DNA from: an uncultured Solirubrobacterales bacterium
GTDB taxonomy: Bacteria > Actinomycetota > Thermoleophilia > Solirubrobacterales > 70-9
NCBI GenBank assembly: GCA_963774305.1
Contig: CAVZEM010000007.1
Coordinates: forward strand, 93,231 to 157,230
Direction of reading: 5' to 3'
DNA length: 64,000 nucleotides
In this document: positions 1 to 64,000 of the stretch, piece by piece
How positions within the stretch are numbered: the stretch's first letter is position 1
Layout of the letters: each line of letters opens with the position of its first letter
The notes under the pieces: model-generated
What the model was told of the DNA's origin: nothing
The model's input: the letters and a program-made list of their open reading frames with translations, nothing else
The model's database searches: none
Translations under genes and position numbers: made by a program

Positions 1-916
1 CGCCACGAACGACGCGTTCCTCGCGATCGACCTGGGCCCGATCACCTTCCAGCCGACCGAGCTGGCCAAGATCTGCATCGTCATCTTCCTCGCCAGCTAC
101 CTGAACGAGCGCCGCGAGGTCCTGGTGGTCGGGGCCCGGAGGTTCATGGGGCTGGTACTGCCGCCGCTCAAGCATCTGGGTCCGCTGCTGGTCGTCTGGG
201 GGGCGGCGATGGTCCTGCTCGTCTTCATTCGCGATCTGGGCAGTTCGGTGATGTTCTTCGGCGCCTTCCTGGCGCTGATCTACGTGGCGACGTCCCGGAT
301 CTCGTTCGTGCTCATCGGGCTGTTGATGTTCGTCGCCGGCGCCTGGTTCTTCGCCCATACGTCGGCGCACATCCAGCAGCGTTTCGACATCTGGCTTGAC
401 CCCTTCCACGACTCGAGCGGCACCGGCTATCAGCTCTCGCAGTCGATCTTCGCCCAGGCGGACGGCGGGCTCTTCGGCCGGGGGCTCGGCGACTCGCTGG
501 TGCAGCTGCCGGCCTGCCACGGAGGCTTTCCGGACAGGTGCGCGATTCTGCCCGCGCCCCATACCGACTTCATCTACGCCGTGATCGTCGATGAGCTCGG
601 GCTGTTCGGCGGCGCCGCGGTGGTGCTGATCTACGCGCTGATCGCCGAGCGCGGCTTCAAGACCGCCATCCTGGCTGAGGACGGTTTCTCGAAGCTGCTC
701 GCCACCGGCCTGACGACGATCCTCGCCCTCCAGGCCTTCGTGATCATCGGCGGGGTCACCCGGGTGATCCCGCTGACAGGAGTCACCCTGCCCTTCATCA
801 GCTACGGCGGCAGCTCGATCGTCGCGAACTTCGTTCTCTTAGCGCTGCTGCTGATGGTCTCCGACAGGTCCCGCCGGCGGGTCCGGCTGCAGAGCGAGGC
901 GGGGATGGCCGAGTGA
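1..916 (+). CDS. rodA: FtsW/RodA (SEDS) family cell-wall polymerase, 5' partial (frame continues from position 2)
   Basis: Translation from nt 2 reads ...FQPTELAKICIVIFLASYLNERREV... continuous with ORF 125..916. It is multi-TM with PFISYGGSS near the C-terminus and lies upstream of pbpA-pknB, as in the actinobacterial cluster. Confidence 0.85.
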   Translation, partial: ATNDAFLAIDLGPITFQPTELAKICIVIFLASYLNERREVLVVGARRFMGLVLPPLKHLGPLLVVWGAAMVLLVFIRDLGSSVMFFGAFLALIYVATSRISFVLIGLLMFVAGAWFFAHTSAHIQQRFDIWLDPFHDSSGTGYQLSQSIFAQADGGLFGRGLGDSLVQLPACHGGFPDRCAILPAPHTDFIYAVIVDELGLFGGAAVVLIYALIAERGFKTAILAEDGFSKLLATGLTTILALQAFVIIGGVTRVIPLTGVTLPFISYGGSSIVANFVLLALLLMVSDRSRRRVRLQSEAGMAE

Positions 917-2346
917 ACCGGCAAATCGTCAAGCTCTTCGGCCTCATCCTGGTGCTCTACGCACTGCTCTTCGGTTTCACCTCCTACTGGTCGGTCTTGG
1001 ATTCGAGCTCGCTGAAGGCGAACACGGCCAATCGCCGGCCTCTGCTCGAGGAGCAGAGGATCAAGCGCGGTGACATCCTCGCCGACGACGGAACCGTGAT
1101 CGCCCACTCGAGGCCGGTCGGCAAGGGCAACAACAAGATTTACGTGCGCCACTACCCGCTGGGCTCGCTCTTCGGGAACCCGATCGGCTACAGCTTCGTG
1201 GACCGCGGCAGGGTCGGTTTCGAGCTCTCGCACAACGACGAGCTGGTGGGGAACAAGACCGAGTTCCTCTCCGTTCTGGACGAGCTCCAGGGCCACGCCC
1301 AGGAGGGCGACAAGGTGCAATCCGCGCTCAACCCGGCCGCTCAGAGGGCCGCCGTGGATGGGCTGGCGGGCCGCCGGGGCTCGGTGGTGGCGATGGTTCC
1401 GTCGACCGGCGAGATCAAGGCGATGGTGAGCATCCCCGAGTACGACCCGAATTCCGTCGAGAACTCGAACACATTCAAGAGGCTCAACTCCGAGACCAGC
1501 GCACCTCTCTTCAACCGGGCGACGCAGGCCGGATACCCGCCGGGCTCGACCATGAAGGTGGTGACGGCGACCGCCGCCCTCGACAGCGGCAAGTTCACCC
1601 CGGACTCCGTGCTCAGCGGGCGGTCTCCGATCGCGATTGAGGGTGTGCCGCTCGCGAACTCCGGTGGCGAGCAGTTCGGCGACATCCCGATGACCACCGC
1701 CCTGACCAACTCCGTCAACACCTGGTGGGCCCAGGCGGGGGAGAAGCTCGGCAACGACACGATGTTCAAGTACATGGATCGCTACGGCTTCAACGCCAAG
1801 CCCCGACTCGACTATCCCGGCTTTCAGCTCGCGGCCAGCGGGGTCTACGACGGCAACAAGCTGCTCGGCCCCAACGACACGATCGACATCGGGCGTGTCG
1901 CGATCGGCCAGGAGCGCCTCCGGGTGACGCCCCTGCAGATGGCCGAGGTCGCCGCCACCGTCGGCAACAAGGGCGAGCTGATGGAGCCGCGGCTCTGGTC
2001 GAAGGTGATCGATCCCGACGGGCGGGAGACGAAGCTCGATCCCGCCCACCAGAGCCGGGTGATGAGCGAGGACACGGCCTCGGAGCTCAACGACATGATG
2101 CAGGACGTTGTTTCGGAGGGAACCGGGACCGCCGCGGCTGTCTCGGGCATCGACGTGGCGGGCAAGACCGGCACGGCGGAGATCTCGCCTGGCGTCAATG
2201 ACGCCTGGTTCATCGGCTTCGCCCCGGCCGATGATCCGAAGATCGCGATCGCCTGCATCGTGGAGCACACCAGCGGCTTCGGCGGACCGACCTGCGGGCC
2301 GATCTTCAAGGCGGTCGCGGAGAGCCTGCTCGGGAGTGGCGCCTGA
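913..2346 (+). CDS. pbpA: Class B penicillin-binding protein (PBP2/PbpA-type transpeptidase)
   Basis: SxxK (STMKV), SxN (NSVN) and KTG (KTGTAE) motifs and an N-terminal TM segment. GTGA overlap with the rodA stop. Confidence 0.9.
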   Translation: MNRQIVKLFGLILVLYALLFGFTSYWSVLDSSSLKANTANRRPLLEEQRIKRGDILADDGTVIAHSRPVGKGNNKIYVRHYPLGSLFGNPIGYSFVDRGRVGFELSHNDELVGNKTEFLSVLDELQGHAQEGDKVQSALNPAAQRAAVDGLAGRRGSVVAMVPSTGEIKAMVSIPEYDPNSVENSNTFKRLNSETSAPLFNRATQAGYPPGSTMKVVTATAALDSGKFTPDSVLSGRSPIAIEGVPLANSGGEQFGDIPMTTALTNSVNTWWAQAGEKLGNDTMFKYMDRYGFNAKPRLDYPGFQLAASGVYDGNKLLGPNDTIDIGRVAIGQERLRVTPLQMAEVAATVGNKGELMEPRLWSKVIDPDGRETKLDPAHQSRVMSEDTASELNDMMQDVVSEGTGTAAAVSGIDVAGKTGTAEISPGVNDAWFIGFAPADDPKIAIACIVEHTSGFGGPTCGPIFKAVAESLLGSGA

Positions 2347-4196
2347 TGGCCACCCCCCGCAAGGGCACCATGATCGACGATCGCTACCGCATCGATCGGA
2401 AGATCGGCTCGGGCGGGATGGCGGACGTCTGGCTCGCGGAGGACACCGAGCTCGACCGCGAGGTCGCGATCAAGATCCTCCACGACCGCTTCGCGCAGGA
2501 CACGGAGTTCGTACAGCGCTTCCAGCGCGAGGCCCAGTCGGCGGCTGGTCTCCAGCACCCGAACGTGGTTGGCGTCTTCGACCGCGGCTCCTACCGCGAC
2601 ACCTACTTCATCGCCATGGAGTACGTCGACGGCCCGTCCCTGAAGGACCTGGTCAAGGGTGGGATGGGGACCAAGGACGCGATCAACTTCACCCGCCAGA
2701 TCCTCAACGCCGCCCGCTTCGCCCACCGAAAGGGGATCATCCACCGCGACCTGAAGCCACAGAACGTGCTGATCGACGACGAGGGCAGGGCCCGCGTCGC
2801 CGACTTCGGCATCGCCCGTGGCGGTGAGAACTCCGACATCACCGCCACCGGGTCCGTGATGGGAACTGCCCAGTACCTCTCCCCGGAGCAGGCCCAGGGC
2901 AAGCCGACCACGCCGCGCTCGGACATCTACTCGATCGGGGTGATCCTCTACGAGGCCCTCACCGGCCGGGTTCCGTTCGAGGGCGACAGCGCCGTGGCGG
3001 TTGCGCTCAAACAGGTCTCCGAGACGCCACGCAGGCCGAGCGCGATCAATCCCGACATCCCGCCGGCCCTGGACGCCGTCGTCATGCGTGCCCTCGCGAA
3101 GGACCCGGAGGCGCGCTTCAAGGACGCCGACGCCTTCCTGCGCGCGCTCGATGCCGCCGAGCGGGCCCCCGACAAGCCACGCCCCCAGGACACGGCCGCC
3201 TTCGCCGCCGTCTCCCCCGAGGGCGAGACCGACATCCCAGGCGACGACGAGGACGAGGACTACGAGGACTACGACGCGGATCGCCGCCGTCGGCGGCGGC
3301 GCTGGCTCGTGATCGCGCTGCTTGCCTGCGGTGTCGCGGCCCTGGTCGCATATGCACTGACCCGGTCCTCGCAGGTCGGCATTCCCGATGTGATCGGCAA
3401 GAACTCCGACCAGGCCAGCCAGATCCTCGACAGCGCGGGCTTCAAGGTGGCGATCAAGGCGGTGCCCAGCGCGGCGCCGAGGGACCAGGTCGTCGAACAG
3501 GACCCGATCCCGACTGATCGCGGCGGGGGCAAGGCCGAGGAGGGCTCCACGGTGACCCTGAGCGTCAGCTCCGGCCCGGCGATCCGCGCGGTGCCCTCGG
3601 TCGTCGGCCTGAGTGAGGCCGACGCCACAAAACGCCTGGAACACGCCGGTTTCAAGGTGACGACGATGCAGCAGTTCTCGAAGTCGGTCCCCCGGGGTCA
3701 GGTGATCGGGACGTCTCCGCCGGCCGGTACACAGCTCTCGACCCTGCAGCCCGTGACGCTGCTGGTCTCGCGCGGTGCGAACACCGTGCTGGTCCCGAAC
3801 GTGGTCGGCCTCAACGATCAGGCCGCCCTCGCCGCGCTCTCCAACGCGGGCCTGTCGGGCACCGAGGTGCAGAAGGACTCCACGGAGCCCCAGGGCAAGG
3901 TGCTGAGCCAGAGCCCCGGAGCGGGCAAGCGCGTGGGGCGCGGGTCGCAGGTGACGATCTTCGCCTCGACCGGGGCGATCACGGTCCCGGACGTCACCGG
4001 CCTGCTGCGCAAGGATGCCGTCAACACCCTGAAGAAGGCGGGCTTCACCGTGGCGGTGACCGAGCAGACCACCACCGACCCCAACGAGGTCGGCTTTGTG
4101 ATCTCCGAGTTCCCGCCCGGCGGCTCCCGCGGCCAGCGGGGCGACACCGTGACGATCTCGGTCGGCGTCAGCTCGCCGACGGCGACGACCCCATGA
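2346..4196 (+). CDS. pknB: Ser/Thr protein kinase with TM segment and C-terminal PASTA repeats
   Basis: Hanks kinase motifs (GSGGMADVW, HRDLKPQN, DFGIA, SPEQ), a TM helix (WLVIALLACGVAALVAYAL), then repeated PASTA-like units (VPDVIGK..., VPSVVGL..., VPNVVGL..., VPDVTGL...). TGATG overlap with pbpA. Confidence 0.92.
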   Translation: MATPRKGTMIDDRYRIDRKIGSGGMADVWLAEDTELDREVAIKILHDRFAQDTEFVQRFQREAQSAAGLQHPNVVGVFDRGSYRDTYFIAMEYVDGPSLKDLVKGGMGTKDAINFTRQILNAARFAHRKGIIHRDLKPQNVLIDDEGRARVADFGIARGGENSDITATGSVMGTAQYLSPEQAQGKPTTPRSDIYSIGVILYEALTGRVPFEGDSAVAVALKQVSETPRRPSAINPDIPPALDAVVMRALAKDPEARFKDADAFLRALDAAERAPDKPRPQDTAAFAAVSPEGETDIPGDDEDEDYEDYDADRRRRRRRWLVIALLACGVAALVAYALTRSSQVGIPDVIGKNSDQASQILDSAGFKVAIKAVPSAAPRDQVVEQDPIPTDRGGGKAEEGSTVTLSVSSGPAIRAVPSVVGLSEADATKRLEHAGFKVTTMQQFSKSVPRGQVIGTSPPAGTQLSTLQPVTLLVSRGANTVLVPNVVGLNDQAALAALSNAGLSGTEVQKDSTEPQGKVLSQSPGAGKRVGRGSQVTIFASTGAITVPDVTGLLRKDAVNTLKKAGFTVAVTEQTTTDPNEVGFVISEFPPGGSRGQRGDTVTISVGVSSPTATTP

Positions 4197-5158
4197 AGGT
4201 TGCGGTTCTAGGCGGCGGGATCTCGAGCGAGCATGAGGTGTCGCTGCGCTCGGCGGCCTCGGTCGCCGCTGGTCTCCGGGAGGCGGGCCACGAGACCGTC
4301 GAGGTGACCATCGACCGCGAGGGACGCTGGACGACCGACGGCGAGGCGGTCAGCTTCAGTCCGGCCGGGGGCCTCCTGGACTGCGACGTCGCGTTCCCGG
4401 TCCTGCATGGCCCCGGGGGAGAGGACGGCAGCGTTCAGGGGCTGCTGCAGGTCCTCGCCGTCCCCTACGCGGGCTCCGACGTGGAGGCCTCGGCGATCTG
4501 CATGGACAAGCTCGTCTTCAAGGACCTGCTCGCCCGGCACGGCATCCCGCAGGTCGAGTACTGCCGGGCTGGGGAGGCCGACTGGAAGGCGATCGCCTCG
4601 GGATTCGGCCAGCCGGTCTGGGTGAAGCCCGCGCGGCTCGGCTCCAGTGTGGGGATCGCACCCGCCTCCGGTGAGGAGGAGCTCGACCGCGCCGTCGAGC
4701 AGGCGGGCCGCCACGACCCGCGCGTGATCGTGGAGGCGCCCGCGCCGGGCAAGGAGGTCGAGTGCTCGCTGCTCGGCAACGAGGAGCCGATCGCCTCACC
4801 GCCGGGCGAGATCGATACCAAGGGGCACGATTGGTACGACTACGAAGCCAAGTATGCGGAGGGCGGGATGGAGCTGGTGGTCCCGGCGCGCATCTCCGAT
4901 CAGGCGACGGAGCGCCTTCGCGGGCTCGCCAGGGAGGTGTTCACCCTCTGCGGGTGCAGTGGCCTCGCGCGCTGCGACTTCTTCGTCGACGGCGACGTGG
5001 TGCTCGTCAACGAGCTCAACACGATCCCCGGCTTCACCGAGACCAGCGTCTACGGCAAGCTCTTCGAGGCGGACGGGATCTCCTATCCCGAGCTCTGCGA
5101 CCGGCTCGTGAAGCTGGCGTTCGAGCGCCACGAGAGGGCGCGCTCGTACGAGTTCTAG
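4193..5158 (+). CDS. ddl: D-alanine--D-alanine ligase
   Basis: MKVAVLGGGISSEHEVSLRSA N-terminus, ATP-grasp core and C-terminal NELNTIPGFT motif. ATGA overlap with the pknB stop. Confidence 0.92.
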   Translation: MKVAVLGGGISSEHEVSLRSAASVAAGLREAGHETVEVTIDREGRWTTDGEAVSFSPAGGLLDCDVAFPVLHGPGGEDGSVQGLLQVLAVPYAGSDVEASAICMDKLVFKDLLARHGIPQVEYCRAGEADWKAIASGFGQPVWVKPARLGSSVGIAPASGEEELDRAVEQAGRHDPRVIVEAPAPGKEVECSLLGNEEPIASPPGEIDTKGHDWYDYEAKYAEGGMELVVPARISDQATERLRGLAREVFTLCGCSGLARCDFFVDGDVVLVNELNTIPGFTETSVYGKLFEADGISYPELCDRLVKLAFERHERARSYEF

Positions 5159-5283
5159 CGGCCACCAGGCCGTTCCACTTGACCAAACGGGTCGCGCTTA
5201 CGCGCGCCCTCGCATCAAGGGCGAAGCCCGTAGCGACTTCTAGAAGGCGGCCGCTTGTGGCCGCGACCTGATGGCGAAGCCGT
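5158..5283 (-). repeat. Composite intergenic repeat: R2 element (reverse orientation) with an R1 30-nt hairpin (5185..5214) nested in it
   Basis: Its reverse complement aligns end to end with the R2 copies at 12398, 24666 and 28050. The third stem-loop is replaced by AAACGGGTCGCGCTTACGCGCGCCCTCGCA. It exactly fills the gap between the ddl TAG and the kinase TGA. Confidence 0.85.
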
Positions 5284-6770
5284 CAGGCATTACTTAAGAG
5301 TCTCACGTCGCTGATTTCCATCTGGTACCGCCCGGGATCGTCCTTGGCGTGGGGCGGCTTGGTGATCCAGATCAGGAACGACTGGGCGGGCTTGCCGGGA
5401 AGGCGGACCGTCTCGTTGCCGCCGCCGTCGGTGACGGTTGCAACCGGCTGACCCCAGCCGAAGAGGTCGCTGGGCGGCGAGCCGTCCGACTCGTAGATCT
5501 GGGCGTCCCAGCCGGGGGTGGGGCTCCTGATCTCGATCGACGTGGCGGTCACCGCGTTCCCGGCATCGATCGCGAGGCCCACGCCGTCCTTGAGGCCCCC
5601 GAAGTCCTGCGTGTCGTAGTGCTCGGTCGTCCAGGCGGTCCCCGTCGGGTTGGAGTCGACCGCGAGCCGCTGGGTCCCGGTCTCCCGGCCGTCGGCCTCC
5701 GGATCGAACTCGCTGGCGGCGTCGGTCGGCAGCCTGATCTCTTTGCTGCCGCCACTGGATGGGCTGTTGTTGCCGATCTGCTCGCCACCGAAGATCACGG
5801 CGGCCGCGATCAGGGCGATTCCGACGAGCCCCATCACGATCCCCAGCCATGGCCGGCGCCCGCCGCCGAGGCGGCGGCGAGCCTTGGGCACGGAATCGAG
5901 GACGCTGGTCGCTTCGCCGCTGGTGCCCCCGCGGCGCGCCGCCTCGACCTCGAGGGTCTGCTCCAGGTCGCGGACCATCTCGGCGACGGTGCTGTAACGG
6001 TCGCGCGGGTCCTTGGTGGTCGCCCGGTCGACGACTGAGGCGACGACGGCGGACACGTCCGGCCGCTTCGCCTGGACGTCGGGCATCGGCTCGTTGACGT
6101 GCTTCATTGCCACCCCGACCTGCGTCTCGGCCTGGAAGGGGACGTCTCCGGTGAGCATCTCGTAGAGGACGACACCCAGCGAGTAGACGTCGGAGCGCTC
6201 GTCGACATCCTCACCCATCGCCTGCTCGGGGGATACGTAGTCGGTCGTGCCCAGCACCCGGCCGGTCGCGGTCATCCCCTTCTGCTCCAGCGACCGCGCG
6301 ATGCCGAAGTCGGTCACCTTCGCCCGCCCGTCGGGGTCGATCAGCACGTTCTGCGGCTTCACGTCCCGGTGGACGAGCTTGCGCGCATGGGCGGCCGTCA
6401 GGCCGCGCCCGATCTCGATGGCGTAGGCGACCGCCTCGTCGACCGGCAGGGGGCCCTCCTCCTGGATCTGGCGCTTCAGGGTGCGGCCGTCGATGTACTC
6501 GAAGACGATGTAGGGGCGGCCGTCGTCCTCACCCGCGTCGATGACACCGACCAGGTTGGGATGCGAGAGCCGCGCCGCCGCCCTGGCCTCGCGGCGGAAG
6601 CGCTCGAGCTGGTCGGCCTCGTCGGAGATCTCGCGATGGAGCAGCTTGACCGCCACCGGGCGGTCGAGCACCTCGTCGAGCGCCAGGTAGACGGTCGACA
6701 TGCCGCCCGAGCCCAGCTTCGACTCGAGCCGGTAGCGGCCCGAGAGTACGGTGGAGCTCAAACGTTCCAA
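5283..6770 (-). CDS. Ser/Thr protein kinase with TM segment and extracellular C-terminal beta-rich (carbohydrate-binding-like) domain
   Basis: GSGGMSTVYLA, HRDVKPQN, DFGIA and SPEQ motifs; TM segment WLGIVMGLVGIALIAAAVIF. I do not recognise the C-terminal domain precisely. Confidence 0.85.
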   Translation of the reverse strand: MERLSSTVLSGRYRLESKLGSGGMSTVYLALDEVLDRPVAVKLLHREISDEADQLERFRREARAAARLSHPNLVGVIDAGEDDGRPYIVFEYIDGRTLKRQIQEEGPLPVDEAVAYAIEIGRGLTAAHARKLVHRDVKPQNVLIDPDGRAKVTDFGIARSLEQKGMTATGRVLGTTDYVSPEQAMGEDVDERSDVYSLGVVLYEMLTGDVPFQAETQVGVAMKHVNEPMPDVQAKRPDVSAVVASVVDRATTKDPRDRYSTVAEMVRDLEQTLEVEAARRGGTSGEATSVLDSVPKARRRLGGGRRPWLGIVMGLVGIALIAAAVIFGGEQIGNNSPSSGGSKEIRLPTDAASEFDPEADGRETGTQRLAVDSNPTGTAWTTEHYDTQDFGGLKDGVGLAIDAGNAVTATSIEIRSPTPGWDAQIYESDGSPPSDLFGWGQPVATVTDGGGNETVRLPGKPAQSFLIWITKPPHAKDDPGRYQMEISDVRLLSNA

Positions 6771-6800
6771 TTGATTTGCCTTTGCATCGCGCTGTATTTT
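6771..6800 (+). promoter_or_regulatory. Putative sigma-70-like promoter (TTGATT-18 nt-TATTTT) for the DsbA-like gene
   Basis: An AT-rich hexamer pair in an otherwise GC-rich divergent intergenic region. Pattern match only. Confidence 0.25.
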
Positions 6801-6843
6801 CGCCCTCTGCCGTCCCCGCCGCTGAGAGCTTGCACCCGAACGA

Positions 6844-7728
6844 ATGATGACTGTCCAAGTCCGCTTCTACACCGATCCCGCCTGTCCCTGGTCCTGGGCC
6901 GCCGAGCCCGCCCTGCGGAGGCTGATGTGGGAGTTCGAGGGAGAGCTCGAATTCGTCTGGGTGATGGGAGGGCTGGCCCGCCGCTACGGGCGTGAGTACC
7001 GCGACGACGAGGGCCGGATCGGCCACGGTCCCGACTGCCACGCCGATCTGATCTCGCATTGGCTCGTGGTCGCCGCCGACGGGCTGATGCCGACCGATCC
7101 CAGGATCTGGACTGAGAGCCCACTCACCTCGACGTACCCGGCCTGCCAGGCCGTAAAGGCCGCCTCCGAGCAGGGCTGGGAGGCCGGCTACCGCTATCTG
7201 CGCCGCATCCGCGAGGGGATCATGTTCGAGCGCCGCAAGCTCGACCATCCGGAAGCGCTGTTGGCCGCAGCTCGTGGCACTGGCCTCGATCGCCCGCGTT
7301 TCGAGATCGACCTCTTCTCCGAGGCGATCACGGAGGCCTTCGCCGCCGACCTCGACGAGGTCCGCGGTCCGCCCGATGCGGCGCGCGAGGCCGCGGCGGT
7401 GCGCAAGACCGAGGGAAGAGAGCGGATCAGCTTCCCGTCGGCCGTGTTCGTCGCGGATGACGGATCACAGCACGGCGTCTGGGCCATCGCCCGCTCACAT
7501 CCCGCCCTGCGGGACGCGGCGCTGGCGGCGGGCGCCAAACAGCGCAATGAAGGAGTCTTGGAGCCGGCGGATGCGATCCGCCGCTTCGGCCGCTGTGCGA
7601 CGCGGGAGCTGGAGGTGCTGGCCGAGAAGCCCTTGCCGGTGCTCGAGGCAGAACTGTGGGGAATGGCGCGCGACTGGAAGCTGAAGCCGATCCGCGCCCT
7701 CACCGGGACGCTCTGGGAGCCCGCCTGA
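6844..7728 (+). CDS. DsbA-family thioredoxin-fold protein
   Basis: N-terminal FYTDPACPWSW (CxxS/C thioredoxin-fold motif). Size is typical for the DsbA/FrnE-like family. Confidence 0.7.
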   Translation: MMTVQVRFYTDPACPWSWAAEPALRRLMWEFEGELEFVWVMGGLARRYGREYRDDEGRIGHGPDCHADLISHWLVVAADGLMPTDPRIWTESPLTSTYPACQAVKAASEQGWEAGYRYLRRIREGIMFERRKLDHPEALLAAARGTGLDRPRFEIDLFSEAITEAFAADLDEVRGPPDAAREAAAVRKTEGRERISFPSAVFVADDGSQHGVWAIARSHPALRDAALAAGAKQRNEGVLEPADAIRRFGRCATRELEVLAEKPLPVLEAELWGMARDWKLKPIRALTGTLWEPA

Positions 7729-7737
7729 ACCACCCGG

Positions 7738-7777
7738 GTGTCGAGTTCTTTTCGGGCGTGCGAAAGGAACTCGACAC
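7738..7777. terminator. Bidirectional hairpin between convergent genes
   Basis: GTGTCGAGTTCTTTTC-gggcgtgc-GAAAGGAACTCGACAC forms a near-perfect 16-bp stem. It sits between the DsbA-like stop (7728) and the PurM-like stop (7786). Confidence 0.6.
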
Positions 7778-7785
7778 GCCGCCGC

Positions 7786-8784
7786 CTAAGGCCGCGTAAC
7801 GCCCGGTGGCCCCTCGATGGCGTGGCCAATGCGCTTTGCCGCCGGGTAATGGGCCTGCAGCCTCTTCATTGCCGGTGTTTCATCGTCCGCCGCCACCAGG
7901 ACGCAGAACCCGCACCCCATGTTGAAGACCTCGTGCATCTCGTCGTCAGAGACCTCGCCCAGCTCCTGGATGAGCTCGAAGATCGGTGGCACCGGCAGCG
8001 GATCGCCGATCTCGTAGGCCACGTCGGCCTCGAGGCGCAACAGGTTGTTGAGGCCGCCCGAGGTGATGTGGGCCAGGCCGCGGACATCCACGCCGGAGCG
8101 CAGCAGCTCCACGATCGGCTTCACGTAGATCTCTGTGGGCTCCAGCAGGACCTCGCCGAGCGGGCGGCCCAAGCGGTCGTCATCGAGCGGGATGTCGGCG
8201 AGGGCCGAGCGGGCCAGCGTGTAGCCGTTCGAGTGCAGGCCCGAGGAGGGCAGGCCGATCACGGGGTCGCCCGGTTCGATCGCGGCGCCCGTCACCAGGG
8301 AGTCCAGGCCGACCACCCCGAAGCAGGCGCCGGCCAGGTCGAGGCCGTTGATCAGCTCGCCGAGCTGGGCGAGCTCGCCGCCGACGATCTCGATGCCTGC
8401 CAGCTGGGCGCCCCTGCCCAGGCCGACGCCGATCGCCCCGGCGGTCTCGGGGTCCGCCCGGTCGACGGCGAGGTAATCCACCATCGCGAGCGGCTGGGCG
8501 CCGACGCAGACGACGTCGTTGACGTTCATCGCCACGCAGTCGATCCCGACCGTGTCCCAGCGGCCGAGCTGCTCGGCGAGCACGAGCTTCGTTCCGACGC
8601 CGTCGGTGCTCAGCGCGATCCCGGTCCGCTCGTCGAGGCGAACCACGTTGGCGTAGTGGCCGCTGGCGAGGACCTGACGACTCTCCGTGAGCGAGGAGGC
8701 GGCCAGGGCGGAGACGAGGGCCGCCACCGCGGCGTCGGCGTCGCCCTGACTCACTCCCGCCTTGGCGTAGGCGTCTTCGCTCAT
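7786..8784 (-). CDS. AIR-synthase (PurM)-superfamily protein, divergent
   Basis: From the ATG at 8784: MSEDAYAKAGVS...STDGVGTKLVLAE...GIDCVAMNVNDVVCVGAQP...GGELAQL...SSGLHSNGYTL. The rest of the 650-aa track ORF is an Arg-rich out-of-frame overlap of uppP. Confidence 0.75.
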   Translation of the reverse strand: MSEDAYAKAGVSQGDADAAVAALVSALAASSLTESRQVLASGHYANVVRLDERTGIALSTDGVGTKLVLAEQLGRWDTVGIDCVAMNVNDVVCVGAQPLAMVDYLAVDRADPETAGAIGVGLGRGAQLAGIEIVGGELAQLGELINGLDLAGACFGVVGLDSLVTGAAIEPGDPVIGLPSSGLHSNGYTLARSALADIPLDDDRLGRPLGEVLLEPTEIYVKPIVELLRSGVDVRGLAHITSGGLNNLLRLEADVAYEIGDPLPVPPIFELIQELGEVSDDEMHEVFNMGCGFCVLVAADDETPAMKRLQAHYPAAKRIGHAIEGPPGVTRP

Positions 8785-9701
8785 CCGGACCGCCTCTCGG
8801 GACCCGTGCGCGCCCCCGCCCAGCTGGGAGCGCCATTGCCCGCCGCGGCGCCGTTGCCGCTCGGTGTGGAGGCGACGCCGTCCGGTTTCAGGTAGACGCG
8901 CCGCGCCCGCCTGCGGCGCCAGAGGTTCGCGAGCACGCTTCCAGCCAGCCCGGCGCGATAGGCGGCGTAGGGCCAGAGGGCGCTGTCGCGCTCCACCAGC
9001 CGGATCAGCTCCTGGGAGGCGAGGGTCGACGCGAACGAGGTCGCCGTCCCGGCTGCGAAGCCGGCTCGTGCCTCGGGCGGCAGGCCGCGCCGCCGCAGGC
9101 GGATGCCCTTGAGGACGGCTGCTCCGACGATCACCGGCAGCGCGACGGTCCGGGAGAGCATGTTCGAATGCTGCCGCGTGAAGCCGCGCCAGCGGGCAGC
9201 CGTCAGGGTCGCCCCGTTGCGTGAGATGCCGGGAGCGAGGGCGGTGGCCTGGGCCAGCCCAAGCGCCAGCCCGTCCATCGCCGTGGCGCGACCCCGGTCG
9301 CGGACCTGTGGCCGGCGATCGGCGATCACCATCGCGGCCGCGCCGGCGAGCAGGCCGATCGCGGTGGGAACCGGTCCGCCCAGGTGTCGCTCGATCGGGC
9401 GCTCGAGGGCCACCCCGCAGACCACCGGAGGCAGGAACGAGAGGGCCAGCACGGTGGCCTTCCGACGGTCGAAGGAGCTCAGCTCCTCGGCGATCACACG
9501 CCGCTGTCCGATCAGCAGGGCCGCCGCGGCGCCGGCATGCAGGGCGACCTCGAAGCTCTTCTGCAGTTCGGGGTCGCGTCCGTCCTCGTCCCAGCCGGCG
9601 AGCCAGGGGATCAGGGTGAGATGGGCGGAGCTGGAGACCGGGAGAAGCTCGGTCGGCCCCTGCACGGCGCCGAGGACGATCGCCCTCGACCGCCTCATCA
9701 T
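8781..9701 (-). CDS. uppP: Undecaprenyl-diphosphate phosphatase
   Basis: GAVQGPTELLPVSSSAHL signature; multi-TM. ATGA overlap with the PurM-like start. Confidence 0.9.
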   Translation of the reverse strand: MMRRSRAIVLGAVQGPTELLPVSSSAHLTLIPWLAGWDEDGRDPELQKSFEVALHAGAAAALLIGQRRVIAEELSSFDRRKATVLALSFLPPVVCGVALERPIERHLGGPVPTAIGLLAGAAAMVIADRRPQVRDRGRATAMDGLALGLAQATALAPGISRNGATLTAARWRGFTRQHSNMLSRTVALPVIVGAAVLKGIRLRRRGLPPEARAGFAAGTATSFASTLASQELIRLVERDSALWPYAAYRAGLAGSVLANLWRRRRARRVYLKPDGVASTPSGNGAAAGNGAPSWAGARTGPERRSG

Positions 9702-10372
9702 GAAGCGGGCTGCTCCTCAGCGTCCCCCTCGGGGCCACCGCGCATCTCAGTGGGCGGCGTGTCGCCGCCGCGGCGTCGCCGGATCACCAGATAGATGATG
9801 GCGGCGATGGCGGCCAGGACGACCACGTAGTCGAGGAAGGCGAGCCTCTGGTGCCATTTGTCCCAGTTGTCGCCGACCGCGCGGCCGATCAGGGCCAGGC
9901 TCGAGAGCCAGATCACCGAGCCGGCGAGTGTGAAGGGGATGAAGCGGCGGAGCGGCATCTCCGCGACCCCCGCCGGCAGCGAGATGAAGGCGCGCACGAG
10001 CGGGATCAGCCTGCCGACGAAGACCGTGATGTCGCCGTGGCGCTTGAACCAGCCGTCCGCCCAGTCGAGGCGCTTGTGGTCTATGTGGATCAGCTTGTTC
10101 CTCTCGAGCAGCTCGATCCGGCCGTAGTACCCGACCGCGTAGGCGATGCAGCAGCCGATCAGCTCTCCGGCCACCCCGGCGGCGATCACGCCGAGCAGGG
10201 TGAGGTCGCCGTCGCTCACCTTGAAGCCGGCGAACATCATCGTCGCCTCGCTCGGGATCGGGATGCAGGCGCTGCCCAGCATCGTCAGCACGAAGACGCC
10301 GGCATAGCCAACCGAGCCGATGAAATCGGTGCAGAGGTTGACGAGTGGATCGAGGAGAGCGGCGATCGGCAT
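9698..10372 (-). CDS. DedA-family membrane protein
   Basis: SACIPIPSEATMMFAGF and GRLIPLVRAFISLPAG motifs typical of DedA/SNARE-associated proteins. Its stop overlaps the uppP start. Confidence 0.85.
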   Translation of the reverse strand: MPIAALLDPLVNLCTDFIGSVGYAGVFVLTMLGSACIPIPSEATMMFAGFKVSDGDLTLLGVIAAGVAGELIGCCIAYAVGYYGRIELLERNKLIHIDHKRLDWADGWFKRHGDITVFVGRLIPLVRAFISLPAGVAEMPLRRFIPFTLAGSVIWLSSLALIGRAVGDNWDKWHQRLAFLDYVVVLAAIAAIIYLVIRRRRGGDTPPTEMRGGPEGDAEEQPAS

Positions 10373-10497
10373 GAAATTCAGCGCGGATGGGCAGCCCCGG
10401 GCCCGCGCGGCGCCACATGGTAGGGAGTTGCAGTTCGCCTCGCGGGGATCCTCATTTTTCCCGGTTTTCGCCGGAGCGCACTAGACTCGCTGCTCGC

Positions 10498-12393
10498 GTG
10501 GAGCGGCTCAAGCACCCCGTCTACAGGCACCGCCTGATCCAGCTCGCCGCAGACGCAGTCCTCATCGCGGCCGCCTACTACCTGGCCTTCAGGTTGCGGT
10601 TCCTCGATGCCTCAGGCGGCATCCCGGACCGCTACGACCACATGCTCGGCCACTCCATCGGTTTCGTCGTCGCCGGCCAGCTGATCGTCTTCTACGCCTT
10701 CGGCCTGTACGAGAAGTGGTGGCGCTACTTCCGCCTGCCGGACATGATCGCCGTCCTCCGCGCCTGCGCGGTCTCGACGGCGATCCTGGCGATCGCCTTC
10801 CTGCTGCTCAAGCCATTCGACGACCAGATCCCGCGCTCGGTCGTCGTCAGCTACTTCCTGCTCACGGTCTTCCTGATCGGCGGGGCGCGGCTGCTGGTGC
10901 GGATGCTGCTCGTCGAGCGGATGGCGCGGCGCGACGTTCGCGGCGCCCGCCGCGTGCTGGTGGTCGGCGCGGGCTCGGGCGGCCAGATGGTTGCCCGCGA
11001 GATGCAGCTCAACCCGAATCTCGGCTCCCGCGCGATCGGCTTCCTGGACGACGATCCCCGGAAGCGCGGCATGCGCCTGCACAGCATCAACGTGCTCGGC
11101 ACCACTGACGAGGTCGGCGAGATCCTGGACGAGTTCCACCCCGACGAGGTGATCATCGCGATCCCCTCGGCGCCGGGCGTGCTCCGCGGCCGAGTCGTGA
11201 CGGCCTGCCGCGAACGCGACGTCCCGGTGCGGACGCTGCCCACCGTGTTCGAGCTGCTCCGGGGGGGAGTCCAGCTCACCAGGCAGCTGCGCGAGGTCCA
11301 GGTCGAGGACGTGCTCGGTCGGGAGCCGGTGAAGATGGAGCTCGACCGGGTCGGCGCCTACATCCAGGACAAGGTGGTCCTGGTCACCGGCGCCGGTGGC
11401 TCTATCGGCTCGGAGCTGGTCCGCCAGATCGCCCGGGTGCGGCCGAAGCTGCTGGTCATCCTCGACCACGCCGAGGACAACCTCTTCCGGATCGACCGCG
11501 AGATGATCGAGGAGCGGCACTTCGCCCGGGTCGAGTCGGTGCTAGCCGACTGCAAGGAGGGGGACCGGATGCTCGAGGTGATGCAGCGCTTCAAGCCGGC
11601 GGTCGTCTTCCATGCCGCGGCGTACAAGCACGTCACCCTGATGGAGGCGAACCCGCTCGAGGCGATCCGCAACAACGCGATGGCCACCAAGGTCACCGCG
11701 GAGACCGCAGTCGCCTCGGGCTGCGAGCGCTTCGTGCTCGTCTCCACCGACAAGGCAGTCAATCCGCGCACCGTGATGGGTGCCTCCAAGGCGATGGCCG
11801 AGTGGATCGTGGAGGCTGCCGGCCGCAAGCACCCACAGACCCGCTTCGTCACGGTCCGCTTCGGAAACGTCCTCGCCTCCTCCGGCAGCGTGGTCCCGAT
11901 CTTCCGCAGCCAGATCGAGCGCGGCGGGCCGGTCACCGTGACCGATCGTGAGATGACGCGCTACTTCATGACCATCCCGGAGGCCGTTCAGCTGGTGATC
12001 CGCTCCGGCGACCTCGGTGGCGCCAGCGGAGAGGTCTTTGTGCTGGAGATGGGAGAGCCGGTGAAGATCGTCGACCTGGCCCACAACATGATCCGGCTGG
12101 CGGGATACGAGCCAGAGGTCGACATCGCCGTCGAGATCGTCGGGGCCCGGCCCGGAGAGAAGCTCCACGAGGAGCTGTTCAACTCCGACGAGCGGCCTCA
12201 GCCAACGGCGTCGGACCGGATCGTGCGCGCCGTTCGCCACGCCCCGCTCGACCCGGAGTGGGTCAACGGCACGCTGGGTCGTCTCGAAACCTTGATCCGA
12301 GAAGGCGACGAGGCCCACCTGGCGGAGCAGACCGTGGAGCTGGTCTCCGCGCGGCGGGCAACCGAGCTTCCCGTTGACGATCTGACTGCTTAG
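10498..12393 (+). CDS. CapD/WbpM/PglF-like membrane-anchored NDP-sugar 4,6-dehydratase/epimerase
   Basis: N-terminal TM helices, then VLVTGAGGSIGSEL (Rossmann fold), HAAAYKHV and STDKAVNP motifs. The GTG at 10498 is preferred over the track start at 10387 (start uncertain). Confidence 0.85.
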   Translation: MERLKHPVYRHRLIQLAADAVLIAAAYYLAFRLRFLDASGGIPDRYDHMLGHSIGFVVAGQLIVFYAFGLYEKWWRYFRLPDMIAVLRACAVSTAILAIAFLLLKPFDDQIPRSVVVSYFLLTVFLIGGARLLVRMLLVERMARRDVRGARRVLVVGAGSGGQMVAREMQLNPNLGSRAIGFLDDDPRKRGMRLHSINVLGTTDEVGEILDEFHPDEVIIAIPSAPGVLRGRVVTACRERDVPVRTLPTVFELLRGGVQLTRQLREVQVEDVLGREPVKMELDRVGAYIQDKVVLVTGAGGSIGSELVRQIARVRPKLLVILDHAEDNLFRIDREMIEERHFARVESVLADCKEGDRMLEVMQRFKPAVVFHAAAYKHVTLMEANPLEAIRNNAMATKVTAETAVASGCERFVLVSTDKAVNPRTVMGASKAMAEWIVEAAGRKHPQTRFVTVRFGNVLASSGSVVPIFRSQIERGGPVTVTDREMTRYFMTIPEAVQLVIRSGDLGGASGEVFVLEMGEPVKIVDLAHNMIRLAGYEPEVDIAVEIVGARPGEKLHEELFNSDERPQPTASDRIVRAVRHAPLDPEWVNGTLGRLETLIREGDEAHLAEQTVELVSARRATELPVDDLTA

Positions 12394-12397
12394 CGGC

Positions 12398-12493
12398 AAA
12401 CGGCTTCGCCATCAGGTCGCCGCCACAGGCGGCCGCCCCTGATAACCGCTCGGGGCTTCGCCCCTCGCTCATAGCGGGCGGCCTGGTGGCGGC
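12398..12493 (+). repeat. R2 structured intergenic repeat
   Basis: AAACGGCTTCGCCATCAGGTC-GCCGCCAC...GGGGCTTCGCCCC...GTGGCGGC. The closing stem carries a compensatory change relative to the other copies. Confidence 0.8.
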
Positions 12494-12521
12494 TGGCCCC
12501 TTAACATCCCGCGCCGCGGCC

Positions 12522-13367
12522 ATGAGCAGTCTGCTGAAGGAAGTCGGTGCTGTCGCGGGCCTCGCCTCGTTCCTGGGGCTGGCCCTGCTTTCGCTGCTCT
12601 ATTTCGCCCAGGCGCGCGACGTGCGCCGCCTGCGGGACCAGGCGAGCTTCCTCGTGGAGGGAGGCTCCGAGGACGGCGAGTCCGTCGCCCCCGCGGAGCG
12701 CACCGCGACTGCTGTCGCCTCCACCACCAAGGAGCCGGAGAAGGCCGCCGCCGCAGCCGCCGCTACGGCGCCCAACGAGGCCGAGGCATTCAGGCGGGCG
12801 GAGCTCGCCCGGCAGGCGGCCGAGCGCCGTCAGCGATTCGAGCAGCGCCGCCGGCCCGGCGGCGGGCGCGAGCGGCCGACGTGGCTCTCCGAGCCCCTCT
12901 CACTGGCCGTGATCGTGGTCGGCGCGATTCTCCTGGTCGCCGGCATCGCGTTCGGCGTCACCCGGGTCACCGGCGGGTCATCGGACTCGACCACCTCCGG
13001 CGCGGCCAAGAAGAGCAAGGGGCCGTGCCCGCCGAGCCAGACCAAGGTCGCCGTCCTCAACGGCACCGCCACGCCCGGGCTCGCCGCCCAGTCCGCCGCT
13101 CCGCTGAAGCAGAAGGGCTACAAGGTCGGCCCGGTCGGCAACACCACGACCCCGTTCCCGACCAGCGTCGTCATGTTCGACCCGACCGACGGCACGCAGT
13201 GCGCCCCGATCATCGGCCAGGTCGTCGGCATCCAGAAGACGCAGCCGATGAACAACGAGGTGCGAACCGCCGCGGAGGGAGACCCGGTAGCAGTGGTCGT
13301 CGGAGACGACAAGGCCGGGGGCTCGAGCACCACCGGGGTCAGCGACACGACCGGCTCGGGCATCTGA
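12522..13367 (+). CDS. LytR_C-domain membrane protein
   Basis: TM segment, charged linker, then KVAVLNGTATPGLAAQSAAPLKQKGYKVGPVGN..., typical of the LytR C-terminal domain. The ATG at 12522 is preferred as start. Confidence 0.7.
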   Translation: MSSLLKEVGAVAGLASFLGLALLSLLYFAQARDVRRLRDQASFLVEGGSEDGESVAPAERTATAVASTTKEPEKAAAAAAATAPNEAEAFRRAELARQAAERRQRFEQRRRPGGGRERPTWLSEPLSLAVIVVGAILLVAGIAFGVTRVTGGSSDSTTSGAAKKSKGPCPPSQTKVAVLNGTATPGLAAQSAAPLKQKGYKVGPVGNTTTPFPTSVVMFDPTDGTQCAPIIGQVVGIQKTQPMNNEVRTAAEGDPVAVVVGDDKAGGSSTTGVSDTTGSGI

Positions 13368-13393
13368 GCCAACGCAGCTAGACCGGCCGCCCT

Positions 13394-13843
13394 GTGAGCG
13401 AGCGCAGTCGATCGGCCGTCCTGTTCCCCGTCCTGGTGGTGTCGCTCCTGCTGGTGGCGACGGCCGGGGCGATCGTCGTCACGCAGCATCTCCGGGACGA
13501 GGGGCCGGTCGTCAGCTCGACGCGGATCAAGACTCGTCACAACGGCGACTACCGGGTCTGCTTCCAGCTCACTCGCGACGACACCGTTCAGGTCGCCGTC
13601 GTGGATGCCTCCGATCAGGTGGTGCGAGTCCTGGCGCGGCCGGCGCCCCTCACAGGCAGCGACAGCGCGCCTGAGGACACGCCGAAGGCGGGCGCCCATT
13701 GCTTCGACTGGGACGGGACCGATGCCGCCGGGCAGGCGGTGCCGCCCGGCGTCTACCGGATGCGGCTCCGGTTCCAGCGCATCGATCGCGTCCTGACTCC
13801 CGGAGAGCACCTGACCATCGGGGTGCGGGGGACGAATTCATGA
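13394..13843 (+). CDS. Membrane-anchored FlgD-Ig-like domain protein
   Basis: N-terminal TM segment plus CFDWDGTDAAGQAVPPGVYRMRLRF, which resembles FlgD Ig-like/FlgD_ig domains. Confidence 0.55.
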   Translation: MSERSRSAVLFPVLVVSLLLVATAGAIVVTQHLRDEGPVVSSTRIKTRHNGDYRVCFQLTRDDTVQVAVVDASDQVVRVLARPAPLTGSDSAPEDTPKAGAHCFDWDGTDAAGQAVPPGVYRMRLRFQRIDRVLTPGEHLTIGVRGTNS

Positions 13844-15378
13844 GCGAGACGCTGGAGGTCATCGGTTGCCTGGCCGCCGCGGCGGCGCTCTCCACCTCCT
13901 TCCTCGCCTCCAACGCCCGTCTCCGTGCGGCAGGGCTTGTCCTGGCGGGAGCGCTCGCGCTCGCGCTGATCGCCGGCCAGGGCTGGGACGAGCTGCGGAA
14001 CCTCCGCGAGCACCATTTGGAGTTCGCCGGCTTGATCGTCGCGGGCATCGTCGTGCTGGCGATTGGCGCCGCCGCGATGCTGCGCTGGCCGATCCTGCTG
14101 CCGCTGCTGCTGATCGCCGCGTTGCCGTTCCGGGTTCGCCTGCACGTGGCGGGAGGACAGGCGGTGAACCTGCTGGTGCCGCTCTACGTCGTGATCGGCT
14201 CCGGCGTGCTGGCGACCGTGGTGGCGACGATCCGCGGTCAGACCAGGCTCCGCAGGCTGCCCACACCGCTGGTCGTGGCGCTGGTCGCGGTGATCTGCCT
14301 GTACGCGCTCCAGACGATCTACTCGCCCGACGTCCCCTTCGCCGCTCGCAACGTCGGCTTCTTCCTGATCCCGTTCGCGATCCTCTTCTCGCTGCTGGCC
14401 GAGGCGACCTGGGACCGGCGTCTGCTCAAGCTCGCGCTCGGAGTGCTGCTGGCCGAAGGCTTGATCCTTGCCCTGGTCGGCATCGGGCAGTTCGTCGACC
14501 AGCACATCTTCTGGAACGGGAAGCTCGACGCATCGAACGACTTCCACTTCTACTTCCGGGTCAACTCGCTGTTCTGGGACCCGAACATCTATGGCCGCTA
14601 TCTCGTCCTGACGATCCTGCTCGCGACCACCACGCTGCTCTGGGCGGCCAACCGAGCCCTCGCGTTCGCGCTCGCCGGGGCGGTGGCGATCGCCTTCGCC
14701 GGACTCGTCTTCGCCTTTTCGCAGACGAGCTTCATCGCCCTCTTTGCCGGGCTGATCGTGCTGGTGGCGCTCCGCTGGAGCGTCCGCTGGACCGCGGTCG
14801 CGACGCTGGTGGCGGTCGTCCTGATCGGAGCCGGCCTTCTGATCCGCAGCTCGTCCAGCGGCTCGACGTCGATCAACACCGAGGGTCACGGGACTCTGGT
14901 CTCCGGCGGGTTGAAGCTGGCGCGCCATCGCCCGCTCTACGGCTACGGCTCGGCCTCGTTCTCCAAGGAGTTCGCTCGCGAGGAGAACGTTCCCCCAGGC
15001 GATACGACCATCTCTCACAGCGAGCCGGTCACGGTCGCGGCCGAGCAGGGCGCGATCGGGGTGATCGCGTACCTCGGGTTGCTCGCGGCCGCGCTCTGGA
15101 CCGTGCTCGGGGGGATGCGCGGAATCACGCCGGGTTGGGGTGGCCGGTTCCGGTCATTCGGGGGGGGAGACCGCGTCGAGCTGACTCCGGCGAGGATCGG
15201 GATCGCGGCCGCCTTCTGCGCTCTGCTCGTCCACACGATCGGATACGCGGCGTACCTCACCGACCCGCTCACCTGGGCCCTGCTCGCCGTTGGGGGCGTG
15301 CTCGCAGCTGAGGCCGGCGTTGGTGACTGGCCCAGGGCAAAGGGCGGCTCCTCCGCTTCGCGTCCGGGGCCGCCTTGA
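13840..15378 (+). CDS. O-antigen ligase/polymerase (Wzy_C) family membrane protein
   Basis: At least 10 predicted TM helices, with a loop of GYGSASFSKEF...ISHSEPVTVAAEQG typical of the Wzy_C family. The ATG at 13840 makes an ATGA overlap with the previous stop. Confidence 0.75.
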   Translation: MSETLEVIGCLAAAAALSTSFLASNARLRAAGLVLAGALALALIAGQGWDELRNLREHHLEFAGLIVAGIVVLAIGAAAMLRWPILLPLLLIAALPFRVRLHVAGGQAVNLLVPLYVVIGSGVLATVVATIRGQTRLRRLPTPLVVALVAVICLYALQTIYSPDVPFAARNVGFFLIPFAILFSLLAEATWDRRLLKLALGVLLAEGLILALVGIGQFVDQHIFWNGKLDASNDFHFYFRVNSLFWDPNIYGRYLVLTILLATTTLLWAANRALAFALAGAVAIAFAGLVFAFSQTSFIALFAGLIVLVALRWSVRWTAVATLVAVVLIGAGLLIRSSSSGSTSINTEGHGTLVSGGLKLARHRPLYGYGSASFSKEFAREENVPPGDTTISHSEPVTVAAEQGAIGVIAYLGLLAAALWTVLGGMRGITPGWGGRFRSFGGGDRVELTPARIGIAAAFCALLVHTIGYAAYLTDPLTWALLAVGGVLAAEAGVGDWPRAKGGSSASRPGPP

Positions 15379-15394
15379 TCTTCCACCTGGGCTG

Positions 15395-16972
15395 ATGACT
15401 GGATATCTCCGCCGCCTGGCGACGACGGGAGCCGCATACACGGCCTCCAGCGTGATCTCGAAGCTGATCGCGGTCGCCCTGCTGCCGCTCTACACGCGGT
15501 ACCTGACGCCCGCCGACTACGGCGCCGCCGAGGTCCTTGTCACGGGCGTGATCGCGGCCAGCATCGTGATCCGCCTCGGCATCATCGAGGCGCTGCTGCG
15601 TTTCTACTACCAGGCCGGCGAGGACCCGGACCAGGTCGTGAAGACGGCGTTCGCCTCGCTGCTCTGGACCACGACGATCGGGCTGGCGATCGCGCTTCCC
15701 CTCGCCGAGCCGCTGTCGCGGTTGCTCCTGGACCACTCCGACCCGGACCTGATGCGGATCGCGATCTTCGGGCTCTGGGTCTTCACGATGTTCGAGTTCC
15801 TGACGGCGCTCTTCCGGCTCGATGAGCGCGCCAAGGCCTACTTCGCCTTCACGGTCTCGAACGTCCTGGTGACCATCCCGGTGACGGTCTGGCTGGTGGT
15901 GGGGCAGGACAAGGGCGCCAGCGGCCTGCTCTGGGGTCAGTACGCGACCGGTGCCGTCTTCCTCGCCGGCCTGGTGATCGCGCAGAGGCGCCGCCTGGCG
16001 CTGGTCCCGGACTTCGCGCTCTGGCGGCGCATGCTGCGCTGGGGCCTGCCGACGATGCCCGCCGAGCTCTCGCTCTACTCCCTCAACTTCATCGACCGGG
16101 TGCTGATCGTCCGTCTGGTCGGGCTCGGCGACGCCGGCCTGTACAGCCTCTCGGTCAAGTTCGCCCAGGCGGTCAACGTGCTCGTCAAGGGCTTCCAGCT
16201 CGCCTGGCCACCGCTCGCGTACTCGATCCAGGACGACGACGAGGCCCGGCGGGCCTACGCCGTGATCGTCACCTGGTTCGTGTCGGTGACGACCTTCTTC
16301 GTCGCCGGGATGTGGCTGCTCTCGCGCTGGATCGTCCGAGCCCTGGCCGCGCCGGAGTTCTTCGACTCCTACAAGACGATTGGCCTGGTCTCGACCGGGG
16401 TGATGCTCTACGCGCTCTATCTCGTTCTGGTGGTGGTGCTCGGGCGGACCGGCCGCACGGAATACAACTTCCCCGCCACCGGTGCCGGGACCGTGGTCAA
16501 CATCGGCCTCAACCTGATCCTCCTGCCCTCGATGGGGATCGTCGGCGCCGGCGTGTCGCTGGTGGCCTCCTACGCCGTCGTGCTCGTTCTCATGTACGTC
16601 TTCACGCAGCGGCTCTTCAAGGTCCCCTACGAATGGCTGCGGCTCGCGCAGGCAACCGGCCTCGCTGTGGCGCTGGTGGCCGTTGGCGAGCTGCTCCTGC
16701 CCACCTCCGGGATCGGTGGCCTGGCCGGCCGCACCGTTCTCTGGCTTGCCTACCCCCTGCTGCTCTGGTTCTCAGGTTTCCTGAACGATGAGGAGCGGGA
16801 GGCGGCTGGCCGAGTCCTGAGCCCGGCGACCGTGAGGGCTGCGCTGACCAGCCTCCGCGAGGCGCCCGAGGAGGAGTCCGTCGGCGAACCGGAACCGGTC
16901 CATGCGCGAGGGCCGCGCCTCACCCGGGAGACGCTCGAGGCCGAGCAGCGGGATGAGGACGCGATCCGCTAG
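15395..16972 (+). CDS. Polysaccharide flippase (Wzx/MOP superfamily)
   Basis: Starts MTGYLRRLATTGAAYTASSVISKLIAVALLPLYTRYL. Multi-TM and about 525 aa, typical of Polysacc_synt/MOP flippases. Confidence 0.8.
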   Translation: MTGYLRRLATTGAAYTASSVISKLIAVALLPLYTRYLTPADYGAAEVLVTGVIAASIVIRLGIIEALLRFYYQAGEDPDQVVKTAFASLLWTTTIGLAIALPLAEPLSRLLLDHSDPDLMRIAIFGLWVFTMFEFLTALFRLDERAKAYFAFTVSNVLVTIPVTVWLVVGQDKGASGLLWGQYATGAVFLAGLVIAQRRRLALVPDFALWRRMLRWGLPTMPAELSLYSLNFIDRVLIVRLVGLGDAGLYSLSVKFAQAVNVLVKGFQLAWPPLAYSIQDDDEARRAYAVIVTWFVSVTTFFVAGMWLLSRWIVRALAAPEFFDSYKTIGLVSTGVMLYALYLVLVVVLGRTGRTEYNFPATGAGTVVNIGLNLILLPSMGIVGAGVSLVASYAVVLVLMYVFTQRLFKVPYEWLRLAQATGLAVALVAVGELLLPTSGIGGLAGRTVLWLAYPLLLWFSGFLNDEEREAAGRVLSPATVRAALTSLREAPEEESVGEPEPVHARGPRLTRETLEAEQRDEDAIR

Positions 16973-18009
16973 TCGGGCGGCTCGGGCGTGCCCTGGGCGG
17001 CGCGCTCAAGCACGGCCATCATCTGCGCCGCCTGGCGCTTCACGTCGTGAGCGGCAGCCACCTGTCTCGCGGCTGGATTGGGCGACGGCATGGCGGCGGC
17101 ATGCTGGAGGGCCGAGACGAGTCCCGGTGTGTCCTCCGGGTCGACCAGGACGCCGGCCTCCGGTGTGACGAACTCCGGCGGCCCCCCGACCTTCGTCGCG
17201 ACGACGCTGCGCTCCATCGCCATCGCCTCGAGGGTCGCTTGGCCGAAGGGCTCCGTCAGGGAGGGCTGGCAGAGGACATCGCACGCGGCCACCCACTGAG
17301 GGACATCTGCCTGCGGGACCCGGCCCGCCAGGGTGACCCCGGCGCGGCCCTCTAGAGCCCCCCTCAGCGGGCCGTCGCCGACGAAGGCGAGCCGCCCTCG
17401 GCCGAGCGATGCGAACGCGTCCGCGAGCCGCACCACGTTCTTGCGTTCGATCAGCGAGCCGACGCAGAGGAAGGCGGGGCCGTCGCCGTCCCAGCCGAGC
17501 GCCTGCCGCGCCTCGGCGGCGGGGCGGGGAGAGAAGGCGTCGAGGTCGACACCGCAATCGGCGATCTCGATCTTCGGCTCCGCGGCAGGGATCCGGTCGG
17601 TGAGCCGATCGGCGAGCCAACGCGAGTTGGCGATCACCGAGGAGGAACGACGCAGCACCCAGCGGGTCGCGGCAGTGACACCCGGGATCCGTCCCAGGTT
17701 GGCGACGTCCTGGCCATGGGCCATGACGACGAGCGGGACGCTCGCCGCCCGCGCTGCGAGAGCCCCCGCTGCGCCGGACGGGAAGAGGAAATGCGCGAAG
17801 ACGACGTCCGGCTGGAACCGCCGCGCCGCCGCGCGCGAATCCCGCACCAGGCGCACGTACTTCGAGCGCGAGCCGCCGCGCTGGCTGATCGAGGAGACCT
17901 CAACTTCATGCCCGAGCGCTTCGATCTCCCGCGTCAGGGGAACCAGGAAGCTGCCCAGGTCGGGCTGCTCCTGGCTGGGCCACATCTGGGTCACCTCGAG
18001 GATGCGCAC
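16969..18009 (-). CDS. Glycosyltransferase family 4 (GT-B)
   Basis: MRILEVTQMWP..., and a C-terminal half with the E...PFGQATLEAMAMERSVVATKVGGPPEFV motif. Confidence 0.85.
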   Translation of the reverse strand: MRILEVTQMWPSQEQPDLGSFLVPLTREIEALGHEVEVSSISQRGGSRSKYVRLVRDSRAAARRFQPDVVFAHFLFPSGAAGALAARAASVPLVVMAHGQDVANLGRIPGVTAATRWVLRRSSSVIANSRWLADRLTDRIPAAEPKIEIADCGVDLDAFSPRPAAEARQALGWDGDGPAFLCVGSLIERKNVVRLADAFASLGRGRLAFVGDGPLRGALEGRAGVTLAGRVPQADVPQWVAACDVLCQPSLTEPFGQATLEAMAMERSVVATKVGGPPEFVTPEAGVLVDPEDTPGLVSALQHAAAMPSPNPAARQVAAAHDVKRQAAQMMAVLERAAQGTPEPPD

Positions 18010-18011
18010 GG

Positions 18012-18941
18012 CTACGACCCTAAGGCCCGGTTGTACGCCTCCGCCGCCTCGCGGATCCCCTCGCCGCGCCCCGGCATCAGCGCCTGCCGGGCGTGGAGCC
18101 AGTAGCGCCGCGGAGAGTGCCCCGGGAGGAAGAGCGCGGCGCCGGCGCGCAACAGGTATGGCCAGGCGAGCACCGGCCGCATCAGGAATGCCTCCACTCG
18201 GCCGAGGTGCTTGCGTGCGTAGCGGTTGCGGTTGCGGTGGTACTCGACGATCCGGCGCTCCGCTCCGGAGACGTCCTGCGCCATCTGGTCGTGGTGGACG
18301 GCGCGCGCCGAGGGGACGTAGAGGATCTTCCAGTTCTCGTCCCAGAGGCGCTTGCAGAAGTCGGTCTCGTCGGAGTAGACGAAGAAATCCGGATCGAGCC
18401 AGCCGACATGCTCGGCCGCCTCACGGCGCACCATCATCGCGCTCGATTGAACCCAGCCCACCGGGCGCGTTCCGGTACCTCCGCTCTCCACCGTGAAGCG
18501 GCGGTGCAGGAAGAACGCTCCCGCCAGCGCGGTCTCACCGCTCGGCAGCCGCCATGCGCAGGGAACCTCACGGCCGTCTGGGGTCAGCAGCTGCGCGCCC
18601 GCGGCAGCCGCGTCGCGGTCGGACTGCAGAGCACCGAGCAGGGCGGCCACGGCACCCGGCTGCAGCTCTGAGTCCTCGTTGAGCAGGAGGCAGAACTCGC
18701 CGCGCGCCTCCTGGAGCAACCGGCTGTCGTTCTCGGCCTTGCCGGCCCGTCGGCCGAGCGCGATCAGGCGGATGTCGCGCCCCAGCGCGCGCACGGCGTC
18801 CGCCGATCCGTCGTCGGAGGCGTTGTCCAGCACGAGGATCTCGTGCTCGAGATCGGAGGGCGTCGTCCGCTCGATCGCCTCGAGGCAGGCGAGCAGGAGC
18901 TCCCGCCCGTTGGTGTTCACCACGCAATAGGAGACCAGCAC
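18012..18941 (-). CDS. Glycosyltransferase family 2
   Basis: SYCVVNTNGRE...ILVLDNASDDGS...LLLNEDSE (DxD-type GT-A motifs). Confidence 0.85.
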   Translation of the reverse strand: MLVSYCVVNTNGRELLLACLEAIERTTPSDLEHEILVLDNASDDGSADAVRALGRDIRLIALGRRAGKAENDSRLLQEARGEFCLLLNEDSELQPGAVAALLGALQSDRDAAAAGAQLLTPDGREVPCAWRLPSGETALAGAFFLHRRFTVESGGTGTRPVGWVQSSAMMVRREAAEHVGWLDPDFFVYSDETDFCKRLWDENWKILYVPSARAVHHDQMAQDVSGAERRIVEYHRNRNRYARKHLGRVEAFLMRPVLAWPYLLRAGAALFLPGHSPRRYWLHARQALMPGRGEGIREAAEAYNRALGS

Positions 18942-18958
18942 GGCGACAATGCTCGCCC

Positions 18959-20072
18959 ATGCGGGTTCAGATCGTCGATCCGGCGGCCTTCACGCCACCG
19001 TACGACCACGCCCTGTCGGGCGCGCTGGCCCGTGCAGGCGCGGAGGTGGAGCTGATCACGGCGCGCTTCCCGTACGGCCCGGTGCCGGTGGAGCGCGGCT
19101 ACTCGGTTCGAGAGTTCTTCTATCGGCGCGGATCCCGCCCCGAGATCAGCCCCCTGCGCCGGCGCCTGCTGCGCGCTGCGGAGCACATCCCCGACATGCG
19201 CCGCTACCGGCGGGTGGCCGAGCAGGCCGACGTCGTCCACTACCAGTGGCTGCCGATCCCGGCTCTCGATCGCCGCCTGCTGCCCCCGAAGCGGCCGCGC
19301 ATCTACACCATGCACTGGCGCCTGCCCCAGGCCGACTCGCGTATCGGCCGCACGCTGACGAAGCTGCTCGCTGAGATGGACGCGGTCGTGGTCCACTCCG
19401 AGCACGGCGCCGGACGCCTTCGGACCGACTTCGGGGTGGCGGCCGAGCGGCTGCGCGTCATCCCGCACGGGGCCTTCGACTATCTCACCAGCCAGCAGGA
19501 CGAGCTGGCACTGCCGGAGGAGCTACGGGACGTCGAGGGGCCCGTGATCCTCGCCTTCGGCCTGATCCGCCCCTACAAGGGGACGGACGTGCTGCTCGAG
19601 GCCTTCTCGCGAATCGAGGGCGCCGAGCTCTGGATCGTCGGCATGCCGCGCATGCCGATGGACGAGCTGCGCAAGCTGCGCCGATCAGGCGCCCGGCCGG
19701 GTCCGCTTCGTGGACCGATTCATCCCCGATGCCGAGATCCCGGCCTTCATGCGCCGTGCCGACCTCGTCGTGCAGCCGTACCGGAACATCGAGCAGTCGG
19801 GCGTCCTCTACACGGCCCTCGCCTTCGGGCGGCCGCTCGTCCTCAGCTCAGTGGGCGGCTTCACCGAGATCGGGAAGCGGGGGGCGGCGCGCCTGGTCCC
19901 GCCGGGGGACGCCGGCGCCCTCGCCGAGGCGCTCGGCGACCTGCTCGCGGACCGCGGCGCGAGGGAGGCGCTGGCCGCCGGCGCGGTCCGGGAGGCATCG
20001 ACGATCTCCTCATGGGACCGGATTGCGGAGTCCACCATGGCCCTCTACCAAGAGCTCCTCGGCTCGACATGA
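18959..20072 (+). pseudogene. Glycosyltransferase family 4, interrupted by a frameshift near 19679-19682
   Basis: The N-terminal domain in frame 2 reads to ...GMPRMPMDELRKLR. The GT4 C-terminal domain continues in frame 0 as ADQAPGRVRFVDRFIPDAEIPAFMRRADLVVQPYRNIEQSGVLYTALAFGRPLVLSSVGGFTEIG... to the stop at 20072. Confidence 0.8.
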
Positions 20073-20124
20073 ATCGGGTTGCTCCTGACGGAGCACCCTC
20101 GCGTTAACCGATAATCCCCCGCCA

Positions 20125-21285
20125 ATGGCGCTCGAGATCGTCTTCTGGGCCGCGGTCGGCCTGATCGTCTACGCCCACCTGGGCTATCCGCTGCTGCTCT
20201 GGGTGCTGGCCAAGCTCTTCGGGGAGGGGGACGGGGCGAGGGCGCGCGACAGCGCGACCCGTGAGATGAGGGAGGCCGATGTTGAGCTTCCTCACGCCAC
20301 GCTGGTCATCCCCGCCTACGACGAGGAGGAGGTGATCGAGCGCAAGATCGCCAACGCGCGGGCGCTCGACTACCCCGCGGATCGACTGGAGATCGTGGTC
20401 GCCTCGGACGGGTCGAGCGACCGGACGGCCGAGCTGGCGCGCGAGGCGGGAGCAGACCGCGTGCTTGAGCTTCCGCGCGGCGGCAAGGTCGCTGCCCTCA
20501 ACCAGGCCGTGCGGGAGGCGACCGGCACGGTCCTCGCCTTCTCCGACGCGAACAGCTTCTGGCGCCCTGACGCACTGCGTCGCCTGATCGCCCGCTTCGC
20601 CGACTCGCGCGTCGGATACGCCTGCGGCCAGGTGCGCTTCGAGGGGGGCGAAGGCGGCAACCAGGAAGGCATCTACTGGCGCTACGAGATGGCGGTGCGC
20701 TCGATGGAGACGAGGCTCGCTGGGATCACGGCGGGCAACGGCGCGATCTATGCGGTCCGTCGGGAGGCGTATATCGAGCTCGATCCCAGCCGCGGCCAGG
20801 ACATAGGCTTCCCGTTCGAGCTGACCAAGCGAGGCTGGCGCGCCGTCTACGAGCCCACGGCGGTGGCCGAGGAGAAGATGGCCCCGACGGTCGAGGGAGA
20901 GTTCCGCCGCAAGCGCCGGATGATGTGGGGGCTCTGGGACGTGATGCTCAAGTGGGGCATGCTCGACCCGCGCGGCTACGGCCCCGGCTACGCCCTCGAG
21001 ATCTACTCTCACCGCCTGCTTCGCTACCTGACGCCATGGCTGCACCTGATCGCGCTCGGGACCAACGTGGCGCTGCTCGGGCACGCGTGGGTATACGTCG
21101 CAACGATGGCACTGCAGCTCGCGCTGCTGGTCGGGGCGCTGCTCGGGCGCTTCGTCCCCGCCCTGCCGTTCAGGATCGCCTACTACTACGTCACCGTGAC
21201 CGCCTCCATCGCAGTGGGACTCTGGGACCGGCTCCGAGCCGGATCCGTGCCGATCGGCTGGGAGAAGGTCGAGGGCACCCGATGA
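20125..21285 (+). CDS. Membrane glycosyltransferase family 2 (processive-type topology)
   Basis: N-terminal TM, LVIPAYDEEEVI, VASDGSSDRT, FSDANS and GNGAIYAVRR motifs, plus C-terminal TM helices. Confidence 0.85.
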   Translation: MALEIVFWAAVGLIVYAHLGYPLLLWVLAKLFGEGDGARARDSATREMREADVELPHATLVIPAYDEEEVIERKIANARALDYPADRLEIVVASDGSSDRTAELAREAGADRVLELPRGGKVAALNQAVREATGTVLAFSDANSFWRPDALRRLIARFADSRVGYACGQVRFEGGEGGNQEGIYWRYEMAVRSMETRLAGITAGNGAIYAVRREAYIELDPSRGQDIGFPFELTKRGWRAVYEPTAVAEEKMAPTVEGEFRRKRRMMWGLWDVMLKWGMLDPRGYGPGYALEIYSHRLLRYLTPWLHLIALGTNVALLGHAWVYVATMALQLALLVGALLGRFVPALPFRIAYYYVTVTASIAVGLWDRLRAGSVPIGWEKVEGTR

Positions 21286-22001
21286 GCTCAACGAACGGCC
21301 CGGTGCCGGACGCCCATCAGCAGCGCTTGGACGTGCCACCGCCCGCGACCAGGCCGAAGCAGGGCCTGCCGCGCTGGGCCGACCTGACGATCGCCGTCGC
21401 CAGCCTGGTCCTCGTCTCCCCGATCCTGGCGGCCGCCGCCATCGCAATTCGCCTGGAGTCCCGCGGACCCGTCCTCTACCGCCAGCGGCGCGTCGGCAGG
21501 GACGGAGTGATCTTCGAGATGTTCAAGCTGCGCACCATGCGCCAGGGTGCCGACCCGGTTGGAGTCGGCACCGCCGTGACCGCCGAGGACCCGCGGGTGA
21601 CGCGCGTCGGCAGGCTGCTGCGCCGCTTTTCCCTGGATGAGCTGCCGAACCTCTTCAACGTGCTGCGCGGCGAGATGCGGATCGTCGGGCCCCGCGCCAC
21701 GCTGCCCGCGCAGGTCGAGCTCTACACGCCGCGTCAGCTGCGTCGCCTGGACCTGCGGCCGGGGGTCACCGGCTGGGCGCAGATTCATGGCCGCGCCGGC
21801 ATTCCCTGGGAGGAGCGGATCGAGCTGGACGTCTGGTACGTCGAGCATCGTTCGTTGCGCCTGGATCTGAAGATCCTCGCCCGCACCCCCGGCGCCCTGC
21901 TGGGCGGCGCGGGCAACATCGCCGTCGACCCGTACGCCGGCTCCTCGGCCGACTCGCCGCTGCGGAAGGCCGCCGAGCGCGAGCAGGCCGGTGACCGCTG
22001 A
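21282..22001 (+). CDS. Initiating sugar-phosphate transferase (Bac_transf; PglC/WbaP C-terminal type)
   Basis: One TM, then ESRGPVLYRQRRVGRDGVIFEMFKLRTM...DELPNLFNVLRGEMRIVGPR...RPGVTGWAQI. ATGA overlap with the upstream GT2. Confidence 0.9.
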   Translation: MSSTNGPVPDAHQQRLDVPPPATRPKQGLPRWADLTIAVASLVLVSPILAAAAIAIRLESRGPVLYRQRRVGRDGVIFEMFKLRTMRQGADPVGVGTAVTAEDPRVTRVGRLLRRFSLDELPNLFNVLRGEMRIVGPRATLPAQVELYTPRQLRRLDLRPGVTGWAQIHGRAGIPWEERIELDVWYVEHRSLRLDLKILARTPGALLGGAGNIAVDPYAGSSADSPLRKAAEREQAGDR

Positions 22002-22546
22002 TGGCGCGCGGCATCTCCCTGCGGGATTTCCAATCGAACGACGCCGCCGCGGTCCACCGTTGGTTCAACTCGCCCGCGGCGACGGCGAACCTGCTCGAGC
22101 ACCGCGACGAGTTCAGCGAGGAGGATGCCGAGCGCTGGGTCAAGCGGGCGATCGAGCAGTCGAACGACCCCGACGCCGAGGACCGCAAGTGGGCTGTGGA
22201 GGTCGAGGGGATCGACGAGCCGGTCGGCTACACGGCGCTCTACGGCCTCAACCGCCAGACCGCGCCGGAGCTCGGGGCGATCATGGGCGACGAGCGCGTT
22301 CGCGGCAGGGGCGTCGGCCGCGAGGCCGAGCGCCTCACCAACCTGAAGGCCTTCGAGGAGTTCGGCGCCCACAAGGTCTACGGCCGGATCCCGGCGACCA
22401 ACGAGGCCGCGAAGAAGGCCGTCATCTACAACGGCTGGAAGCAGGAGGGCGTCCTGCGCAACCAGGTCCGCCACGGCGACGAGCTGATCGACGTCGAGCT
22501 CTGGGGCGGTTTCCGTGAGGACCTGCCCGAGCCGCCCGAAGAGTGA
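22001..22546 (+). CDS. GNAT-family N-acetyltransferase (RimJ/RimL-like)
   Basis: LRDFQSNDAAAVHRW...RGRGVGREAE...YGRIPATNEAAKKAVIYNGWKQEGVLR. TGATG overlap. Confidence 0.8.
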   Translation: MARGISLRDFQSNDAAAVHRWFNSPAATANLLEHRDEFSEEDAERWVKRAIEQSNDPDAEDRKWAVEVEGIDEPVGYTALYGLNRQTAPELGAIMGDERVRGRGVGREAERLTNLKAFEEFGAHKVYGRIPATNEAAKKAVIYNGWKQEGVLRNQVRHGDELIDVELWGGFREDLPEPPEE

Positions 22547-23454
22547 AGGCGACCCTGATCGCGGACGGCGGCGCGGCCGCCTCCGACGACGACAACTTCT
22601 TCCGCTCGACGCCGTTTCTCGAAGCCGAGGGGGCGACCCACACGGTCGAGGTCGAGGGTGTCCTGCGCCTGCCCGTGATCGTCCGCTCGATCGAGGGAAC
22701 GGAGCGCGTCGATGGGATCTCGCCCTACGGGTATCCGGGGGCCTCCGGGAGCTACGAGGAGCCCATCGATCCCAGCGGGATCGACTGGTCCGGGACGCGA
22801 CTGGTCAGCGTCTTCGTGCGAGATCGGATCGGCCGGGAGTGTCTGTCCGGCGGCACAGTTCGGAACCACGTTCACATCGCCGACGGAGATTCCGGCATCC
22901 GCAAGCGCCTCCGCGAGCAGATCAGGCGCAACGAGCGGCGCGGCTGGCAGGTGGAGGTGCTCGGCGGCCCCGAGGCGGACGGCGCGGCGCGGTCGGCGTT
23001 CGAGCGTGCCTACACCGAGACCATGGCCCGCACCGGCGCGGCCGGGCGGTATCTCTACCCGACCGAGTACTTCGAGCGGCTGCTGCGAAGCGACCGGAGT
23101 TGGCTCGTTCTGGGCGAGCGCGAAGGGAACGGGCTTGCCGGAGCGATCGCTGTCGCCAGCGACGGCTACCTGCACTACTACCTCGGCGGCACGGCTGACG
23201 GGGCACTCGGCGACTCGCCGATGAAGAACCTGTTCGCGGCGATGATCTCGCTCGGCACAGAGCTCGGGGTGCCGCTGAGCCTCGGAGGCGGCCTCACCCC
23301 GGGGGACTCGCTGGACTCCTTCAAGCGCGGCTTCGCGAACGGCGAGGCGCCGTTCCACACCCATGAGCTGATCTGCGACCGAGCCGTCTATGAGGAGCTG
23401 GTCGCCGGGTCGGGCCCTGCGCCCGAGGGCTTCTTCCCCGCCTATCGGTCTTGA
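22543..23454 (+). CDS. FemAB-like/Acetyltransf_6-type acyltransferase
   Basis: YLHYYLGGTADGALGDSPMKNLFAAMISLGTELGVPLSLGGG resembles FemAB/BioF2-like GNAT-fold proteins found in exopolysaccharide loci. The assignment is tentative. Confidence 0.55.
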   Translation: MKATLIADGGAAASDDDNFFRSTPFLEAEGATHTVEVEGVLRLPVIVRSIEGTERVDGISPYGYPGASGSYEEPIDPSGIDWSGTRLVSVFVRDRIGRECLSGGTVRNHVHIADGDSGIRKRLREQIRRNERRGWQVEVLGGPEADGAARSAFERAYTETMARTGAAGRYLYPTEYFERLLRSDRSWLVLGEREGNGLAGAIAVASDGYLHYYLGGTADGALGDSPMKNLFAAMISLGTELGVPLSLGGGLTPGDSLDSFKRGFANGEAPFHTHELICDRAVYEELVAGSGPAPEGFFPAYRS

Positions 23455-24648
23455 TCAAACGGGTGGCGCTGACGCGCGCCCTCGCACATGCTTCTTGCGC
23501 CGTCCCTTCGCGAAGCGCTTGATGCGCTTCTGCACGGCTGCCTGGAGTTGCGGGACCAGCGGGATCATCGCCCCGCCGGGACAGGCGGTCAGCCCGAGCG
23601 TGGTGTGTCCCAGGACCCGAGGCACGGTGATCACGGTCCCCGCCGGATAACGGCTCTCCGATCCGCCGGCCGAGGTGAGCTGTACGGCGCCGGTGGCGGG
23701 GGTGGCGTGGTTGATCCCCATCTTCCAGGCCAGGAACTGGATGATCGAGCGCTGGGCCTGCGGGGTCGGGGGCTCGCTCGTGTGGTCGCCGATCGAGGCG
23801 ATCGAGGTTGTCTGCGAGTTGAAGCCCTGCGCCTGCGCGCCGACGACCGGGCGCTTCAGGCCGCCGGCGCGGCCCTCGTAGAGCGTCCCGAAGCGGTCGA
23901 CGAGCGCGTCGTAGCCGATGTCGTTCCAGCCGTTGCCGAAGACGTGAAAGCGGCAGATTCCGAGGGCGATGGAGGGCGCCTCGGCGGGCGTGTAGTCGTT
24001 GGCGTTCACGGTGTGGTGGATCACGGCGGCCCGCACGGTGCCGTACTGCGGCGGCCCCCGGGGTGGGCAGCCGCCGTCGGCGAGGTCCGCGCCCCAGGCG
24101 GCGCGGCTGACGACCTGGGGCTTCGGCGACAGGGCCTGGGCGATCGGCGTGGAGGCGACGGAGATCACCGCGGCGTTGATCGCGTGCCGGGCGGAGTTCA
24201 CGAGCCGGTCGGCGAAGCTGCCCGCCGTTCCCGAGACGTTCACGAAGTGCAGGCGCCCGTGTGGCCGGAACGGGGCCCGCACCTGGGCGATGTCCGCGCC
24301 CCCTACATAGATCGGCGTGCCGTCCTCCTGCTCCACCCAGTCGCTCCAGTGGCCGCCGTCGTCGCGAACTCGGATCTGGACGCTGTGGGGCTCGCGCGCG
24401 ACCCCGACCAGGTCGAAGCGGTGGGGCGCCTCCACGGGCGCCGAGATCCAGCGCGGCGCCTTCTCGTGAGGATGCGCGGACCGGACCGAGGCGATCGCAG
24501 CGGGCGCCATGCGCTTCGCGGCGGGAATCGCGTGCTCGAAGTCGACCGCCCCGGGCATGTACGGGCGCAGCGACAGCGCCGGCGCGGCGACCCAGGCGAG
24601 GGCCGTGATCAGCGCCAGGCACACCCCCGTCAGCACCTTCACGCGCAT
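23455..24648 (-). CDS. Secreted N-acetylmuramoyl-L-alanine amidase (Amidase_2/PGRP domain)
   Basis: AVIHHTVNANDY...CRFHVFGNGWNDIGYDALVDRFGTLYEGRAGG. The signal-peptide-like start MRVKVLTGVCLALITALAWVAAPA at 24648 is preferred. The track start at 24678 lies inside an R2 repeat. Confidence 0.8.
   Translation of the reverse strand: MRVKVLTGVCLALITALAWVAAPALSLRPYMPGAVDFEHAIPAAKRMAPAAIASVRSAHPHEKAPRWISAPVEAPHRFDLVGVAREPHSVQIRVRDDGGHWSDWVEQEDGTPIYVGGADIAQVRAPFRPHGRLHFVNVSGTAGSFADRLVNSARHAINAAVISVASTPIAQALSPKPQVVSRAAWGADLADGGCPPRGPPQYGTVRAAVIHHTVNANDYTPAEAPSIALGICRFHVFGNGWNDIGYDALVDRFGTLYEGRAGGLKRPVVGAQAQGFNSQTTSIASIGDHTSEPPTPQAQRSIIQFLAWKMGINHATPATGAVQLTSAGGSESRYPAGTVITVPRVLGHTTLGLTACPGGAMIPLVPQLQAAVQKRIKRFAKGRRKKHVRGRASAPPV
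23457..23486 (+). repeat. R1 30-nt hairpin repeat
   Basis: AAACGGGTGGCGCTGACGCGCGCCCTCGCA between convergent genes. Its reverse strand supplies the last codons (RGRASAPPV) and the stop of the amidase ORF. Confidence 0.85.
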
Positions 24649-24665
24649 CCTGTGTTTGGAACACA

Positions 24666-24762
24666 TCGGCTTCGCCATCAGATCGCGGCCACGAGCGGCC
24701 GCCCCACATAAGTCGCTCCGGGCTTCGCCCTCCGCTCCAAAGTGGAGCGGCCTGGTGGCCGC
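24666..24762 (+). repeat. R2 structured intergenic repeat
   Basis: CGGCTTCGCCATCAGATC-GCGGCCAC-...-GGGCTTCGCCC-CCGCTCCAAAGTGGAGCGG-CCTG-GTGGCCGC. Its last base is the first base of the DUF3105 stop codon (CTA on the + strand). Confidence 0.85.
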
Positions 24763-25541
24763 TATCCGAGGTTGATGGGAACCTGCTGCTCCGGCCCGTT
24801 GCCGCGGTACTTGTCGCGGAAGTTACGGATCACGTCCAGCACGACGGGGTTGTAGTTCGGGCAGACGACCTCGTTGGTCCACGCGGTGACCGCGACGTCG
24901 TAGGGCATGTCGGGGTCGGGATAGAGCAGAACGCCGTCGGGATCCGCGTCGAAGACGCCCTTGAGGGCCAGCTGCTGGTCCTGGGTCAGGCCCGGCTTGT
25001 AGTGGATCTCGATCCGCCCATGCTCCATCGCGTGGACCTCGTTGCGGATGTTGGTCTCCTTGCTCGTGTCGCTGGTGACCGGCGTCCGATAGGCGCCGTC
25101 CGAGATCGGGACAGGGTTGTGGTTGCCCGAGGTCGGCGGCACGGTCCCGTAGTGGACCGGCGTCGAGTTCGGCACGTGCGTGTTGCCCTCGTCCGGCAGG
25201 TTCTCCTTGAGCTGACAGCCCGCCTTCTGGGCGGAGGCGGCGAGGTCGCCGAACTGGGTCGGGGCGACGGACTCGCTCGTCCCCTGCCGGCAGTCGGGTG
25301 TCAGGTCCTTGAAGCTGCCCGTGTTCTGGATGTGGGCGTTGCTGCAAGCGTCGGCCGCGGCGCTTCCACCGCCACCACCACTCGCGATCACGGCGACCAG
25401 CCCTGCGATCACCGTCGCCGTGAGGAGACCGGCGACGACGTAGCCGGCCATCAGGCGCCGGCGCCCGCCGGATTGCGACGCCCGCTCGGCGGCGAGTCGC
25501 TGCGCGCGGAGGCGCTCCTTCTCTTCCTTGCGGCTGGCCAT
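24762..25541 (-). CDS. DUF3105-domain membrane-anchored protein
   Basis: N-terminal TM, then ...HAMEHGRIEIHYKPGL...AVTAWT..., characteristic of DUF3105. Confidence 0.65.
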   Translation of the reverse strand: MASRKEEKERLRAQRLAAERASQSGGRRRLMAGYVVAGLLTATVIAGLVAVIASGGGGGSAAADACSNAHIQNTGSFKDLTPDCRQGTSESVAPTQFGDLAASAQKAGCQLKENLPDEGNTHVPNSTPVHYGTVPPTSGNHNPVPISDGAYRTPVTSDTSKETNIRNEVHAMEHGRIEIHYKPGLTQDQQLALKGVFDADPDGVLLYPDPDMPYDVAVTAWTNEVVCPNYNPVVLDVIRNFRDKYRGNGPEQQVPINLG

Positions 25542-25570
25542 GGGAGGGCGAAGAGGCTAGCGGAGGCGGT

Positions 25571-26425
25571 TCAAGCCTCGCTTAGCGCGTCCCCAGTAGC
25601 CCCGGCGGCGGCTTCTGTGGCCGCCGGATGATGCTGGCCCCAGACCTCTTCGAGGAACTTGGCCAGCTCGGCATCGAGCCGCTCCGGCGAGATCCGCCAC
25701 TCGAGTATGGAGTTCGCCTCGATCAGCCGTGCATTCGGGAGCTCCTCCACGAGCATCCCCGAATCCGAGAAGGGGTGGAGCGGGTCGGCGCGGTGGCCGA
25801 TCACCAAGGCGGGCTGAGTCATCTTGACCCGGAACTGCTTGTGGGGCGCCGAGGACCCGAGGAAGAGCCCCTCCAGGATGGCCGAGGAGGGAGCGGGGTC
25901 CTGACGAGCCATGTCGAGACCCATGTCGAGCAGTGGATTGGTCCGCGGGATCTTCCGCGCGGCCGCAGCAACGCGGCGGAGCAGCGGCTCGCCCAGCCGC
26001 AGACCGACCATGATCGGCGTGAAGATCAACGCCGCCGCCAGCAGGGCGTTGTCGAGGACCGGCATCTCGATCATCATCGCCCTCACCCGCTTGGGGGCCA
26101 TGTGGTCTAGCTCGAGTGTCGCGTTCGCACCCAGTGAGGTCCCGCCGACCACGGCCTGATCGATCCCGAGGTGATCCATCAGGGCCTCGACCTGGCGTGC
26201 GAAGAAGGTCATGGAGTAGTTCGACATCTCCGCCGGGCGATCCGAGCGGCCGTGTCCCAGCAGGTCCACTGCGATCACCCGGTTGCCGAGCGCCGCCATC
26301 TCGGGCCCCAGCCGGTCGAACATCCGCCGGTTCATCAGCAACCCGTGGATCAGAATCAGCGGCCGGTCGCCCTCTCCGTGCTCGTCGTAGGAGATTGTGT
26401 TGCCGTTGTAGTCGAACTCGGGCAT
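25571..26425 (-). CDS. Alpha/beta hydrolase
   Basis: PLILIHGLLMN, LLGHGRSD and the GGTSLGA nucleophile elbow. Confidence 0.8.
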   Translation of the reverse strand: MPEFDYNGNTISYDEHGEGDRPLILIHGLLMNRRMFDRLGPEMAALGNRVIAVDLLGHGRSDRPAEMSNYSMTFFARQVEALMDHLGIDQAVVGGTSLGANATLELDHMAPKRVRAMMIEMPVLDNALLAAALIFTPIMVGLRLGEPLLRRVAAAARKIPRTNPLLDMGLDMARQDPAPSSAILEGLFLGSSAPHKQFRVKMTQPALVIGHRADPLHPFSDSGMLVEELPNARLIEANSILEWRISPERLDAELAKFLEEVWGQHHPAATEAAAGATGDALSEA

Positions 26426-26449
26426 CGCGGCGAGAGTCTAGGCGCAGGC

Positions 26450-27370
26450 TCAGGCGGCGCCGGCGGTCGCGGGCGCTCCAGGTTCCCGCTCCTCCCAGGG
26501 CTTGGCGGCGTGCAGAGCTCCCAGGATCGCCCGGGCGGCGGGCCAGCGGTTGAGCGCGTACAGGTGGATGCCGGGGGCGCCCCGGCGCAGGAGATCGGCG
26601 CACTGCTGCGTCGCGTAGGCCACACCCAACTCGAACTCGGCGCGCTCGTCGCCGTCGAGCGCCTCCATCGCGGAGGCGAGCGGCTCTGGGATCGTCGCCT
26701 CGCAGAGCTCGGAGATCCGGGCGATCTGCCTGAACCCGGTCATGGGCATCACCCCGGGAATGATCGGCACGTCGATGCCCGCCGCCCGCGCCGCCGGCAC
26801 GAAGTCGAAGTAGAGCTGGTTGTCGAAGAAGAGCTGCGTGATCAGGAAGCTGACGCCGTTGTCGACCTTGGTCTTCAGGTAGGCGAGGTCGGCCTCCAGG
26901 CTCGGGGCCTCCGGGTGGATCTCCGGAAAGCAGGCGCCGCCGATCGCGATCTCGGGATGGGTCTCGTGGATCAGCGCCGCCAGCTCCGACGCGCTGCCCA
27001 GGCCGCCCTCGGGCTGCTCGAAGTGCTTCTCCCCGCGCGGCGGATCGCCCCGCAGGGCGAGGATGTTCTCGATCCCGGCGTCAGCGATCCGGTCGATCAT
27101 CTCCCGCAGGCTCTCGGTCGTCTCGCCGACGCAGCTCAGGTGCGCCATCGCCTCCGAGTCGTACTGGTCGCGGATCGCCTTGGTGGTGTCGAGCGTGCCC
27201 TCGCGGGTGGCGCCGCCGGCGCCGTACGTCACCGAGAAGAAGTGCGGATCGAGCCGGCGCAGCACCTCGACGGTCTCGAACAGGGTCTGGCGCCCCTCGT
27301 CGGTCTTGGGAGGGAAGAACTCGACCGAGAAGACCGGCCGGGCCGAAGAAAGCATTTCGTCGATCTTCAT
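26450..27370 (-). CDS. metF: Methylenetetrahydrofolate reductase
   Basis: From the ATG at 27370: MKIDEMLSSARPVFSVEFFPPKTDEG...FSVTYGAGG...LRGDPP...ITQLFFD. Confidence 0.9.
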   Translation of the reverse strand: MKIDEMLSSARPVFSVEFFPPKTDEGRQTLFETVEVLRRLDPHFFSVTYGAGGATREGTLDTTKAIRDQYDSEAMAHLSCVGETTESLREMIDRIADAGIENILALRGDPPRGEKHFEQPEGGLGSASELAALIHETHPEIAIGGACFPEIHPEAPSLEADLAYLKTKVDNGVSFLITQLFFDNQLYFDFVPAARAAGIDVPIIPGVMPMTGFRQIARISELCEATIPEPLASAMEALDGDERAEFELGVAYATQQCADLLRRGAPGIHLYALNRWPAARAILGALHAAKPWEEREPGAPATAGAA

Positions 27371-27408
27371 CAGAGCAAGGGTATTGAGCGGGCCATAGCA
27401 TCGAGCCA

Positions 27409-28050
27409 ATGGCGTTTCACGTGGAGATCTCGAGCGGCTTCCGGCAGCGGGCCCGTGCATTCAACCTGGACGAGGCGAAGCTGCGCAGCTCGATCGTCGA
27501 TCCGTGGATCCGCGAGCGCCCGATCTCCCTGGGGGACAAGGAGTGGGAGCCGCGCGACTGCAAGCTGATCATCCTCGAGGGTCCGGAGCTGCCCGACACC
27601 GACCTCTCGATGGGCCGGGGTTGGTCGAACGCCGAGAAGACGGCAGAGAACGTCACACGCCGGCTGATCGATGCCGCATCCACGCCGTCGAAGCCTGTCG
27701 TCGCCATCGTGGCCGAGGGTGATGGGACGGCTGCCGAGATCTCCCGCATGCTGGAGCGGCTCGGGCTCGAGGCGGCTCCCTGGCCGGAGCTGCGCGCCCG
27801 GATCCTGAGCCCACCGGCGACGCCCTCGGGGCCAGGCTACGCGGCCGTGCTCGCGACCGACAGCGCCGAGCCCGGGGCTTCCTGGCTGTTCGATGCCGGA
27901 CTGGCGCGTGGTGCTCTCGGCCCTCGCGCCGTGGTCGCTCAGCTCGGAGACGCCTCCATCCCTGCCCAGCTTGCCGGAGTGGACGTCATCCGCTTGGTGC
28001 CGGACGACGAGATGTCGCTGCGGGCGCTGGGGGACCGGCTTAGTGGCTGA
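27409..28050 (+). CDS. Hypothetical protein
   Basis: A 213-aa ORF with coding-like composition and no motif I recognise. Its TGA stop is fused to the 5' end of an R2 repeat. Confidence 0.5.
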   Translation: MAFHVEISSGFRQRARAFNLDEAKLRSSIVDPWIRERPISLGDKEWEPRDCKLIILEGPELPDTDLSMGRGWSNAEKTAENVTRRLIDAASTPSKPVVAIVAEGDGTAAEISRMLERLGLEAAPWPELRARILSPPATPSGPGYAAVLATDSAEPGASWLFDAGLARGALGPRAVVAQLGDASIPAQLAGVDVIRLVPDDEMSLRALGDRLSG

Positions 28051-28146
28051 CGGCTTCGCCTCCAGAACGCGGCTGCAGGCGGCCGCCCCACACAAGTCGC
28101 TTCGGGCTTCGCCCTTCGCTCCGAGGTGGAGCGGCCTGGCAGCCGC
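28050..28146 (+). repeat. R2 structured intergenic repeat
   Basis: ACGGCTTCGCCTCCAGAAC-GCGGCTGC-...-GGGCTTCGCCC-CGCTCCGAGGTGGAGCG-...-GCAGCCGC, flanked by TGA (upstream gene) and TTA (the usp stop on the minus strand). Confidence 0.85.
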
Positions 28147-28851
28147 TTAGACCTTCGCGGCGACCCGCTTGACGATGCCGGGCTTCGAGAACCTGACCGC
28201 GGCGCCGCGCGGGACAGCGATCACCGGGGTGTTCGAGGTCTCGATCGCGTAGCCGGCGCGAGCGCTGAGGTTGACGTGACCCTTGGGAGACGCCGGCGAG
28301 GAGCCGACGACCAGCAGGTCGGCGCCCTCCGGGCGGTCGGCGACGGTCCCGCCGAGTGCGTCGGCGAGGCCCTTGGCCGTCTCGAGCGCGGCGTCATCGC
28401 CATCGTCCTCGGGCAGCACGCCGACGGTCTTGATCTCGTGGTTCTGGTTGCGATAGCCGGCGGGGGCGATCGCAACGGCGGCGGGGCCGCCGGTCAGCAT
28501 TCGCTGGGCGGAGGTGCCGGGCATGACGGCGCCCTCGGCCGTCCGGTAGTCGGAGCCGAAGACGATCAGGTCGGCCTTCTCGCTCTCGGCCAGCTCCCAG
28601 AGGCCCGTGCCGGTCGAGGCGTGGACCACGACGTGCTGATCGATCTTCTCGTCGCCCAGCGCCTCGGCGCCGTGCTTGAGCAGCTCGTCGGCCTCCTTCT
28701 CCTCCAGCGCTTCACGCGCGCTGTCGGGCTGCTGCGTGTGACGCACGTAGGCGAGAGAGATCTCTCCGCCCAGCTCGCCCAGCGTGCGGCCCAGGGCGAG
28801 CGCGTCCCTGTCGTTGTCGGTGTCGTCATAGGAAACGATGATCTTGGCCAT
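28147..28851 (-). CDS. Universal stress protein (tandem Usp domains)
   Basis: From the ATG at 28851: MAKIIVSYDDTDNDRDALALG...LIVFGSDYR...LLVVGSSPASPKGHV. Confidence 0.8.
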   Translation of the reverse strand: MAKIIVSYDDTDNDRDALALGRTLGELGGEISLAYVRHTQQPDSAREALEEKEADELLKHGAEALGDEKIDQHVVVHASTGTGLWELAESEKADLIVFGSDYRTAEGAVMPGTSAQRMLTGGPAAVAIAPAGYRNQNHEIKTVGVLPEDDGDDAALETAKGLADALGGTVADRPEGADLLVVGSSPASPKGHVNLSARAGYAIETSNTPVIAVPRGAAVRFSKPGIVKRVAAKV

Positions 28852-28947
28852 TGCGATCTCCTGTCTGAGGTCTTTGCGATTCCGAAGTTCGCCGCCATGG
28901 TGCCCGCGTCCTGCCATTAGTACAAGTACTTCTCATAATCTCTAGAA

Positions 28948-28960
28948 TTAGCATTGCTAA
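28948..28960. promoter_or_regulatory. LysR-type T-N11-A palindrome
   Basis: TTAGCATTGCTAA is a perfect inverted repeat in the AT-rich usp/lysR divergent region. It abuts the lysR start codon. Confidence 0.45.
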
Positions 28961-29868
28961 TGCTGAACGTTCAGCGACTCAGAGTGCTCAGGGAGGTGCT
29001 TGCGCAGGGATCGTTCTCCGAGGCGGCGAGTGCCCTCAACTACACCCAGTCCGCCGTCTCCCAGGCGATCGCGACGCTGGAGGCGGAGGCGGGAGTTCCC
29101 CTGCTCGAGCGGGACCGTCGCGGCGTGCGCCCGACCACCGCGGGCGAGCGGCTCAACGAGCACGGGATGCGGATCCTTGCGCAGCTCGATGCCGCCGAGG
29201 CCGAGCTCGGCGCGATCGCCGGCGTCAGGGGCGGGGAGCTTCGGATGGCGTCATTCCCGACCGCCGGCGCGACCCTGATGCCCCTCGCGATCGCGTCGTT
29301 CCGCAGCGCCCACCCCGAGGTCACGCTCAGCCTGATCGAGGGAGAGCCCGAGGAACTCACCCCGAGGCTGCGCGAAGGTGAGTTCGACCTGGCCCTGATC
29401 TTCGAGTTCGAGGGGACCGGGGAGCTCGGCCCGGGACTGCGCTCCACGTCGCTCTTCGAGGACCCGATGAAGCTCGCGCTTCCCAAGGCCCATCCGCTGG
29501 CGGGCAAGGAGCGGATCACCCTGAAGGACCTCGCGGAGGACGCCTGGGTGCAGACCTCGGAGGCGAGCGCGTGCGCCCGCCATGTGGTCCGGATCTGCCG
29601 CGATGCCGGCTTCGAGCCCCGTGTCTCGTTCGAGTCGGACGACTACCTCACCGTGCAGGGACTGGTTGCCGCCGGCGTGGGCGTGGCCCTGATCCCGGAA
29701 CTCGCCCTCTCGCAGACGGTCAGCTACGACATCGCCGTCACCGAGCTCCATCCCACCGCGCCGGTGCGGCATGTCGTCGCCGCGACCCGGGGCTCGGGTG
29801 TCTCGCTGCCGGCTGCGGCGGCGATGCTGGACATCCTCCAGAACGAAGCCCGCCGCTACCAGCGCTGA
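28960..29868 (+). CDS. LysR-family transcriptional regulator
   Basis: MLNVQRLRVLREVLAQGSFSEAASALNYTQSAVSQAIATLE (wHTH) plus a LysR substrate-binding domain. The ATG at 28960 is preferred over the TTG at 28954. Confidence 0.9.
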   Translation: MLNVQRLRVLREVLAQGSFSEAASALNYTQSAVSQAIATLEAEAGVPLLERDRRGVRPTTAGERLNEHGMRILAQLDAAEAELGAIAGVRGGELRMASFPTAGATLMPLAIASFRSAHPEVTLSLIEGEPEELTPRLREGEFDLALIFEFEGTGELGPGLRSTSLFEDPMKLALPKAHPLAGKERITLKDLAEDAWVQTSEASACARHVVRICRDAGFEPRVSFESDDYLTVQGLVAAGVGVALIPELALSQTVSYDIAVTELHPTAPVRHVVAATRGSGVSLPAAAAMLDILQNEARRYQR

Positions 29869-29874
29869 CAAAGG

Positions 29875-29906
29875 CCGCCGCCCCCACCTTGCGGCGGGGG
29901 CGGCGG
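29875..29906. terminator. GC-rich hairpin between convergent lysR and amt
   Basis: CCGCCGCCCCC-accttgcggc-GGGGGCGGCGG. Confidence 0.5.
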
Positions 29907-29933
29907 ACGAAACGGACTTCTCGAGCCGGGGCG

Positions 29934-31319
29934 CTAGCTTGACTGCGCTCCGGCGGGGAAGGCCAGCGACGGCACGTCCGAGGGGTAGACCTCGTGACCG
30001 TGCACGGCGATGTCGCCTTCCTCCAGGTCGGCCTCCTCCATACGGAGCGACACGAACAGTCCCACGATCTTCAGCAGGATGAACGTGGCGATTCCCGAGA
30101 AGAGGATCACCCAGAGGGCGGTCTCTGCCTCGTCCTTGAGGAGCTCCCAACTGCCTCCGTTGAACACGCTGGCGAAGCCCGGCAGGTCCGTGGCTCCACC
30201 ACCGGTCGCGCCGTAGAGGATGATGTTGGGATCCGCGAAGAACCCGAGCAGCAGGCCGCCGAAGAGGCCGGCGAACCCGTGGGTGTAGATCACGCCCAGG
30301 GTGTCGTCGACGTTGCGGAACGGCCGCATCCGGCTCAGGTAGTTGAGGGCGAAGTAGCACAGAATGCCCCCGATCAACCCGATGCAGAGCGCCCCCCAGC
30401 CGTTGACGAAACCGGCGCAGGGAGTGATCACCACGAGACCGGTGATCATGCCGTTGACGCTCGAGATCAGGCTGGGCTTGTGGCCCGTCACGTAATCGAG
30501 AGCGATCCATGAGAGGAACGCGACCGCCGCTGCCAGGTTCGTGTTGAGAACCGCCAGCGACGCATCGGTGCCCGCGTAGTACGGGTCCCCTCCGTTGAAT
30601 CCGTTCCAGCCGAGCCACAGCAGGCCTGCGCCCGTCGCAACCATCAACAGGTTGTTCGGAGCGTCGATCTCGCGGTCACGCTGGAGCCGAGGTCCGATCA
30701 CCGCCGCGGCGACGAAGCCGGAGACGCCCGCAGACAGGTGGATCACGTAACCACCCGAGAAGTCAAGCGCGCCGTGCGTCGCCCAGAAGCCGCCGCCCCA
30801 GATGAGGAAGGCGTTGATGGTGTAGACGATGCTCGACCAGAGGATCACGAACGGGATCCAGGCCCGGAAGTTGATCCGGCCAAGCACCGATCCGAGCATC
30901 AGGATCGGCGTGATCGCCGCGAATACGAACTGGAAGTAGACCAGCGTCGGTTGGCTGAAATTGAACGCCGGCCCGGTGGTGATTCGCGGAATCAGCGCCT
31001 GCGACTGCTCCGAGGCAGTTGACAGAACCGAGTGCGGCGTTCCCCACATCGTGCTGAAGAAGCCGGTATCGGCGCCGAAGATGTGCATCGGAGCGCCAAA
31101 GGCCATCTTGAACCCGTAGAGAACCCAGACGATCAGCACCAGGGCGAACGCGACGAAGGTCATCATCATCGAGTTCACCGACCAGCGCTTCTGCATCACG
31201 CCGCCGTACAGCACGGCCAGGCCGGGCACACTCATGAGCCCGACCAGGGTCGCGGCGGTGAGCTGCCAGGCATTGTCGCCAGGGTTCACAAAATCGGGAT
31301 AAGGCACCCACGTAGGCAT
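29934..31319 (-). CDS. amt: Ammonium transporter
   Basis: From the ATG at 31319: MPTWVPYPDFVNPGDNAWQLTAATLVGLMSVPGLAVLYGG...DFSGGYVIHLSAG...GFNGG...VDDTLGVIYTHGFAG. Confidence 0.92.
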   Translation of the reverse strand: MPTWVPYPDFVNPGDNAWQLTAATLVGLMSVPGLAVLYGGVMQKRWSVNSMMMTFVAFALVLIVWVLYGFKMAFGAPMHIFGADTGFFSTMWGTPHSVLSTASEQSQALIPRITTGPAFNFSQPTLVYFQFVFAAITPILMLGSVLGRINFRAWIPFVILWSSIVYTINAFLIWGGGFWATHGALDFSGGYVIHLSAGVSGFVAAAVIGPRLQRDREIDAPNNLLMVATGAGLLWLGWNGFNGGDPYYAGTDASLAVLNTNLAAAVAFLSWIALDYVTGHKPSLISSVNGMITGLVVITPCAGFVNGWGALCIGLIGGILCYFALNYLSRMRPFRNVDDTLGVIYTHGFAGLFGGLLLGFFADPNIILYGATGGGATDLPGFASVFNGGSWELLKDEAETALWVILFSGIATFILLKIVGLFVSLRMEEADLEEGDIAVHGHEVYPSDVPSLAFPAGAQSS

Positions 31320-31522
31320 GAGTTCTGCCTTCTCCTTTCTTTGGATATCGAGCAATGGCGATGCCTGCCTGGCCGTCGAGGTGACGTCCGGACCGGTAAA
31401 GCCGCGCTGGAGGGTGCCTGAACGGGGGGCCACCTCCTACCTCCAATGGGAGGAAATCCCACATCGCTATCTCGACACTCGGTCGAAGCCAGGTCCGGGA
31501 TCCCGCGCCTAGACTGGCTTTC

Positions 31523-31846
31523 ATGCCGCTCGAGGGCCACTGGTCACGCGTCAACACCCCATTGCGGGAGACGACCGGACGTGAGCGCCGTCTCGTGCGC
31601 GGATTGGCGGCCCTGCTCGGGATCGCCGCCGTAGTCGCCATAGTCGCGCTCGTGGCAAACGGCTCAAACTCCCCCTCCACACCGGCGGGCTGCATCCGGA
31701 TCGAGGTCGCGAGCACCATGGGAGGCGGCTCGACGCAGCTCTGCGGGCAGACGGCGCGCCACTTCTGCCTCAGCCCAGCCGCCGACGACGAGCAGAGCTA
31801 TCTGGCGAAGTGCCGGGACGCCGGCTATCCCGTGCGGTCTCAATAG
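31523..31846 (+). CDS. Small membrane-anchored Cys-containing hypothetical protein
   Basis: TM segment (LAALLGIAAVVAIVALV) followed by a roughly 60-aa domain with 4 Cys. No family recognised. Confidence 0.45.
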   Translation: MPLEGHWSRVNTPLRETTGRERRLVRGLAALLGIAAVVAIVALVANGSNSPSTPAGCIRIEVASTMGGGSTQLCGQTARHFCLSPAADDEQSYLAKCRDAGYPVRSQ

Positions 31847-31855
31847 CCTGAAGGC

Positions 31856-32911
31856 GTGAGCGCCGAGGAGCGGATCCTCACCCAGGCCGAGCTGAACAGG
31901 GCCCTGCTGGCGCGCCAGCTGCTGCTCGACCGCGCGAAGGGCACGATCCCCAAGGTGCTCGAGCGGATGGGGACCCTGCAGGCGCAGTATGCGCCGTCGA
32001 TGTACATCGGGCTCCATTCGCGCATCGCGGGGTTCGAGCGTGCGCAGCTCGACCGGGCGCTGGAGCGGCGCACGGTCGTGCAGGGCACCCTGATGCGGGC
32101 GACCATCCACGTCGTCTCGGCCTCCGACTACTGGCCGATCGCGCTCGGCGTGCGGCGCGCCCGGCGCGAGTCCTGGCTCGCGACCTCCTACCGGAAGAAC
32201 TACAGCGCCTCGCAGCTGTCCTCCGCCGCCCGCAGGCTGCGCAAGCGGCTGGGTGACGGCACGCTGGGACGCAAGGAGATCCACCAGCTGCTCGGCTCGG
32301 ACAGCGTGCTCACCAACGGGGTGAACATGTGGCTGGACCTGGTCAGGGTTCCTCCCTCGGGCACCTGGGACCACCGGAGGGCCGACCTCTACGCCAACGC
32401 GGCGGCATGGCTCGGCCCGCCTCCGTCCGGGCTCGACGAGGCCAAGGGCATCGAGGCGCTGACGCGCCGCTACCTCGGCAGCTTCGGCCCCGCGACGCCC
32501 GACGAAATCGCCAACTGGATGGGATTGCACCCGAAGCGACTCGCCCCTGCCCTCGAGCGCCTGAAGCTCCGCCGCTTCGAGGCCGAGGACGGTTCCCAGC
32601 TCGTCGACCTACCGCGGGCGCCACTGCCCGACCCCGAGACACCCGCGCCGGTTCGATTTCTGCCCAACTGGGACGCGACCCTGCTCGTCCACGCGCGGCG
32701 CACGGGGATCCTGCCGGAGGAGCACCGGACGAAGGTGTTCAGCACCAAGACGCCGCAGTCCATCCCCACCTTCCTGGTCGACGGCCGGGTTGCCGGCACC
32801 TGGAGCCATGAGAAGGGCAGGGTCAGGACCAAGCCGTTTGGCCGCCTCGACGCCGCCGCCAGGCGCGAGCTGCGCGAGGAGGGCGAGCGCCTGGCAGAGC
32901 TGTACGCCTAG
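31856..32911 (+). CDS. YcaQ/AlkZ-like winged-helix DNA glycosylase family protein
   Basis: LLARQLLLDRA...LQAQYAPSMYIGLHSRI...VQGTLMRATIHVV..., typical of the DUF1006/YcaQ family. Confidence 0.7.
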   Translation: MSAEERILTQAELNRALLARQLLLDRAKGTIPKVLERMGTLQAQYAPSMYIGLHSRIAGFERAQLDRALERRTVVQGTLMRATIHVVSASDYWPIALGVRRARRESWLATSYRKNYSASQLSSAARRLRKRLGDGTLGRKEIHQLLGSDSVLTNGVNMWLDLVRVPPSGTWDHRRADLYANAAAWLGPPPSGLDEAKGIEALTRRYLGSFGPATPDEIANWMGLHPKRLAPALERLKLRRFEAEDGSQLVDLPRAPLPDPETPAPVRFLPNWDATLLVHARRTGILPEEHRTKVFSTKTPQSIPTFLVDGRVAGTWSHEKGRVRTKPFGRLDAAARRELREEGERLAELYA

Positions 32912-33519
32912 AGATCCAGCCCCGCGAGCCAGCTCTCGACCGCGGTCCCGATGGCCTCCGGGTCAGACTTGAGGCTGTGGTCGCCGCGCACCTTGACCAC
33001 CTTCCGCCCGGGGCCCTCGGGAGGCACGCCGAAGCGGTCGCTCTCGCCCTGCACGATGAGCACCGGAATCGTCACCGCCTCGAGCTCGGGCAGCCGGCTC
33101 TGTGGCGGTTTGTCGCCTCGGCGGGGCGGCAGGAGGGGGAAGGCGAGGCAGAGCACCGCCGCCGCACCCGTCTCCGGCACGGTCCGGCAGGCGACCCGGG
33201 CACCCAGCGAGCGGCCACCGACGACCAGGGGCAGGTCAGCCAGTTCGTCGGCGCGAAGGTGCTCGATGACCGCGATCCAGGCCTCATCGAGACGCTTGGC
33301 GGGCGCAGGGGCGCGGCGGCCGGCCACGCGGTACGGCTGCTCGATGAGGGCGACCGAGAACCCCGCGGCCAGTGCTCCCTCTGCAGCTGCGCCAAGATCG
33401 GGGCCGTCGATCCCCGCGCCGGCACCGTGGCCGAGCACCAGAGCTCCCCTGGCCTTGTCAGCCGGATGCACGTGCGCTCGCGCGGGACCGGATGGAGTGT
33501 CGATCTGCGCGGGCGGCAA
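32908..33519 (-). CDS. Alpha/beta hydrolase (KANL3/Tex30-like)
   Basis: LVLGHGAGAG..., GGRSLGARVA nucleophile elbow, LCLAFPL and VQGESDRFG. Confidence 0.7.
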   Translation of the reverse strand: MPPAQIDTPSGPARAHVHPADKARGALVLGHGAGAGIDGPDLGAAAEGALAAGFSVALIEQPYRVAGRRAPAPAKRLDEAWIAVIEHLRADELADLPLVVGGRSLGARVACRTVPETGAAAVLCLAFPLLPPRRGDKPPQSRLPELEAVTIPVLIVQGESDRFGVPPEGPGRKVVKVRGDHSLKSDPEAIGTAVESWLAGLDL

Positions 33520-33572
33520 GGGACTTGGCAGGGCGGTCTTCGAACCAGGAACCAGGTTACGGTGTGCCGGAA

Positions 33573-33968
33573 ATGTCGGAAGCGAACGTCGAGGCTGTCC
33601 GGCGCCAGTACGAGCTGGTCGACCGGACGGGCGAGCTCTTGGCCGAGATCTACGATCCGGGCGCCGAATGGATGGCGGCCCGCGAGGATCCCGATGCCGA
33701 TACGCACCGGGGAAGGGACGCGATTCAGGCCTACATCACCAAATGGGTGGGCGCCTTCGAGGATGTCGAGCTTCGGGCCGCTGAACTCGTCGACGCGGGT
33801 GACAAGGTCTTTGCGTGGATCCACTTCTCGGGTCGGGGTGCGGCGTCCGGCGTACCGGTCGAGCTGAAGCAGGCTCAGGTCTGGAGCTTCAGCGGTGAGC
33901 AGGTGGTGCGGGTCGAGGAGTACTTCGACCGCGCAGAGGGCTTAGCCGCAGCCGGCCTGGCGCAGTAG
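33573..33968 (+). CDS. SnoaL-like/NTF2-fold protein
   Basis: MSEANVEAVRRQYELVDR...WSFSGEQVVRVEEYFDRAE. The ATG at 33573 follows a short untranslated gap. Confidence 0.65.
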   Translation: MSEANVEAVRRQYELVDRTGELLAEIYDPGAEWMAAREDPDADTHRGRDAIQAYITKWVGAFEDVELRAAELVDAGDKVFAWIHFSGRGAASGVPVELKQAQVWSFSGEQVVRVEEYFDRAEGLAAAGLAQ

Positions 33969-33992
33969 CTGCCTCCGATCGGGGGCGGTAGC

Positions 33993-34415
33993 TCACGCCG
34001 ACGTGTTCAGTGCCACGGCGGCGCGAATGAGTGCGGTCAACGCCTCTTCTTCGACCTTGTCGCCCTCATGGAAATCGATGGCACGCCTGGTGTTGCCTTC
34101 GAGGCTGGAGTTGAATAGACCTGAAGGATCGTTCAAAGCAGCGCCCTTGAAGAACGTCAGCTTGACCACGTTCTTGTAGGTTTCACCGGTGCAGATGCCC
34201 CCGCTGTGGGACCAGACCGGTGTTCCGGGGTTCGTGGGTTTCACCCACTTCCACTCCTCGACGACATCGGGGTCCGCTTCCCTGATGATTCCTCGCACCT
34301 TGCTGAGCGTCTCGCCCCGCCAATCACCCAGCTCCTTGATTCTCGCGTCTATCAGCTGAGAGGGAGAGTCGCCTCCTTCTCCTCCTTTTCCTTCCTTCGA
34401 GCCGCTCTTCGTCAT
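33993..34415 (-). CDS. DUF1801 (YdhG-like) domain protein
   Basis: From the ATG at 34415: ...IDARIKELGDWRGETLSKVRGIIREADPDVVEEWKW...KNVVKLTFFKGAAL. Confidence 0.7.
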   Translation of the reverse strand: MTKSGSKEGKGGEGGDSPSQLIDARIKELGDWRGETLSKVRGIIREADPDVVEEWKWVKPTNPGTPVWSHSGGICTGETYKNVVKLTFFKGAALNDPSGLFNSSLEGNTRRAIDFHEGDKVEEEALTALIRAAVALNTSA

Positions 34416-34753
34416 GGTTGTTGTCGCTCTGCCACGGAGATCGCCGTTGTGACGTCCGGAAGAAGCTGGGCGTGGACGACCTTCTTGTCCTCCGGGCGAA
34501 TTATGTAGAGCACCGCAAATCTTTGATCGATCTCGATTCCGCTGCGGGTGCCCTTTGCCCACATGCGCTGGTCGATCACCCAGCGTCCGTGACCGAGGTC
34601 AAATCCCTCCAGTGGATCTATGCGCAAGCCGTCCCAGGTCTCGCGCAGCGTCTCCCAATAGCGACGAATGTTGTCGCTCCCATGCATCGGCGCGACGTCA
34701 GTGAAGCCGGCAGAGACGTCGAAGACCGCATCCTTCGCATACATGTCGAGCAT
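34412..34753 (-). CDS. SnoaL-like/NTF2-fold protein, start codon unclear (possibly 5'-truncated)
   Basis: Homology-like sequence (EFLDQFDEHFDCWNRGQLDLMLDMYAKDAV...) continues in frame upstream of the first ATG, back to a TAG at about 34845, with no ATG or GTG. Confidence 0.5.
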   Translation of the reverse strand: MLDMYAKDAVFDVSAGFTDVAPMHGSDNIRRYWETLRETWDGLRIDPLEGFDLGHGRWVIDQRMWAKGTRSGIEIDQRFAVLYIIRPEDKKVVHAQLLPDVTTAISVAERQQP

Positions 34754-34980
34754 GAGGTCGAGCTGGCCGCGGTTCCAGCAATCAAAGTGCTCGTCGAACT
34801 GATCCAGGAATTCGGAAGGAAGGGCCTCGGCGATGATCCGAGCCTAACCGACGTAAGCGATCAAGCAGTGCGACGCCCCATCCGAGCTTCTCCCAGAACG
34901 TCTCCTTTGGAGGTTCCGACCCCTCCATATCGCCAACGTAGCCCCGCCCCCGATCCAGCGCATCGGGAAAATTCGCAACT

Positions 34981-35106
34981 GAGGTTTGTTACCACCGCCT
35001 TATCTCGGCCGCCAGGGGGGCGCAACAAGACCGCCGCTTCTCGTCCAAAGCAGCACTTCCGAAATCCCTCGATCCGCGACCGGGACCTCTGTTTTCACGC
35101 GAAGGG
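34981..35106 (+). repeat. R3 repeat blocks (GAGGTTTGTTACCACCGC ... GCTTCTCGTCCAAAG ... TTCACGCGAAGGG)
   Basis: Each block recurs elsewhere in 34.9-39.3 kb: 39219..39236, 38768..38782 and 38829..38841. Confidence 0.7.
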
Positions 35107-35246
35107 AACTGCGGCGCGTGGCCTCGCGGCCACTGCTCCCGATGAATACTGAAGCGCAGTCGCCTTCGCCGGTCTGGCGAGTCAGGACGATTTGCTCGAT
35201 GTCCTGATCGGCTAGGCGACAGACGAGCGGGCAGGCATGACGGCCG

Positions 35247-36173
35247 TTGGAGAAGATGCGTAGCGGAATGACCTTCGGACTCGCGCTCGCCCTGGCCTGC
35301 GCGCTCGGTACGAGCGTCTCCTTTCTGCTCAAGCAGCGCGGCGCAGTCTCGGCGCCGGCCGTGCGCGTTTGGCACCCGCTGCGAAGCGCTGTCGAGCTTT
35401 TCCGTTCCAAGTGGTTCGCGGTGGGCTGGCTGGTGGCATTGGTGGCCTGGGGGCTCCACGTCGGCGCCCTCGCGCTCGCACCATTGTCGGTCGTACAGGC
35501 CGTCCTCTCGAGCGGGTTGGTCTTCCTCGCGGTGCTCGCCGAGCGGTTCTTCGGCTTTCACCTCGGCCGTCGGCAGTGGGTCGGCCTGGGGATCACGGCC
35601 GTGGGGCTCGCCGTCATTGGGATCACCCAAGGGGCGCAGCCCAGCCATCCTCCGGGATACGCACTGGCCGCCTTGATCACCGTCGAATGCGGCGTCCTTC
35701 TTTTAGCCACCGGGCTTGCCGCGATGGCCGGCCGCCTCCGCGTCCTGCAGGCAAGAGAGGGCCTGCTCCTCGGCGCAGCTGCCGGCGCCCTGTTCGGCAT
35801 TTCCGACATCGCCCTCAAGTTCCTCACCCACGCCGTTCAGGGCGGGGTGCTCGAGTTGATCAGCCCGTGGGCATTGGCGGCGCTGGCCGCCTCGGTGATC
35901 GCCTTCTATGCCTCGGCCCGCGGCCTGCAGATCGGCCCGGGCGTCGAAGTCATCGCGCTGACCTCGATATCGGCCAACCTCGTCGCGATCGTCGGGGGTG
36001 TCCTGGTCTTCCGTGACTCGATCGGGACCGGGGCGGTGGCGATCGCCGGACGGATGATCGCGTTCGGACTCGTCATCGCAGGCGCGGCTCTGATCCCCGC
36101 GCCGCTCAGGGTCGCCGATCCGCACGACGAGCCCGCCGGGGCAGCTGCCACCGCGATCGGCTCAAACGAATGA
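35247..36173 (+). CDS. Multi-TM membrane protein, DMT/EamA-like
   Basis: About 9-10 hydrophobic helices in two halves. Family assignment is tentative. Confidence 0.55.
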   Translation: MEKMRSGMTFGLALALACALGTSVSFLLKQRGAVSAPAVRVWHPLRSAVELFRSKWFAVGWLVALVAWGLHVGALALAPLSVVQAVLSSGLVFLAVLAERFFGFHLGRRQWVGLGITAVGLAVIGITQGAQPSHPPGYALAALITVECGVLLLATGLAAMAGRLRVLQAREGLLLGAAAGALFGISDIALKFLTHAVQGGVLELISPWALAALAASVIAFYASARGLQIGPGVEVIALTSISANLVAIVGGVLVFRDSIGTGAVAIAGRMIAFGLVIAGAALIPAPLRVADPHDEPAGAAATAIGSNE

Positions 36174-36267
36174 GCTGGGACACGGCCAACAGCCAAAGCG
36201 CCGGAGCGCGATTGGGGTGCCCTCGCGTGTGAGCTGCGCTGCCCCTTGCGCGCGAAGCGAGCGCGAG

Positions 36268-36295
36268 TTCGAAAGCGCTCCTTTCCATGCAAAGC
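36268..36295 (+). repeat. R3 repeat block (TTCGAAAGCGCTCCTTTCCATGCAAAGC)
   Basis: Near-identical to 39178..39205. Confidence 0.7.
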
Positions 36296-36485
36296 AACAG
36301 TGCCCGGCTTCCACGAGACCGCCCCATTTCCATAGGGCTCGCGCTGTTGACCCTGATGGTGGGACCTCCAGCCCTCAAGCCCGATATAAGCACCGCCCGC
36401 TGAAGATCAGTAGTTCACGCGGATGACGAAAACGCTCCCCGGACTAGCGTCGGCGTGAGCGTGAAGGAGAGACAAAGGAGCGGCG

Positions 36486-36617
36486 ATGTACGCAAGCGTA
36501 CGCCGGTACAAGATGGGAGCTGGCTCGCTCGACTCCCTCACGCATCGCGTCGACGAGGAGTTCGCTCCCGCGCTGAACCGGTGGCGCAGCGGGCGAGCGC
36601 GGCTGCGCTCTTCGTGA
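36486..36617 (+). pseudogene. Fragment of an ABM-like (antibiotic biosynthesis monooxygenase fold) gene
   Basis: A good SD (GAAGGAGAGACAAAGGAG) precedes MYASVRRYKMGAGSLDSLTHRVDEEFAPALNR, which resembles the N-terminus of a roughly 100-aa family. The ORF ends after 43 aa. Confidence 0.4.
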
Positions 36618-36627
36618 GGCTGGGAAG

Positions 36628-37341
36628 ATGCCCGAAGGTCCCATCCTGGTCGTTGGAGCAGCTGGTCGGACCGGCCGCCTGATCGTTGGGCGCTTGGTCG
36701 AGCGCCGCGTTTCGGTTCGCGCCCTGGTCCGAGATCCGGCCAAGGGCCGCGAGGTCCTTCCGCCGGACGTGCCGCAATTCGTTGGAGACGTTCGCCGTAG
36801 CAAGACGCTGACGGAGCCGATCGCCGGCGCGCGCAGTGTGATCAGCGTTGCCTGCGGCAGCGTGGAGCACGGCGTGGAGCACGGAAACAGCGCCGAGATG
36901 GTCGACTACTACGGCACCTGCCACCTGATCCAGCAGGCGAGCGCCGCGAACGTCGATCTCATTGTCTTCGTCTCCACCATCTACGCCACCCGTCCCGACC
37001 ATTACCAGGATGTGGAGCCGACGAGCCTGGGATGGAAGGCAAGGGCCGAAGAGGTGATCCGACGCTCTCGGCTTCCGTACTGCATCATCCGTCCCGGCTG
37101 GCTCACGGACGGAAGTGGCGGTGAGCCGCTGATCGTGTCGCAGGGCGATACGGCCGAAGGCCGGATCTCACGGGCGGACCTCGCCGACGTCTGCACGCAA
37201 CTGCTCTTTCTCCCAGAGGCACGCGGAAAGACTTTCGAGGTCGTCAGGGCGCCGGCAGGGCGGGCGCCGAGCCTCGCATCCGCCATCGCAGCCCTGGAAC
37301 CCGACGCCGATGCGGCTCCGAGCTCGCCCGCCGCCCCATGA
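36628..37341 (+). CDS. NAD(P)-binding NmrA/SDR-like oxidoreductase
   Basis: ILVVGAAGRTGRLIVGRLVERRVSVRALVRDPAK Rossmann motif. Confidence 0.75.
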   Translation: MPEGPILVVGAAGRTGRLIVGRLVERRVSVRALVRDPAKGREVLPPDVPQFVGDVRRSKTLTEPIAGARSVISVACGSVEHGVEHGNSAEMVDYYGTCHLIQQASAANVDLIVFVSTIYATRPDHYQDVEPTSLGWKARAEEVIRRSRLPYCIIRPGWLTDGSGGEPLIVSQGDTAEGRISRADLADVCTQLLFLPEARGKTFEVVRAPAGRAPSLASAIAALEPDADAAPSSPAAP

Positions 37342-37391
37342 AGGCTTCGAATGGCCCGGGCCGCAGACCAACCAGGCGAAACGCGGGCGCT

Positions 37392-37799
37392 TCACCATGA
37401 CTTCGCGCTGTGACCCACGCCGCTGATCAGCGGGCCGACAGGGAGCGCCACACGCAACTCAGTCCACGGTCGAAGGTGCTCCCAGCCCCAATCGTCCATG
37501 CCGACCTCCCGTTGTTTTCCGCCCTTCCCGTTTCGAACGAGGATTGAGCCACGGCCTGGCTCGAGATCGGATTCCGCCAAGGCGAGGGCCTCGGAGATAC
37601 GCAGGCCGGCGCGCCAGAGGACGGCGATGAGCCCTCGCATTCGACACCCGAACGGCCCGTCACCCGCTTCGCGCATCACACCGATTGTCTCCTCGATTCG
37701 CAGCGGGTCCGCCGGGTAGCGCCGGCCCTTGTTTGCGGGCCTGCGCCGCATCGGCTGACGGAGTTGAAAAGCGTCGTGGGAGCCTTGGCCGTTGAGCAT
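37392..37799 (-). pseudogene. Truncated tyrosine recombinase/integrase fragment
   Basis: GRRYPADPLRIEE...LWRAGLRISEALALAESDLEPGRGSILVRNGKGGKQREVGMD matches the start of a phage-integrase catalytic domain (Arg I region). The segment containing the H-x-x-R and Tyr residues is missing. Confidence 0.7.
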
Positions 37800-37951
37800 C
37801 GCTGCCTCCTAGATTGGGTGCAGAGCGATGCTCTTGGTCCAAACCGGCGCTTTTCAGTTGACGACCAGCGGCCGCCTTGCATCTCCCTTCACACGAAAGC
37901 GGCAAGCGCGCGCCGAAGCTCTTTACCGAGTCTTGCCCAGCGTCACGACGG

Positions 37952-38674
37952 TCATCCGCCCGCAACGAACTCGCGCAGCGCCACCCTGCCGCCACCAATC
38001 AGCGGCTCGCCGTGTGCGAACAAGAGGTTGTCGAAATCGAGGTCGAGCAGCCGCCGAAGCGACTCGCGCAGCCCAGCCCGCACCGGCGTGGGGTCATCGC
38101 CCATGAGGAATCCGGGCACGAAGGTAAGCCGGCCGCCGCGGGGGCGCGTAAGGCCGTCGGCGAAGGCGAGCGCGTCGCCGTCGGCGATCCGGATGTGTAG
38201 CGCGGTGTCGTCCGGGCAGATGGCTCCCAGCTGGTGTGCGGTGATTCCCGGCGCCAGCTCCTCCCCGAACGCGAAGCCCTCGACCTTCGGACCGCGCTCG
38301 AACTCGTGCAAGCCGGCGTCGCTGCAACGAATCGGGCAGCCGAACGCCTCCGCGTAGCGCTCGCTATGGCGGAGATGGTGGCGGTTGGTGAGGACGATCT
38401 GGTTCGGGGCCTCTCGCTGCTCGAACCACTCGAGGCCCTCGCGCGGCACCATCGGGTCGAGGACCATCCGGGTGGGCTCGATGTAGTACGAGTCCACGGG
38501 CAGCCTGATTCTCGGGTGGATTGCTGTCCAGTGATGGACGCCGGGGAGCACCTCGCGGATCGGCCGGTGCGATGCGAGCTCGAGCACGAGCGGACGGAGG
38601 TACTGTGGCCACGCCGCGCCGGCGAGCTGGACGCCGTACCGGGCCTGACGGGTGAGAGGCTCGAGTAGCGCCAT
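37952..38674 (-). CDS. MBL-fold metallo-hydrolase-like protein
   Basis: From the ATG at 38674: ...VLTNRHHLRHSERYAEAFGCPI...AHGEPL. The HxHxDH motif is degenerate. Confidence 0.55.
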   Translation of the reverse strand: MALLEPLTRQARYGVQLAGAAWPQYLRPLVLELASHRPIREVLPGVHHWTAIHPRIRLPVDSYYIEPTRMVLDPMVPREGLEWFEQREAPNQIVLTNRHHLRHSERYAEAFGCPIRCSDAGLHEFERGPKVEGFAFGEELAPGITAHQLGAICPDDTALHIRIADGDALAFADGLTRPRGGRLTFVPGFLMGDDPTPVRAGLRESLRRLLDLDFDNLLFAHGEPLIGGGRVALREFVAGG

Positions 38675-38767
38675 TGTCAGGACGTTATACGCGTGCCCAA
38701 TGCACGACGACAGGTGTTCGAAGCCTTCGGGCTGTGCCCATTTCACGGGGAGCGAGCAAGAACTCCT

Positions 38768-38841
38768 GCTTCTCGTCCAAAGGGGTAGCGACTCCGCGGG
38801 GAACGACCTAGGGTCGGGCGCTCCCGGATTCACGCGAAGGG
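38768..38841 (+). repeat. R3 repeat blocks (GCTTCTCGTCCAAAG ... TTCACGCGAAGGG)
   Basis: Same two blocks, with similar spacing (46 vs 43 nt), as 35036..35106. Confidence 0.7.
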
Positions 38842-39150
38842 GAGGCGCCACGGCCTGTAGGCTGGGCTTGCGTTGGAGCGGCCTCCCGAACAGGATCAGC
38901 GCAAGTCCCGGTGGGGGCCTCCACCCGACTCGGACCTGATCGGCATCCCCCTCGTTCTGGGCATGGTTGTTGCCCTCCTTGCCATCGCGTTGGCGTTCGT
39001 TTTCCTCCACTGGGCCGGACTGATTGTGGTCGGCGTTGTTCTGATCGCCGCCCTCGCGATCAGCTACCGCGTCGTGACCGGTTCAGAAAGCCAGGACTAG
39101 GCGTTCGGCCTCAGCGGGCCAGGCGCTTCTGTGGTCCCACCGGTCCGCGC

Positions 39151-39236
39151 CTCCTTTCCGCGAAAGGGAGCGCCAGGTCGAAGAGCGCTCCTTTCCATGC
39201 AAAGCGGCGGTTTCGGTCGAGGTTTGTTACCACCGC
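39151..39236 (+). repeat. R3 repeat blocks (TTTCCGCGAAAGGGAGCGCC ... GCGCTCCTTTCCATGCAAAGC ... GAGGTTTGTTACCACCGC)
   Basis: Shares blocks with 36268..36295 and 34981..34998, and contains the hairpin GAAAGGGAGCGC/GCGCTCCTTTC. It lies 70 nt from the tRNA-Ala 3' end. Confidence 0.7.
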
Positions 39237-39306
39237 GTTACCTCCGGGGACCCCGGCCCGACTGCCCGGAATGCAGAAACCCCCGCGCTAGCAGGGGCTT
39301 CTGAGA

Positions 39307-39379
39307 TGGAGCTAGCCGGACTCGAACCGGCGACCTCCTGGGTGCGATCCAGGCGCTCTCCCAACTGAGCTATAGCCCC
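39307..39379 (-). tRNA. tRNA-Ala (anticodon CGC)
   Basis: Reverse complement: GGGGCTATAGCTCAGTTGGGAGAGCGCCTGGATCGCACCCAGGAGGTCGCCGGTTCGAGTCCGGCTAGCTCCA. Clean cloverleaf with the G3:U70 Ala identity pair. CCA is not encoded. Confidence 0.95.
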
Positions 39380-39452
39380 GCGTGGATGGGACATATGTTG
39401 GCTCGCAGACGGTCTGGCAGGCGAACCTAAGTGCAGGATACGCTGTCATAGG

Positions 39453-40817
39453 GTGAGTTTCGGACGGCGCCTGGCGCTCTTCTTCCTGTTGATCGCGATC
39501 GTGCCGATGGCGGCACTGATCAGCATCCTGCTGTTCGTCAGCGACGATTCGCAGCGGGGTAAGGCCGATGCACGGCTCGCTCAGGGGTCGCAGACCGCCA
39601 TCTCGGTCTACAACGCGCGGACCGCCGACGCCAAGCCGCATGTCCGCCGGCTGGCCGGCAGCTCTGACCTCGCGGTGGCGCTCAAGTCGGGCGATTCCGC
39701 GGCCCTGCGCGCCGTCACCCGTACAGCCGCCGACGAACCGGGGGTCGTGCGCGTCGAGATCCTGGACAACGCCGGGAGGGACATGGCCACTTCGGGATCG
39801 CCCGCCGCGGTCGCGTTTTCCAGGGTCGGCCTGACGGATCAGGCGCGGCCGGTCGGCGCCCTACGCGTGTCCACCATCACGGCTGACGAGTACGCGGCGG
39901 CGGTCCACAGCCTGACCGGCCAACAGGTCGTGTTGCGCCGCGGCGGCGCGACTCTCGCCGCCACGGTCCCGCCGCCGCGGAAGGCACTCGAACCGAATCA
40001 GACGGCGGACCTGAGCGCCAATGGTGTCAGCTACCGAGGGCACGCCACGACGCTCGATGAGAGCGACGGGTTGACGCTGGTCATGCTCGGCCCGCCGAAG
40101 TCCGGTGGATTCCTCGGGATTGGTCCGCCGGCGCTGGCGATCCTGACCCTGTTCCTACTGGCCGCAGTCGCGCTCGCCTGGACCCTGGCCCGGACGCTGA
40201 CCCGTCTCCACCAGCGCGTGGCGGAGCAGGCCGTCACCGATCCGCTGACCGGTCTGTGGAACCGCCGCCACATGGGGGAGATGCTCGAACGTGAGGTGTC
40301 CCGCGCGCGCCGCTTCAGGCACCCGATGTCGCTGATCATCCTCGACGTCGACGACTTCAAGCAGATCAACGACCGCGAGGGTCACCTGCAGGGCGACCTC
40401 GTGCTCGAGAGGGTCGCCGACGTGGTTCGGGAGGGAATCCGGTCGATCGACGTCGCCGCCCGCTATGGAGGCGACGAGCTCGCGGTGATCCTCGTCGAAA
40501 CCGACCGGGAGGGGGCGCTCATTCTGGGCGAGCGCCTTGCCGACCGAATGCGGACGCAGGAGGTCCCGCTTCGCGAGGGAGGGTCGATGGCAGTCACGAT
40601 CAGCCTAGGTGTCGCGACGATTCCGGACTCGGCCGAGGACGTCGAATCCCTGGTCGACGCGGCCGACCGGGCCCTGCTGAGGGCCAAGCGGGCAGGCAAG
40701 AACCAGTTTCGAGCCGCGCCTGCGACGCGTCCAGGCGACGACCCCGAGGGGGGCGTACTTGGGTCCGGGAGGCGCCGTTTCGCCCCCGAGAGGAGCCCAG
40801 AGGGCAAACGTCCGTAA
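39453..40817 (+). CDS. Diguanylate cyclase (GGDEF) with N-terminal membrane-bound sensor region
   Basis: Two TM segments flank a periplasmic-type domain, followed by DPLTGLWNRR...LIILDVDDFKQINDREGH...RYGGDELAVIL. Confidence 0.88.
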   Translation: MSFGRRLALFFLLIAIVPMAALISILLFVSDDSQRGKADARLAQGSQTAISVYNARTADAKPHVRRLAGSSDLAVALKSGDSAALRAVTRTAADEPGVVRVEILDNAGRDMATSGSPAAVAFSRVGLTDQARPVGALRVSTITADEYAAAVHSLTGQQVVLRRGGATLAATVPPPRKALEPNQTADLSANGVSYRGHATTLDESDGLTLVMLGPPKSGGFLGIGPPALAILTLFLLAAVALAWTLARTLTRLHQRVAEQAVTDPLTGLWNRRHMGEMLEREVSRARRFRHPMSLIILDVDDFKQINDREGHLQGDLVLERVADVVREGIRSIDVAARYGGDELAVILVETDREGALILGERLADRMRTQEVPLREGGSMAVTISLGVATIPDSAEDVESLVDAADRALLRAKRAGKNQFRAAPATRPGDDPEGGVLGSGRRRFAPERSPEGKRP

Positions 40818-40916
40818 ATTGGTCGTTGGGGTGCAGGTTCCAGGCGGCGATCCAGCTATCACATATGCGCCACAGCGCCTAAGCTTTGACCCCTCGAGGC
40901 GGTCAGACCGCGCATC

Positions 40917-42233
40917 ATGGGAATACTCGACGACGCGATTCGCGAACACCTCGATCTGAAGCGCAAGCACGGCGCGCACGACGCCGACCTGCGCGAGATC
41001 GAGGACGAGGCGTTCGGGTCAACCGATCGCCCGGACCCGTTTGCCGCAAACGAGCTCTTCAACGAGGTCTCGTCCGCGGGCGTGGCCGATGCCCCCGGGG
41101 GCCCCTCGACTGAACCCGCCGGCCTCGGCGAGGTCGAGCCGCCGGCAGGACCCAGCGAGCCCGATGCCGGGGGCGAGGAGCCGACCAGGTTGGTCGAGCC
41201 CGAGGCCCTGCGTCCCACCGAGCCGCCGTCCGAGGAGGCGCCGATCGAGCCGATCAGCCCGCCTGAGGGGGACAGCCAGATTCCCGGCCAGGTCGAGCTG
41301 CCCGGGCAGGATGAGATCCCGGGACAGGAGCGGCTCGAGGATCCGCTGGAGGGCTATCAGCGCTCCACCGAGCCGGAGCCGGAGCTTCCCGCCGAAGCCG
41401 AGCCGGAGCCGGAGCTTCCCGCCGAAGCCGAGCCGGAGCCGGAGTTCGAGGCCGAGCCGCCATCGCCGTCCGAGTCGCTCGAGGATCTGATCGCCGAGGA
41501 GGAGCCGTTCCCGGAGGACACCGCCGCGCCGCCCGCCGCGCCGCGCGAGGATGCAATCGAGCCGCCCGAGGATGCAATCGAGCCGCCCGAGCCCGAGCCT
41601 CCCGCCGCGGTTGAGCCCGCTGAGCCGGAGCCCGAGCTGCCGCCCGAGCCCGAGAGTGCGGTCCCCGATCCGCCTCCGCCACCGCCCGATGGCGGACCGG
41701 AGCCTCCGGGCAGGGCTCGCGGCCGAGTCGACGTGCCCACGCAGGAGCATCCCCCGCCGGGCGACACCGGCGGCCTACCGCCGCTGCCCCCTCAGGAGTC
41801 CGCGTACGCGCCCGAGCCGCTCGAGCCGGTGGACGAGGCGCCGTCCGCGGAGGAGGAGCTGCCGGCGGCGGAGCCGAGCGAGGAGGAGGCGCCGGGCGGC
41901 CCAGGCGGCCCCGCCCTCTACGACTTCGAGACCGACGAGGACCCGCTGGCCGCCACGCCCGCGCCGGCGGATGACGACGACTTCGAGGCCCTGGGTCCGG
42001 CCGAGGAGGCCGCGCCCTACGTCGAGGAAGAAGAGCCATACGCCGAGGAGCCGGTGTCGGGCACCGAGCCTCCCCCTGAGGAGCCGGGAACCGAGGTCAG
42101 GCCGGCGCTCGAGGACGAGGAGGTCTACGAGGGCGGTTCTCTCGACCCGGAGGAGACCTACGAAGAGGACGAGGGGGAGGGGGAGGGCCTGTGGTTCGAG
42201 AAGGGCCCTCCCAAGGACTTCGACTTCGAATGA
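40917..42233 (+). CDS. Acidic Pro/Glu-rich low-complexity protein with conserved-looking termini
   Basis: N-terminus MGILDDAIREHLDLKRKHGAHDADLREIEDEAFG, C-terminus GLWFEKGPPKDFDFE, and a centre of roughly 350 aa of E/P/A repeats. Confidence 0.6.
   Translation: MGILDDAIREHLDLKRKHGAHDADLREIEDEAFGSTDRPDPFAANELFNEVSSAGVADAPGGPSTEPAGLGEVEPPAGPSEPDAGGEEPTRLVEPEALRPTEPPSEEAPIEPISPPEGDSQIPGQVELPGQDEIPGQERLEDPLEGYQRSTEPEPELPAEAEPEPELPAEAEPEPEFEAEPPSPSESLEDLIAEEEPFPEDTAAPPAAPREDAIEPPEDAIEPPEPEPPAAVEPAEPEPELPPEPESAVPDPPPPPPDGGPEPPGRARGRVDVPTQEHPPPGDTGGLPPLPPQESAYAPEPLEPVDEAPSAEEELPAAEPSEEEAPGGPGGPALYDFETDEDPLAATPAPADDDDFEALGPAEEAAPYVEEEEPYAEEPVSGTEPPPEEPGTEVRPALEDEEVYEGGSLDPEETYEEDEGEGEGLWFEKGPPKDFDFE
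41370..41445 (+). repeat. Tandem 30-bp coding repeat, about 2.5 copies
   Basis: GAGCCGGAGCCGGAGCTTCCCGCCGAAGCC occurs twice, plus a partial third copy (EPEPELPAEA units). Confidence 0.9.
41547..41588 (+). repeat. Tandem 21-bp coding repeat, 2 copies
   Basis: GAGGATGCAATCGAGCCGCCC occurs twice (EDAIEPP units). Confidence 0.9.
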
Positions 42234-42236
42234 GTT

Positions 42237-42266
42237 AGACGGGTCGCGCTGTCGCGCGCCCTCGCA
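42237..42266 (+). repeat. R1 30-nt hairpin repeat
   Basis: AGACGGGTCGCGCTGTCGCGCGCCCTCGCA exactly fills the gap between the stops of the convergent acidic-protein gene and gdh. Confidence 0.85.
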
Positions 42267-43568
<1,302 letters not shown>

Positions 43569-43663
43569 TCACGCTTCCTGGGGCGCTTTCGCGCCAGCCA
43601 TGCCAGTCTCTCACAGCGGCTTTCACAGGGTTGCGCATGCCCGCCCTACAATCGATCTCCCAC

Positions 43664-43736
43664 GGGGCCATAGCTCAGTTGGGAGAGCGCGGCGTTTGCA
43701 ACGCCGAGGGCGCGGGTTCGAGCCCCGCTGGCTCCA
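43664..43736 (+). tRNA. tRNA-Ala (anticodon TGC)
   Basis: GGGGCCATAGCTCAGTTGGGAGAGCGCGGCGTTTGCAACGCCGAGGGCGCGGGTTCGAGCCCCGCTGGCTCCA. G3:U70 is present; CCA is not encoded. A TACAAT hexamer sits at 43647..43652 upstream. Confidence 0.95.
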
Positions 43737-44184
43737 CTAGAGGCTCCTGACGCATCGGTGGAGTCTCCGGTGCCAAGTGGTCATCGGCAAAGCGGATTCC
43801 CCGGCGCTGGCCATTCCGGGCGTCGGTGAGCCGCAAGTGGATCAGGTCCATCCCGGTACCCAACTCGGTTGCAGGGATGTAGAAGCATCGTTTCGTCGTG
43901 ACGTCGTAGACAGCTAGCCAATCGATGGTCGCGGATGTGTACCGCTTGATCTGCTTCACCTTCCCATTCGTGAGCGACGCTGATCGGCAGCGAACGGGGA
44001 CGACGTTGCCGTCCGAGCGGGCGTACTTGACCTGAACTCGCTCGAGCCGGTCCTCGCGGATCAGGATCAGGTCGAAGTCGTTGTCCTCACCGAACGGGAT
44101 CGCGACTCGATAGCCGCGCTTGATCAGGTCGGCGGCGATCTTGAGCTCCGCCAGATCTCCCTTTGTCTTCAGTGATGCCATCAC
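43675..44184 (-). CDS. PD-(D/E)XK endonuclease (PDDEXK_5-like; group-I-intron-endonuclease-related fold)
   Basis: KGDLAELKIAADLIKRGYRVAIPFGEDNDFDLILIREDRLERVQVKYA. The ORF has no stop until 43675, so its last roughly 20 codons are antisense to the tRNA-Ala 3' half. Confidence 0.65.
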   Translation of the reverse strand: MMASLKTKGDLAELKIAADLIKRGYRVAIPFGEDNDFDLILIREDRLERVQVKYARSDGNVVPVRCRSASLTNGKVKQIKRYTSATIDWLAVYDVTTKRCFYIPATELGTGMDLIHLRLTDARNGQRRGIRFADDHLAPETPPMRQEPLVEPAGLEPAPSALQTPRSPN

Positions 44185-44256
44185 TAGGTCCAGCAGGGAC
44201 CTTGCGCGAGGAGACGTAACGCGTGTGCGTCGAATGTGGCGAAGGTGTGTCGAGGG

Positions 44257-44781
44257 CTAGCGGGTGGGTCCCGCTTGCGGGCCCGTCGCCGGTGGGCCGG
44301 TTTCCCCGCCCTCCGAGCTGTCCCCGATCACCTTCCGCTCGATCTTCTCCAGTTCGACGTCGAGCTCCCGGTCGGCCAGCATGCCTCGCAGGGCGCCCGT
44401 GATCGTGCGCGCCCACATCCGGCGGGCCACCGCCACCTCGGTGTGCCCGGCGGCGTCGTGTTCGTACTCCGTCCACTCGACGCAGACGTTGCGCTCACCC
44501 GCGGAGGGCGCGTCGTCCGGCAGGGGCGCCCCGTCGCCGTAGAGGACGATCCGCGCGGCCCAGCCGTCGGGGCAGAGCTCCTGCATCCGCTCCCGGGCGC
44601 GCCACTCCCGCACCATCATCTCGTCCCGGCGCCGCTTGTACCGGGACAGCAGCAGCACCGTTGCTGTCAGCAGCGCACAGGCGAGCACCGTCGCGCCGAC
44701 GATCTCGATCGAGAGACCCAGGCCCCCACCCTTCTCCTGCGGAACGTTCTGCGCAGCGAGGATGTGGAGTCCGAGAATCAT
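44257..44781 (-). CDS. Hypothetical single-pass membrane protein
   Basis: One TM (IVGATVLACALLTATVLLL) followed by a soluble domain. No family recognised. Confidence 0.45.
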   Translation of the reverse strand: MILGLHILAAQNVPQEKGGGLGLSIEIVGATVLACALLTATVLLLSRYKRRRDEMMVREWRARERMQELCPDGWAARIVLYGDGAPLPDDAPSAGERNVCVEWTEYEHDAAGHTEVAVARRMWARTITGALRGMLADRELDVELEKIERKVIGDSSEGGETGPPATGPQAGPTR

Positions 44782-44841
44782 CGTCCTCTAGGTGCAATTC
44801 ATATACCCCCGATGCCGATTCGCCAAGAGGGCGAATGACGA

Positions 44842-45717
44842 TCAGGAGAACGCGCAGGTGCTCACCAACACCAGCAGCAGCGCGACGGGGCACCCGATCA
44901 AGGTGATCAGCGCGGCGATCCACCGCCGCAGGATCAGCGCGCCGATGCCGGCCGCCATGCCGGCGACCGCCGCAACGGCAGTCAGCGAGTCGATCGGGTT
45001 GCTCCACCCCGGCGGGCCTCCACCTGTCTCGCACCCCGGCTGGGCCAGCACGAACGCGAGCGCGAGCGCGCAGGTCACGCCAGTGAGCGCGAGGGCCGCA
45101 TTGGCCAGCCACCGAGTCAGCTCCTCCATTCGCGATCGCTTCACCTGACCGGCCGTTCCGACGTGAATCGCGAGCTTGCCGAGGTGCACAACCCGCTCTC
45201 TGATCCCGTCGGACTGGCTCTCCATGGTCCAGCCCTCTGACCTCCCCATCAACGTTCCGGCCGCAGCCGCGACCAGCAGGACGACGGGCAGCATCAGCAT
45301 GGGTGCAGCGGACGGCGCCACGGCGTTCCCATCCGTCGTCACGAGGACGACGATCGTCCCGATCCCCGCCCAGACCCCGGTCACCCCGAGGTTTGTGAAG
45401 ATCCTTGGCCACTCCGTGCGCGGGTTGACGCGCAGGCTCCAGGCCGTGGTGACGGTGATGGTCGCGAGGATCGCGAAGGCGTAGAGCCAGGAGCGGGCCT
45501 CGTACTCGCGCTGCAGCGGCTCCGCCGCCCGCCCGCGGGCCACGCCCTCGCTGAGTTGAGCGTTGAAACAGGCTGCCTGGTCCGGCAGGCAGTCGCGCGA
45601 GGGGAAGTCCGGCAGCCGTGACTCCGTGTGCGGGAGATCTACCGCGGCCACGATCAGGATGAAGGCGCATACCGCCACGCACCCGAGAATCGGTCTGCTC
45701 GGCGCTTGCCACCCCAT
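44842..45717 (-). CDS. Hypothetical multi-pass membrane protein
   Basis: At least 6 hydrophobic helices. No family recognised. Confidence 0.5.
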   Translation of the reverse strand: MGWQAPSRPILGCVAVCAFILIVAAVDLPHTESRLPDFPSRDCLPDQAACFNAQLSEGVARGRAAEPLQREYEARSWLYAFAILATITVTTAWSLRVNPRTEWPRIFTNLGVTGVWAGIGTIVVLVTTDGNAVAPSAAPMLMLPVVLLVAAAAGTLMGRSEGWTMESQSDGIRERVVHLGKLAIHVGTAGQVKRSRMEELTRWLANAALALTGVTCALALAFVLAQPGCETGGGPPGWSNPIDSLTAVAAVAGMAAGIGALILRRWIAALITLIGCPVALLLVLVSTCAFS

Positions 45718-45726
45718 CCCGGCCGC

Positions 45727-46827
45727 CTAGTCGTCCGGCGGCAGCTTGGACTTGGGCGGGAAGGGGGCGGGCGCCACCACGCCTTCCTCCTCGAATCCGG
45801 CGCGCAGCAGAGCCGGGACCTGCGTGATCGGGTCGGGCGAGTGGATCAGCACCACTCCCAGCTGATGACCGCCGATCCGTGCCGTGGTCACGTAGCAGCG
45901 GCCGGCCGGGTCGGTGAAGCCCGTCTTCAGTCCCGTCACCTCGGCCTGCGGCAGCCCGGGCAGCCCGCGCTGGAGGAAGTAGTGGTTGTTGTAGAGATAG
46001 AGGTGCTTGCCCTTGATCGGGAAGCGTGGCTTGGCGTTGCGCGTCTGCGCGATCTGGGCGATTCGTGGGTTCGCCAGATCGGCGCGAGCGAGCTCGGCGA
46101 GGTCCACCGGGCACGAGTAGTTGTTGCGGTCGCGCAGCCCGTTGGGTGTCGAGTAGTGAGTGCAGTCGAGTCCCATCGACTTCCCCTGCCGGTTCATCTG
46201 CTTGACGAAGCGCGAGACCGTCCCGCCGTCGTGCTCGGCAAGCGCGACCGCGGCGTCGTTGGCCGAGATCATGATCAGCGCCTGGAGCAGCGGCTCGAGC
46301 GGCACCTTCTTCCCTCGCGGGAGCAGGCCGGTGGCCGAGCCCGGCGTCTGAGCCGCCTTCCGGCTCACCAGCACGTGTTCGCCCGGCCGATTCCGGTTCG
46401 CCACGATCAGCGCGGTCATCATCTTGGTCAGGCTGGCGATGGGGTGCTCGAGGCGCGGATTCCTCTCCCAGAGCACCGCGCCGCTCTTCACGTCGAAGAG
46501 GATCCCGGCGACCGGCGGATGCTTGAACCGGTAGTGGACCGGCAGCGGGCCCACGACCGGCAGCAGGCCGTAGTGGGAGAGCGCGATCGTGCGCGTGAGC
46601 GCCGATGGGACCGTCACGGTCGGCCGCCGCCCCGAGTTACCCGGGATGCCGCCTGCACCCGCATTGGCGCCGGAGAGGGGTTGACTGGCTGCGGTCGACG
46701 TCGACCCCGACTCGCCGGCCCGTTCAGGCCAGATCGCGACGGCCACGACGCCGGTCGCCCCAAAGGCGAGCACCAAGCCAACGATGACCGCGATCCGCTT
46801 AATCATCGGGCGGGTTCCGCAGGGCAC
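45727..46827 (-). CDS. D-alanyl-D-alanine carboxypeptidase (peptidase S11)
   Basis: SLTKMMT (SxxK), SANDAA (SxN) and KTGFT (KTG) motifs, with a signal/TM N-terminus. Confidence 0.85.
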   Translation of the reverse strand: MPCGTRPMIKRIAVIVGLVLAFGATGVVAVAIWPERAGESGSTSTAASQPLSGANAGAGGIPGNSGRRPTVTVPSALTRTIALSHYGLLPVVGPLPVHYRFKHPPVAGILFDVKSGAVLWERNPRLEHPIASLTKMMTALIVANRNRPGEHVLVSRKAAQTPGSATGLLPRGKKVPLEPLLQALIMISANDAAVALAEHDGGTVSRFVKQMNRQGKSMGLDCTHYSTPNGLRDRNNYSCPVDLAELARADLANPRIAQIAQTRNAKPRFPIKGKHLYLYNNHYFLQRGLPGLPQAEVTGLKTGFTDPAGRCYVTTARIGGHQLGVVLIHSPDPITQVPALLRAGFEEEGVVAPAPFPPKSKLPPDD

Positions 46828-47014
46828 CGATCAGGCCGGCGGCGATCATCCCGACGATCAGCAGGGACACCGCATAGAGCCCGATCGCCCCGATGTCGCC
46901 GTATGTACTCAGCCGCAGCCCGGTGTCGACGATCACATAGATGGTGACCGCCGCGAAGAAGCCGCAGAAGACCAGGCCGAGCAGGAGCAGGGCGTTCCTG
47001 AGGTCGGGATCCAC
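46799..47014 (-). CDS. Small two-TM membrane protein
   Basis: 71 aa, two hydrophobic helices. Overlaps the carboxypeptidase start by 29 nt. Confidence 0.4.
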   Translation of the reverse strand: MDPDLRNALLLLGLVFCGFFAAVTIYVIVDTGLRLSTYGDIGAIGLYAVSLLIVGMIAAGLIGALRNPPDD

Positions 47015-47020
47015 GTTCGC

Positions 47021-47908
47021 TCAGTAGACGGGTAAGCGCGGTTCGGGTCGGCGTCTTCGCATCACGGTGAGCATCGCCCCCGCCACGGCCAGGCCGAAGA
47101 CGAACCCGCCCACGTGCGCGAAATAGGCGACCCCCTGATCGCCTCCCGAGCCGACCGCGACCTGTCCGAGGGCTGGGACGAACTGAAGGATGAACCAGAG
47201 GGCCAGCAGGATCAACGCCGGTATCTCCACCAGCGTGACGAAGAAGATGATGAAGATCAGGGTCAGAACCCTCGCGCGCGGGAAGAGCAGCGCGTAGGCC
47301 CCGAGCACGCCGGCGATCGCTCCGCTGGCCCCGATCGTCGGTGCCGTGGATCCGGGGTCGATCAGCGCCTGGGTGTAGACGGCGATCAGCCCCGCCAGCA
47401 CGTAGAAGAGCAGGAACCCGAGGCGCCCCATCTTCTCCTCGATGTTGTTGCCGAAGACCCAGAGGAACAGCATGTTGCCCGCGATGTGCAGCCATCCGCC
47501 GTGCATGAACATCGAGGTGAAGAGGGTCTCCCACCACGGTTTCTGATCGATCTGGAACGGCCCTAGGTTCGCGCCGGGATTGGCCTGGCTGCGAGCCACG
47601 GCCTCGGCGTAGTCCTTGGTGCCGGGGCAGACGACGCCGGCCTCGAACTGACCCGGCGCGAACTCGCCGACCGCTCCGATGTCGCAGTCACCCGTGTCCG
47701 GGTGCGTGATCCGGTACGGAATCGCCCCGTACTCGAGGGAGCTCTGATCGACGTGGCCGAAGCCGGCCTCGCTGAGCCGCTGGTTGGTCGGGAAGTTGAG
47801 CTGCCAGATGAAGACGGCGACACAGATCGCGATCAGACCGACCGTCACGACCGGGAACCGCGTGGTCGGGTTGTTGTCCTTCAGCGGCAGCACCGGCCCG
47901 GCGAACAC
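47021..47908 (-). CDS. Rhomboid-family intramembrane serine protease
   Basis: FMHGGWLHIAGNMLFLWVFG and GASGAIAGVLGAY (catalytic Ser), plus AHVGGFVFG (catalytic His). Confidence 0.88.
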   Translation of the reverse strand: MFAGPVLPLKDNNPTTRFPVVTVGLIAICVAVFIWQLNFPTNQRLSEAGFGHVDQSSLEYGAIPYRITHPDTGDCDIGAVGEFAPGQFEAGVVCPGTKDYAEAVARSQANPGANLGPFQIDQKPWWETLFTSMFMHGGWLHIAGNMLFLWVFGNNIEEKMGRLGFLLFYVLAGLIAVYTQALIDPGSTAPTIGASGAIAGVLGAYALLFPRARVLTLIFIIFFVTLVEIPALILLALWFILQFVPALGQVAVGSGGDQGVAYFAHVGGFVFGLAVAGAMLTVMRRRRPEPRLPVY

Positions 47909-47963
47909 TAGTCGCGGACGCCGAGGCCCCTTGCCGCAACGAAACGGTTGCCATCATGGGCAT

Positions 47964-48665
47964 ATGGCTCAGATGCGAATCGCTGACCCCTGGCGTGACA
48001 CCGACGTGATCGACGAGCGTGCCCCGCGCTTCAACCAGGCGGTGGTCGGCATCGTCGCGCTGCTCGGCGTCATCTTCGGCTGGCCGCTCGCCTGGGCCCT
48101 GATGGGCGCGCAGCTGCTGATCGGGCTGACCATGGGCCGGCGTTTCTGCCTGACCTGCCTCGCCTACTTCGTCTTCGTGCAGCCCCGCTTCGGGGAGGGG
48201 CGGCTCGAGGATTCCAGGCCCCCGCGCCTGGCGAACATGATTGGCACGGTCTTCCTAGGCGGCGCGGCCGTGGCCTGGTGGCTGGGCGCGCCGGCGGTGG
48301 GCACGGTTCTCGGCGCTCTCGTCGCCGCCCTGGCCCTGCTGGCCGCCACGACCGGCTTCTGCACCGGCTGCGAGATCTACAGGCTCTCCGCCCGGATCCG
48401 CGGCATCTCACCCCGTCACCATTCACACATCGACGTCGCGGACCTCGATGGCGCCGGGGGCCATGCCGCCTACGTCGAGTTCAGCCACCCGCTCTGCTCC
48501 GAGTGCCGCGCCTGGGAGCGGCGCCTCGAGGGCGCGGACGAGCCTCTTCTGAAGCTCGACGTCAGCGACCGCCCGGACCTCGCCCGCAAGTACGGCGTCG
48601 CCGTGGTGCCAACCGTGCTCAGGGTCGCCCCGGACGGCGCGGTGCTCGAACGGCTCGCGCCCTGA
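47964..48665 (+). CDS. DUF4395 membrane domain fused to a thioredoxin-like domain
   Basis: DERAPRFNQAVVGIVALLG...CLTCLAYF...FCTGCEIYRL (DUF4395-like), then FSHPLCSECRAW...VVPTVL (Trx-like CxxC). Confidence 0.6.
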   Translation: MAQMRIADPWRDTDVIDERAPRFNQAVVGIVALLGVIFGWPLAWALMGAQLLIGLTMGRRFCLTCLAYFVFVQPRFGEGRLEDSRPPRLANMIGTVFLGGAAVAWWLGAPAVGTVLGALVAALALLAATTGFCTGCEIYRLSARIRGISPRHHSHIDVADLDGAGGHAAYVEFSHPLCSECRAWERRLEGADEPLLKLDVSDRPDLARKYGVAVVPTVLRVAPDGAVLERLAP

Positions 48666-49868
48666 CTAGCGGCCGTCGCGCGCCGACGGCGGCGGGATCT
48701 CGTCCCGCACCGCCGGCAGCTTCGCCGACTTCGGCGGCGGCAGCGCGACGCGCCCTGACGAGCCCGCGGCGACCGCTCCGCCGGTGGTCCAGCGCACGGC
48801 CAGCGGCTTGTTCTGCAGCAGGGGCCCCCACGTCGGCACGTCGAGATTCCCGGTCTGCGGCAACCCATGGTCACGCTGGAACGCGTAGACCGCCGTCTGG
48901 GTCGAGGACTGGAAGTAGCCGCTCACCGGAACCGCGTAGCCGCCGCCGGCGAGCAGCTGCTGGGCCCAGGCCACGAAGTCACCCTTGGACCCGATGTGCA
49001 GGAACGGATAGCTCGGGTACGGCCCCACGGAGGCGGGCGAGACGGGCTGGCGGATCGCCTTCCACTGACGCTTGCCGGCCTCCTGCCAGTCCCACCAGCT
49101 GACGCCGTCGAAGCCGTGTGACATGGCGAGGGCGCGGAACCGCTTGATCTGGCCCGCCTTCGGGCGGCTGTACACCTGCCCGAGCGGGTCGATCTGCCGG
49201 CCGTAGATCCTGTTCCACACCCAGGTGTGGATGTAGCCGGTGTCGACGGTGGTCCCGATGTCCTTCCAGTAGAGCTGCGGGATGTTGTACTGAGCCCCAC
49301 CGGGACCGAGGAAGACCGAATAGGGAAGGGCCGGGTGGTAGTCCACGTAGGGGAAGCTGGCGAGCCCGATCGGATAGTCCGGCCCGATCAGCGAGCGCAG
49401 GCTCGACATGAAGTACGACGCCTGCGGATACTTGCCCTCGTACTGACCCTCGACGTCGAGCACCAGGCAATCGGCGCCGTTGGCGACCGCGGCCGCGCCC
49501 ACCTTCGCCTCCTTGCCGGCCTTGTCCCCGTAGATGAACTGCCACGCGCACACGTTCAGCTCGCGCGCGTGCAGGCCGTTCACAACCGCCGGAGAGAACT
49601 GGTTCCAGTAGGTCGTTCCATCCCCGGACTTGATCAGGACCGTGTCGATGCCGTTCGCATGAGCCTTCTTGGCGATCTGACCCAGCTTCCCGTGAGAGGA
49701 GCGGCTCATGTACCAGATCCACATGCCGTTGCCGGCCAGCGGGCTCTTGCCGGCCGCACTGACGCTCGTCTGGGAGGTGGCTCCGCCCGCAACTGGCCCG
49801 GCGCCGACCGCCAGCAGCGCAACTGCCGTTATGAGCGCAAGGGTCGTTGTGCGTCGGCGGGCACGCAT
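48666..49868 (-). CDS. Secreted putative cell-wall glycoside hydrolase-like protein with C-terminal PG_binding_1 domain
   Basis: Signal peptide, a TIM-barrel-like region (GMWIWYM...GIDTVLIKSGDG...), and a C-terminal FVAWAQQLLAGGGY...AVYAFQRDHGLPQTGNLD. Confidence 0.6.
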   Translation of the reverse strand: MRARRRTTTLALITAVALLAVGAGPVAGGATSQTSVSAAGKSPLAGNGMWIWYMSRSSHGKLGQIAKKAHANGIDTVLIKSGDGTTYWNQFSPAVVNGLHARELNVCAWQFIYGDKAGKEAKVGAAAVANGADCLVLDVEGQYEGKYPQASYFMSSLRSLIGPDYPIGLASFPYVDYHPALPYSVFLGPGGAQYNIPQLYWKDIGTTVDTGYIHTWVWNRIYGRQIDPLGQVYSRPKAGQIKRFRALAMSHGFDGVSWWDWQEAGKRQWKAIRQPVSPASVGPYPSYPFLHIGSKGDFVAWAQQLLAGGGYAVPVSGYFQSSTQTAVYAFQRDHGLPQTGNLDVPTWGPLLQNKPLAVRWTTGGAVAAGSSGRVALPPPKSAKLPAVRDEIPPPSARDGR

Positions 49869-49890
49869 GAATTCGAGGCTACGGACCCCG

Positions 49891-49927
49891 AAACACCCGA
49901 CCGCAAGGAAAGCTGCGTCGGGTGTTT
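49891..49927 (-). terminator. Hairpin immediately downstream of lipA
   Basis: AAACACCCGAC-15 nt-GTCGGGTGTTT, a perfect 11-bp stem. Confidence 0.5.
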
Positions 49928-49928
49928 G

Positions 49929-50822
49929 TTAAGCGGTGGCCGCGGCGGGCAGCTGCTCGTCCGCGTGGTACGAGCTGCGCACGAGCGGGCCGGATGCGAC
50001 CGAGGCAAAGCCCAGCTTGTAGGCCGCCTTCTCCAGCTCCGCGAACTCGTCGGGGTGCCAGTAGCGGTCGACCGGCAGGTGCTTCTCGGTTGGCCGCAGG
50101 TACTGCCCGACCGTCAGCACCTGCACGCCGTGGTCGCGCAGGATCGAGAACGCCTCGACCATCTCGTTGAACTCCTCGCCCAGTCCGACCATCAGGCCCG
50201 ACTTGGTGACCACCTCGTCGCCGCCCATCTCCTTGGCCATTCGCAGCACCCGGGCTGAGCGCAGGAAGTCAGAGCCGCGCCGCGCCATCGGATAGAGCCG
50301 CGGCACGGTCTCGACGTTGTGGTTGAAGACGTCGGGCCGCTCGGCGATCACCTTGGCGAGCGGCATCTCCTGCCCTCGGAAGTCGGGCGTCAGGACCTCG
50401 ACCTTGCAGCCGGGCGCCATCCGCCGGATAGAGCGGATCACGCCGACGAAGGCGCCGGCGCCGTAGTCGGGGAGGTCGTCGCGGTCCACGGAGGTGATCA
50501 CGGCGTGCCGCAGTCCCATGCGCTTGACCTGGTTGGCGACCCGGAGCGGCTCGAGCGGGTCGTGCCAGGTGGGCTTGCCGGTCTGGACGTTGCAGAAGCC
50601 GCAGCGCCGGGTGCAGACGTCGCCGAGGATCATGAAGGTGGCGGTGCCGCGCTCCCAGCATTCGCCGACGTTCGGGCAGTTGGCCTCCTCGCAGACGGTG
50701 TGGAGGTTGTCCGCCTCGATCGACTTCTTCAGACGACGGTACGTTGGGCCACCCGGCGCCGGGACCTTGAGCCAGGGCGGCTTGCGGGAGCGGAAGGGCA
50801 CCTTGCCCTCGTCGTCCGCCAT
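49929..50822 (-). CDS. lipA: Lipoyl synthase
   Basis: RKPPWLKV, CEEANCPNVGECW and CTRRCGFCNV radical SAM/auxiliary cluster motifs. The ATG at 50822 is preferred. The track start at 50915 would translate through an R1 repeat. Confidence 0.9.
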   Translation of the reverse strand: MADDEGKVPFRSRKPPWLKVPAPGGPTYRRLKKSIEADNLHTVCEEANCPNVGECWERGTATFMILGDVCTRRCGFCNVQTGKPTWHDPLEPLRVANQVKRMGLRHAVITSVDRDDLPDYGAGAFVGVIRSIRRMAPGCKVEVLTPDFRGQEMPLAKVIAERPDVFNHNVETVPRLYPMARRGSDFLRSARVLRMAKEMGGDEVVTKSGLMVGLGEEFNEMVEAFSILRDHGVQVLTVGQYLRPTEKHLPVDRYWHPDEFAELEKAAYKLGFASVASGPLVRSSYHADEQLPAAATA

Positions 50823-50860
50823 GCGCCCGCCCGGGTTGGCCCGGGAGCGGGTGACGTGTA

Positions 50861-50890
50861 TCCGAGGGCGCGCGTCAGCGCGACCCGTTT
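50861..50890 (-). repeat. R1 30-nt hairpin repeat
   Basis: TCCGAGGGCGCGCGTCAGCGCGACCCGTTT on the + strand, between the lipB stop and the preferred lipA start. Confidence 0.85.
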
Positions 50891-50920
50891 CATCGTGGGC
50901 GATCGACTCCGCCATCGCTT

Positions 50921-51688
50921 CTACCGTACCGAGGCCGGCTCGCCGAGCAGCTCGGTCAGCGCGTCGGAGGTCGTGGCAACGGGCTCGCGGCCATAGATCT
51001 CTCCAAAGCCGTCGGCCACCACGTCCATGTATGCGTCCAATATGCGAGGGCGCGCGTCAGCGCGACCCGCTTCATGTTGGGAGCCGAGCTCGCGGCAAAG
51101 CGAGGTCATCCGGACGCCCTCGATGCCGCAGGGGACCACCCACTCGAACGGCTGCAGGTCGTTGTTGACGTTGACCGCGAATCCGTGGGTGGTGACGCCG
51201 CGGCTGACGTGCACGCCGATCGAGCCGATCTTGCGCCCCTCCGGGGGACTGCCGCCGACCCAGACGCCGGTCAGCCCGTCGATCACCTCGGCCTCGATCC
51301 CGTAGGCGCCGAGTGAGCCGATCATCAGCCGCTCCAGGCGCCGCACGTACTCGTGGACGTTGTCGCCGTACGGCTTCAGCGAGACGATCGGATAGCCGAC
51401 CAGCTGGCCGGGGCCGTGGTAGGTGACGGCACCGCCACGGTCCGTCTCGCAGATCTCGATCCCCTGCATCCGGTACCAGTCCTCGCCCATCGCGAGCTCT
51501 CCGGGCTGGGTGCGGCGCCCCTTCGTGTAGACGGGGTTGTGCTCGAGGAGCAGCAGGGCGTCTGGAATCTCGTCCGCCTGGCGCGCTGCCTCGATCCGCT
51601 TCTGCAGACGCCCGGCCTCCTCATAGGGGACCAGCCCGCAACGCACGGTGAGCACCTCGTCCACAGCCCGATTGTCCCACGCAGGCAT
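50921..51688 (-). CDS. lipB: Octanoyltransferase (lipoate-protein ligase B) carrying an in-frame R1 insertion
   Basis: LLLLEHNPVYTKG, RGGAVTYHGPGQLVGYPI, KIGSIGVHV and VPCGI motifs. The ATG at 51688 is preferred. Confidence 0.88.
   Translation of the reverse strand: MPAWDNRAVDEVLTVRCGLVPYEEAGRLQKRIEAARQADEIPDALLLLEHNPVYTKGRRTQPGELAMGEDWYRMQGIEICETDRGGAVTYHGPGQLVGYPIVSLKPYGDNVHEYVRRLERLMIGSLGAYGIEAEVIDGLTGVWVGGSPPEGRKIGSIGVHVSRGVTTHGFAVNVNNDLQPFEWVVPCGIEGVRMTSLCRELGSQHEAGRADARPRILDAYMDVVADGFGEIYGREPVATTSDALTELLGEPASVR
51043..51072 (-). repeat. R1 30-nt hairpin repeat inside the lipB coding sequence
   Basis: TGCGAGGGCGCGCGTCAGCGCGACCCGCTT on the + strand. It is translated in frame as (E)AGRADARPR(I). 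Confidence 0.85.
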
Positions 51689-51807
51689 GGCCGGCTCAGC
51701 TCGAGGCACCCGCCGCCGGGGCGCCCTCCTGGTCGGGCGGCCAGAACGGCCACGCCTCGAAGTGGGAGCAGAGACCTGCATCGTCGAGCCGGACGACCCA
51801 GGAGGCT

Positions 51808-53187
51808 CTAGAGGGCCAGCCCGAGCGGCTCCTCGAGCAGCTGCCGGACCCTGGCCAGGAACTGGGCGCCGTCGGCGCCGTAGAGGATCCGGTGGTCGCA
51901 GGCGAGCGTGACGCCCATCAGCTGGCGTGCCTCGATCTCGCCGGAGTCGATCACCACGGGCTTCGCCTTGAGCTCGCCCACCGCGAGGATGCCGGCCTGC
52001 GGCGTATTGATGACGGCGCTGAAATTGGAGATTCCGTACATGCCGAGGTTGGAGACGGTGAACGTCCCACCCGAGAGCTCGGGTGGCGTGATCGACCCCT
52101 CCCGGACGCGGGTCGCGAGCGCCTTGGTCTCGGTGGAGATCTGGCGCAACCCCTTCAGGTCGGCGTCGAAAACGGTCGGGACCACCAGGGCATCCTGGGC
52201 GGCGACCGCGACGCCGACGTTGACCCGGGAGTAGAGCTCGATGCGCCCATCGCGGTACGCGCCGTTGGCGCGGGGAAACTCGCGCAGCGCGAGGGCGCAG
52301 GCCTTGACGATCATGTCGTTGAAGGTCGGGACCGCCTCGCCCTCCTTGGCCATCGCCTTGAGCTTCTTGCGCCCTTCGACCGCGGCGGTCATGTCGAACT
52401 CGGCCTGCAGATAGAAGTGCGGCGCCGTCGCCTTCGACTCGGCCATCCGCCGGGCGACCGTCTGCTGCAGCTTGGTGAGCTCGACGACCTGAACCTGCCC
52501 CTTGGCGGTCTCGGGCTTCTCGGCAACGCCCGGAGTCGGCCCAGCGCGAGCCGCAGCGGGAGCCGGCGATGCCGGGGCCACGGGCGCCTGCACCTGCGTC
52601 GCAACGCCTGAGGCGAGCGCCCGCTCGACATCGGCCTTGACGATCCGCCCGCCCGGGCCCGACCCGGAGAGCCCATGCAGGTCCAAACCTCGGTCGCGCG
52701 CGATGCGCTTAGCGATGGGAGATGCCTTCAGGCGTCCGTCACCCCAAACTGCGGCTGGGGAAGTGGCTGCGGGCGCGGGGGCGGTTGGCTGTCCCGGCGC
52801 CGCGGCTGCGGCGCTGGCCGGGGCGGATGGGGCGGCGGAGGGGGCGGGGCCAGGCAACGTTGCGCCATCCGAACCGTTGGCGCCCTGCTCTTCTGTGGAT
52901 GGTGCGTGTTGCCGGGACGCGCCCCCTCCGCCGCCCCCCTCGACCACCTCAGAAGCATCTCCGACGCGCGCAATCGGGTCCCCAACAGGCAAGGTGTCGC
53001 CCTCCTGCGCCAGGATCTCGACCAGCGTCCCGGCCGCATCCGCCTCGTAGACCATGTTCGCCTTGTCGGTCTCGATCTCGACCAGCTCCTCGCCGACCTC
53101 GACCGCATCGCCGACGCCCTTGAGCCAGCGCAGCACCGTCCCCTCCTCCATGGAGTCGGACAGCCGCGGCATGACGATGTCGACCAT
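51808..53187 (-). CDS. Dihydrolipoamide acyltransferase (E2) of a 2-oxoacid dehydrogenase complex
   Basis: Lipoyl domain (IETDKANM), Ala/Pro linker, E3-binding domain (ASPIAKRIARDRGLDL) and catalytic domain (DHRILYGADGAQF). Confidence 0.9.
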   Translation of the reverse strand: MVDIVMPRLSDSMEEGTVLRWLKGVGDAVEVGEELVEIETDKANMVYEADAAGTLVEILAQEGDTLPVGDPIARVGDASEVVEGGGGGGASRQHAPSTEEQGANGSDGATLPGPAPSAAPSAPASAAAAAPGQPTAPAPAATSPAAVWGDGRLKASPIAKRIARDRGLDLHGLSGSGPGGRIVKADVERALASGVATQVQAPVAPASPAPAAARAGPTPGVAEKPETAKGQVQVVELTKLQQTVARRMAESKATAPHFYLQAEFDMTAAVEGRKKLKAMAKEGEAVPTFNDMIVKACALALREFPRANGAYRDGRIELYSRVNVGVAVAAQDALVVPTVFDADLKGLRQISTETKALATRVREGSITPPELSGGTFTVSNLGMYGISNFSAVINTPQAGILAVGELKAKPVVIDSGEIEARQLMGVTLACDHRILYGADGAQFLARVRQLLEEPLGLAL

Positions 53188-54176
53188 CAGCGGCTCCCCT
53201 CGAGCGTCTGCAGCGCCGCGCTGACGATGTGCTCGGCGTGCGGGATCGCCGCCTGCTCCATCCGCTTGGAATAGGGCATCGGCACGTCTGCACCGGTGAC
53301 GCGCTCGACCGGGGCATCAAGGTGGTCGAAGGCCTGCCCCTGGATCAGGGCCGCGAGGTTCGCCCCGACCCCGCCGTGCGGCCAGCCCTCCTCGACGATC
53401 ACCGCGCGGTTGGTCTTCCTGACCGACTCGAGGATCGTGTCGAGGTCGAGCGGCCTGAGCGTGCGCGGATCGATCACCTCGGCCTCGACGCCGTGCTCGT
53501 TGGCCAGGATCTGGGCCGCCTGCTGCGCGGTCTCCGACATCCTCAGGATGCCGATGATGGTCACGTCCGAGCCCTCCCGGCGAATGGCGGCCTCGCCGAA
53601 GTTGACGATCCAGTCGCCGTCCTCCGGCACGTCCCCGCGCATGCCGTAGAGCGTCTCGTGCTCGATGAAGATCACGGGGTTGTCGTCGCGGATCGCGGCC
53701 TTGAGCAGCCCCTTCGCGTCCGCGGGGGTGGACGGGCAGGCGACCAGCAGCCCCGGGATCTGCAGGAAGAGCGCCTCGAAGCTGTGGGAGTGGGTGGGAC
53801 CCAACTGGTGTCCGCCGCCGCCGGGCATCCGCACGACCAGCGGCACCCTCACCTGGCCGCCGAACATGTACGGGATCGCCGCGGCGTGATTGACGATCTG
53901 GTCCATCGCCAGCAGTGCGAAGTTGACGGTCATGATCTCGACGACGGGACGGACGCCTCCCATCGCGGCCCCCACCCCGACGCCGACGATCGAGTTCTCG
54001 GAGATGGGCGTGTCCCGAACCCTCCGCTCGCCGAACTCGTCGAGCAGCCCCTCGGTCACCTTGAACGAGCCCTGGAAGACGCCGACGTCCTCGCCCATCA
54101 CGAAGACGAGCTCATCGCGGCGCATCTCCTCCGCCATCGCGTCTCGCAGGGCCTCTCGCATCCGCATGACCGCCAT
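53187..54176 (-). CDS. 2-oxoacid dehydrogenase E1 component beta subunit
   Basis: From the ATG at 54176: MAVMRMREALRDAMAEEMRRDELVFVMGEDVG... TGATG overlaps at both ends. Confidence 0.9.
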   Translation of the reverse strand: MAVMRMREALRDAMAEEMRRDELVFVMGEDVGVFQGSFKVTEGLLDEFGERRVRDTPISENSIVGVGVGAAMGGVRPVVEIMTVNFALLAMDQIVNHAAAIPYMFGGQVRVPLVVRMPGGGGHQLGPTHSHSFEALFLQIPGLLVACPSTPADAKGLLKAAIRDDNPVIFIEHETLYGMRGDVPEDGDWIVNFGEAAIRREGSDVTIIGILRMSETAQQAAQILANEHGVEAEVIDPRTLRPLDLDTILESVRKTNRAVIVEEGWPHGGVGANLAALIQGQAFDHLDAPVERVTGADVPMPYSKRMEQAAIPHAEHIVSAALQTLEGSR

Positions 54177-55408
54177 CAGTGGACGTCCTCCGGCGCGGTG
54201 TCGGGGACGTCGCCCTCCGCCTCCCGCATCGACTGCGCCTCGGGCGCCGCGTAGGCCGCGCCCCGCTCGGCCAGCTCCCGGGCGCGCTCGCCGGCCTTGC
54301 GCTCCTCCTCTGCCGGGTGGGAGTCGGGCGAGCGCTCGTCGACCCCGTACCAGCCTGGTACCTGGTCGCCGTAGGAGTAGAGGTGGTCGTAGAGAGAGTC
54401 GAGCGGCGGCTCCGGTGAGTTGTCGGCGAACTCCACCGCCTCGAGCACGGTCCGCTCGGCCTCCTCGCGGATTTCCTGGATCTCCTCCTCGGAGAGGACC
54501 TTCTCCTTGAGCAGGCGAGCCGTGAAGGCCTCGATCGGGTCCTTGCGCTGCCACTCCTCGACCTCCTTCTTGTCCCGGTAGACCTCGGGATCTGCGGCGG
54601 AATGACCGCGATAGCGGTAGGTGAAGGCCTCGACCAGGGTCGGCTTGCGCTCCTCCCGTGCCAGGCGAATGTGCTCGGCGACCGTTTCCTGGACGGCCAG
54701 CACGTCCATCCCGTCGACCCGGACGCCAGGGACGCCCATGCCCTCGGCCTTGTGGGAGAGGTCGGTGACCGCTGAGTGCCGCTCGAGCGACGTGCCCATG
54801 CCATAGAGGTTGTTCTCGACCAGGAAGACGACGGGCAGGCTCCAGAGAGCAGCCAGGTTCATCGTCTCGCCGAAGTTGCCGGTGTTGGAGGCGCCGTCGC
54901 CGAACATGCAGACGGTCACCTCGTCGGTTCCCTTGTAGTCCGAGGCGAGGGCGAGGCCGGCCGCCAGCGGCAGGTTGCCGCCGACGATCCCGTAGCCACC
55001 CATGAAGCGGTGCTCGAGGTCGAAGATGTGCATCGAACCGCCGCGGCCGCCGGAGGTGCCGTCGACGCGGCCGAAGAGCTCGGCCATCACCCGCTTCGGA
55101 TCGGTGCCGCGGGCGATGGCGTGCCCGTGCGTCCGGTAGGTCCCGATCAGGTAGTCCTCGGGGCGCATCACAGAGGTGGTGCCGACGATCGTGGCCTCCT
55201 CGCCGATCGCCAGGTGGAGGAAGCCGCCGGCCTTGGCGCGCTGATATTGGCGTCCCGCCTCCTCCTCGAAGCGGCGGATCAGGGCCATCAGGCGGAGGAG
55301 CTCACGGCAGGTGTCCTTGTCGGGGAGCTTCGGTTTCGCCGCCGACTTGCCCTTGCCGTCTGACGATTCGGTCATCCGGCGCCTCGACTTGGTCTTGCTC
55401 TCGGCCAC
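54176..55408 (-). CDS. 2-oxoacid dehydrogenase E1 component alpha subunit (TPP-dependent)
   Basis: GFLHLAIGEEA, YRTHGHA and GDGASNTGNFGETMNLAALW (TPP motif). Confidence 0.9.
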   Translation of the reverse strand: MAESKTKSRRRMTESSDGKGKSAAKPKLPDKDTCRELLRLMALIRRFEEEAGRQYQRAKAGGFLHLAIGEEATIVGTTSVMRPEDYLIGTYRTHGHAIARGTDPKRVMAELFGRVDGTSGGRGGSMHIFDLEHRFMGGYGIVGGNLPLAAGLALASDYKGTDEVTVCMFGDGASNTGNFGETMNLAALWSLPVVFLVENNLYGMGTSLERHSAVTDLSHKAEGMGVPGVRVDGMDVLAVQETVAEHIRLAREERKPTLVEAFTYRYRGHSAADPEVYRDKKEVEEWQRKDPIEAFTARLLKEKVLSEEEIQEIREEAERTVLEAVEFADNSPEPPLDSLYDHLYSYGDQVPGWYGVDERSPDSHPAEEERKAGERARELAERGAAYAAPEAQSMREAEGDVPDTAPEDVH

Positions 55409-55417
55409 GATCTCAGC

Positions 55418-56017
55418 CTACTCCCGCCGTAAAGCCTCCACCGCCTCTTCCAGCCTGTCGTCGCCCCAGAAGAGCTGGTCGCCCACGGCGACCGTGGGGA
55501 TTCCCTCCACACCGCGCGAGATCGCCTCGTCCGTGGCTGCCCGGAGCCTGTCCTTGACCGACTTCGTCTCGATCCCCTTCATCACCGCGTTGGGATGGAG
55601 TTCGCAGGCGGCAGCGGCGACGAGCACGTTGTCGACGTCGCTCATGTCCCGCCCGGCGGCGAAGACCTGCCTGAAGCAGGCGAGCGAGAAGGAGACCACC
55701 CGGCCCGATTCCTTGGCGTAGACCGCGGCGCGGATCGGGTTGAGGCTGTAATTCTCGATCGGCCAGCCGGCCGGGTAGCGCACCTCCGGCAATCCCCGCT
55801 CGTCGGCCCGCCGCTGGATCTCGGCGAAGTCCGCGGTCCTGTCTTTCTCGAAGGACCAGGGGCGCCTTCCAGTTGTCTTGAGGACGTGGCCGAAGGAGAT
55901 CGGCTGCCACTCCGGCTGCTCGAGCTCGGCCTCGGCGAACAGGCCGCTGATCCGCTCCGCCGCCAGATAGGAGTAGGGCGAGTTGAAGTCGTAGTAGAAG
56001 GTCGCCCGCTCAGTCAC
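55418..56017 (-). CDS. DsbA-like 2-hydroxychromene-2-carboxylate isomerase family protein
   Basis: FYYDFNSPYSYLA N-terminus and GIPTVAVGDQLFWGDDRL C-terminus. Confidence 0.8.
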   Translation of the reverse strand: MTERATFYYDFNSPYSYLAAERISGLFAEAELEQPEWQPISFGHVLKTTGRRPWSFEKDRTADFAEIQRRADERGLPEVRYPAGWPIENYSLNPIRAAVYAKESGRVVSFSLACFRQVFAAGRDMSDVDNVLVAAAACELHPNAVMKGIETKSVKDRLRAATDEAISRGVEGIPTVAVGDQLFWGDDRLEEAVEALRRE

Positions 56018-56024
56018 GCGCGCC

Positions 56025-56615
56025 TCACAGGTCGGGGCTCCGCATTCCCGCGACCATGTAGTAGGCGGCGACCGCGCCGACGATGATCAGGACCACCGCA
56101 GGGCTGATGAAGGCCATGATGACCGCGATCGCGTAGAGCGGGCTCCCGATCATGAACCCGACGGACATGCGGCGGACCTCCTCGTCGGATATCTCGACGC
56201 CGAGCTCGCGACGGTGCTTGACGATGTACGTCCAGAACACGTTGAAGGCGATCCCCATCGCGAGGAAGGCCAGTGCGTATACGAGGGCGGCCACCTTCTC
56301 GTCGGCGCCGGACTTGAGGTGCTCCGCCATCAGGGCCGTCGCGAACGGGATGAAGACGACCGTCATCAACACCAGCAGGTTGATGTAGAGCACAGGTCGA
56401 TCGGTGCGCTTGAGGTGGTCGAGCAGGCCGTGGTGGTTCACCCAGATGATCCCGATCACCCAGAAGCTGACGAAGAACGAGGCGAACGACGGCCACTCAT
56501 CCTTGAGCTGGTGCCACAGGTCCTCGCCGCCAGGGACATTGAGATCCAGCACCAGCAGCGTGATCGCGACCGCGAAGACGCCGTCAGAAAACGCTTCGAG
56601 GCGACCGGTCTTCAC
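56025..56615 (-). CDS. TMEM175/DUF1211-family putative K+ channel
   Basis: RLEAFSDGVFAVAITLLVLDL signature; 6 TM. Confidence 0.8.
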   Translation of the reverse strand: MKTGRLEAFSDGVFAVAITLLVLDLNVPGGEDLWHQLKDEWPSFASFFVSFWVIGIIWVNHHGLLDHLKRTDRPVLYINLLVLMTVVFIPFATALMAEHLKSGADEKVAALVYALAFLAMGIAFNVFWTYIVKHRRELGVEISDEEVRRMSVGFMIGSPLYAIAVIMAFISPAVVLIIVGAVAAYYMVAGMRSPDL

Positions 56616-56627
56616 GGCTTCGCCGCT

Positions 56628-56657
56628 AAACGGGTTGCGCTGTCGCGCACCCTCGCA
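56628..56657 (+). repeat. R1 30-nt hairpin repeat, preceded by the R2 5' module ACGGCTTCGCC at 56614..56624
   Basis: AAACGGGTTGCGCTGTCGCGCACCCTCGCA. The stem carries a compensatory pair (TGCGC/GCGCA vs CGCGC/GCGCG). Confidence 0.85.
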
Positions 56658-56658
56658 T

Positions 56659-58026
56659 CTACGCGTGAATCGCCCAGCCGTCGACGGCGCGGGCGCCGTC
56701 GAGGATCGCCTCCGACATCGTCGGATGTGGGTGGATGATGCGCTGCAACTCGGGATAGCCGCCCTCCAGCGCCATCACGTTGCAGATCTCGCTGATCATG
56801 TCGCAGGCGATGTTGCCGACGATGTGGGCGCCCAGGATCTCGCCGTACTCGGGATCCCCGACGATCTTCACCAGCCCGGCGCGGTCGTCGTAGACCACCG
56901 AGGCCCCGGCGCCGCCCAGCTTGAACTTGCCCACCTTGATCTGGCGGCCGGCCTCCTTGGCCTGCTCCTCCGTCATCCCGACGCTCGCCACCTGCGGATG
57001 GGTGAAGGTCGCGCCCGGGACGAGGTCGACGTTGATCGGCTCGGTGGGAGCGCCGGCCGCGGTCTCGACGGCGACCACTCCCTCCTCCTCGGCTTTGTGG
57101 GCAAGGGCAGGGCCGCGAACAAGGTCGCCGATGGCGAAAACGCCGTCGGCGGACGTGCGCTGGAACTCGTCGACCTCGATTTGGCCTCGGTCGTTCGTCT
57201 TGACGCCGGCGGCGTCCAGATTCAGTGGGTCGGTGTCGGGTCGTCGCCCGCCGGCGATCACCAGGTAGTCGGCCTTGATCTCCCCCTCGCCGGCTTTCAC
57301 CTTGACGCCGGTCTTCTGCTCCTCGACGCTCTCGACCTTGGTGCCGGTCAGCACCTCCATGCCGTCCTTCTTGAACTGGCGCTCGACGACGCGGGCCATG
57401 TCCTTGTCCTCGAGCGGCAGGATCTGGTCGAGCATCTCGATCAGCGTCACCTGGACACCCATGCGCGAATAGGCGGAGGCGATCTCCGAGCCGGATGCTC
57501 CGGCGCCGGCGATCACGAGGGACTTCGGCATCGACTTGAGCGAGTAGGCGCCCCAGGTGTCGATCACGCGGTCCGAGAAGTCAACTCCTGGAATCGGCAT
57601 CGCAACCGAGCCGGTGGCAAGGACGATGGCCTTGGCCTGGTGCTCGTCATCTCCCACCTTTAGCTTGCCGCCACCGGACAGCGAGGCCTCGCCGTGGAGG
57701 AACTCGGCCTTGTTCTTGTTCCAAAGGAACTGGACGCCGTCCTCGAGTGTCTTGGAGACCTTCTCGCGGCGGGCCTGCAGGGCCTTCCAGTCGATCGAGG
57801 TGCCGGTGGCCTTGATGCCGAGCTCGGCGCCCTCCTCACTCACGGCGTTGAAGATCTCGGCCGTGTGGAGCACCGTTTTCGCCGGGATGCAGGCGTAGTT
57901 CAGGCAGCGCCCGCCGGCCTTGTCGCGCTCGACGACCGCCGTCTTCTGCCCGAGCTGGGCTGCCCTGATCGCGGCCACGTAGCCTCCGGGCCCGCCTCCG
58001 ATGACGATCACGTCGTACTCGGCCAT
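56659..58026 (-). CDS. lpdA: Dihydrolipoyl dehydrogenase (E3)
   Basis: VIVIGGGPGGY, GGRCLNYACIPAK redox-active disulfide, and the HPHPTMSEA C-terminal motif. Confidence 0.92.
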   Translation of the reverse strand: MAEYDVIVIGGGPGGYVAAIRAAQLGQKTAVVERDKAGGRCLNYACIPAKTVLHTAEIFNAVSEEGAELGIKATGTSIDWKALQARREKVSKTLEDGVQFLWNKNKAEFLHGEASLSGGGKLKVGDDEHQAKAIVLATGSVAMPIPGVDFSDRVIDTWGAYSLKSMPKSLVIAGAGASGSEIASAYSRMGVQVTLIEMLDQILPLEDKDMARVVERQFKKDGMEVLTGTKVESVEEQKTGVKVKAGEGEIKADYLVIAGGRRPDTDPLNLDAAGVKTNDRGQIEVDEFQRTSADGVFAIGDLVRGPALAHKAEEEGVVAVETAAGAPTEPINVDLVPGATFTHPQVASVGMTEEQAKEAGRQIKVGKFKLGGAGASVVYDDRAGLVKIVGDPEYGEILGAHIVGNIACDMISEICNVMALEGGYPELQRIIHPHPTMSEAILDGARAVDGWAIHA

Positions 58027-58074
58027 CGTCCTTCGACTCTATAGGAGCGGGCCTTTTGGCCCGTGACCTGCTCC

Positions 58075-58677
58075 TTAGAGGTCGCCCGGTGGGGAGGGCA
58101 TCTGGATCCGTGCCATTGCGCGGATCATGAAGTAGAAGAGCGTTCCCGAGCCCAGCAGCAGGAGCGTCGTCCCGACCGCCTGGAACACGGAGCTGACGAC
58201 GACGAGGCCGAACGCGCTGGCGAGCATGATCAGGAGCAGCACGGTCTGGAAGCCGAGCACGGCCCAGTAGCGAGCGCGCCACATGCCGACGGTCATCGCC
58301 CAGAGGACGATCCCGAAGACGATGATCGGAAGCGGCTTGATGTCCCGCCCTCCGGCGTCGACGCCGGCGATCGCGAGGCCCGCGGAGACGGTGAAGACGA
58401 TCGCGAGCAGCGCAGAGGCGATGGCCCCGACGGTCACCGCCGTGGGCCGTTCGCCCTCATCGAGCGGCTCGAGCTTCGATCGCGCCTCGGCGTTGCGCTC
58501 CTCGTAGCGCCGGGACATCCGCTCCTGGAAGGTCTCGGACGGCGCGCCGGCCCCGTTCGACTCCGCGGCGGCGTCACTCGTCTCGACCGATCCCTGGGCG
58601 GCCACGGATTCCTGCCCAGTCGAGCGGCGCTTCCGCTTCTGCCGCTCGGCGCGCTTCCTGTCTCGCGCGCCGGCCAT
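58075..58677 (-). CDS. Hypothetical membrane protein (basic N-terminus, 4 TM)
   Basis: The ATG at 58677 overlaps the thiE stop (TGATG). Only the last 200 aa of the 723-aa track ORF look coding. Confidence 0.55.
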   Translation of the reverse strand: MAGARDRKRAERQKRKRRSTGQESVAAQGSVETSDAAAESNGAGAPSETFQERMSRRYEERNAEARSKLEPLDEGERPTAVTVGAIASALLAIVFTVSAGLAIAGVDAGGRDIKPLPIIVFGIVLWAMTVGMWRARYWAVLGFQTVLLLIMLASAFGLVVVSSVFQAVGTTLLLLGSGTLFYFMIRAMARIQMPSPPGDL

Positions 58678-59417
58678 CAGCCGCCCCGCTCCGCTCGGGC
58701 CGCGGGGTCGACGGCCCCGAACAGCGTGGTCGCCGCGGCTCGCGGATCCGGAGCGTCGCGGATCGCCCTGACCACGCAGAGCCGTTCCGCGCCCGCCGAG
58801 ACGACCTCGTCCGCGTTCTCGGCGTCGATCCCGCCGATGGCGAACCAGGGCTTCTCCGCGATCTCGGTCGCTTCGCGGATCAGCTCCGGGCCGGTCGCGG
58901 GGCGCCCCGCCTTGGTGGGCGTCTCCCAGATCGGGCCGACGCTGATGTAGTCGACGGGAGCCTTCGCGGCGGCCTCGATCTGCTCCCGGCTGTGGGTCGA
59001 AAGACCGATGATCGCGCTGGGGCCCATGATCCGCCGCGCCTCGGCCGGGGCCATGTCGTCCTGGCCCACATGGACGCCGTCGGCGCGCAGCTCGAGCGCG
59101 AGGTGGGGATCGTCGTTGACGATGAAGAGCGCGCCGTAGGTGTTGGCGAGCCTGCGGAAGGTGTGGCCCGAGCGCTCGACGACGTTTCGCGGATGCTCCC
59201 GGTCGCGCAGCTCGATCATCCCCGCCCCGCCGCTCATCGCGGCGTTCAGCAGGGCCTCGGGCTCCCGGCCATGAGGCCGGGCGTCGCAGACGAAGTAGAG
59301 GCGCGCCCAGCGCAGTCGCTGGCGCCGCAACTCCCCGATTGCCTCGGGGGGTGCGAGATGAGTCGGGCCGGGGGCGGCTTCGGTCACTGCACGAGCAAGG
59401 GTACGATGAACTTGCAA
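58677..59417 (-). CDS. thiE: Thiamine-phosphate synthase
   Basis: RLYFVCD, FIVNDDPHLALELRADGVHVGQDD, IIGLSTHS, YISVGPIWETPTK and FAIGGI motifs. The exact start is uncertain. Confidence 0.85.
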   Translation of the reverse strand: MQVHRTLARAVTEAAPGPTHLAPPEAIGELRRQRLRWARLYFVCDARPHGREPEALLNAAMSGGAGMIELRDREHPRNVVERSGHTFRRLANTYGALFIVNDDPHLALELRADGVHVGQDDMAPAEARRIMGPSAIIGLSTHSREQIEAAAKAPVDYISVGPIWETPTKAGRPATGPELIREATEIAEKPWFAIGGIDAENADEVVSAGAERLCVVRAIRDAPDPRAAATTLFGAVDPAARAERGG

Positions 59418-59505
59418 CGGGAGCCCACCAAAGGGCTGAGAGGGCGGCTGAAGCGCCGCCGACCGTCTGAACCTGATCCGGGTAATGCCGGCGCAGGGAG
59501 GTTGG
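59414..59505 (+). promoter_or_regulatory. TPP (THI-box) riboswitch
   Basis: CAACGGGAGCCC...GGGCTGAGAGG...ACCGTCTGAACCTGATCCGGGTAATGCCGGCGCAGGGAGGTTG matches the conserved CUGAGA and ACCUGAUCnGGnUAAUGCCnGCGnAGGGA cores. It lies about 25 nt upstream of thiO. Confidence 0.9.
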
Positions 59506-59527
59506 AGCGCCTCGGCCGCAGGTAGCG

Positions 59528-62350
<2,823 letters not shown>

Positions 62351-62366
<16 letters not shown>

Positions 62367-64000
62367 AGAAGATCGAGAGAGAGAAGGGAAGGAGCCTGCC
62401 GGGCTTGGATGTCGAGCGCGTCCGCACGTTCGACGCCCCGGAGGCCCTCGGCATCAACTTCCACGAAGTCCGGGCCAAGTCGGCGCTCAACAAGGTGCCG
62501 GGCGACTACCTGCCGTTCAACTACACGGTCAACGCCTTCCGAGGCTGCACCCATGCGTGTGTTTACTGCCTAGGGGGAGATACGCCCATCCTGATGGCTG
62601 ACGGCGGCAGCAAGCGGCTGGCCGAAGTACGGGTCGGAGACGATGTCTACGGAACGGTGCGGCGCGGCAAGTACCGGCGCTACGAACAGACCAAAGTCCT
62701 GGCCCACTGGCAGAGCTGCAAGGAGGCGTATCGGATCACCCTGATGGACGGCACAGAGCTCATTGCTAGTGGCGATCACCGATTCTGGACTCGACGCGGG
62801 AAATGGAAGCACGTCACCGGGGCTGAGCAGGGTCGCAATCGGCGTCCACACCTGACGCTGAATGATGAATTGGCGGGAACCGGCGAATTCGCAGCCGCGC
62901 CAACGGAATCAAGCGATTACAAGCAGGGATATCTGTGCGGGATGGTGCGAGGCGATGGTCACCTGGGGTCGTATTCCTATGCGCGACCGGGGCGCCGAAG
63001 CGGAGACGTCCATCGCTTTCGGCTCGCGCTAGCGGATCTGGAGGCCCTGCGTCGGACGAAGTCCTATCTAGATGACGTCAACGTTGGGACTCAGGAGTTC
63101 CAATTTCATGCCGCCACCGCCGACCACCGCGAGATCACCGCGATCCGGACGTCCGCGCGGGCAAGCGTGGAAGCCGTCGCCGATCTCATCAGCTGGCCCC
63201 GAGACCCCAGCTCTGACTGGGTCAAAGGATTCCTGGCCGGCATTTACGACGCGGAGGGCAGCTTCGCAAGTGGCCGGATCGCCAACACCGACCCCGAGAT
63301 CCTCAATTGGATTGCATATTGCCTCCGGCGTCTCGGGTTCTCCTATGTGCAGGAACGGACCAGCAACCCAAATGGGCTCACGTATGTCCGACTCACTGGA
63401 GGATTGAAAAACAGACTCCGGTTCTGCCAGTCGGTGAATCCGGCGATTAGCCGCAAGCGCTCGATCCAAGGCATCGCTTTGAAATCGGATGCCGACCTCC
63501 GGGTTGCATCGATCGAACCACTTGGCAAGCGGCTGCGGATGTACGACATCACGACTGGAACTGGGGACTTCATCGCCAACGGCGTGGTCAGCCACAACTG
63601 CTTCGCCCGCAACACGCACACCTACCTGGACCTCGACGCCGGCCGCGACTTCGAGCGGGAGATAGTCGTCAAGGTCAACGTTCCCGAGCTGCTTCGGGCC
63701 GAGCTCAGCAAGTCGAGCTGGAAGCGGGAGCTCGTCGCCTTCGGGACCAACACCGACCCGTACCAATGGGCCGAGGGGAAGTACGAGCTGATGCCGCCGA
63801 TGATCGAGGCACTGCTAGAAACCGAGACGCCGACGTCGATCCTGACGAAGTCACCGCTCGTCACCCGCGATCTCGATCAATATCTCGAGCTCGCTGAGGT
63901 GGCGGACGTCTCGGTCAACTTCTCGGTCCCGACCCTCGACGAGAAGATCTGGCGCCAGACCGAGCCGCACACGCCGCACCCCCGCAAGCGCCTTGAGGCG
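62351..64000 (+). CDS. Rv2578c-family radical SAM protein, interrupted by an intein, 3' partial (runs off the window)
   Basis: Absent from the ORF track because it has no stop in the window. Open frame of 550 codons from the ATG at 62351. Exteins: MRWDSQ...FHEVRAKSALNKVPGDYLPFNYTVNAFRGCTHACVY / CFARNTHTYLDLDAGRDFEREIVVKVNVPELLRAELSKSSWKRELVAFGTNTDPYQWAEGKYELMPP... Confidence 0.9.
62567..63598 (+). mobile_element. Full-size intein (344 aa) with LAGLIDADG homing endonuclease domain
   Basis: Block A CLGGDTPILMADG; block B LIASGDHRFWT; LAGLIDADG motifs GYLCGMVRGDGHL and KGFLAGIYDAEGSF; blocks F/G MYDITTGTGDFIANGVVSHN; +1 residue Cys. Confidence 0.9.

Follow-up and report, generated by a model that had tools for sequence, protein, structure and literature searches.

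R2, a candidate family of REP-like hairpin repeats at gene 3' ends in Solirubrobacterales

Introduction

What kind of element is a sequence of about 100 nt that recurs between unrelated genes, is closed by a stem whose letters vary while its pairing is kept, and runs into the stop codons of its neighbours? The question is raised by R2, a repeat found in a 64-kb stretch of DNA from an uncultured Solirubrobacterales bacterium (the window). An original prediction, made from the sequence alone, reported four copies and likened them to elements of the MIRU/REP/BIME type. Here the prediction is followed up by covariance modelling and by comparison with related genomes and with known repeat and RNA families.

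Copies of R2 in the window

A covariance-model scan of the window, run with filters off, recovered all four copies where they had been predicted, with slightly refined spans and scores of 50-123 bits. The features are as follows.

5156-5283 (-), R2 copy 1, taking up the space from ddl (4193-5158, +) to a Ser/Thr kinase gene (5283-6770, -); alignment and covariance model, 49.7 bits
Parts of copy 1: head 5265-5282; S1 5' arm 5257-5264; S2 5' arm 5246-5252; apical hairpin 5219-5229; S2 3' arm 5168-5178; S1 3' arm 5158-5165; TA 5156-5157
5181-5216 (-), nested copy of the repeat R1 (GATGCGAGGGCGCGCGTAAGCGCGACCCGTTTGGTC), 36 nt, inside R2 copy 1
12400-12495 (+), R2 copy 2, of the AACCGCTC sub-type, preceded by a CapD-like polysaccharide biosynthesis gene that ends in TAG at 12391-12393 and followed by a LytR_C gene whose start is at about 12522; covariance model, 91.4 bits
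Parts of copy 2: head 12401-12418; S1 12419-12426 with 12486-12493 (GCCGCCAC/GTGGCGGC); S2 12431-12438 with 12476-12483; apical hairpin 12452-12464
24666-24764 (+), R2 copy 3, flanked by a DUF3105 gene (24762-25541, -) and, near 24650, by the start of an amidase gene (-); alignment and covariance model, 123.1 bits
Parts of copy 3: head 24667-24684; S1 24685-24692 with 24755-24762; S2 24697-24707 with 24742-24752; apical hairpin 24720-24730
28050-28148 (+), R2 copy 4, with a 213-aa ORF (27409-28050, +) ending in TGA at 28048-28050 on one side and a Usp gene (28147-28917, -) ending in TAA on the other; alignment and covariance model, 114.0 bits
Parts of copy 4: head 28051-28068; S1 28069-28076 with 28139-28146 (GCGGCTGC/GCAGCCGC); S2 28081-28091 with 28126-28136; apical hairpin 28104-28114
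56614-56626 (+), solo head module (ACGGCTTCGCCGC) without a hairpin body; 15.6 bits
61668-61691, empty orthologous R2 site, a 24-nt gap between convergent genes, identified by synteny with locus L108 of a relative

Reverse-strand echoes of the R2 copies set aside, the best remaining match was the solo head (15.6 bits at 56614-56654), and the head motif together with both arm motifs had a chance expectation of about zero (0.00-0.01) in shuffles. Similarity between copies stops abruptly at the element borders, beyond which lie unrelated housekeeping genes, different for each copy; since the flanks are unrelated, the copies are not segmental duplications, an outcome that the original prediction had named as one that would count against it. 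The explanation of R2 as chance similarity of GC-rich DNA or as parts of larger segmental duplications, which only the high GC content (68.8%) favours, is thus refuted by motif, score (50-123 bits against a background of at most 16), border and flank results, and its probability is practically nil.

The original prediction did not recognise R2 as a described family, and searches of Rfam, the literature, plasmids and viruses likewise gave no match. As such, the sequence evidence identifies R2 as a genuine, hitherto undescribed non-coding hairpin repeat of Solirubrobacterales.

Architecture and covariation

Three parts make up the supported architecture: a 19-nt head (ACGGCTTCGCCATCAGRTC) that does not vary and contains a GGC-TTC-GCC mini-hairpin, a long hairpin in two parts and, at the apex, the GGGCTTCGCCC hairpin. 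The long, imperfect hairpin is made of two inverted GC-rich arms, GCGGCCAC-AAGC-GGCCGCC and GGAGCGGCC-TG-GTGGCCGC, which pair as S1 and S2; the internal loop and a single C.A mismatch are conserved.

The S1 variants of the four copies are exactly as predicted, and the covariation that they suggested is upheld on 65 aligned copies from 29 genomes. Two-sided (compensatory) changes occur at 7 of the 8 S1 pairs, 95% of S1 cells are paired, and 19 of the 33 S1 haplotypes are perfectly complementary. All six pairs of S2a (S2 = GGCCGC/GCGGCC) also change on both sides, which brings S1 and S2a together to 13/14. For the full model, two-sided changes were found at 19/28 pairs, compared to 8.9 +/- 1.6 in shuffles, and 89.9% of cells are paired, compared to 34-52% when partners are slid. 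The proposal of selection on pairing, at the RNA or single-stranded DNA level, therefore withstands both controls: the stems are kept complementary through many two-sided substitutions, and head and apex are constant. For the internal multi-stem layout of the original prediction, covariation gives no support. Its local stem-loop CCGCTCCAAAGTGGAGCGG and the stem before the GGGCTTCGCCC hairpin show two-sided changes at 0/7 and 0/7 pairs and represent a possible fold of a single sequence; since the 3' half of the local hairpin CCGCTCC...GGAGCGG is part of S2, this hairpin is not backed by covariation either.

Stop codons and gene context

The 3' end of S1 reads CTA, CTTA or CTCA, and in 46/70 copies a converging ORF of at least 90 codons has its stop codon there. 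The adjoining flank is T in 59/65 copies, then A in 43/65, and is conserved at this end only. In the window, every predicted fusion with a stop codon was borne out. The ddl TAG (5156-5158) overlaps the last stem base of copy 1 and the kinase TGA (5283-5285, -) its first base, the DUF3105 TAG (24762-24764, -) is the reverse complement of the copy 3 end, and copy 4 meets the TGA at 28048-28050 and the Usp TAA at 28147-28149 (-). At copy 2, the TAG at 12391-12393 stands 7 nt before the element.

Judged by codon composition, genes point into R2 at 42/60 right flanks and 38/55 left flanks, and the surrounding genes are mostly convergent (17) or co-directional (27) and seldom divergent (3). The head ATG starts an ORF of at least 100 codons in 10 of the 58 copies that keep it, which is chance level; it is not a systematic start codon, in agreement with the earlier view that the upstream ATG of the amidase ORF is spurious. 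Sites with a hairpin plus T-run between 12 and 29 kb numbered 4 (4.3 expected by chance), none of them at an R2 copy, and no copy was called as an intrinsic (Rho-independent) terminator because R2 has no T-run.

Occupancy among relatives and modularity

Comparison with relatives showed that R2 is spread through Solirubrobacterales, with about 70 further copies in 28 species-level Solirubrobacterales/Conexibacteraceae MAGs besides the four in the window; 10 of these are extra copies that the search pattern had not selected, at a density of roughly one in 45 kb. The elements are gained and lost at tiny gaps beside stop codons, in either orientation. For example, the syntenic Conexibacteraceae locus L108 holds a full copy (L108 7075-7172) where window positions 61668-61691 are empty and keep GGCGGAGCC, which resembles the head hairpin. 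Similarly, the ddl site in 34 relatives shows a gap of 0-6 nt, R1 alone, or R2 variants, namely a copy in the opposite orientation (L140), a partial copy (L138) and solo heads (L120, L130); the loci from these relatives contain only two R2 copies in 489 kb. With the exception of one tandem pair (L048), R2 sites hold a single copy.

Filled orthologous sites also occur. Copy 2 corresponds to a filled site in L088, where S1 differs by one compensated pair, and the orthologous elements of L042 and L070 carry CCAC/GTGG and CTGC/GCAG, respectively. Orthologous elements are 77-89% identical, about as much as the flanking coding DNA. Hot spots or gene conversion, and not descent, could lie behind part of the same-site occupancy. 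Identity is 0.80 within genomes and 0.78 between them, and the nearest neighbour lies in the same genome for only 5/54 copies. This lack of clustering by genome is as compatible with old copies under constraint, or with a conserved master, as with recent mobility.

The R2 body tolerates nesting of the hairpin repeat R1. In copy 1, the nested R1 stands in for CGCTCC on the 3' side of the apical hairpin, which makes this copy longer than the others, and the same junction between GCCC(C)T and GATGCGAGGG recurs in R2 copies of L024 and L088. The head behaves as a separate module: the solo head at 56614-56626 directly adjoins an R1 copy (56625-56661, -), solo or tandem heads are also present in L016, L022, L076, L087, L120 and L130, and the head is joined to other hairpin bodies as well. 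Each arm motif, by comparison, occurs in the window only inside full copies.

What R2 is likely to be

We consider it moderately probable that R2 is a new family of non-coding, non-autonomous REP/REPIN/MITE-like extragenic palindromic repeats in Solirubrobacterales, likely serving as 3'-end hairpins. Head and apex would be the recognition determinants for a putative mobilising or binding protein, and the stems would need only to pair. Once inserted, R2 would be transcribed with the flanking gene to give a stable hairpin that begins at the stop codon and is predicted to act, in both orientations, as a T-tract-less terminator or as a structure protecting the 3' end. A hairpin that works in either orientation would account for the retention of full Watson-Crick pairs in place of G.U wobbles. 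We infer this role from sequence only.

For the mobilisation step, a reading compatible with this explanation is that R2 is moved as single-stranded DNA by an HUH/Y1 enzyme (IS200/IS605 TnpA or RAYT-like). The recognition sites of the enzyme would be the small GGC-TTC-GCC / GGGC-TTC-GCCC hairpins, and insertion would occur beside TA, a dinucleotide largely confined to stop codons at a genomic GC content of 69%. The conserved mini-hairpins, which read GCGAAGC on the minus strand, the one-sided flank, stems that are structural and not sequence-specific, and hairpins nested inside hairpins all agree with this. So does the absence of a target-site duplication: repeats of 2-5 nt were sought at all boundary offsets, and the best offset gave 11/65 against 6.0 expected. 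Mismatches are also strand-asymmetric (15 A.C vs 4 G.T on the plus strand, p about 0.02, from 19 cells that are partly not independent), so that G.T is tolerated on the minus strand. However, tBLASTn with RAYT/IS200/IS608 queries found nothing at E<0.04 in the window and 197 loci (1.4 Mb), which is a weak test. Insertions of IS200/IS605 are replication-strand biased, whereas R2 orientation is not linked to local GC skew (30 vs 40 copies, p=0.28), and the window offers neither single REP-like arms outside full copies nor a GTAG motif in R2. We rate this mechanism as unlikely.

A more speculative and rather unlikely reading is that R2, R1 and the variants joining the head to other hairpins could be non-autonomous cargo of a novel Thermoleophilia mobilisation system. 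Such a system would read the constant 16-19-nt head and accept any stable hairpin as body, and duplication-free insertion beside the stop-codon TA and into resident hairpin loops would produce nested hairpins. The mechanism might be REP/RAYT-like or RNA-mediated, with a new recognition logic.

It is improbable that R2 is a dedicated structured RNA (a cis-regulatory 3'-UTR element, small RNA or self-cleaving ribozyme) that owes its copy number to function and not to mobility. Covarying stems combined with highly conserved unpaired stretches are the usual signature of a functional RNA, predicted RNA folds beat shuffled controls in 7/8 strand folds (z -3.2 to -4.4; the eighth, copy 4 on the plus strand, has z = -1.33), and on the minus strand the conserved C.A (alignment columns 55/102) turns into a U.G wobble. 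Yet at the gathering threshold Rfam gave no R2 match, its only calls in the window being two tRNAs and a TPP riboswitch away from the R2 copies, and a permissive scan (E<=10) returned no R2 family, with matches of at most 17.6 bits and E>=0.14. The best ribozyme matches, twister-sister with 13.6 bits against a gathering score of 34 and Hammerhead_II with 14.8 bits against 37, have E values of about 1-2 and are not common to the copies. Both orientations are about equally frequent in co-directional gene pairs (14 vs 13), so no single strand is consistently transcribed. Unrelated housekeeping neighbours, polymorphic occupancy, opposite orientation at one site and a foreign repeat nested in the body also argue against a dedicated RNA.

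Very improbable is a classical MITE, a deletion derivative of a DDE-transposase IS moved by cut-and-paste (e.g. at TA, IS630/Tc1-like). R2 is small, non-coding, abundant and polymorphic in its insertions, TA follows the S1 3' end in the 43 copies noted above, and the inverted arms build a long hairpin. These arms are, however, variable and subterminal, with the 19-nt head outside them, and no longer element with R2 ends was seen in 1.4 Mb. Given the missing target-site duplication and the lack of strict terminal inverted repeats, classical transposition is not demonstrated.

Implications

R2 adds a well-supported structured repeat family, with an explicit covariance model, to an under-studied soil actinobacterial order, and provides orthologous sites whose filled, empty or inverted state is clear. 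The elements account for spurious ORF extensions and start codons, and they mark gene 3' ends in genomes without canonical terminators. They probably break short-read assemblies and could be useful as strain markers. The invariant head, free stem covariation, stop-codon fusion and R1 nesting make R2 a tractable case, which could address how REP-like repeats spread without a recognisable transposase and whether hosts use them as terminators.

Comparison with known repeat systems

Integron attC sites have R''/R' cores (RYYYAAC ... GTTRRRY) and form cassette arrays in one orientation. R2 was rejected as an attC site: its consensus has no GTTRRRY core, and its copies lie scattered, in either orientation, between housekeeping genes. 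MIRU, like R2, belong to Actinobacteria, lie intergenically within operons and overlap flanking stop or start codons with their ends. However, MIRU are made of 46-100 bp direct repeats in tandem, lack a long hairpin and use their stop/start overlap for translational coupling, whereas R2 is a covarying hairpin that is usually single and whose head ATG does not serve as a start codon, so it is not placed among them.

PATEs, which derive from IS200/IS605, share with R2 small conserved hairpins, a one-sided conserved flank, insertion without target-site duplication and probable single-strand folding. Instead of marking both ends, the mini-hairpins of R2 occupy one end and the middle, and R2 has neither a TnpA gene among the loci searched nor a replication-linked orientation signal. 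ERIC/IRU and Correia (CREE/NEMIS) elements are also imperfect palindromes of roughly 100-150 nt in transcribed intergenic regions, which form long mRNA hairpins, vary from strain to strain in their insertions and can provide a stop codon or processing site. Neither resembles R2 in sequence, and Correia elements end in conserved inverted repeats and are flanked by a TA duplication, in contrast to the variable subterminal arms and duplication-free borders of R2.

REP/BIME elements and REPINs are known from Escherichia coli and Pseudomonas, where they are mobilised by RAYT (Y1 HUH) transposases, whose genes are flanked by the repeats; to our knowledge, REP-like repeats have not previously been described in Thermoleophilia, the actinobacterial lineage that hosts R2. 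The predicted likeness to them is well founded in extragenic location and polymorphic orthologous occupancy. Both are short, GC-rich palindromes of high copy number at the 3' ends of convergent or co-directional and seldom divergent genes, often a few nucleotides from stop codons, with stems kept by compensatory changes and no target-site duplication; as in REPINs, two inverted arms form one long hairpin. R2 differs in having no GTAG motif, a tetranucleotide that is conserved, in this or an equivalent form, at the foot of each REP, no REP singlets in the window, no RAYT gene found in 1.4 Mb (by the same weak test) and no sequence similarity to known REPs. Unlike REPs, R2 combines an asymmetric 19-nt conserved head outside the hairpin with a conserved apical hairpin.

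Four R2 copies in the window

On direct reading of the window, a sequence of ~100 nt is shared by all four sites of the hairpin repeat R2. The four-way alignment gives a mean column identity of 71%, and similarity ends at the borders. Because the flanking genes are unrelated between copies, these are dispersed repeats and a larger segmental duplication is ruled out.

R2 copies and their flanking genes
5156-5283, minus strand, copy 1, ddl / Ser/Thr kinase
12400-12495, plus strand, copy 2, CapD-like gene / LytR_C gene
24666-24764, plus strand, copy 3, amidase / DUF3105 gene
28050-28148, plus strand, copy 4, 213-aa ORF of no assigned family / Usp gene

The repeat search of the window recovers the copies as direct family D1 and inverted pairs I3, I5 and I6. 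The R2 head motif CGGCTTCGCCATCAG occurs four times in the window at 0-2 mismatches, and the chance expectation for both arm motifs is 0.00-0.01. A covariance model (CM) built from 59 copies, with which the window was scanned with filters off, scores the four at 123.1, 114.0, 91.4 and 49.7 bits; once the weaker hits of these palindromes on their opposite strand are set aside, the next score is 15.6 bits (56614-56654). Alignment and scores together bear out the original prediction of four copies. Single R2 arms (REP-type singlets) were not found in the window. Copy 1 is 128 nt long because a 36-nt copy of R1, a second, smaller hairpin repeat family (core GAGGGCGCGCGTNAGCGCGACCCGT), is nested inside it.

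The kinase ORF beside copy 1 ends in ...DVRLLSNA-stop (5283-5320, minus strand) and, in relatives, in ...DVRLLK-stop. In the window it now stops at a TGA overlapping the first base of copy 1, and a 1-nt deletion in an A-run has apparently put the old TAA out of frame.

R2 in other genomes

Both the copy number and the taxonomic spread of R2 can be read directly from other genomes. The pattern CGGCTTCGCC-N38-48-GGGCTTCGCCC, whose anchors leave out the stems under test, was scanned in one genome per species and matched at least 117 loci. About half of the matches listed are true R2 elements, all in Solirubrobacterales, Conexibacteraceae or unclassified Actinomycetota MAGs; the other matches listed are chance occurrences in conserved coding DNA or an unrelated Bradyrhizobium repeat. 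Furthermore, nhmmer over the window and the loci gave 74 hits, ~70 of them full R2 copies (a lower bound), and the ten full copies that had not been selected by the pattern put the density of additional copies at about 1 in 45 kb. Synteny of the window with three of the MAG loci, namely L088 (77% identity over 8 kb), L108 and L021, assigns its source to Solirubrobacterales. Carriage by phages or plasmids was rejected, as the plasmid search gave no R2 match and the seven pattern matches of the viral search were at chance level (CM scores of at most 17 bits), none being an R2 element.

Secondary structure and covariation

Alignment A2 comprises 65 R2 copies from 29 genomes, in which RNAalifold resolves a head mini-hairpin, an 8-bp closing stem (S1), a long-range stem (S2) and an apical hairpin; the stems covary, and the head and apex are invariant. 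The compensatory covariation first proposed for S1 from four copies holds across all 65, with two-sided changes at 7/8 pairs, 95% of cells paired by explicit pair counts, and 19 of 33 haplotypes perfectly complementary. S2 (GGCCGC/GCGGCC) has two-sided changes at all six pairs. Over the whole model, 19/28 pairs have two-sided changes vs 8.9 ± 1.6 in shuffles (0/500 equal it), and 89.9% of cells are paired vs 34-52% with partners slid. Compensated variants were also seen in the apical hairpin of copies recovered without the anchors (GGCC-TTC-GGCC, GGCGG-TCT-CGCC and GCGGCCGC-ATG-GCGGCCGC) and in the head hairpin of one metagenomic copy (CC-TTC-GG).

The local hairpin CCGCTCC/GGAGCGG of the original prediction did not survive this comparison, as none of its seven pairs changes on both sides and the long-range S2 is preferred. 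Similarly, the stem AGCGG/YCGCT, placed before the apex by single-sequence folding, was rejected in favour of S2 (0/7 pairs). Changes in the shared 3' strand are compensated in the upstream GGCCGCC and not in CCGCTCC. Taken with the absence of two-sided changes in the local stems, this leaves a multi-stem junction as a possible alternative fold; what the R2 copies conserve is a long hairpin in two parts. Because both arms are palindromic in their own right (GCGGCC...GGCCGC), the overall form is REPIN-like.

Columns 55/102 of the alignment hold a conserved C.A mismatch, equivalent to U.G on the opposite strand, in 54 of the 64 copies in which neither column is gapped. Within S1 and S2, mismatches of the transition type on the plus strand number 15 A.C vs 4 G.T (p about 0.02), a small-number asymmetry that weakly hints either at the minus strand being the folding one or at strand-biased mutation.

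Borders and flanking genes

Information content is at background beyond column 15 (A) and columns 119-120 (T, then A/T), and from this profile the 3' end of S1 is GC-TA, GC-TTA or GC-TCA, corresponding to TAG, TAA or TGA on the complementary strand. Abutment to stop codons is precise: an opposite-strand ORF of at least 90 codons stops exactly at the S1 3' end in 46/70 copies, in agreement with the fusion to flanking stop codons originally described. A preference for gene 3' ends is also evident. By codon composition, 42 of 60 right flanks carry a gene pointing into R2; on the head side, an ORF of 140 codons or more ends 0-12 nt ahead of CGGC in 26/70 copies, and gene 3' ends make up 38 of the 55 flanks for which a call was possible. 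Among copies with a call on both sides, the arrangement is convergent in 17 cases, co-directional in 27 and divergent in 3, and in the co-directional pairs R2 is oriented one way in 14 and the other way in 13.

The ATG in the reverse complement of the head had been regarded as a spurious start, and this was upheld; it is not systematically used as a start codon, and a role as a mobile start codon was rejected. Canonical terminators (hairpin plus T-run) were found at no R2 copy and are no more frequent in the scanned region than expected by chance.

A mobilisation of R2 by an HUH/ssDNA route would fit several of these features, namely the absence of target-site duplications (2-5 nt, at every boundary offset tested), the presence of a TA flank on one side only and the small size of the conserved hairpins. 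However, no enzyme was found: IS200, IS608 and RAYT homologues were not detected in 1.4 Mb of window and loci, which is a weak negative. A replication-strand bias is likewise lacking, since R2 orientation has no link with local GC skew, and orientation set by the replication strand was rejected.

Gain, loss and persistence

Insertion/deletion polymorphism of R2 occurs in both orientations. At 61668-61691 the window has an empty 24-nt convergent gap, and the syntenic L108 carries a full R2 at the same position. For the ddl site, 80 ddl-orthologous metagenome loci (62-94% amino-acid identity, 489 kb) contained only two R2 copies. In most of the 34 junctions read downstream of ddl, the gap measures 0-6 nt or the stop codons overlap; others hold R1 alone in opposite orientations (L127 and L136), a truncated R2 inverted relative to the window copy (L140), a partial R2 with a piece of R1 (L138), or a solo head (L120 and L130). 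These varied contents indicate that the convergent ddl gap was colonised repeatedly and independently. A different small hairpin element, TGACGGGCTCCCACATAAACGGCGGCCACAAGAACCGCCGCCGCATCTAG, lies in the ddl/kinase gap of L121 and L142 (L121 ~1981-2030, just after ddl) and has GCGGCCACAAG in common with the R2 arm.

Retention of R2 between species was also observed, at other sites. Copy 2 and the R2 of L088 occupy the identical nucleotide position, differing in one compensated S1 pair and in an R1-type hairpin in place of the segment 3' of the apex, and the orthologous copies of L042 and L070 carry CCAC/GTGG vs CTGC/GCAG. Identity between orthologous copies (77-89%) is about equal to that of flanking coding DNA (72-91%). 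Genome-specific bursts were rejected, as copies do not cluster by genome: identity is 0.80 within and 0.78 between genomes, and the nearest neighbour lies in the same genome for only 5/54 copies, those five in local duplicate pairs. Occupancy, retention and non-clustering together point to R2 being old, still turning over and under constraint to pair; gene conversion between copies may have contributed.

Modularity and repeat family R1

A solo R2 head is a fifth, partial relic, absent from the original list, and adjoins one of seven R1 copies.

Solo R2 head and R1 copies in the window
56614-56626, solo R2 head ACGGCTTCGCCGC
about 5180-5218, minus strand, R1, nested in R2 copy 1
20234-20268, plus strand, R1
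23452-23489, minus strand, R1
42233-42270, minus strand, R1
50857-50894, plus strand, R1
51039-51076, plus strand, R1
56625-56661, minus strand, R1, adjoining the solo head

Elsewhere the R2 head occurs in tandem (L087, L016, L022, L076) or joined to other hairpin bodies (L012, L030, L062, L058), and L048 has one tandem R2 pair whose second unit is without the head core. R1 is a ~36-nt imperfect hairpin of the form (T)GATGCGAGGGCGCGCG-NNAG-CGCGACCCGTTT(G/C)AT. Its start is frequently a stop codon (TAGATGC, TAGTGC, TGATGC), and (C)TGATG-CGA at this start is common to the reverse complement of the R2 head (CTGATGGCGAAG).

Elsewhere a larger R1-like hairpin (GATGCGAGGGTGCTC[...]GGAGCAACCCGT) encloses an R1 copy or a GGCGAAGCC mini-hairpin, which suggests that these elements insert into loops of resident hairpins.

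Nested R1 or mini-hairpin sites
L005, 5527-5558
L032, 7005-7044
L088, ~5895-5945
L130, 3279-3319

In L132 (1520-1556) and L021 (3237-3271), R1 also separates the kinase motifs PENILV and AKLxDFG. It appears to sit in frame inside a Ser/Thr kinase gene, with orthologous positions in the two organisms, and is reminiscent of the palindromic elements that occur in frame in Rickettsia.

Other features of the window

Further features
59407-59516, plus strand, TPP riboswitch (67 bits)
39307-39379, minus strand, tRNA gene
43664-43736, plus strand, tRNA gene, 80% complementary to the preceding one (inverted pair I4)
41368-41457, 30-nt tandem repeat CCGAGCCGGAGCCGGAGCTTCCCGCCGAAG, two identical units and a third at 77% identity

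A fourth unit of the tandem repeat (77%) lies at 41620-41649, and the array at 41368-41457 is probably a coding Pro/Glu-rich repeat. The long inverted similarity of 2382-2818 to 6295-6737 (73-80% over 80-100 nt) is not a repeat element; both segments encode protein kinase domains and represent paralogous kinase genes on opposite strands.

Interpretation and comparison with known repeats

An already-described RNA family was not found, as no Rfam family matches R2 at gathering thresholds. Twister-sister (13.6 bits) and the hammerhead, the latter prompted by CUGAUGG on the minus strand (Hammerhead_II, 14.8 bits), gave only permissive, chance-level hits (E about 1-2) and were rejected. Full-text literature searches for such repeats in Solirubrobacterales or Conexibacter yielded no account of them.

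The best-supported reading is that R2 constitutes a new family of REP/REPIN/MITE-like extragenic palindromic repeats. As such, the original finding is real, and its likening of R2 to MIRU/REP/BIME-type elements is essentially right. The head and apex could serve as protein recognition sites. The hairpin would be co-transcribed with a flanking gene in either orientation and, by analogy with the established REP, ERIC and Correia families, may act as a T-tract-less terminator or 3'-end protector, a role that would accord with full Watson-Crick pairing being selected on both strands. The finding is useful for annotation; the R2 family itself is undescribed, and the kind of element it represents is already known.

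Follow-up and report, generated by a model that had tools for sequence, protein, structure and literature searches.

The window analysed here is a 64-kb stretch of Solirubrobacterales DNA. The locus of interest is lipB, the octanoyltransferase gene, which occupies positions 50921..51688 on the minus strand. The gene encodes 255 aa from a likely start at the ATG at 51688..51686, within an open reading frame spanning 50921..51781, and its product matches the LipB family with scores of 144.5 bits for Pfam PF21948 (cut-off 27), 209 bits for NCBIfam NF010925 (cut-off 155) and 157 bits for TIGR00214 (cut-off 83.6). A 2-oxoacid dehydrogenase E2 gene precedes lipB, and the lipoyl synthase gene lipA (49929..50915, minus strand, 328 aa) follows it. 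Within lipB, positions 51043..51072 (plus-strand letters TGCGAGGGCGCGCGTCAGCGCGACCCGCTT) constitute one copy of R1, a hairpin repeat rich in GC; this copy is oriented on the minus strand, with its core at 51045..51069 and R1-like flanks extending to about 51035..51080. The open reading frame passes through the repeat (...MTSLCRELGSQHEAGRADARPRILDAYMDVV..., also given as ...ELGSQHEAGRADARPRILDAYMDVV...), where the coding strand reads CAA CAT GAA GCG GGT CGC GCT GAC GCG CGC CCT CGC ATA TTG and encodes QHEAGRADARPRIL. We infer that this insert, at about residues 205-216 of LipB, is translated; the predicted tryptic peptides across it are ELGSQHEAGR, ADARPR and ILDAYMDVVADGFGEIYGR.

The core of R1 is CGAGGGCGCGCG-NC-AGCGCGACCCG, and with its flanks the consensus becomes tgATG-CGAGGGCGCGCG-NC-AGCGCGACCCG-TTTnATG, and each repeat unit measures exactly 30 nt. 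The hairpin has an 8-bp stem, interrupted by a single bulged base, and a loop of 4 nt, and in the lipB copy the stem is lengthened by complementary flanks (CCAA.CAUG / CAU.UUGG). A 50-mer containing the lipB copy has a folding free energy of -21 kcal/mol (z = -2.2) for the mRNA strand and -26.5 kcal/mol (z = -3.1) for the opposite strand. A unit of R1 spans 10 codons, and five of the six frames of the lipB copy contain no stop codon, so that insertion into a tolerant part of a gene would lead to read-through and not to destruction of the gene. The 25-nt core CGAGGGCGCGCGTCAGCGCGACCCG occurs without mismatch at 50863..50887 and 51045..51069, and five further cores with 1-3 mismatches begin at 5188, 20237, 23460, 42240 and 56631, making 7 matches in the window against 0.00 expected from 100 shuffles. 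This count, together with the reading of the frame, bears out the preliminary description of this DNA, which had placed an R1 copy at 51043..51072 in frame in lipB, adding 10 residues; as it had also stated, removal of exactly these positions yields ...SQHVLDAY.... A search of the whole window against Rfam matched R1 to no family and found only two tRNAs and a TPP riboswitch.

By comparison with orthologs, three of the copies in the window are intragenic, namely those in lipB, in the N-terminal tail of LipA (50861..50890, minus strand, core 50863..50887, in frame) and in a GT2 glycosyltransferase gene (20237..20261, plus strand, in frame; host gene 20125..21285). The copy at 23460..23484 (minus strand) lies at the end of an amidase-domain open reading frame (23455..24678), providing its final ~10 codons (..HVRGRASAPPV) and its TGA stop. 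The intergenic copies sit tight against stop codons. One of these, at 5188..5212 (minus strand), lies between convergent ddl and Ser/Thr kinase genes and is nested within a copy of another repeat family of roughly 97 nt, while a second, at 42240..42264 (minus strand), occupies the 33-nt gap separating the stop codons of the convergent genes 40917..42233 and 42267..43568. A third, at 56631..56655 (minus strand), follows the E3 (dihydrolipoamide dehydrogenase) gene in a spacer of 43 nt; its stem bears two substitutions that compensate each other (C6>T and G19>A), and the copy shows a stop/start overlap, TAG-ATG-CGA..GTT-TAG. A related hairpin with another upper stem, CGAGGG-TGCTCC-GTCA-GGAGCA-ACCCG, is located at 20075..20101 (minus strand), and its flank CATGAA gives the upstream GT1 gene its TGA stop (20070..20072); L210 carries this hairpin at the equivalent place, and L211 lacks it.

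To compare LipB among relatives, we aligned the sequence from the window with its 120 best database matches (n = 121), which come from Solirubrobacterales MAGs and are 79-99% identical. These proteins fall into two lengths, ten residues apart: the segment is absent from 108/121 and present in 13/121, the window and 12 others, so that the net gain is 10 aa relative to the insert-less orthologs of 245-246 aa. Filled proteins read ELGSQHE[T/A]GRADARPRI-[LM]DA, with variants, while empty ones read ELG-x-E-[VQ]-D-M/L-DA (for example ..GSEVD-MDA..), and all 80 of 80 further metagenome lipB loci, at 57-91% identity, also lack the segment (ELG.E[QV]D[LM]DA[FY]). This distribution indicates that the empty state is ancestral and the filled state derived, and the lineage-specific insert for which the preliminary description had proposed an ortholog alignment is thereby borne out. 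The same filled allele appears in two independent assemblies, L001 (ENA) and L002 (JGI).

At the DNA level, filled alleles read TCC CAA CAT GAA (A/G)CG GGT CGC GCT GAC GCG CGC CCT CGC ATA TTG GAC and empty alleles TCG GAG GTC GAC ATG GAC, a difference of exactly 30 nt. The three codons preceding the core change as well (EVD to QHE), and they match the flank consensus of the R1 family; in all, 6 to 12 more nucleotides in the lipB flanks differ between filled and empty alleles, and these are R1-flank-like. Excision of a clean 30-nt block was tried at lipB in every register, and none restores the empty allele. The frame-preserving insertion claimed earlier therefore stands as a derived net gain of 30 nt, but not as a clean addition of 51043..51072, because QHE is found where empty alleles have EVD. 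Since flanking nucleotides also differ, the chemistry of insertion at lipB is not simple cut-and-paste. The net gain is 30 nt at all of the lipB, lipA and GT2 sites, though more than 30 nt look element-derived.

In LipB the segment separates the ..VPCG....MTSL..ELG stretch from the C-terminal helix. An AlphaFold model built on the 121 sequences (pLDDT 70, pTM 0.75; a run on 28 sequences reached pLDDT 52 and was discarded) superposes in Foldseek on solved LipB structures (2QHS, E = 2e-21, TM 0.85; 1W66, TM 0.79). In the model, the insert forms a coil at residues 202-214, with pLDDT <50 at 206-213, between a helix at 197-201 and a confident C-terminal helix at 215-232. The model thus supports the assignment of the insert to a loop and not to the core fold, in keeping with the surface loop that had been anticipated for it. 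In a PDB alignment, Thermus LipB reads LGRKV | PMEEAKARVVAAFAEV at the same place. The preliminary description had likened the ELG-to-D spacing to that of mycobacterial LipB; in the PDB alignment the stretch of M. tuberculosis LipB does begin ELGRTV, where its printed part ends. The cysteine of the PCG motif (C187) and the lysine of RK.GSIGV (K153) are invariant in the 121 sequences, and catalytic roles for both are said to have been described by Ma and colleagues in 2006. Pairwise dN/dS for lipB is 0.13-0.27, in filled-filled and filled-empty gene pairs, which indicates that the gene is under purifying selection. The C-terminal tails of LipB track the backbone lineage and not the insert state. 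The insert is not itself a conserved stretch of protein: overall, P0005 and P0012 diverge by 2%, yet they differ at 2/10 insert residues.

The second mismatch-free copy had been assigned to a lipB-lipA spacer. It does exist at 50861..50890, in the same orientation and 182 nt from the lipB copy, start to start. However, the lipB stop codon occupies 50921..50923 and the lipA ATG, 5 nt past it, occupies 50913..50915, which places this copy within the 5' coding region of lipA. The lipA genes of relatives, with products of 318-323 aa, are called from the position equivalent to the ATG in the window. The tail ..(D/E)R[IL]HVTRSRA[NK]PGG..GKVPFR is conserved in >40 Solirubrobacterales loci, with differences from the window that are mostly synonymous, and we conclude on these grounds that the tail is coding. 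Here, R1 has the same frame and orientation as in lipB and encodes the peptide ETGRADARPRI. The N-terminus in the window is MAESIAH-DETGRADARP-RIHVTRSRANPGG, while that of the nearest insert-less relatives is M.ESIAD-RIHVTRSRANPGG, again a difference of +30 nt. This insertion is clean in one register (GAT GAA ACG..CCT), immediately 5' of a CGCATC that was already in place and is identical to the end of the element. Elsewhere, R1 occupies two other positions in the LipA tail, in the same orientation and frame (one in L141, L143 and L144, the other in L156), giving three different positions counted across lineages. In two contigs that are 99% identical, gene callers started lipA at an internal ATG, 31 codons short, to give 297 aa; use of this internal ATG could bypass the R1-containing tail.

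The GT2 copy is located in a linker that runs from the N-terminal membrane helix through R1 to the catalytic domain (..LFGEGDG-ARARDSATRE-MREADVELP..), and it is read in the opposite orientation and in another frame of the element. Homologs of this protein occur in lengths of 376 aa (empty), 386 aa (+10) and 396 aa (+20, carrying a tandem pair), the +10 class comprising 41/121 with that of the window counted. The nearest relatives of the window are all empty. A register of clean excision was sought here as well, but the linker is too variable for comparison of filled and empty junctions.

An exact-core scan of genome contigs, with one genome per species, returned at least 119 loci with the core, almost all of them in Solirubrobacterales MAGs of many species. 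Matches in Rhodobiaceae, Gaiellaceae, Terriglobales and Acidimicrobiales proved to be an ABC-ATPase region (LSGGQ..QRVALARAL) and not R1. Because the core matches this region, counts of R1 by pattern need filtering; the ABC-ATPase matches were left out of the flank and frame counts, and 110 true copies were kept among the matches listed. The DNA that follows the LSGGQ signature of ABC-ATPases matches the R1 core by chance or by descent. The 110 copies, among the matches listed, have conserved flanks, with tgATG-CGAGGG on one side and ACCCG-TTTnATG on the other. TGATG is the commonest left flank (32/110 among the matches listed), while the right flank reads T(T/G)(T/A)n(A/G)TG followed by a purine-rich GGrGG. 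The conserved stretch is about 37-45 nt long, against the net gain of 30 nt at insertion sites. Among the matches listed, 22/110 copies (~20%) are read through within coding-like open reading frames, in four recurring frames. Variation in the stem is compensatory, relatives with different upper stems exist, and copies are frequently nested inside other repeats. Tandem copies have a period of exactly 30 nt, and such arrays are rare (L057, P0186 and P0224); in L057, a triple in-frame tandem lengthens the N-terminus of a signal-peptide protein. Covariation between the flanks gives no sign of a target-site duplication (positions -4/28 the same in 40 cases against 34 expected, and -5/27 in 44 against 47). 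The 14 open reading frames of the window that were scanned with Pfam include no transposase, and neither another mobilising function nor an IS related to R1 was found. R1 is a non-coding, REP-like family of small hairpin repeats that has multiplied in Solirubrobacterales (Actinomycetota, Thermoleophilia).

We consider it highly probable that the lipB copy of this REP-like repeat is a derived in-frame insertion that is tolerated by its host, and that the same holds for the copies in lipA and in the GT2 gene. The mechanism that we propose starts from the 10-codon length of the unit: copies that arrive in tolerant parts of genes would be read through, leaving the gene intact. At lipB, QHE-[T/A]GRADARPRI would have taken the place of EVD, and the loop that joins the short helix after the PCG motif to the C-terminal helix would have grown by 10 residues net. 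The enzyme would remain functional, with the added peptide having no required role. The same process would account for the copy that lies 182 nt downstream in the LipA N-terminal tail and for that in the GT2 gene of the window. R1 itself may be selfish or neutral, and it may be copied by a trans-acting function or, alternatively, by template switching or ectopic conversion via its conserved ATG-containing flanks.

What is surprising about R1 is the homoplastic occupancy of identical sites. With neighbour-joining trees of lipB from which the insert had been masked, the insert state requires 7-9 changes on 200/200 bootstrap trees, and for GT2 it requires at least 11 changes on 100/100 trees. Every filled lipB lineage has an empty relative that is closer to it than any other filled lineage. 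A conservative account of this pattern is one old insertion per gene followed by vertical descent, with the patchiness arising from gene trees that are unresolved or affected by recombination, or from empty alleles having replaced filled ones. Such an account is consistent with the junction that all filled lipB alleles have in common, (C/G)A(A/G) (C/G)(A/C)(T/G) (G/C)AA ... CGC (A/G)(T/C)N, and with copies that have diverged like the rest of their gene: between the window and L203, R1 differs at 6/39 nt and the gene by 15%. L208 even carries decayed copies both at the lipB site and at the lipA site of the window. However, such an account has to accommodate the number of changes on the trees and the closeness of filled to empty lineages, and the gene tree agrees with independent markers. 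P0002 (filled) and P0006 (empty) have the same order, MFS-LysR-SnoaL-lipB-lipA, and the LipA-tail signature MAADP.. is common to L203, L206 and L209 (filled) and to L129 (empty). That the C-terminal tails of LipB follow the backbone also argues against it. Allele loss fares no better, because the empty alleles carry an outgroup-like E-[VQ]-D and are thus not products of excision, which rules out loss by that route. As for recombination, the filled-filled pairs contain no tract of low divergence around R1; sliding-window divergence directly beside the repeat is 25-39% in all pairs, on which basis transfer of a long tract was rejected. On balance, we regard a single old insertion in each gene as unlikely.

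We give even chances to the reading that preferred sites have gained R1 again and again and that this produced the patchwork; the alternative could be a single origin followed by spread in a way not yet recognised. The sequences suggest R1 copies of different ages, ranging from the copies of the window and L204, which differ at 2/39 nt, to the decayed versions in L203, L207 and L208. Taken further, repeated gain would make R1 an active, frame-preserving mobile hairpin of 30 nt that repeatedly colonises identical codon positions in lipB, lipA and GT2 in different lineages, guided by sequence or structure and without target duplication. We advance this only tentatively. If true, it would be a previously undescribed route by which bacteria gain or lose 10-residue loop segments in essential enzymes.

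A further possibility is that R1 is kept as a cis-acting element, for instance a 3'-end, stabiliser or processing site of the mRNA, or a site to which a protein binds to adjust expression of lipB and lipA, with the 10 residues as a tolerated by-product. Copies cluster at the lipB-lipA junction in many lineages, at one lipB site and three sites in the LipA tail and in constant orientation, and the stem shows covariation. The intergenic copies hug stop codons, a typical place for REP-like stabilisers and terminators. In some pairs, R1 is an island that has changed less than the coding sequence around it: for the window and L204 it differs at 2/39 nt, while the gene differs by 19% (P(<=2/39) = 0.012), and this excess conservation, seen in aligned sequences, could mean selection at the nucleotide level and not neutrality. 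Nevertheless, the sites are empty in most relatives, the decayed versions in L203, L207, L208 and P0002 break the stem, and the hairpin has no T-tract following it. A cis-acting role is improbable in our judgement. That the 10 residues are an ordinary part of LipB, ancestral or functionally selected, and resemble the repeat by coincidence can be practically dismissed: they are in frame in an intact gene, but a 25-nt core identical to other copies has an expectation of 0 by chance, the segment is missing from 108/121 aligned and 80/80 more distant lipB loci, it changes rapidly at the protein level, and it forms a low-confidence loop in the model.

R1 can be compared with several known systems. 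In behaviour it is closest to the Rickettsia palindromic elements (RPEs), and its anatomy most resembles that of REPs (repetitive extragenic palindromes). The RPEs are described as elements of ~150 bp in ten families with a conserved encoded peptide (Ogata et al., 2000, 2002, via PMC10969869). Both are palindromic repeats found in frame in unrelated housekeeping genes, where a peptide is added and the host protein is apparently functional (PMC10969869), and intragenic copies form a large fraction of both. For R1, an in-frame palindrome with an added peptide is seen in lipB, lipA and GT2, each with +10 aa. In contrast, R1 adds merely 30 nt, or 10 aa, which is about five times smaller than an RPE. 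It is also a simple GC-rich stem-loop read in four frames or orientations, its hosts are free-living, high-GC soil Actinomycetota (Solirubrobacterales MAGs) and not Rickettsia, and it shows homoplasy of presence and absence at identical sites. RPEs and R1 are unrelated in sequence, and R1 is not a member of an RPE family.

REP and REPIN elements are mobilised by RAYT transposases (PMC3733652, PMC3116915, PMC2817692), and one end of a REP bears the tetranucleotide GTAG or CGTC (PMC3733652). RAYTs are IS200/IS605-like Y1 transposases. Like them, R1 is an imperfect GC-rich palindrome of 20-40 nt (with a 25-nt core) in many dispersed copies, has a conserved short motif beside the stem, places its intergenic copies tight on stop codons, occurs in nested or composite arrangements and lacks a target-site duplication. 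However, the head motif of R1 is ATG-CGAGGG and neither GTAG nor CGTC, its copies are mostly singletons and not inverted pairs, and ~20% of them are intragenic, whereas REPs are extragenic by definition.

Two further groups share single traits with R1. Some of its intergenic copies read TGATG or TAG-ATG ... GTT-T(G/A)A-TG, which recalls the MIRUs, although many other copies do not. MIRUs (mycobacterial interspersed repetitive units), reportedly described by Supply and colleagues in 1997, are short actinobacterial repeats in the intercistronic gaps of operons. Their small open reading frames overlap the stop and start codons of flanking genes, and they form direct tandem units of 40-100 bp (VNTRs) and not hairpins, while R1 is a hairpin with rare tandem arrays; in-frame insertion into an enzyme is not known for MIRUs. 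Intragenic MITEs are represented by ERIC, QMITE1 of Coxiella and Correia elements (PMC10969869, PMC5896051). These are likewise small, non-autonomous repeats with occasional in-frame fusions, but MITEs are larger and have target-site duplications and terminal inverted repeats that derive from an IS. R1 was rejected as a MITE, as it lacks the duplication and is below the usual size, and no related IS was found.

The lipB case is one visible instance of a wider and apparently undescribed phenomenon in Solirubrobacterales, and a search of the literature on repeats of this order found no paper. In-frame "selfish DNA" in housekeeping genes has so far been seen as peculiar to Rickettsia and a few other bacteria. 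R1, a much smaller element, behaves likewise in soil Actinomycetota that are abundant, free-living and rich in GC, and its read-through is frequent: roughly every fifth copy is affected, and this single 64-kb window has three such genes. Filled and empty alleles at identical sites are natural experiments on how enzymes tolerate loop insertions, and since the derived state can be set beside the ancestral one, R1 alleles can be used for studying the movement of repeats. On the practical side, gene callers mis-start genes at R1 elements, as the two lipA contigs illustrate.

The R1 copy at 50861..50890, which the preliminary description had placed in the spacer between lipB and lipA, in fact lies within lipA (49929..50915), whose start falls only 5 nt past the lipB stop. 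Here, the conserved N-terminal tail of LipA (..RIHVTRSRANPGG..) gains 10 residues from the repeat. On two near-identical contigs, gene callers have set the lipA start 31 codons too late. Locus L208, the contig that carries the LipB database match P0023, has decayed R1 copies at the lipB site and at the lipA site of the window, and by LipB distance it is not close kin of the window.

A third in-frame copy (20237..20261) is found in ORF 20125..21285, which encodes a GT2 glycosyltransferase. Homologs of this protein are 376, 386 or 396 aa in length, and R1 occupancy among them is patchy, with at least 11 changes on the gene tree. Just outside this ORF, at 20075..20101, is an R1-related hairpin with another upper stem (TGCTCC/GGAGCA), the flank of which provides the TGA codon that ends the upstream GT1 gene. 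This hairpin is found in locus L210 and is missing in locus L211, where the GT1 gene ends in ..LLHS* in place of ..LLGST*.

R1 also occurs at gene ends and between genes. The copy at 23460..23484 sits at the end of the minus-strand amidase-domain ORF 23455..24678, the last ~10 codons of which (..HVRGRASAPPV), together with the stop, appear from their sequence to be R1-derived. A single R1 copy makes up the entire 33-nt gap (42234..42266) between two convergent stop codons; one stop belongs to a Glu/Leu dehydrogenase gene, the other to a gene whose family is unknown. The copy at 56631..56655, which lies in the spacer following the E3 gene, carries a compensatory double change in its stem, where C>T is matched by G>A, and reads as a mini-ORF, TAG-ATG CGA GGG TGC GCG ACA GCG CAA CCC GTT TAG.

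Tandem arrangements are seen as well. At L057:1836-1925, a locus from another genome, three R1 copies follow one another with a period of exactly 30 nt; they keep the reading frame of a signal-peptide-like protein and form part of its N-terminal region, which reads MRHRPHE[TGRAVARPRI][TGHAVACPRI][TGQAVARPGI]TLALLAALFLVVAAG. The window has its own triple of 30-nt units at 41368..41457 (CCGAGCCGGAGCCGGAGCTTCCCGCCGAAG), which bears no relation to R1 and lies inside ORF 40917..42233, for which there was no Pfam match. A second repeat family of ~97 nt, with a GGGCTTCGCCC hairpin inside, has copies at 12401..12497, 24667..24763, 28051..28147 and around 5150..5260; near 5188, part of the last is replaced by R1, a composite also present in many other genomes (loci L005, L024, L085, L113 and others).

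One R1 frame translates as ..RVAL(T/S)RALA.., and in ABC ATPases the DNA for QRVALARAL, the stretch just after the LSGGQ signature, matches the R1 core at 24-25/25 nt (loci L007, L018, L026, L034, L055, L068 and others). Because of this resemblance, false R1 matches arise in other phyla. The likeness, seen at the sequence level, could be a clue to where R1 arose. Among RNA features, Rfam places a TPP riboswitch at 59407..59516 and tRNA genes at 43664..43736 and 39307..39379.

Follow-up and report, generated by a model that had tools for sequence, protein, structure and literature searches.

A LAGLIDADG intein interrupts the CxxxCxxC motif of an Rv2578c-like radical SAM protein encoded by a Solirubrobacterales bacterium

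The window, a 64,000-nucleotide stretch of DNA from a Solirubrobacterales-type actinomycete, ends within a plus-strand gene that is open in frame 2 from the ATG at 62351 to the last nucleotide (62351-64000; 550 stop-free codons by translation). The earlier note on this DNA had pointed out that the gene is absent from the ORF track, and the cause is that the ORF lister skips a frame that runs past the window end. Translation bears out the division of the product that the note had drawn, with boundaries at 62566/62567 and 63598/63599. The N-extein (62351..62566, +; residues 1-72) ends ...NAFRGCTHACVY and begins with M1, R2 and W3, which are invariant across six intein-free homologues. The intein (62567..63598, +; residues 73-416, 344 aa, CLGGDTPIL...GVVSHN) lies between ...GCTHACVY and CFARNTH.... 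The C-extein (63599..64000, +) runs from residue 417 as CFARNTHTYLDL...GTNTDPYQ, and its first 134 residues are within the window. As the C-exteins of relatives are about 265-300 aa long, some 135 further residues are expected beyond the window end, where a defect in the gene is conceivable; the intein-free orthologues P0121-P0123 terminate in ...QTKLF. The ORF upstream on the minus strand gave no Pfam or NCBIfam match.

Two Cys residues of a cluster motif are found in the N-extein, Cys66 (62546-62548, +) and Cys70 (62558-62560, +; position -3 relative to the intein), and the third is the first residue of the C-extein, Cys+1 (63599-63601, +). Splicing in silico yields C66-THA-C70-VY-C. The intein thus separates the second Cys from the third in the CxxxCxxC motif of a radical SAM protein of Rv2578c-like (COG1533) type, and its +1 nucleophile is the third cluster-motif Cys, both as the earlier note had read them. 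After this in-silico splicing the protein belongs to the radical SAM superfamily (PF04055): the joined exteins score 38.0 bits against Pfam Radical_SAM from model position 2 (cut-off 29.5), and the interrupted precursor, matched in its C-extein, scores 26.4 bits, under the same cut-off. A point missed in the earlier note is that the unspliced linear precursor still displays the CxxxCxxC spacing, as C66-x3-C70-x2-C73, thanks to the intein Cys1, which replaces the third Cys.

By far the best NCBIfam matches of the window protein are NF038136, 'intein-containing Rv2578c family radical SAM protein' (E 2.5e-173), and NF038135 (E 1.2e-85). The NF038136 model holds an intein at positions 76-334 and a C-extein from 335, which is the same site; the novelty that the earlier note had claimed for an intein at this position therefore falls. 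The window protein, with its gene cut by the window end, aligns to model positions 1-467 of 574 with 578 bits. The curated whole-protein cut-offs of NF038136 and NF038135 (700 and 430 bits) are not reached. A full-length relative with 97% extein identity (L003) scores 663.9 on NF038136, and the intein-free orthologue P0121 scores 405.4 on NF038135, which places the clade just outside NCBI's strict equivalog definition. The host protein is filed here as Rv2578c-like (COG1533, 'SplB/DNA repair photolyase'), on a neighbouring branch and not as a strict equivalog.

All of the hallmarks listed in the earlier note are present in the 344-residue insert. Its N-terminal splicing (Hint) region (62567..62896, +; intein residues 1-110) starts with the N-terminal nucleophile residue Cys1 (62567-62569, +) and contains the SxxH of block B, S68-G-D-H71 (62768-62779, +). 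The LAGLIDADG homing-endonuclease domain (62897..63466, +; approximately residues 111-300) carries both motifs, GYLCGMVRGDG (62927-62959, +; residues 121-131) with catalytic D130 and GFLAGIYDAEG (63227-63259, +; residues 221-231) with catalytic E230. Blocks F and G form the C-terminal splicing region (63467..63598, +), in which D327-ITTGTGDFIANGVVSHN344 (63545-63598) closes with the terminal SHN that precedes Cys+1.

Profile searches for Hint, LAGLIDADG_3 and Radical_SAM had been proposed as a check on these assignments. Besides the joined-extein Radical_SAM match, LAGLIDADG_3 is well supported (34.7-36.5 bits; cut-off 22.5), as is TIGR01443 intein_Cterm (18.5 bits; cut-off 15.6). The Hint domain is the divided case: Pfam Intein_splicing stays below its cut-off (29.6-31.6 bits against 35.8), and Hom_end_hint and TIGR01445 intein_Nterm match the N-terminal splicing region weakly, but the Hint fold is recovered by AF2 modelling and comparison with the PDB. 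The LAGLIDADG_3 score, the NF038136 E-value and the gap-free extein alignment described below argue that the insert is an intein and not a chance match.

The AF2 model of the intein has a pLDDT of 94.9 and a pTM of 0.90, and its N-terminal splicing region is all-beta (pLDDT 84-98). Sequence searches of the PDB returned gp41-1 mini-intein as the sole match to the intein (E 5.6e-4) and no match to the host enzyme, so a fold search was needed. The closest PDB folds found by Foldseek are PI-PfuI (1dq3; E 8.8e-15), TliVMA and PI-SceI (1vde/1ef0). Together with PhoVMA (TliVMA/PhoVMA: 7qsu/7qss/7qst), these share the Hint plus two-motif LAGLIDADG architecture of the window intein, with E-values of 8.8e-15 to 1e-10. 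The endonuclease core also has the fold of I-DmoI (1b24, 2vs7), with a TM score of 0.69-0.77 (about 0.75) and an rmsd of approximately 3.4 Å in the AF2 model. These structural matches differ from the window intein in their host proteins and share only 13-21% sequence identity with it. The relative domain orientation also differs, giving a whole-chain rmsd of about 15 Å, and the window intein is smaller, at 344 aa against 360-540 aa in the PDB inteins. Cys1, block B, the block F Asp, H343, N344, Cys+1, an empty site in relatives and the fold identify the element as a class-1 intein. By its motifs, profile score and fold, the inner domain is a two-motif, monomeric LAGLIDADG homing endonuclease, for which DNA cleavage is predicted.

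Exactly these 1032 nt are missing from two syntenic relatives, L081 and L082, which share the thiO-thiS/thiG neighbourhood of the window locus. Window positions 62350-62569 and 63597-64000 are collinear with their positions 5000-5219 and 5215-5618, and their empty site reads ...TTCCGAGGTTGCGCACATGCCTGTGTTTAC/TGCTTCGCCCGCAACACGCAC... (here and below, a slash marks an insertion boundary). At the protein level, no gap opens when the joined exteins are aligned with six intein-free homologues of 80-95% identity. The earlier note had accepted that an equivalent 344-residue domain in such homologues would defeat its reading; the orthologues lack exactly these 344 codons.

Conservation was assessed in 80 loci, from 80 independent assemblies, that were fetched from a total of 475 genome loci. 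All 80 carry an intein at the same site, with lengths of 339-355 aa and no mini-intein among them; L060, for example, carries the allele ...CTY/C...SHN/CFSR. Among the splicing residues of these copies, C1 is conserved in 100%, H71 and S68 in at least 97%, and D327, H343 and N344 in at least 97-100%. The catalytic acidic residues of the endonuclease are likewise retained (D130 in at least 97%, E230 in at least 90%). The median pairwise identity among the intein copies is 0.58, and the closest database intein is 65-66% identical to that of the window. For 25 close pairs, dN/dS of the endonuclease domain is 0.08-0.40, alongside 0.07-0.41 for the splicing regions. The endonuclease domain is under purifying selection, which, like the presence/absence polymorphism of the intein, lends indirect support to the predicted cleavage of intein-free alleles.

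The earlier note had proposed horizontal acquisition on the strength of hand-counted G+C contents of 55-58% in the intein and 68-70% in the exteins. These counts do not hold: G+C comes to 61.1% in the intein against 63.0% and 64.7% in the exteins, in a window of 68.8%. The proposal itself stands on other evidence, namely third-position composition, synonymous divergence and intein-free alleles. GC3 is 0.712 in the intein, 0.875 in the N-extein and 0.896 in the C-extein. The intein value lies 5.3 SD below (z = -5.3) that of 344-codon segments taken from 40 likely genes of the window, a reference set pre-filtered at GC3 > 0.8, and in all 79 loci compared the intein has a lower GC3 than the exteins. 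Relative to L003, the nearest relative, the exteins show 91% nucleotide identity and a dS of 0.44, whereas the intein shows 61% identity and a saturated dS of about 3.7; the size of this contrast is approximate, since NG86 underestimates dS in strongly GC3-biased exteins. Furthermore, the exteins of intein-free alleles are 95% identical to those of the window. The intein was very probably acquired horizontally.

No co-conversion tract was seen: positions that differ from L003, L081 and L082 do not cluster near the junctions. A tblastn search with the intein for phage and plasmid copies gave at best 26-28% identity over the full length, and thus no close copy and no vector. A gene of phage Rctr197k annotated 'radical SAM protein-like' was considered and dropped, because its intein lies outside any Cys motif (...FMQRY/C...TKN/CEGH).

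A LexA-type SOS box, CGAACATACGTTCG (62337..62350, no strand assigned), adjoins the start codon of the host gene. The 16-mer GCGAACATACGTTCGA departs from TCGAAC-N4-GTTCGA at a single position, and no other strict box occurs in the 64-kb window, where 0.14 would be expected. The box is conserved: of 79 related loci, 55 have a strict match ahead of the gene and 68 have the core. The intein-free alleles L081 and L082 are preceded by it as well, at -49 and -50. A promoter and terminator scan of 62150-62450 returned no sigma-70-type site. In M. tuberculosis, ChIP-seq identified Rv2578c as a target of LexA (peak 20), and its induction by DNA damage is RecA-dependent (PMC3381160). By its conserved consensus box, the window gene is a predicted member of the LexA/SOS regulon, with LexA binding predicted from sequence. 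A conserved LexA SOS box at the start codon is new here.

Related inteins also occupy cluster motifs in other host families. Among 2055 representatives there are homologues of this intein, about 40% (35-50%) identical along their whole length (E-values 1e-48 to 1e-83), that interrupt the same CxxxCxx/C site in DUF5131/Gp37-Gp68 proteins, B12-binding radical SAM enzymes and other PF04055 proteins. The C...HN/C pattern with its Cys-3/Cys1 arrangement is found in 119 of 125 flanked copies, and H71 in all 121 copies compared across hosts. Single-linkage clustering of exteins merges all COG1533-like hosts, so host classes were assigned by motif and, for representatives, by Pfam, and class counts are rough. 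For related inteins that share a conserved motif across non-orthologous hosts there is a precedent in ATPase domains (Novikova et al., PMC4760082). The pattern is the same, but the motif here is the radical SAM cluster loop. Among the papers listed in a search of non-subscription literature and judged by title, none gives an account of an intein clade at this motif, and the occurrence of related inteins at one CxxxCxx/C site across several host families is new here.

It is proposed, with a probability of roughly 0.92, that the locus encodes a class-1 intein with an intact LAGLIDADG endonuclease inside the CxxxCxxC motif of an Rv2578c-like enzyme, and that this element splices and homes as follows. 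DNA damage would lead to LexA-controlled transcription and translation of the precursor. The Hint domain would then catalyse an N-S acyl shift at Cys1 and trans-thioesterification to Cys+1, after which cyclisation of Asn344, assisted by His343, and an S-N shift would complete the reaction. Joining of ...GCTHACVY to CFARNTH... would restore the cluster-binding loop, so that the mature enzyme could bind its cluster and SAM; splicing is probably a requirement for cluster binding, as the earlier note had stated outright. The freed intein would act as a monomeric LAGLIDADG endonuclease that cuts intein-free alleles at ...GTTTAC/TGCTTCGCC..., and recombinational repair would copy the intein into the cut allele. 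Homing of this kind would keep the element polymorphic and allow it to move between lineages.

The same genomic data bear on two readings that would deny the element its mobility or its identity. The intein might be a fixed, immobile remnant that still splices but has an inactive endonuclease and is inherited vertically alone. The lack of co-conversion tracts near the junctions and of any phage or plasmid copy would suit such a history, and the low pairwise identity of the copies could reflect age. The endonuclease, however, has kept its catalytic acidic residues and a low dN/dS, the 80 genome loci contain no mini-intein, comparison with the nearest relatives gives a far higher dS for the intein than for the exteins, and syntenic relatives have empty sites, all of which render a remnant improbable. 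It is scarcely credible that the enzyme instead keeps the 344 residues for good, perhaps as a LAGLIDADG module co-opted for DNA binding, or that they are an artefact of assembly: all splicing residues show 97-100% conservation, the fold combines Hint with LAGLIDADG, orthologues do without precisely this segment, and 80 independent assemblies share the architecture.

A different proposal, compatible with mobility, adds a host-level function. The intein may have been domesticated as a post-translational switch, in which redox state or metal/Fe-S availability gates splicing and thereby enzyme activation, such that an oxygen-labile repair enzyme matures under suitable conditions alone. The gate would be a disulfide between Cys70 (-3) and Cys1, a CxxC pair, or ligation at the pseudo-motif C66-x3-C70-x2-C73 (Cys1). 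MoaA is a radical SAM enzyme. Reviews (PMC3922620, PMC10663303) describe the Pyrococcus abyssi MoaA intein of Callahan et al. (2011, Nat Struct Mol Biol 18:630), in which a native Cys-3/Cys1 disulfide holds back the first step of splicing as long as it is not reduced, and redox-gated splicing is accordingly not a new idea. The window intein has the same pairing of a Cys at -3 with Cys1 (C70-V-Y-C73), as do the 119 flanked copies noted above, and by analogy a disulfide block is hypothetical here. The two share a radical SAM host and the Cys-3/Cys1 pair; the P. abyssi host is archaeal and its enzyme function is another, and redox control was shown there. Among actinobacterial class-1 inteins, those of M. 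smegmatis DnaB and M. tuberculosis SufB and RecA occupy functional sites in Fe-S proteins or proteins of DNA metabolism and are reported to respond to oxidative stress or metals, mycobacterial DnaB and SufB in particular; their hosts and sites differ from those of the window. The SOS regulation predicted for the host gene would also be in keeping with a switch. Against this, Cys-3 and Cys+1 are host cluster ligands that would be conserved anyway and so provide no independent evidence, close relatives with 95% identical exteins dispense with the intein, and presence/absence polymorphism with a decoupled history is the behaviour of a selfish element. While the spread of the clade over radical SAM cluster loops is observed, the idea that its Cys-7/Cys-3/Cys1 triad mimics CxxxCxxC and gates splicing by disulfide formation or metal/Fe-S ligation is hypothetical and judged unlikely.

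The pairing of this intein with this host has been catalogued before, and it is common among Actinomycetota from soil. Contrary to the earlier note, which had placed the host outside the usual intein hosts, the part of Novikova et al. that is quoted (Mol Biol Evol 33:783, PMC4760082) lists 48 inteins for SplB/COG1533 'DNA repair photolyase' in Actinobacteria, a count that comes directly behind those of GyrA (50) and RecA (56) in that portion of the table. The NF038136 and SplB/COG1533 inteins resemble the window copy in host family, insertion point, class-1 residues and LAGLIDADG endonuclease. The window intein differs in its sequence, which is new, and in its Solirubrobacterales/Thermoleophilia lineage.

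For annotation, the analysis gives a correct reading of a gene that the ORF track missed; PGAP-style naming labels such proteins just 'LAGLIDADG family homing endonuclease' or 'radical SAM protein'. The cluster-motif target shared across hosts makes the clade a natural set of precursors for testing Fe-S or redox control of splicing, and if gating were true, maturation of an SOS-induced, oxygen-labile repair enzyme would be coupled to redox and iron status. Relatives with 95-97% identical exteins either lack the intein or carry one that is just 60% identical, which offers a natural system for study of the homing cycle. The element is apparently invading actively in uncultured soil Actinomycetota. 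With a LexA box before the host gene, the endonuclease would be made while recombinational repair is induced.

Translation of positions 62351–64000 (+ strand) yields 550 codons without a stop, so that frame 2 is open from the ATG to the window end, as the earlier note had read it. Its explanation for the gene's absence from the ORF track also holds, because the ORF lister drops ORFs that run past the window edge. ATG 62351 is the right start codon, since six intein-free homologues all start MRW. Boundaries set by script comprise an N-extein of residues 1–72 (62351–62566), which ends ...NAFRGCTHACVY, an intein of 344 amino acids at residues 73–416 (62567–63598; CLGGDTPIL...FIANGVVSHN), and a C-extein that begins CFARNTHTYLDL at nucleotide 63599, all on the + strand. 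Joined in silico, the exteins read GC66THAC70VYC FARNTH, restoring the CxxxCxxC cluster motif. The joined product aligns without a gap to intein-free proteins (~341 aa, up to 95% identical), and regains a full match to Pfam Radical_SAM (38 bits versus a cut-off of 29.5, from model position 2), which in the precursor covers the C-extein only.

The empty site is precise. Exactly 1032 nt are missing from two syntenic contigs, L081 and L082, in which window positions 62350–62569 and 63597–64000 correspond to positions 5000–5219 and 5215–5618 at 86–89% identity. The gene order around this empty site is thiO, thiS/thiG, minus-strand genes and radical SAM gene. The window itself has a TPP riboswitch (59407–59516, +; 67 bits, gathering score 54.3) and, after it on the + strand, a thiO-like gene (DAO/ThiO-like oxidase; 59528–60694) and a thiS–thiG fusion in a single ORF (60691–61665; ThiS at residues 4–67 and ThiG at residues 74–316). 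A GTG-initiated gene of 198 aa (61662–62258, −) has frame-specific GC3 and a 199-aa homologue in L081, with no match in Pfam or NCBIfam. Elsewhere in the window, two tRNA-Ala genes with anticodons CGC and TGC (39307–39379, −, and 43664–43737, +) lie ~4.3 kb apart on opposite strands.

Domain, family and fold comparisons agree that the insert is an intein, as the earlier note had proposed. In Pfam, LAGLIDADG_3 scored above its cut-off, and Intein_splicing and Hom_end_hint were sub-threshold. In NCBIfam the precursor matches NF038136 best ('intein-containing Rv2578c family radical SAM protein'; 578 bits, E 2.5e-173, over model positions 1–467 of 574, the gene being cut off at the window edge), with the intein-free model NF038135 second (E 1.2e-85). 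The intein alone aligns to NF038136 positions 76–334 and the C-extein from position 335; the curated model therefore has the same insertion point. An AlphaFold2 model of the intein, built from 66 sequences (pLDDT 94.9, pTM 0.90), finds its closest folds in the PDB among the bifunctional inteins PI-PfuI (E 8.8e-15), TliVMA and PI-SceI, and its central domain superposes on I-DmoI with a TM score of ~0.75.

Inteins of this kind are very common. A protein search with the intein alone returned at least 2965 matches, the best 120 of which are 54–66% identical, nearly all across 90–100% of the intein; names among these 120 include 'DNA repair photolyase', 'radical SAM protein' and 'LAGLIDADG family homing endonuclease', the others being 'hypothetical protein' or unnamed. 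Among 1.84 billion cluster representatives, searched exhaustively, 291 matched at E ≤ 1e-30. When one genome was scanned for each GTDB species, 475 related stretches were found; each of the 80 loci kept from these has its intein (339–355 aa) at this insertion point, and the majority come from MAGs of Solirubrobacterales and other Actinomycetota. The nearest, L003, has 82% DNA identity across 5.6 kb and an extein protein 97% identical, a closeness that assigns the window to the order Solirubrobacterales. The earlier note had placed the host outside the usual intein hosts, but an excerpt of a table by Novikova et al. ranks SplB/COG1533 (48 inteins, Actinobacteria) directly after RecA (56) and GyrA (50) (PMC4760082). 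Its claim of novelty, which it had made to depend on the allele not being catalogued already, likewise falls, as NCBI curates NF038136 for exactly this allele. The Thermoleophilia branch lies just beyond the NCBI equivalog thresholds: a full-length relative scores 663.9 against the NF038136 cut-off of 700, and an intein-free orthologue 405.4 against the NF038135 cut-off of 430. Public records accordingly carry generic names, and the host gene is best filed as Rv2578c-like (COG1533) rather than as a strict equivalog. The placement of the intein within the cluster motif of this gene was real and correctly read; the intein itself shares no more than 66% identity with any in the databases and so is new as a sequence, but the host/intein allele is already catalogued.

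Good, if indirect, evidence from sequence comparison suggests that the intein is mobile. It is absent from relatives whose exteins are 82–95% identical, and in the closest intein-bearing relatives the exteins are 88–97% identical and the inteins 60–64%. Against L003, extein dS is 0.44 (91% nucleotide identity) and intein dS is saturated at ~3.7 (61% nucleotide identity); the same pattern of low extein and high intein dS recurs against L001, L002, L004 and L012. A relaxation of selection would not increase dS; the intein and its exteins therefore differ in history. Among intein copies, C1, H71, D327, H343 and N344 are conserved at 97–100%, and the acidic residues of the two LAGLIDADG motifs, D130 and E230, at ≥97% and ≥90%; dN/dS is 0.07–0.41 in the splicing regions and 0.08–0.40 in the endonuclease domain. 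The G+C figures of the earlier note (55–58% versus 68–70%) were not reproduced, the intein having 61.1% and the exteins 63.0% and 64.7% (window, 68.8%), but the contrast stands at third codon positions, with a GC3 of 0.712 versus 0.875 and 0.896. The intein lies 5.3 SD under 344-codon windows drawn from 40 likely window genes pre-filtered for GC3 > 0.8, and intein GC3 is below that of the extein in 79/79 loci (medians 0.80 and 0.88). The dS discord, the GC3 gap and the empty sites support the horizontal acquisition first proposed from base composition. No co-conversion tract was found at the window locus, and phage and plasmid searches with the intein revealed no close copy.

More distant family members (35–50% identical over their full length, E 1e-48 to 1e-83) occupy the same position in other hosts, a spread across radical SAM families that the earlier note had not seen and that adds modest interest. 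The arrangement CxxxCxx|C1...HN|C+1 is present in 119/125 complete flanked copies. By Pfam, the hosts are DUF5131/Gp37-Gp68 proteins, including a ParB_N–DUF5131 fusion (P0268, intein at residue 355), B12-binding radical SAM enzymes and other PF04055 proteins; median intein identity is 57% among Rv2578c-type hosts and 38–43% between host classes. In the B12-binding enzymes P0296 and P0327 the intein precedes the third Cys, and in P0311 the second (SRGCPYR|C...HN|CNFC). At 28% identity, a yet more remote relative lies in a 611-aa DUF5131/Gp37-Gp68 ORF that has no PLSDB gene-table entry, on the Streptomyces sp. P9-2B-2 linear plasmid NZ_CP129127.1 (81342–83177; L084 1339–3174). It interrupts a Cx6CxxC motif ahead of the third Cys (...GCDRVSKGCDN|CLAPE...ICTHN|CYALT), and the joined exteins match PF07505 positions 2–243 of 243 (E 1.9e-99). 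Next to this ORF lies the gene for a 'three-Cys-motif partner protein TcmP'. The 1089-aa phage protein Rctr197k_024 (Virus Rctr197k, KX853510.1; L083 292–3561), whose annotation reads 'radical SAM protein-like', also harbours an intein, full-length and with 26% identity to that of the window. Its insertion (...FMQRY|C...TKN|CEGH) lies outside any Cys motif, with no CxxxCxxC nearby by eye, and the annotation may be wrong. A literature search covering few subscription journals found no paper on this multi-host radical SAM intein clade.

Class-1 inteins and LAGLIDADG endonucleases have an established chemistry, by which splicing would begin with an N–S acyl shift at Cys1, followed by attack of Cys+1, His343-assisted cyclisation of Asn344 and an S–N shift restoring ...CVY-CFAR..., so that the mature enzyme would hold its three cluster ligands in the normal loop. 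The free intein would then cut empty alleles at the loop-encoding sequence, and repair would copy the intein in. The precursor is plausibly unable to bind the cluster. The linear precursor still reads C66-x3-C70-x2-C73, because Cys1 stands in for the third Cys, so that the motif persists at the sequence level. This leaves room for a Cys70–Cys1 disulfide or metal ligation at Cys1 to delay the first splicing step. MoaA is a radical SAM enzyme. According to reviews, the Pyrococcus abyssi MoaA intein is controlled by a Cys-3/Cys1 arrangement (PMC3922620, PMC10663303). The window intein shares this arrangement, which gives the earlier note's speculation on conditional splicing a direct precedent. 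Conservation of Cys-3 and Cys+1 is uninformative on gating, as both are cluster ligands in any case, and a role for the intein as a physiological switch is considered unlikely.

A further feature absent from the earlier note, also of modest added interest, is an actinobacterial LexA-type SOS box, the 14-mer CGAACATACGTTCG (62337–62350), which directly precedes the radical SAM start codon and is the sole strict LexA match in the window (0.14 expected). A strict box lies upstream of the gene in 55/79 relatives and its core in 68/79; it also precedes the intein-free alleles, at −49 in L081 and −50 in L082, where a purine-rich leader follows. In the window and L003 the box is at −14, with no space for a ribosome-binding leader, and the mRNA of this lineage may be leaderless. 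Opposite window positions 62259–62350, L081 (3920–5000) and L082 (4239–5000) have ~1 kb that is missing from the window and L003. It encodes a 215-aa uracil-DNA-glycosylase-family protein (PF03167) and, in L081, an additional 93-aa ORF, divergent from the radical SAM gene. In the few loci compared, this second DNA-repair gene by the SOS box is present or absent without regard to the intein.

In Mycobacterium tuberculosis, ChIP-seq identified Rv2578c as a target of LexA, and its induction depends on RecA (PMC3381160). Together with the box and its conservation, these data mark the host as a probably damage-inducible, putative DNA-repair enzyme. Inteins are known to favour proteins of replication and repair, a pattern that such a host matches and, given the SOS box, the endonuclease would be made during induced recombination.
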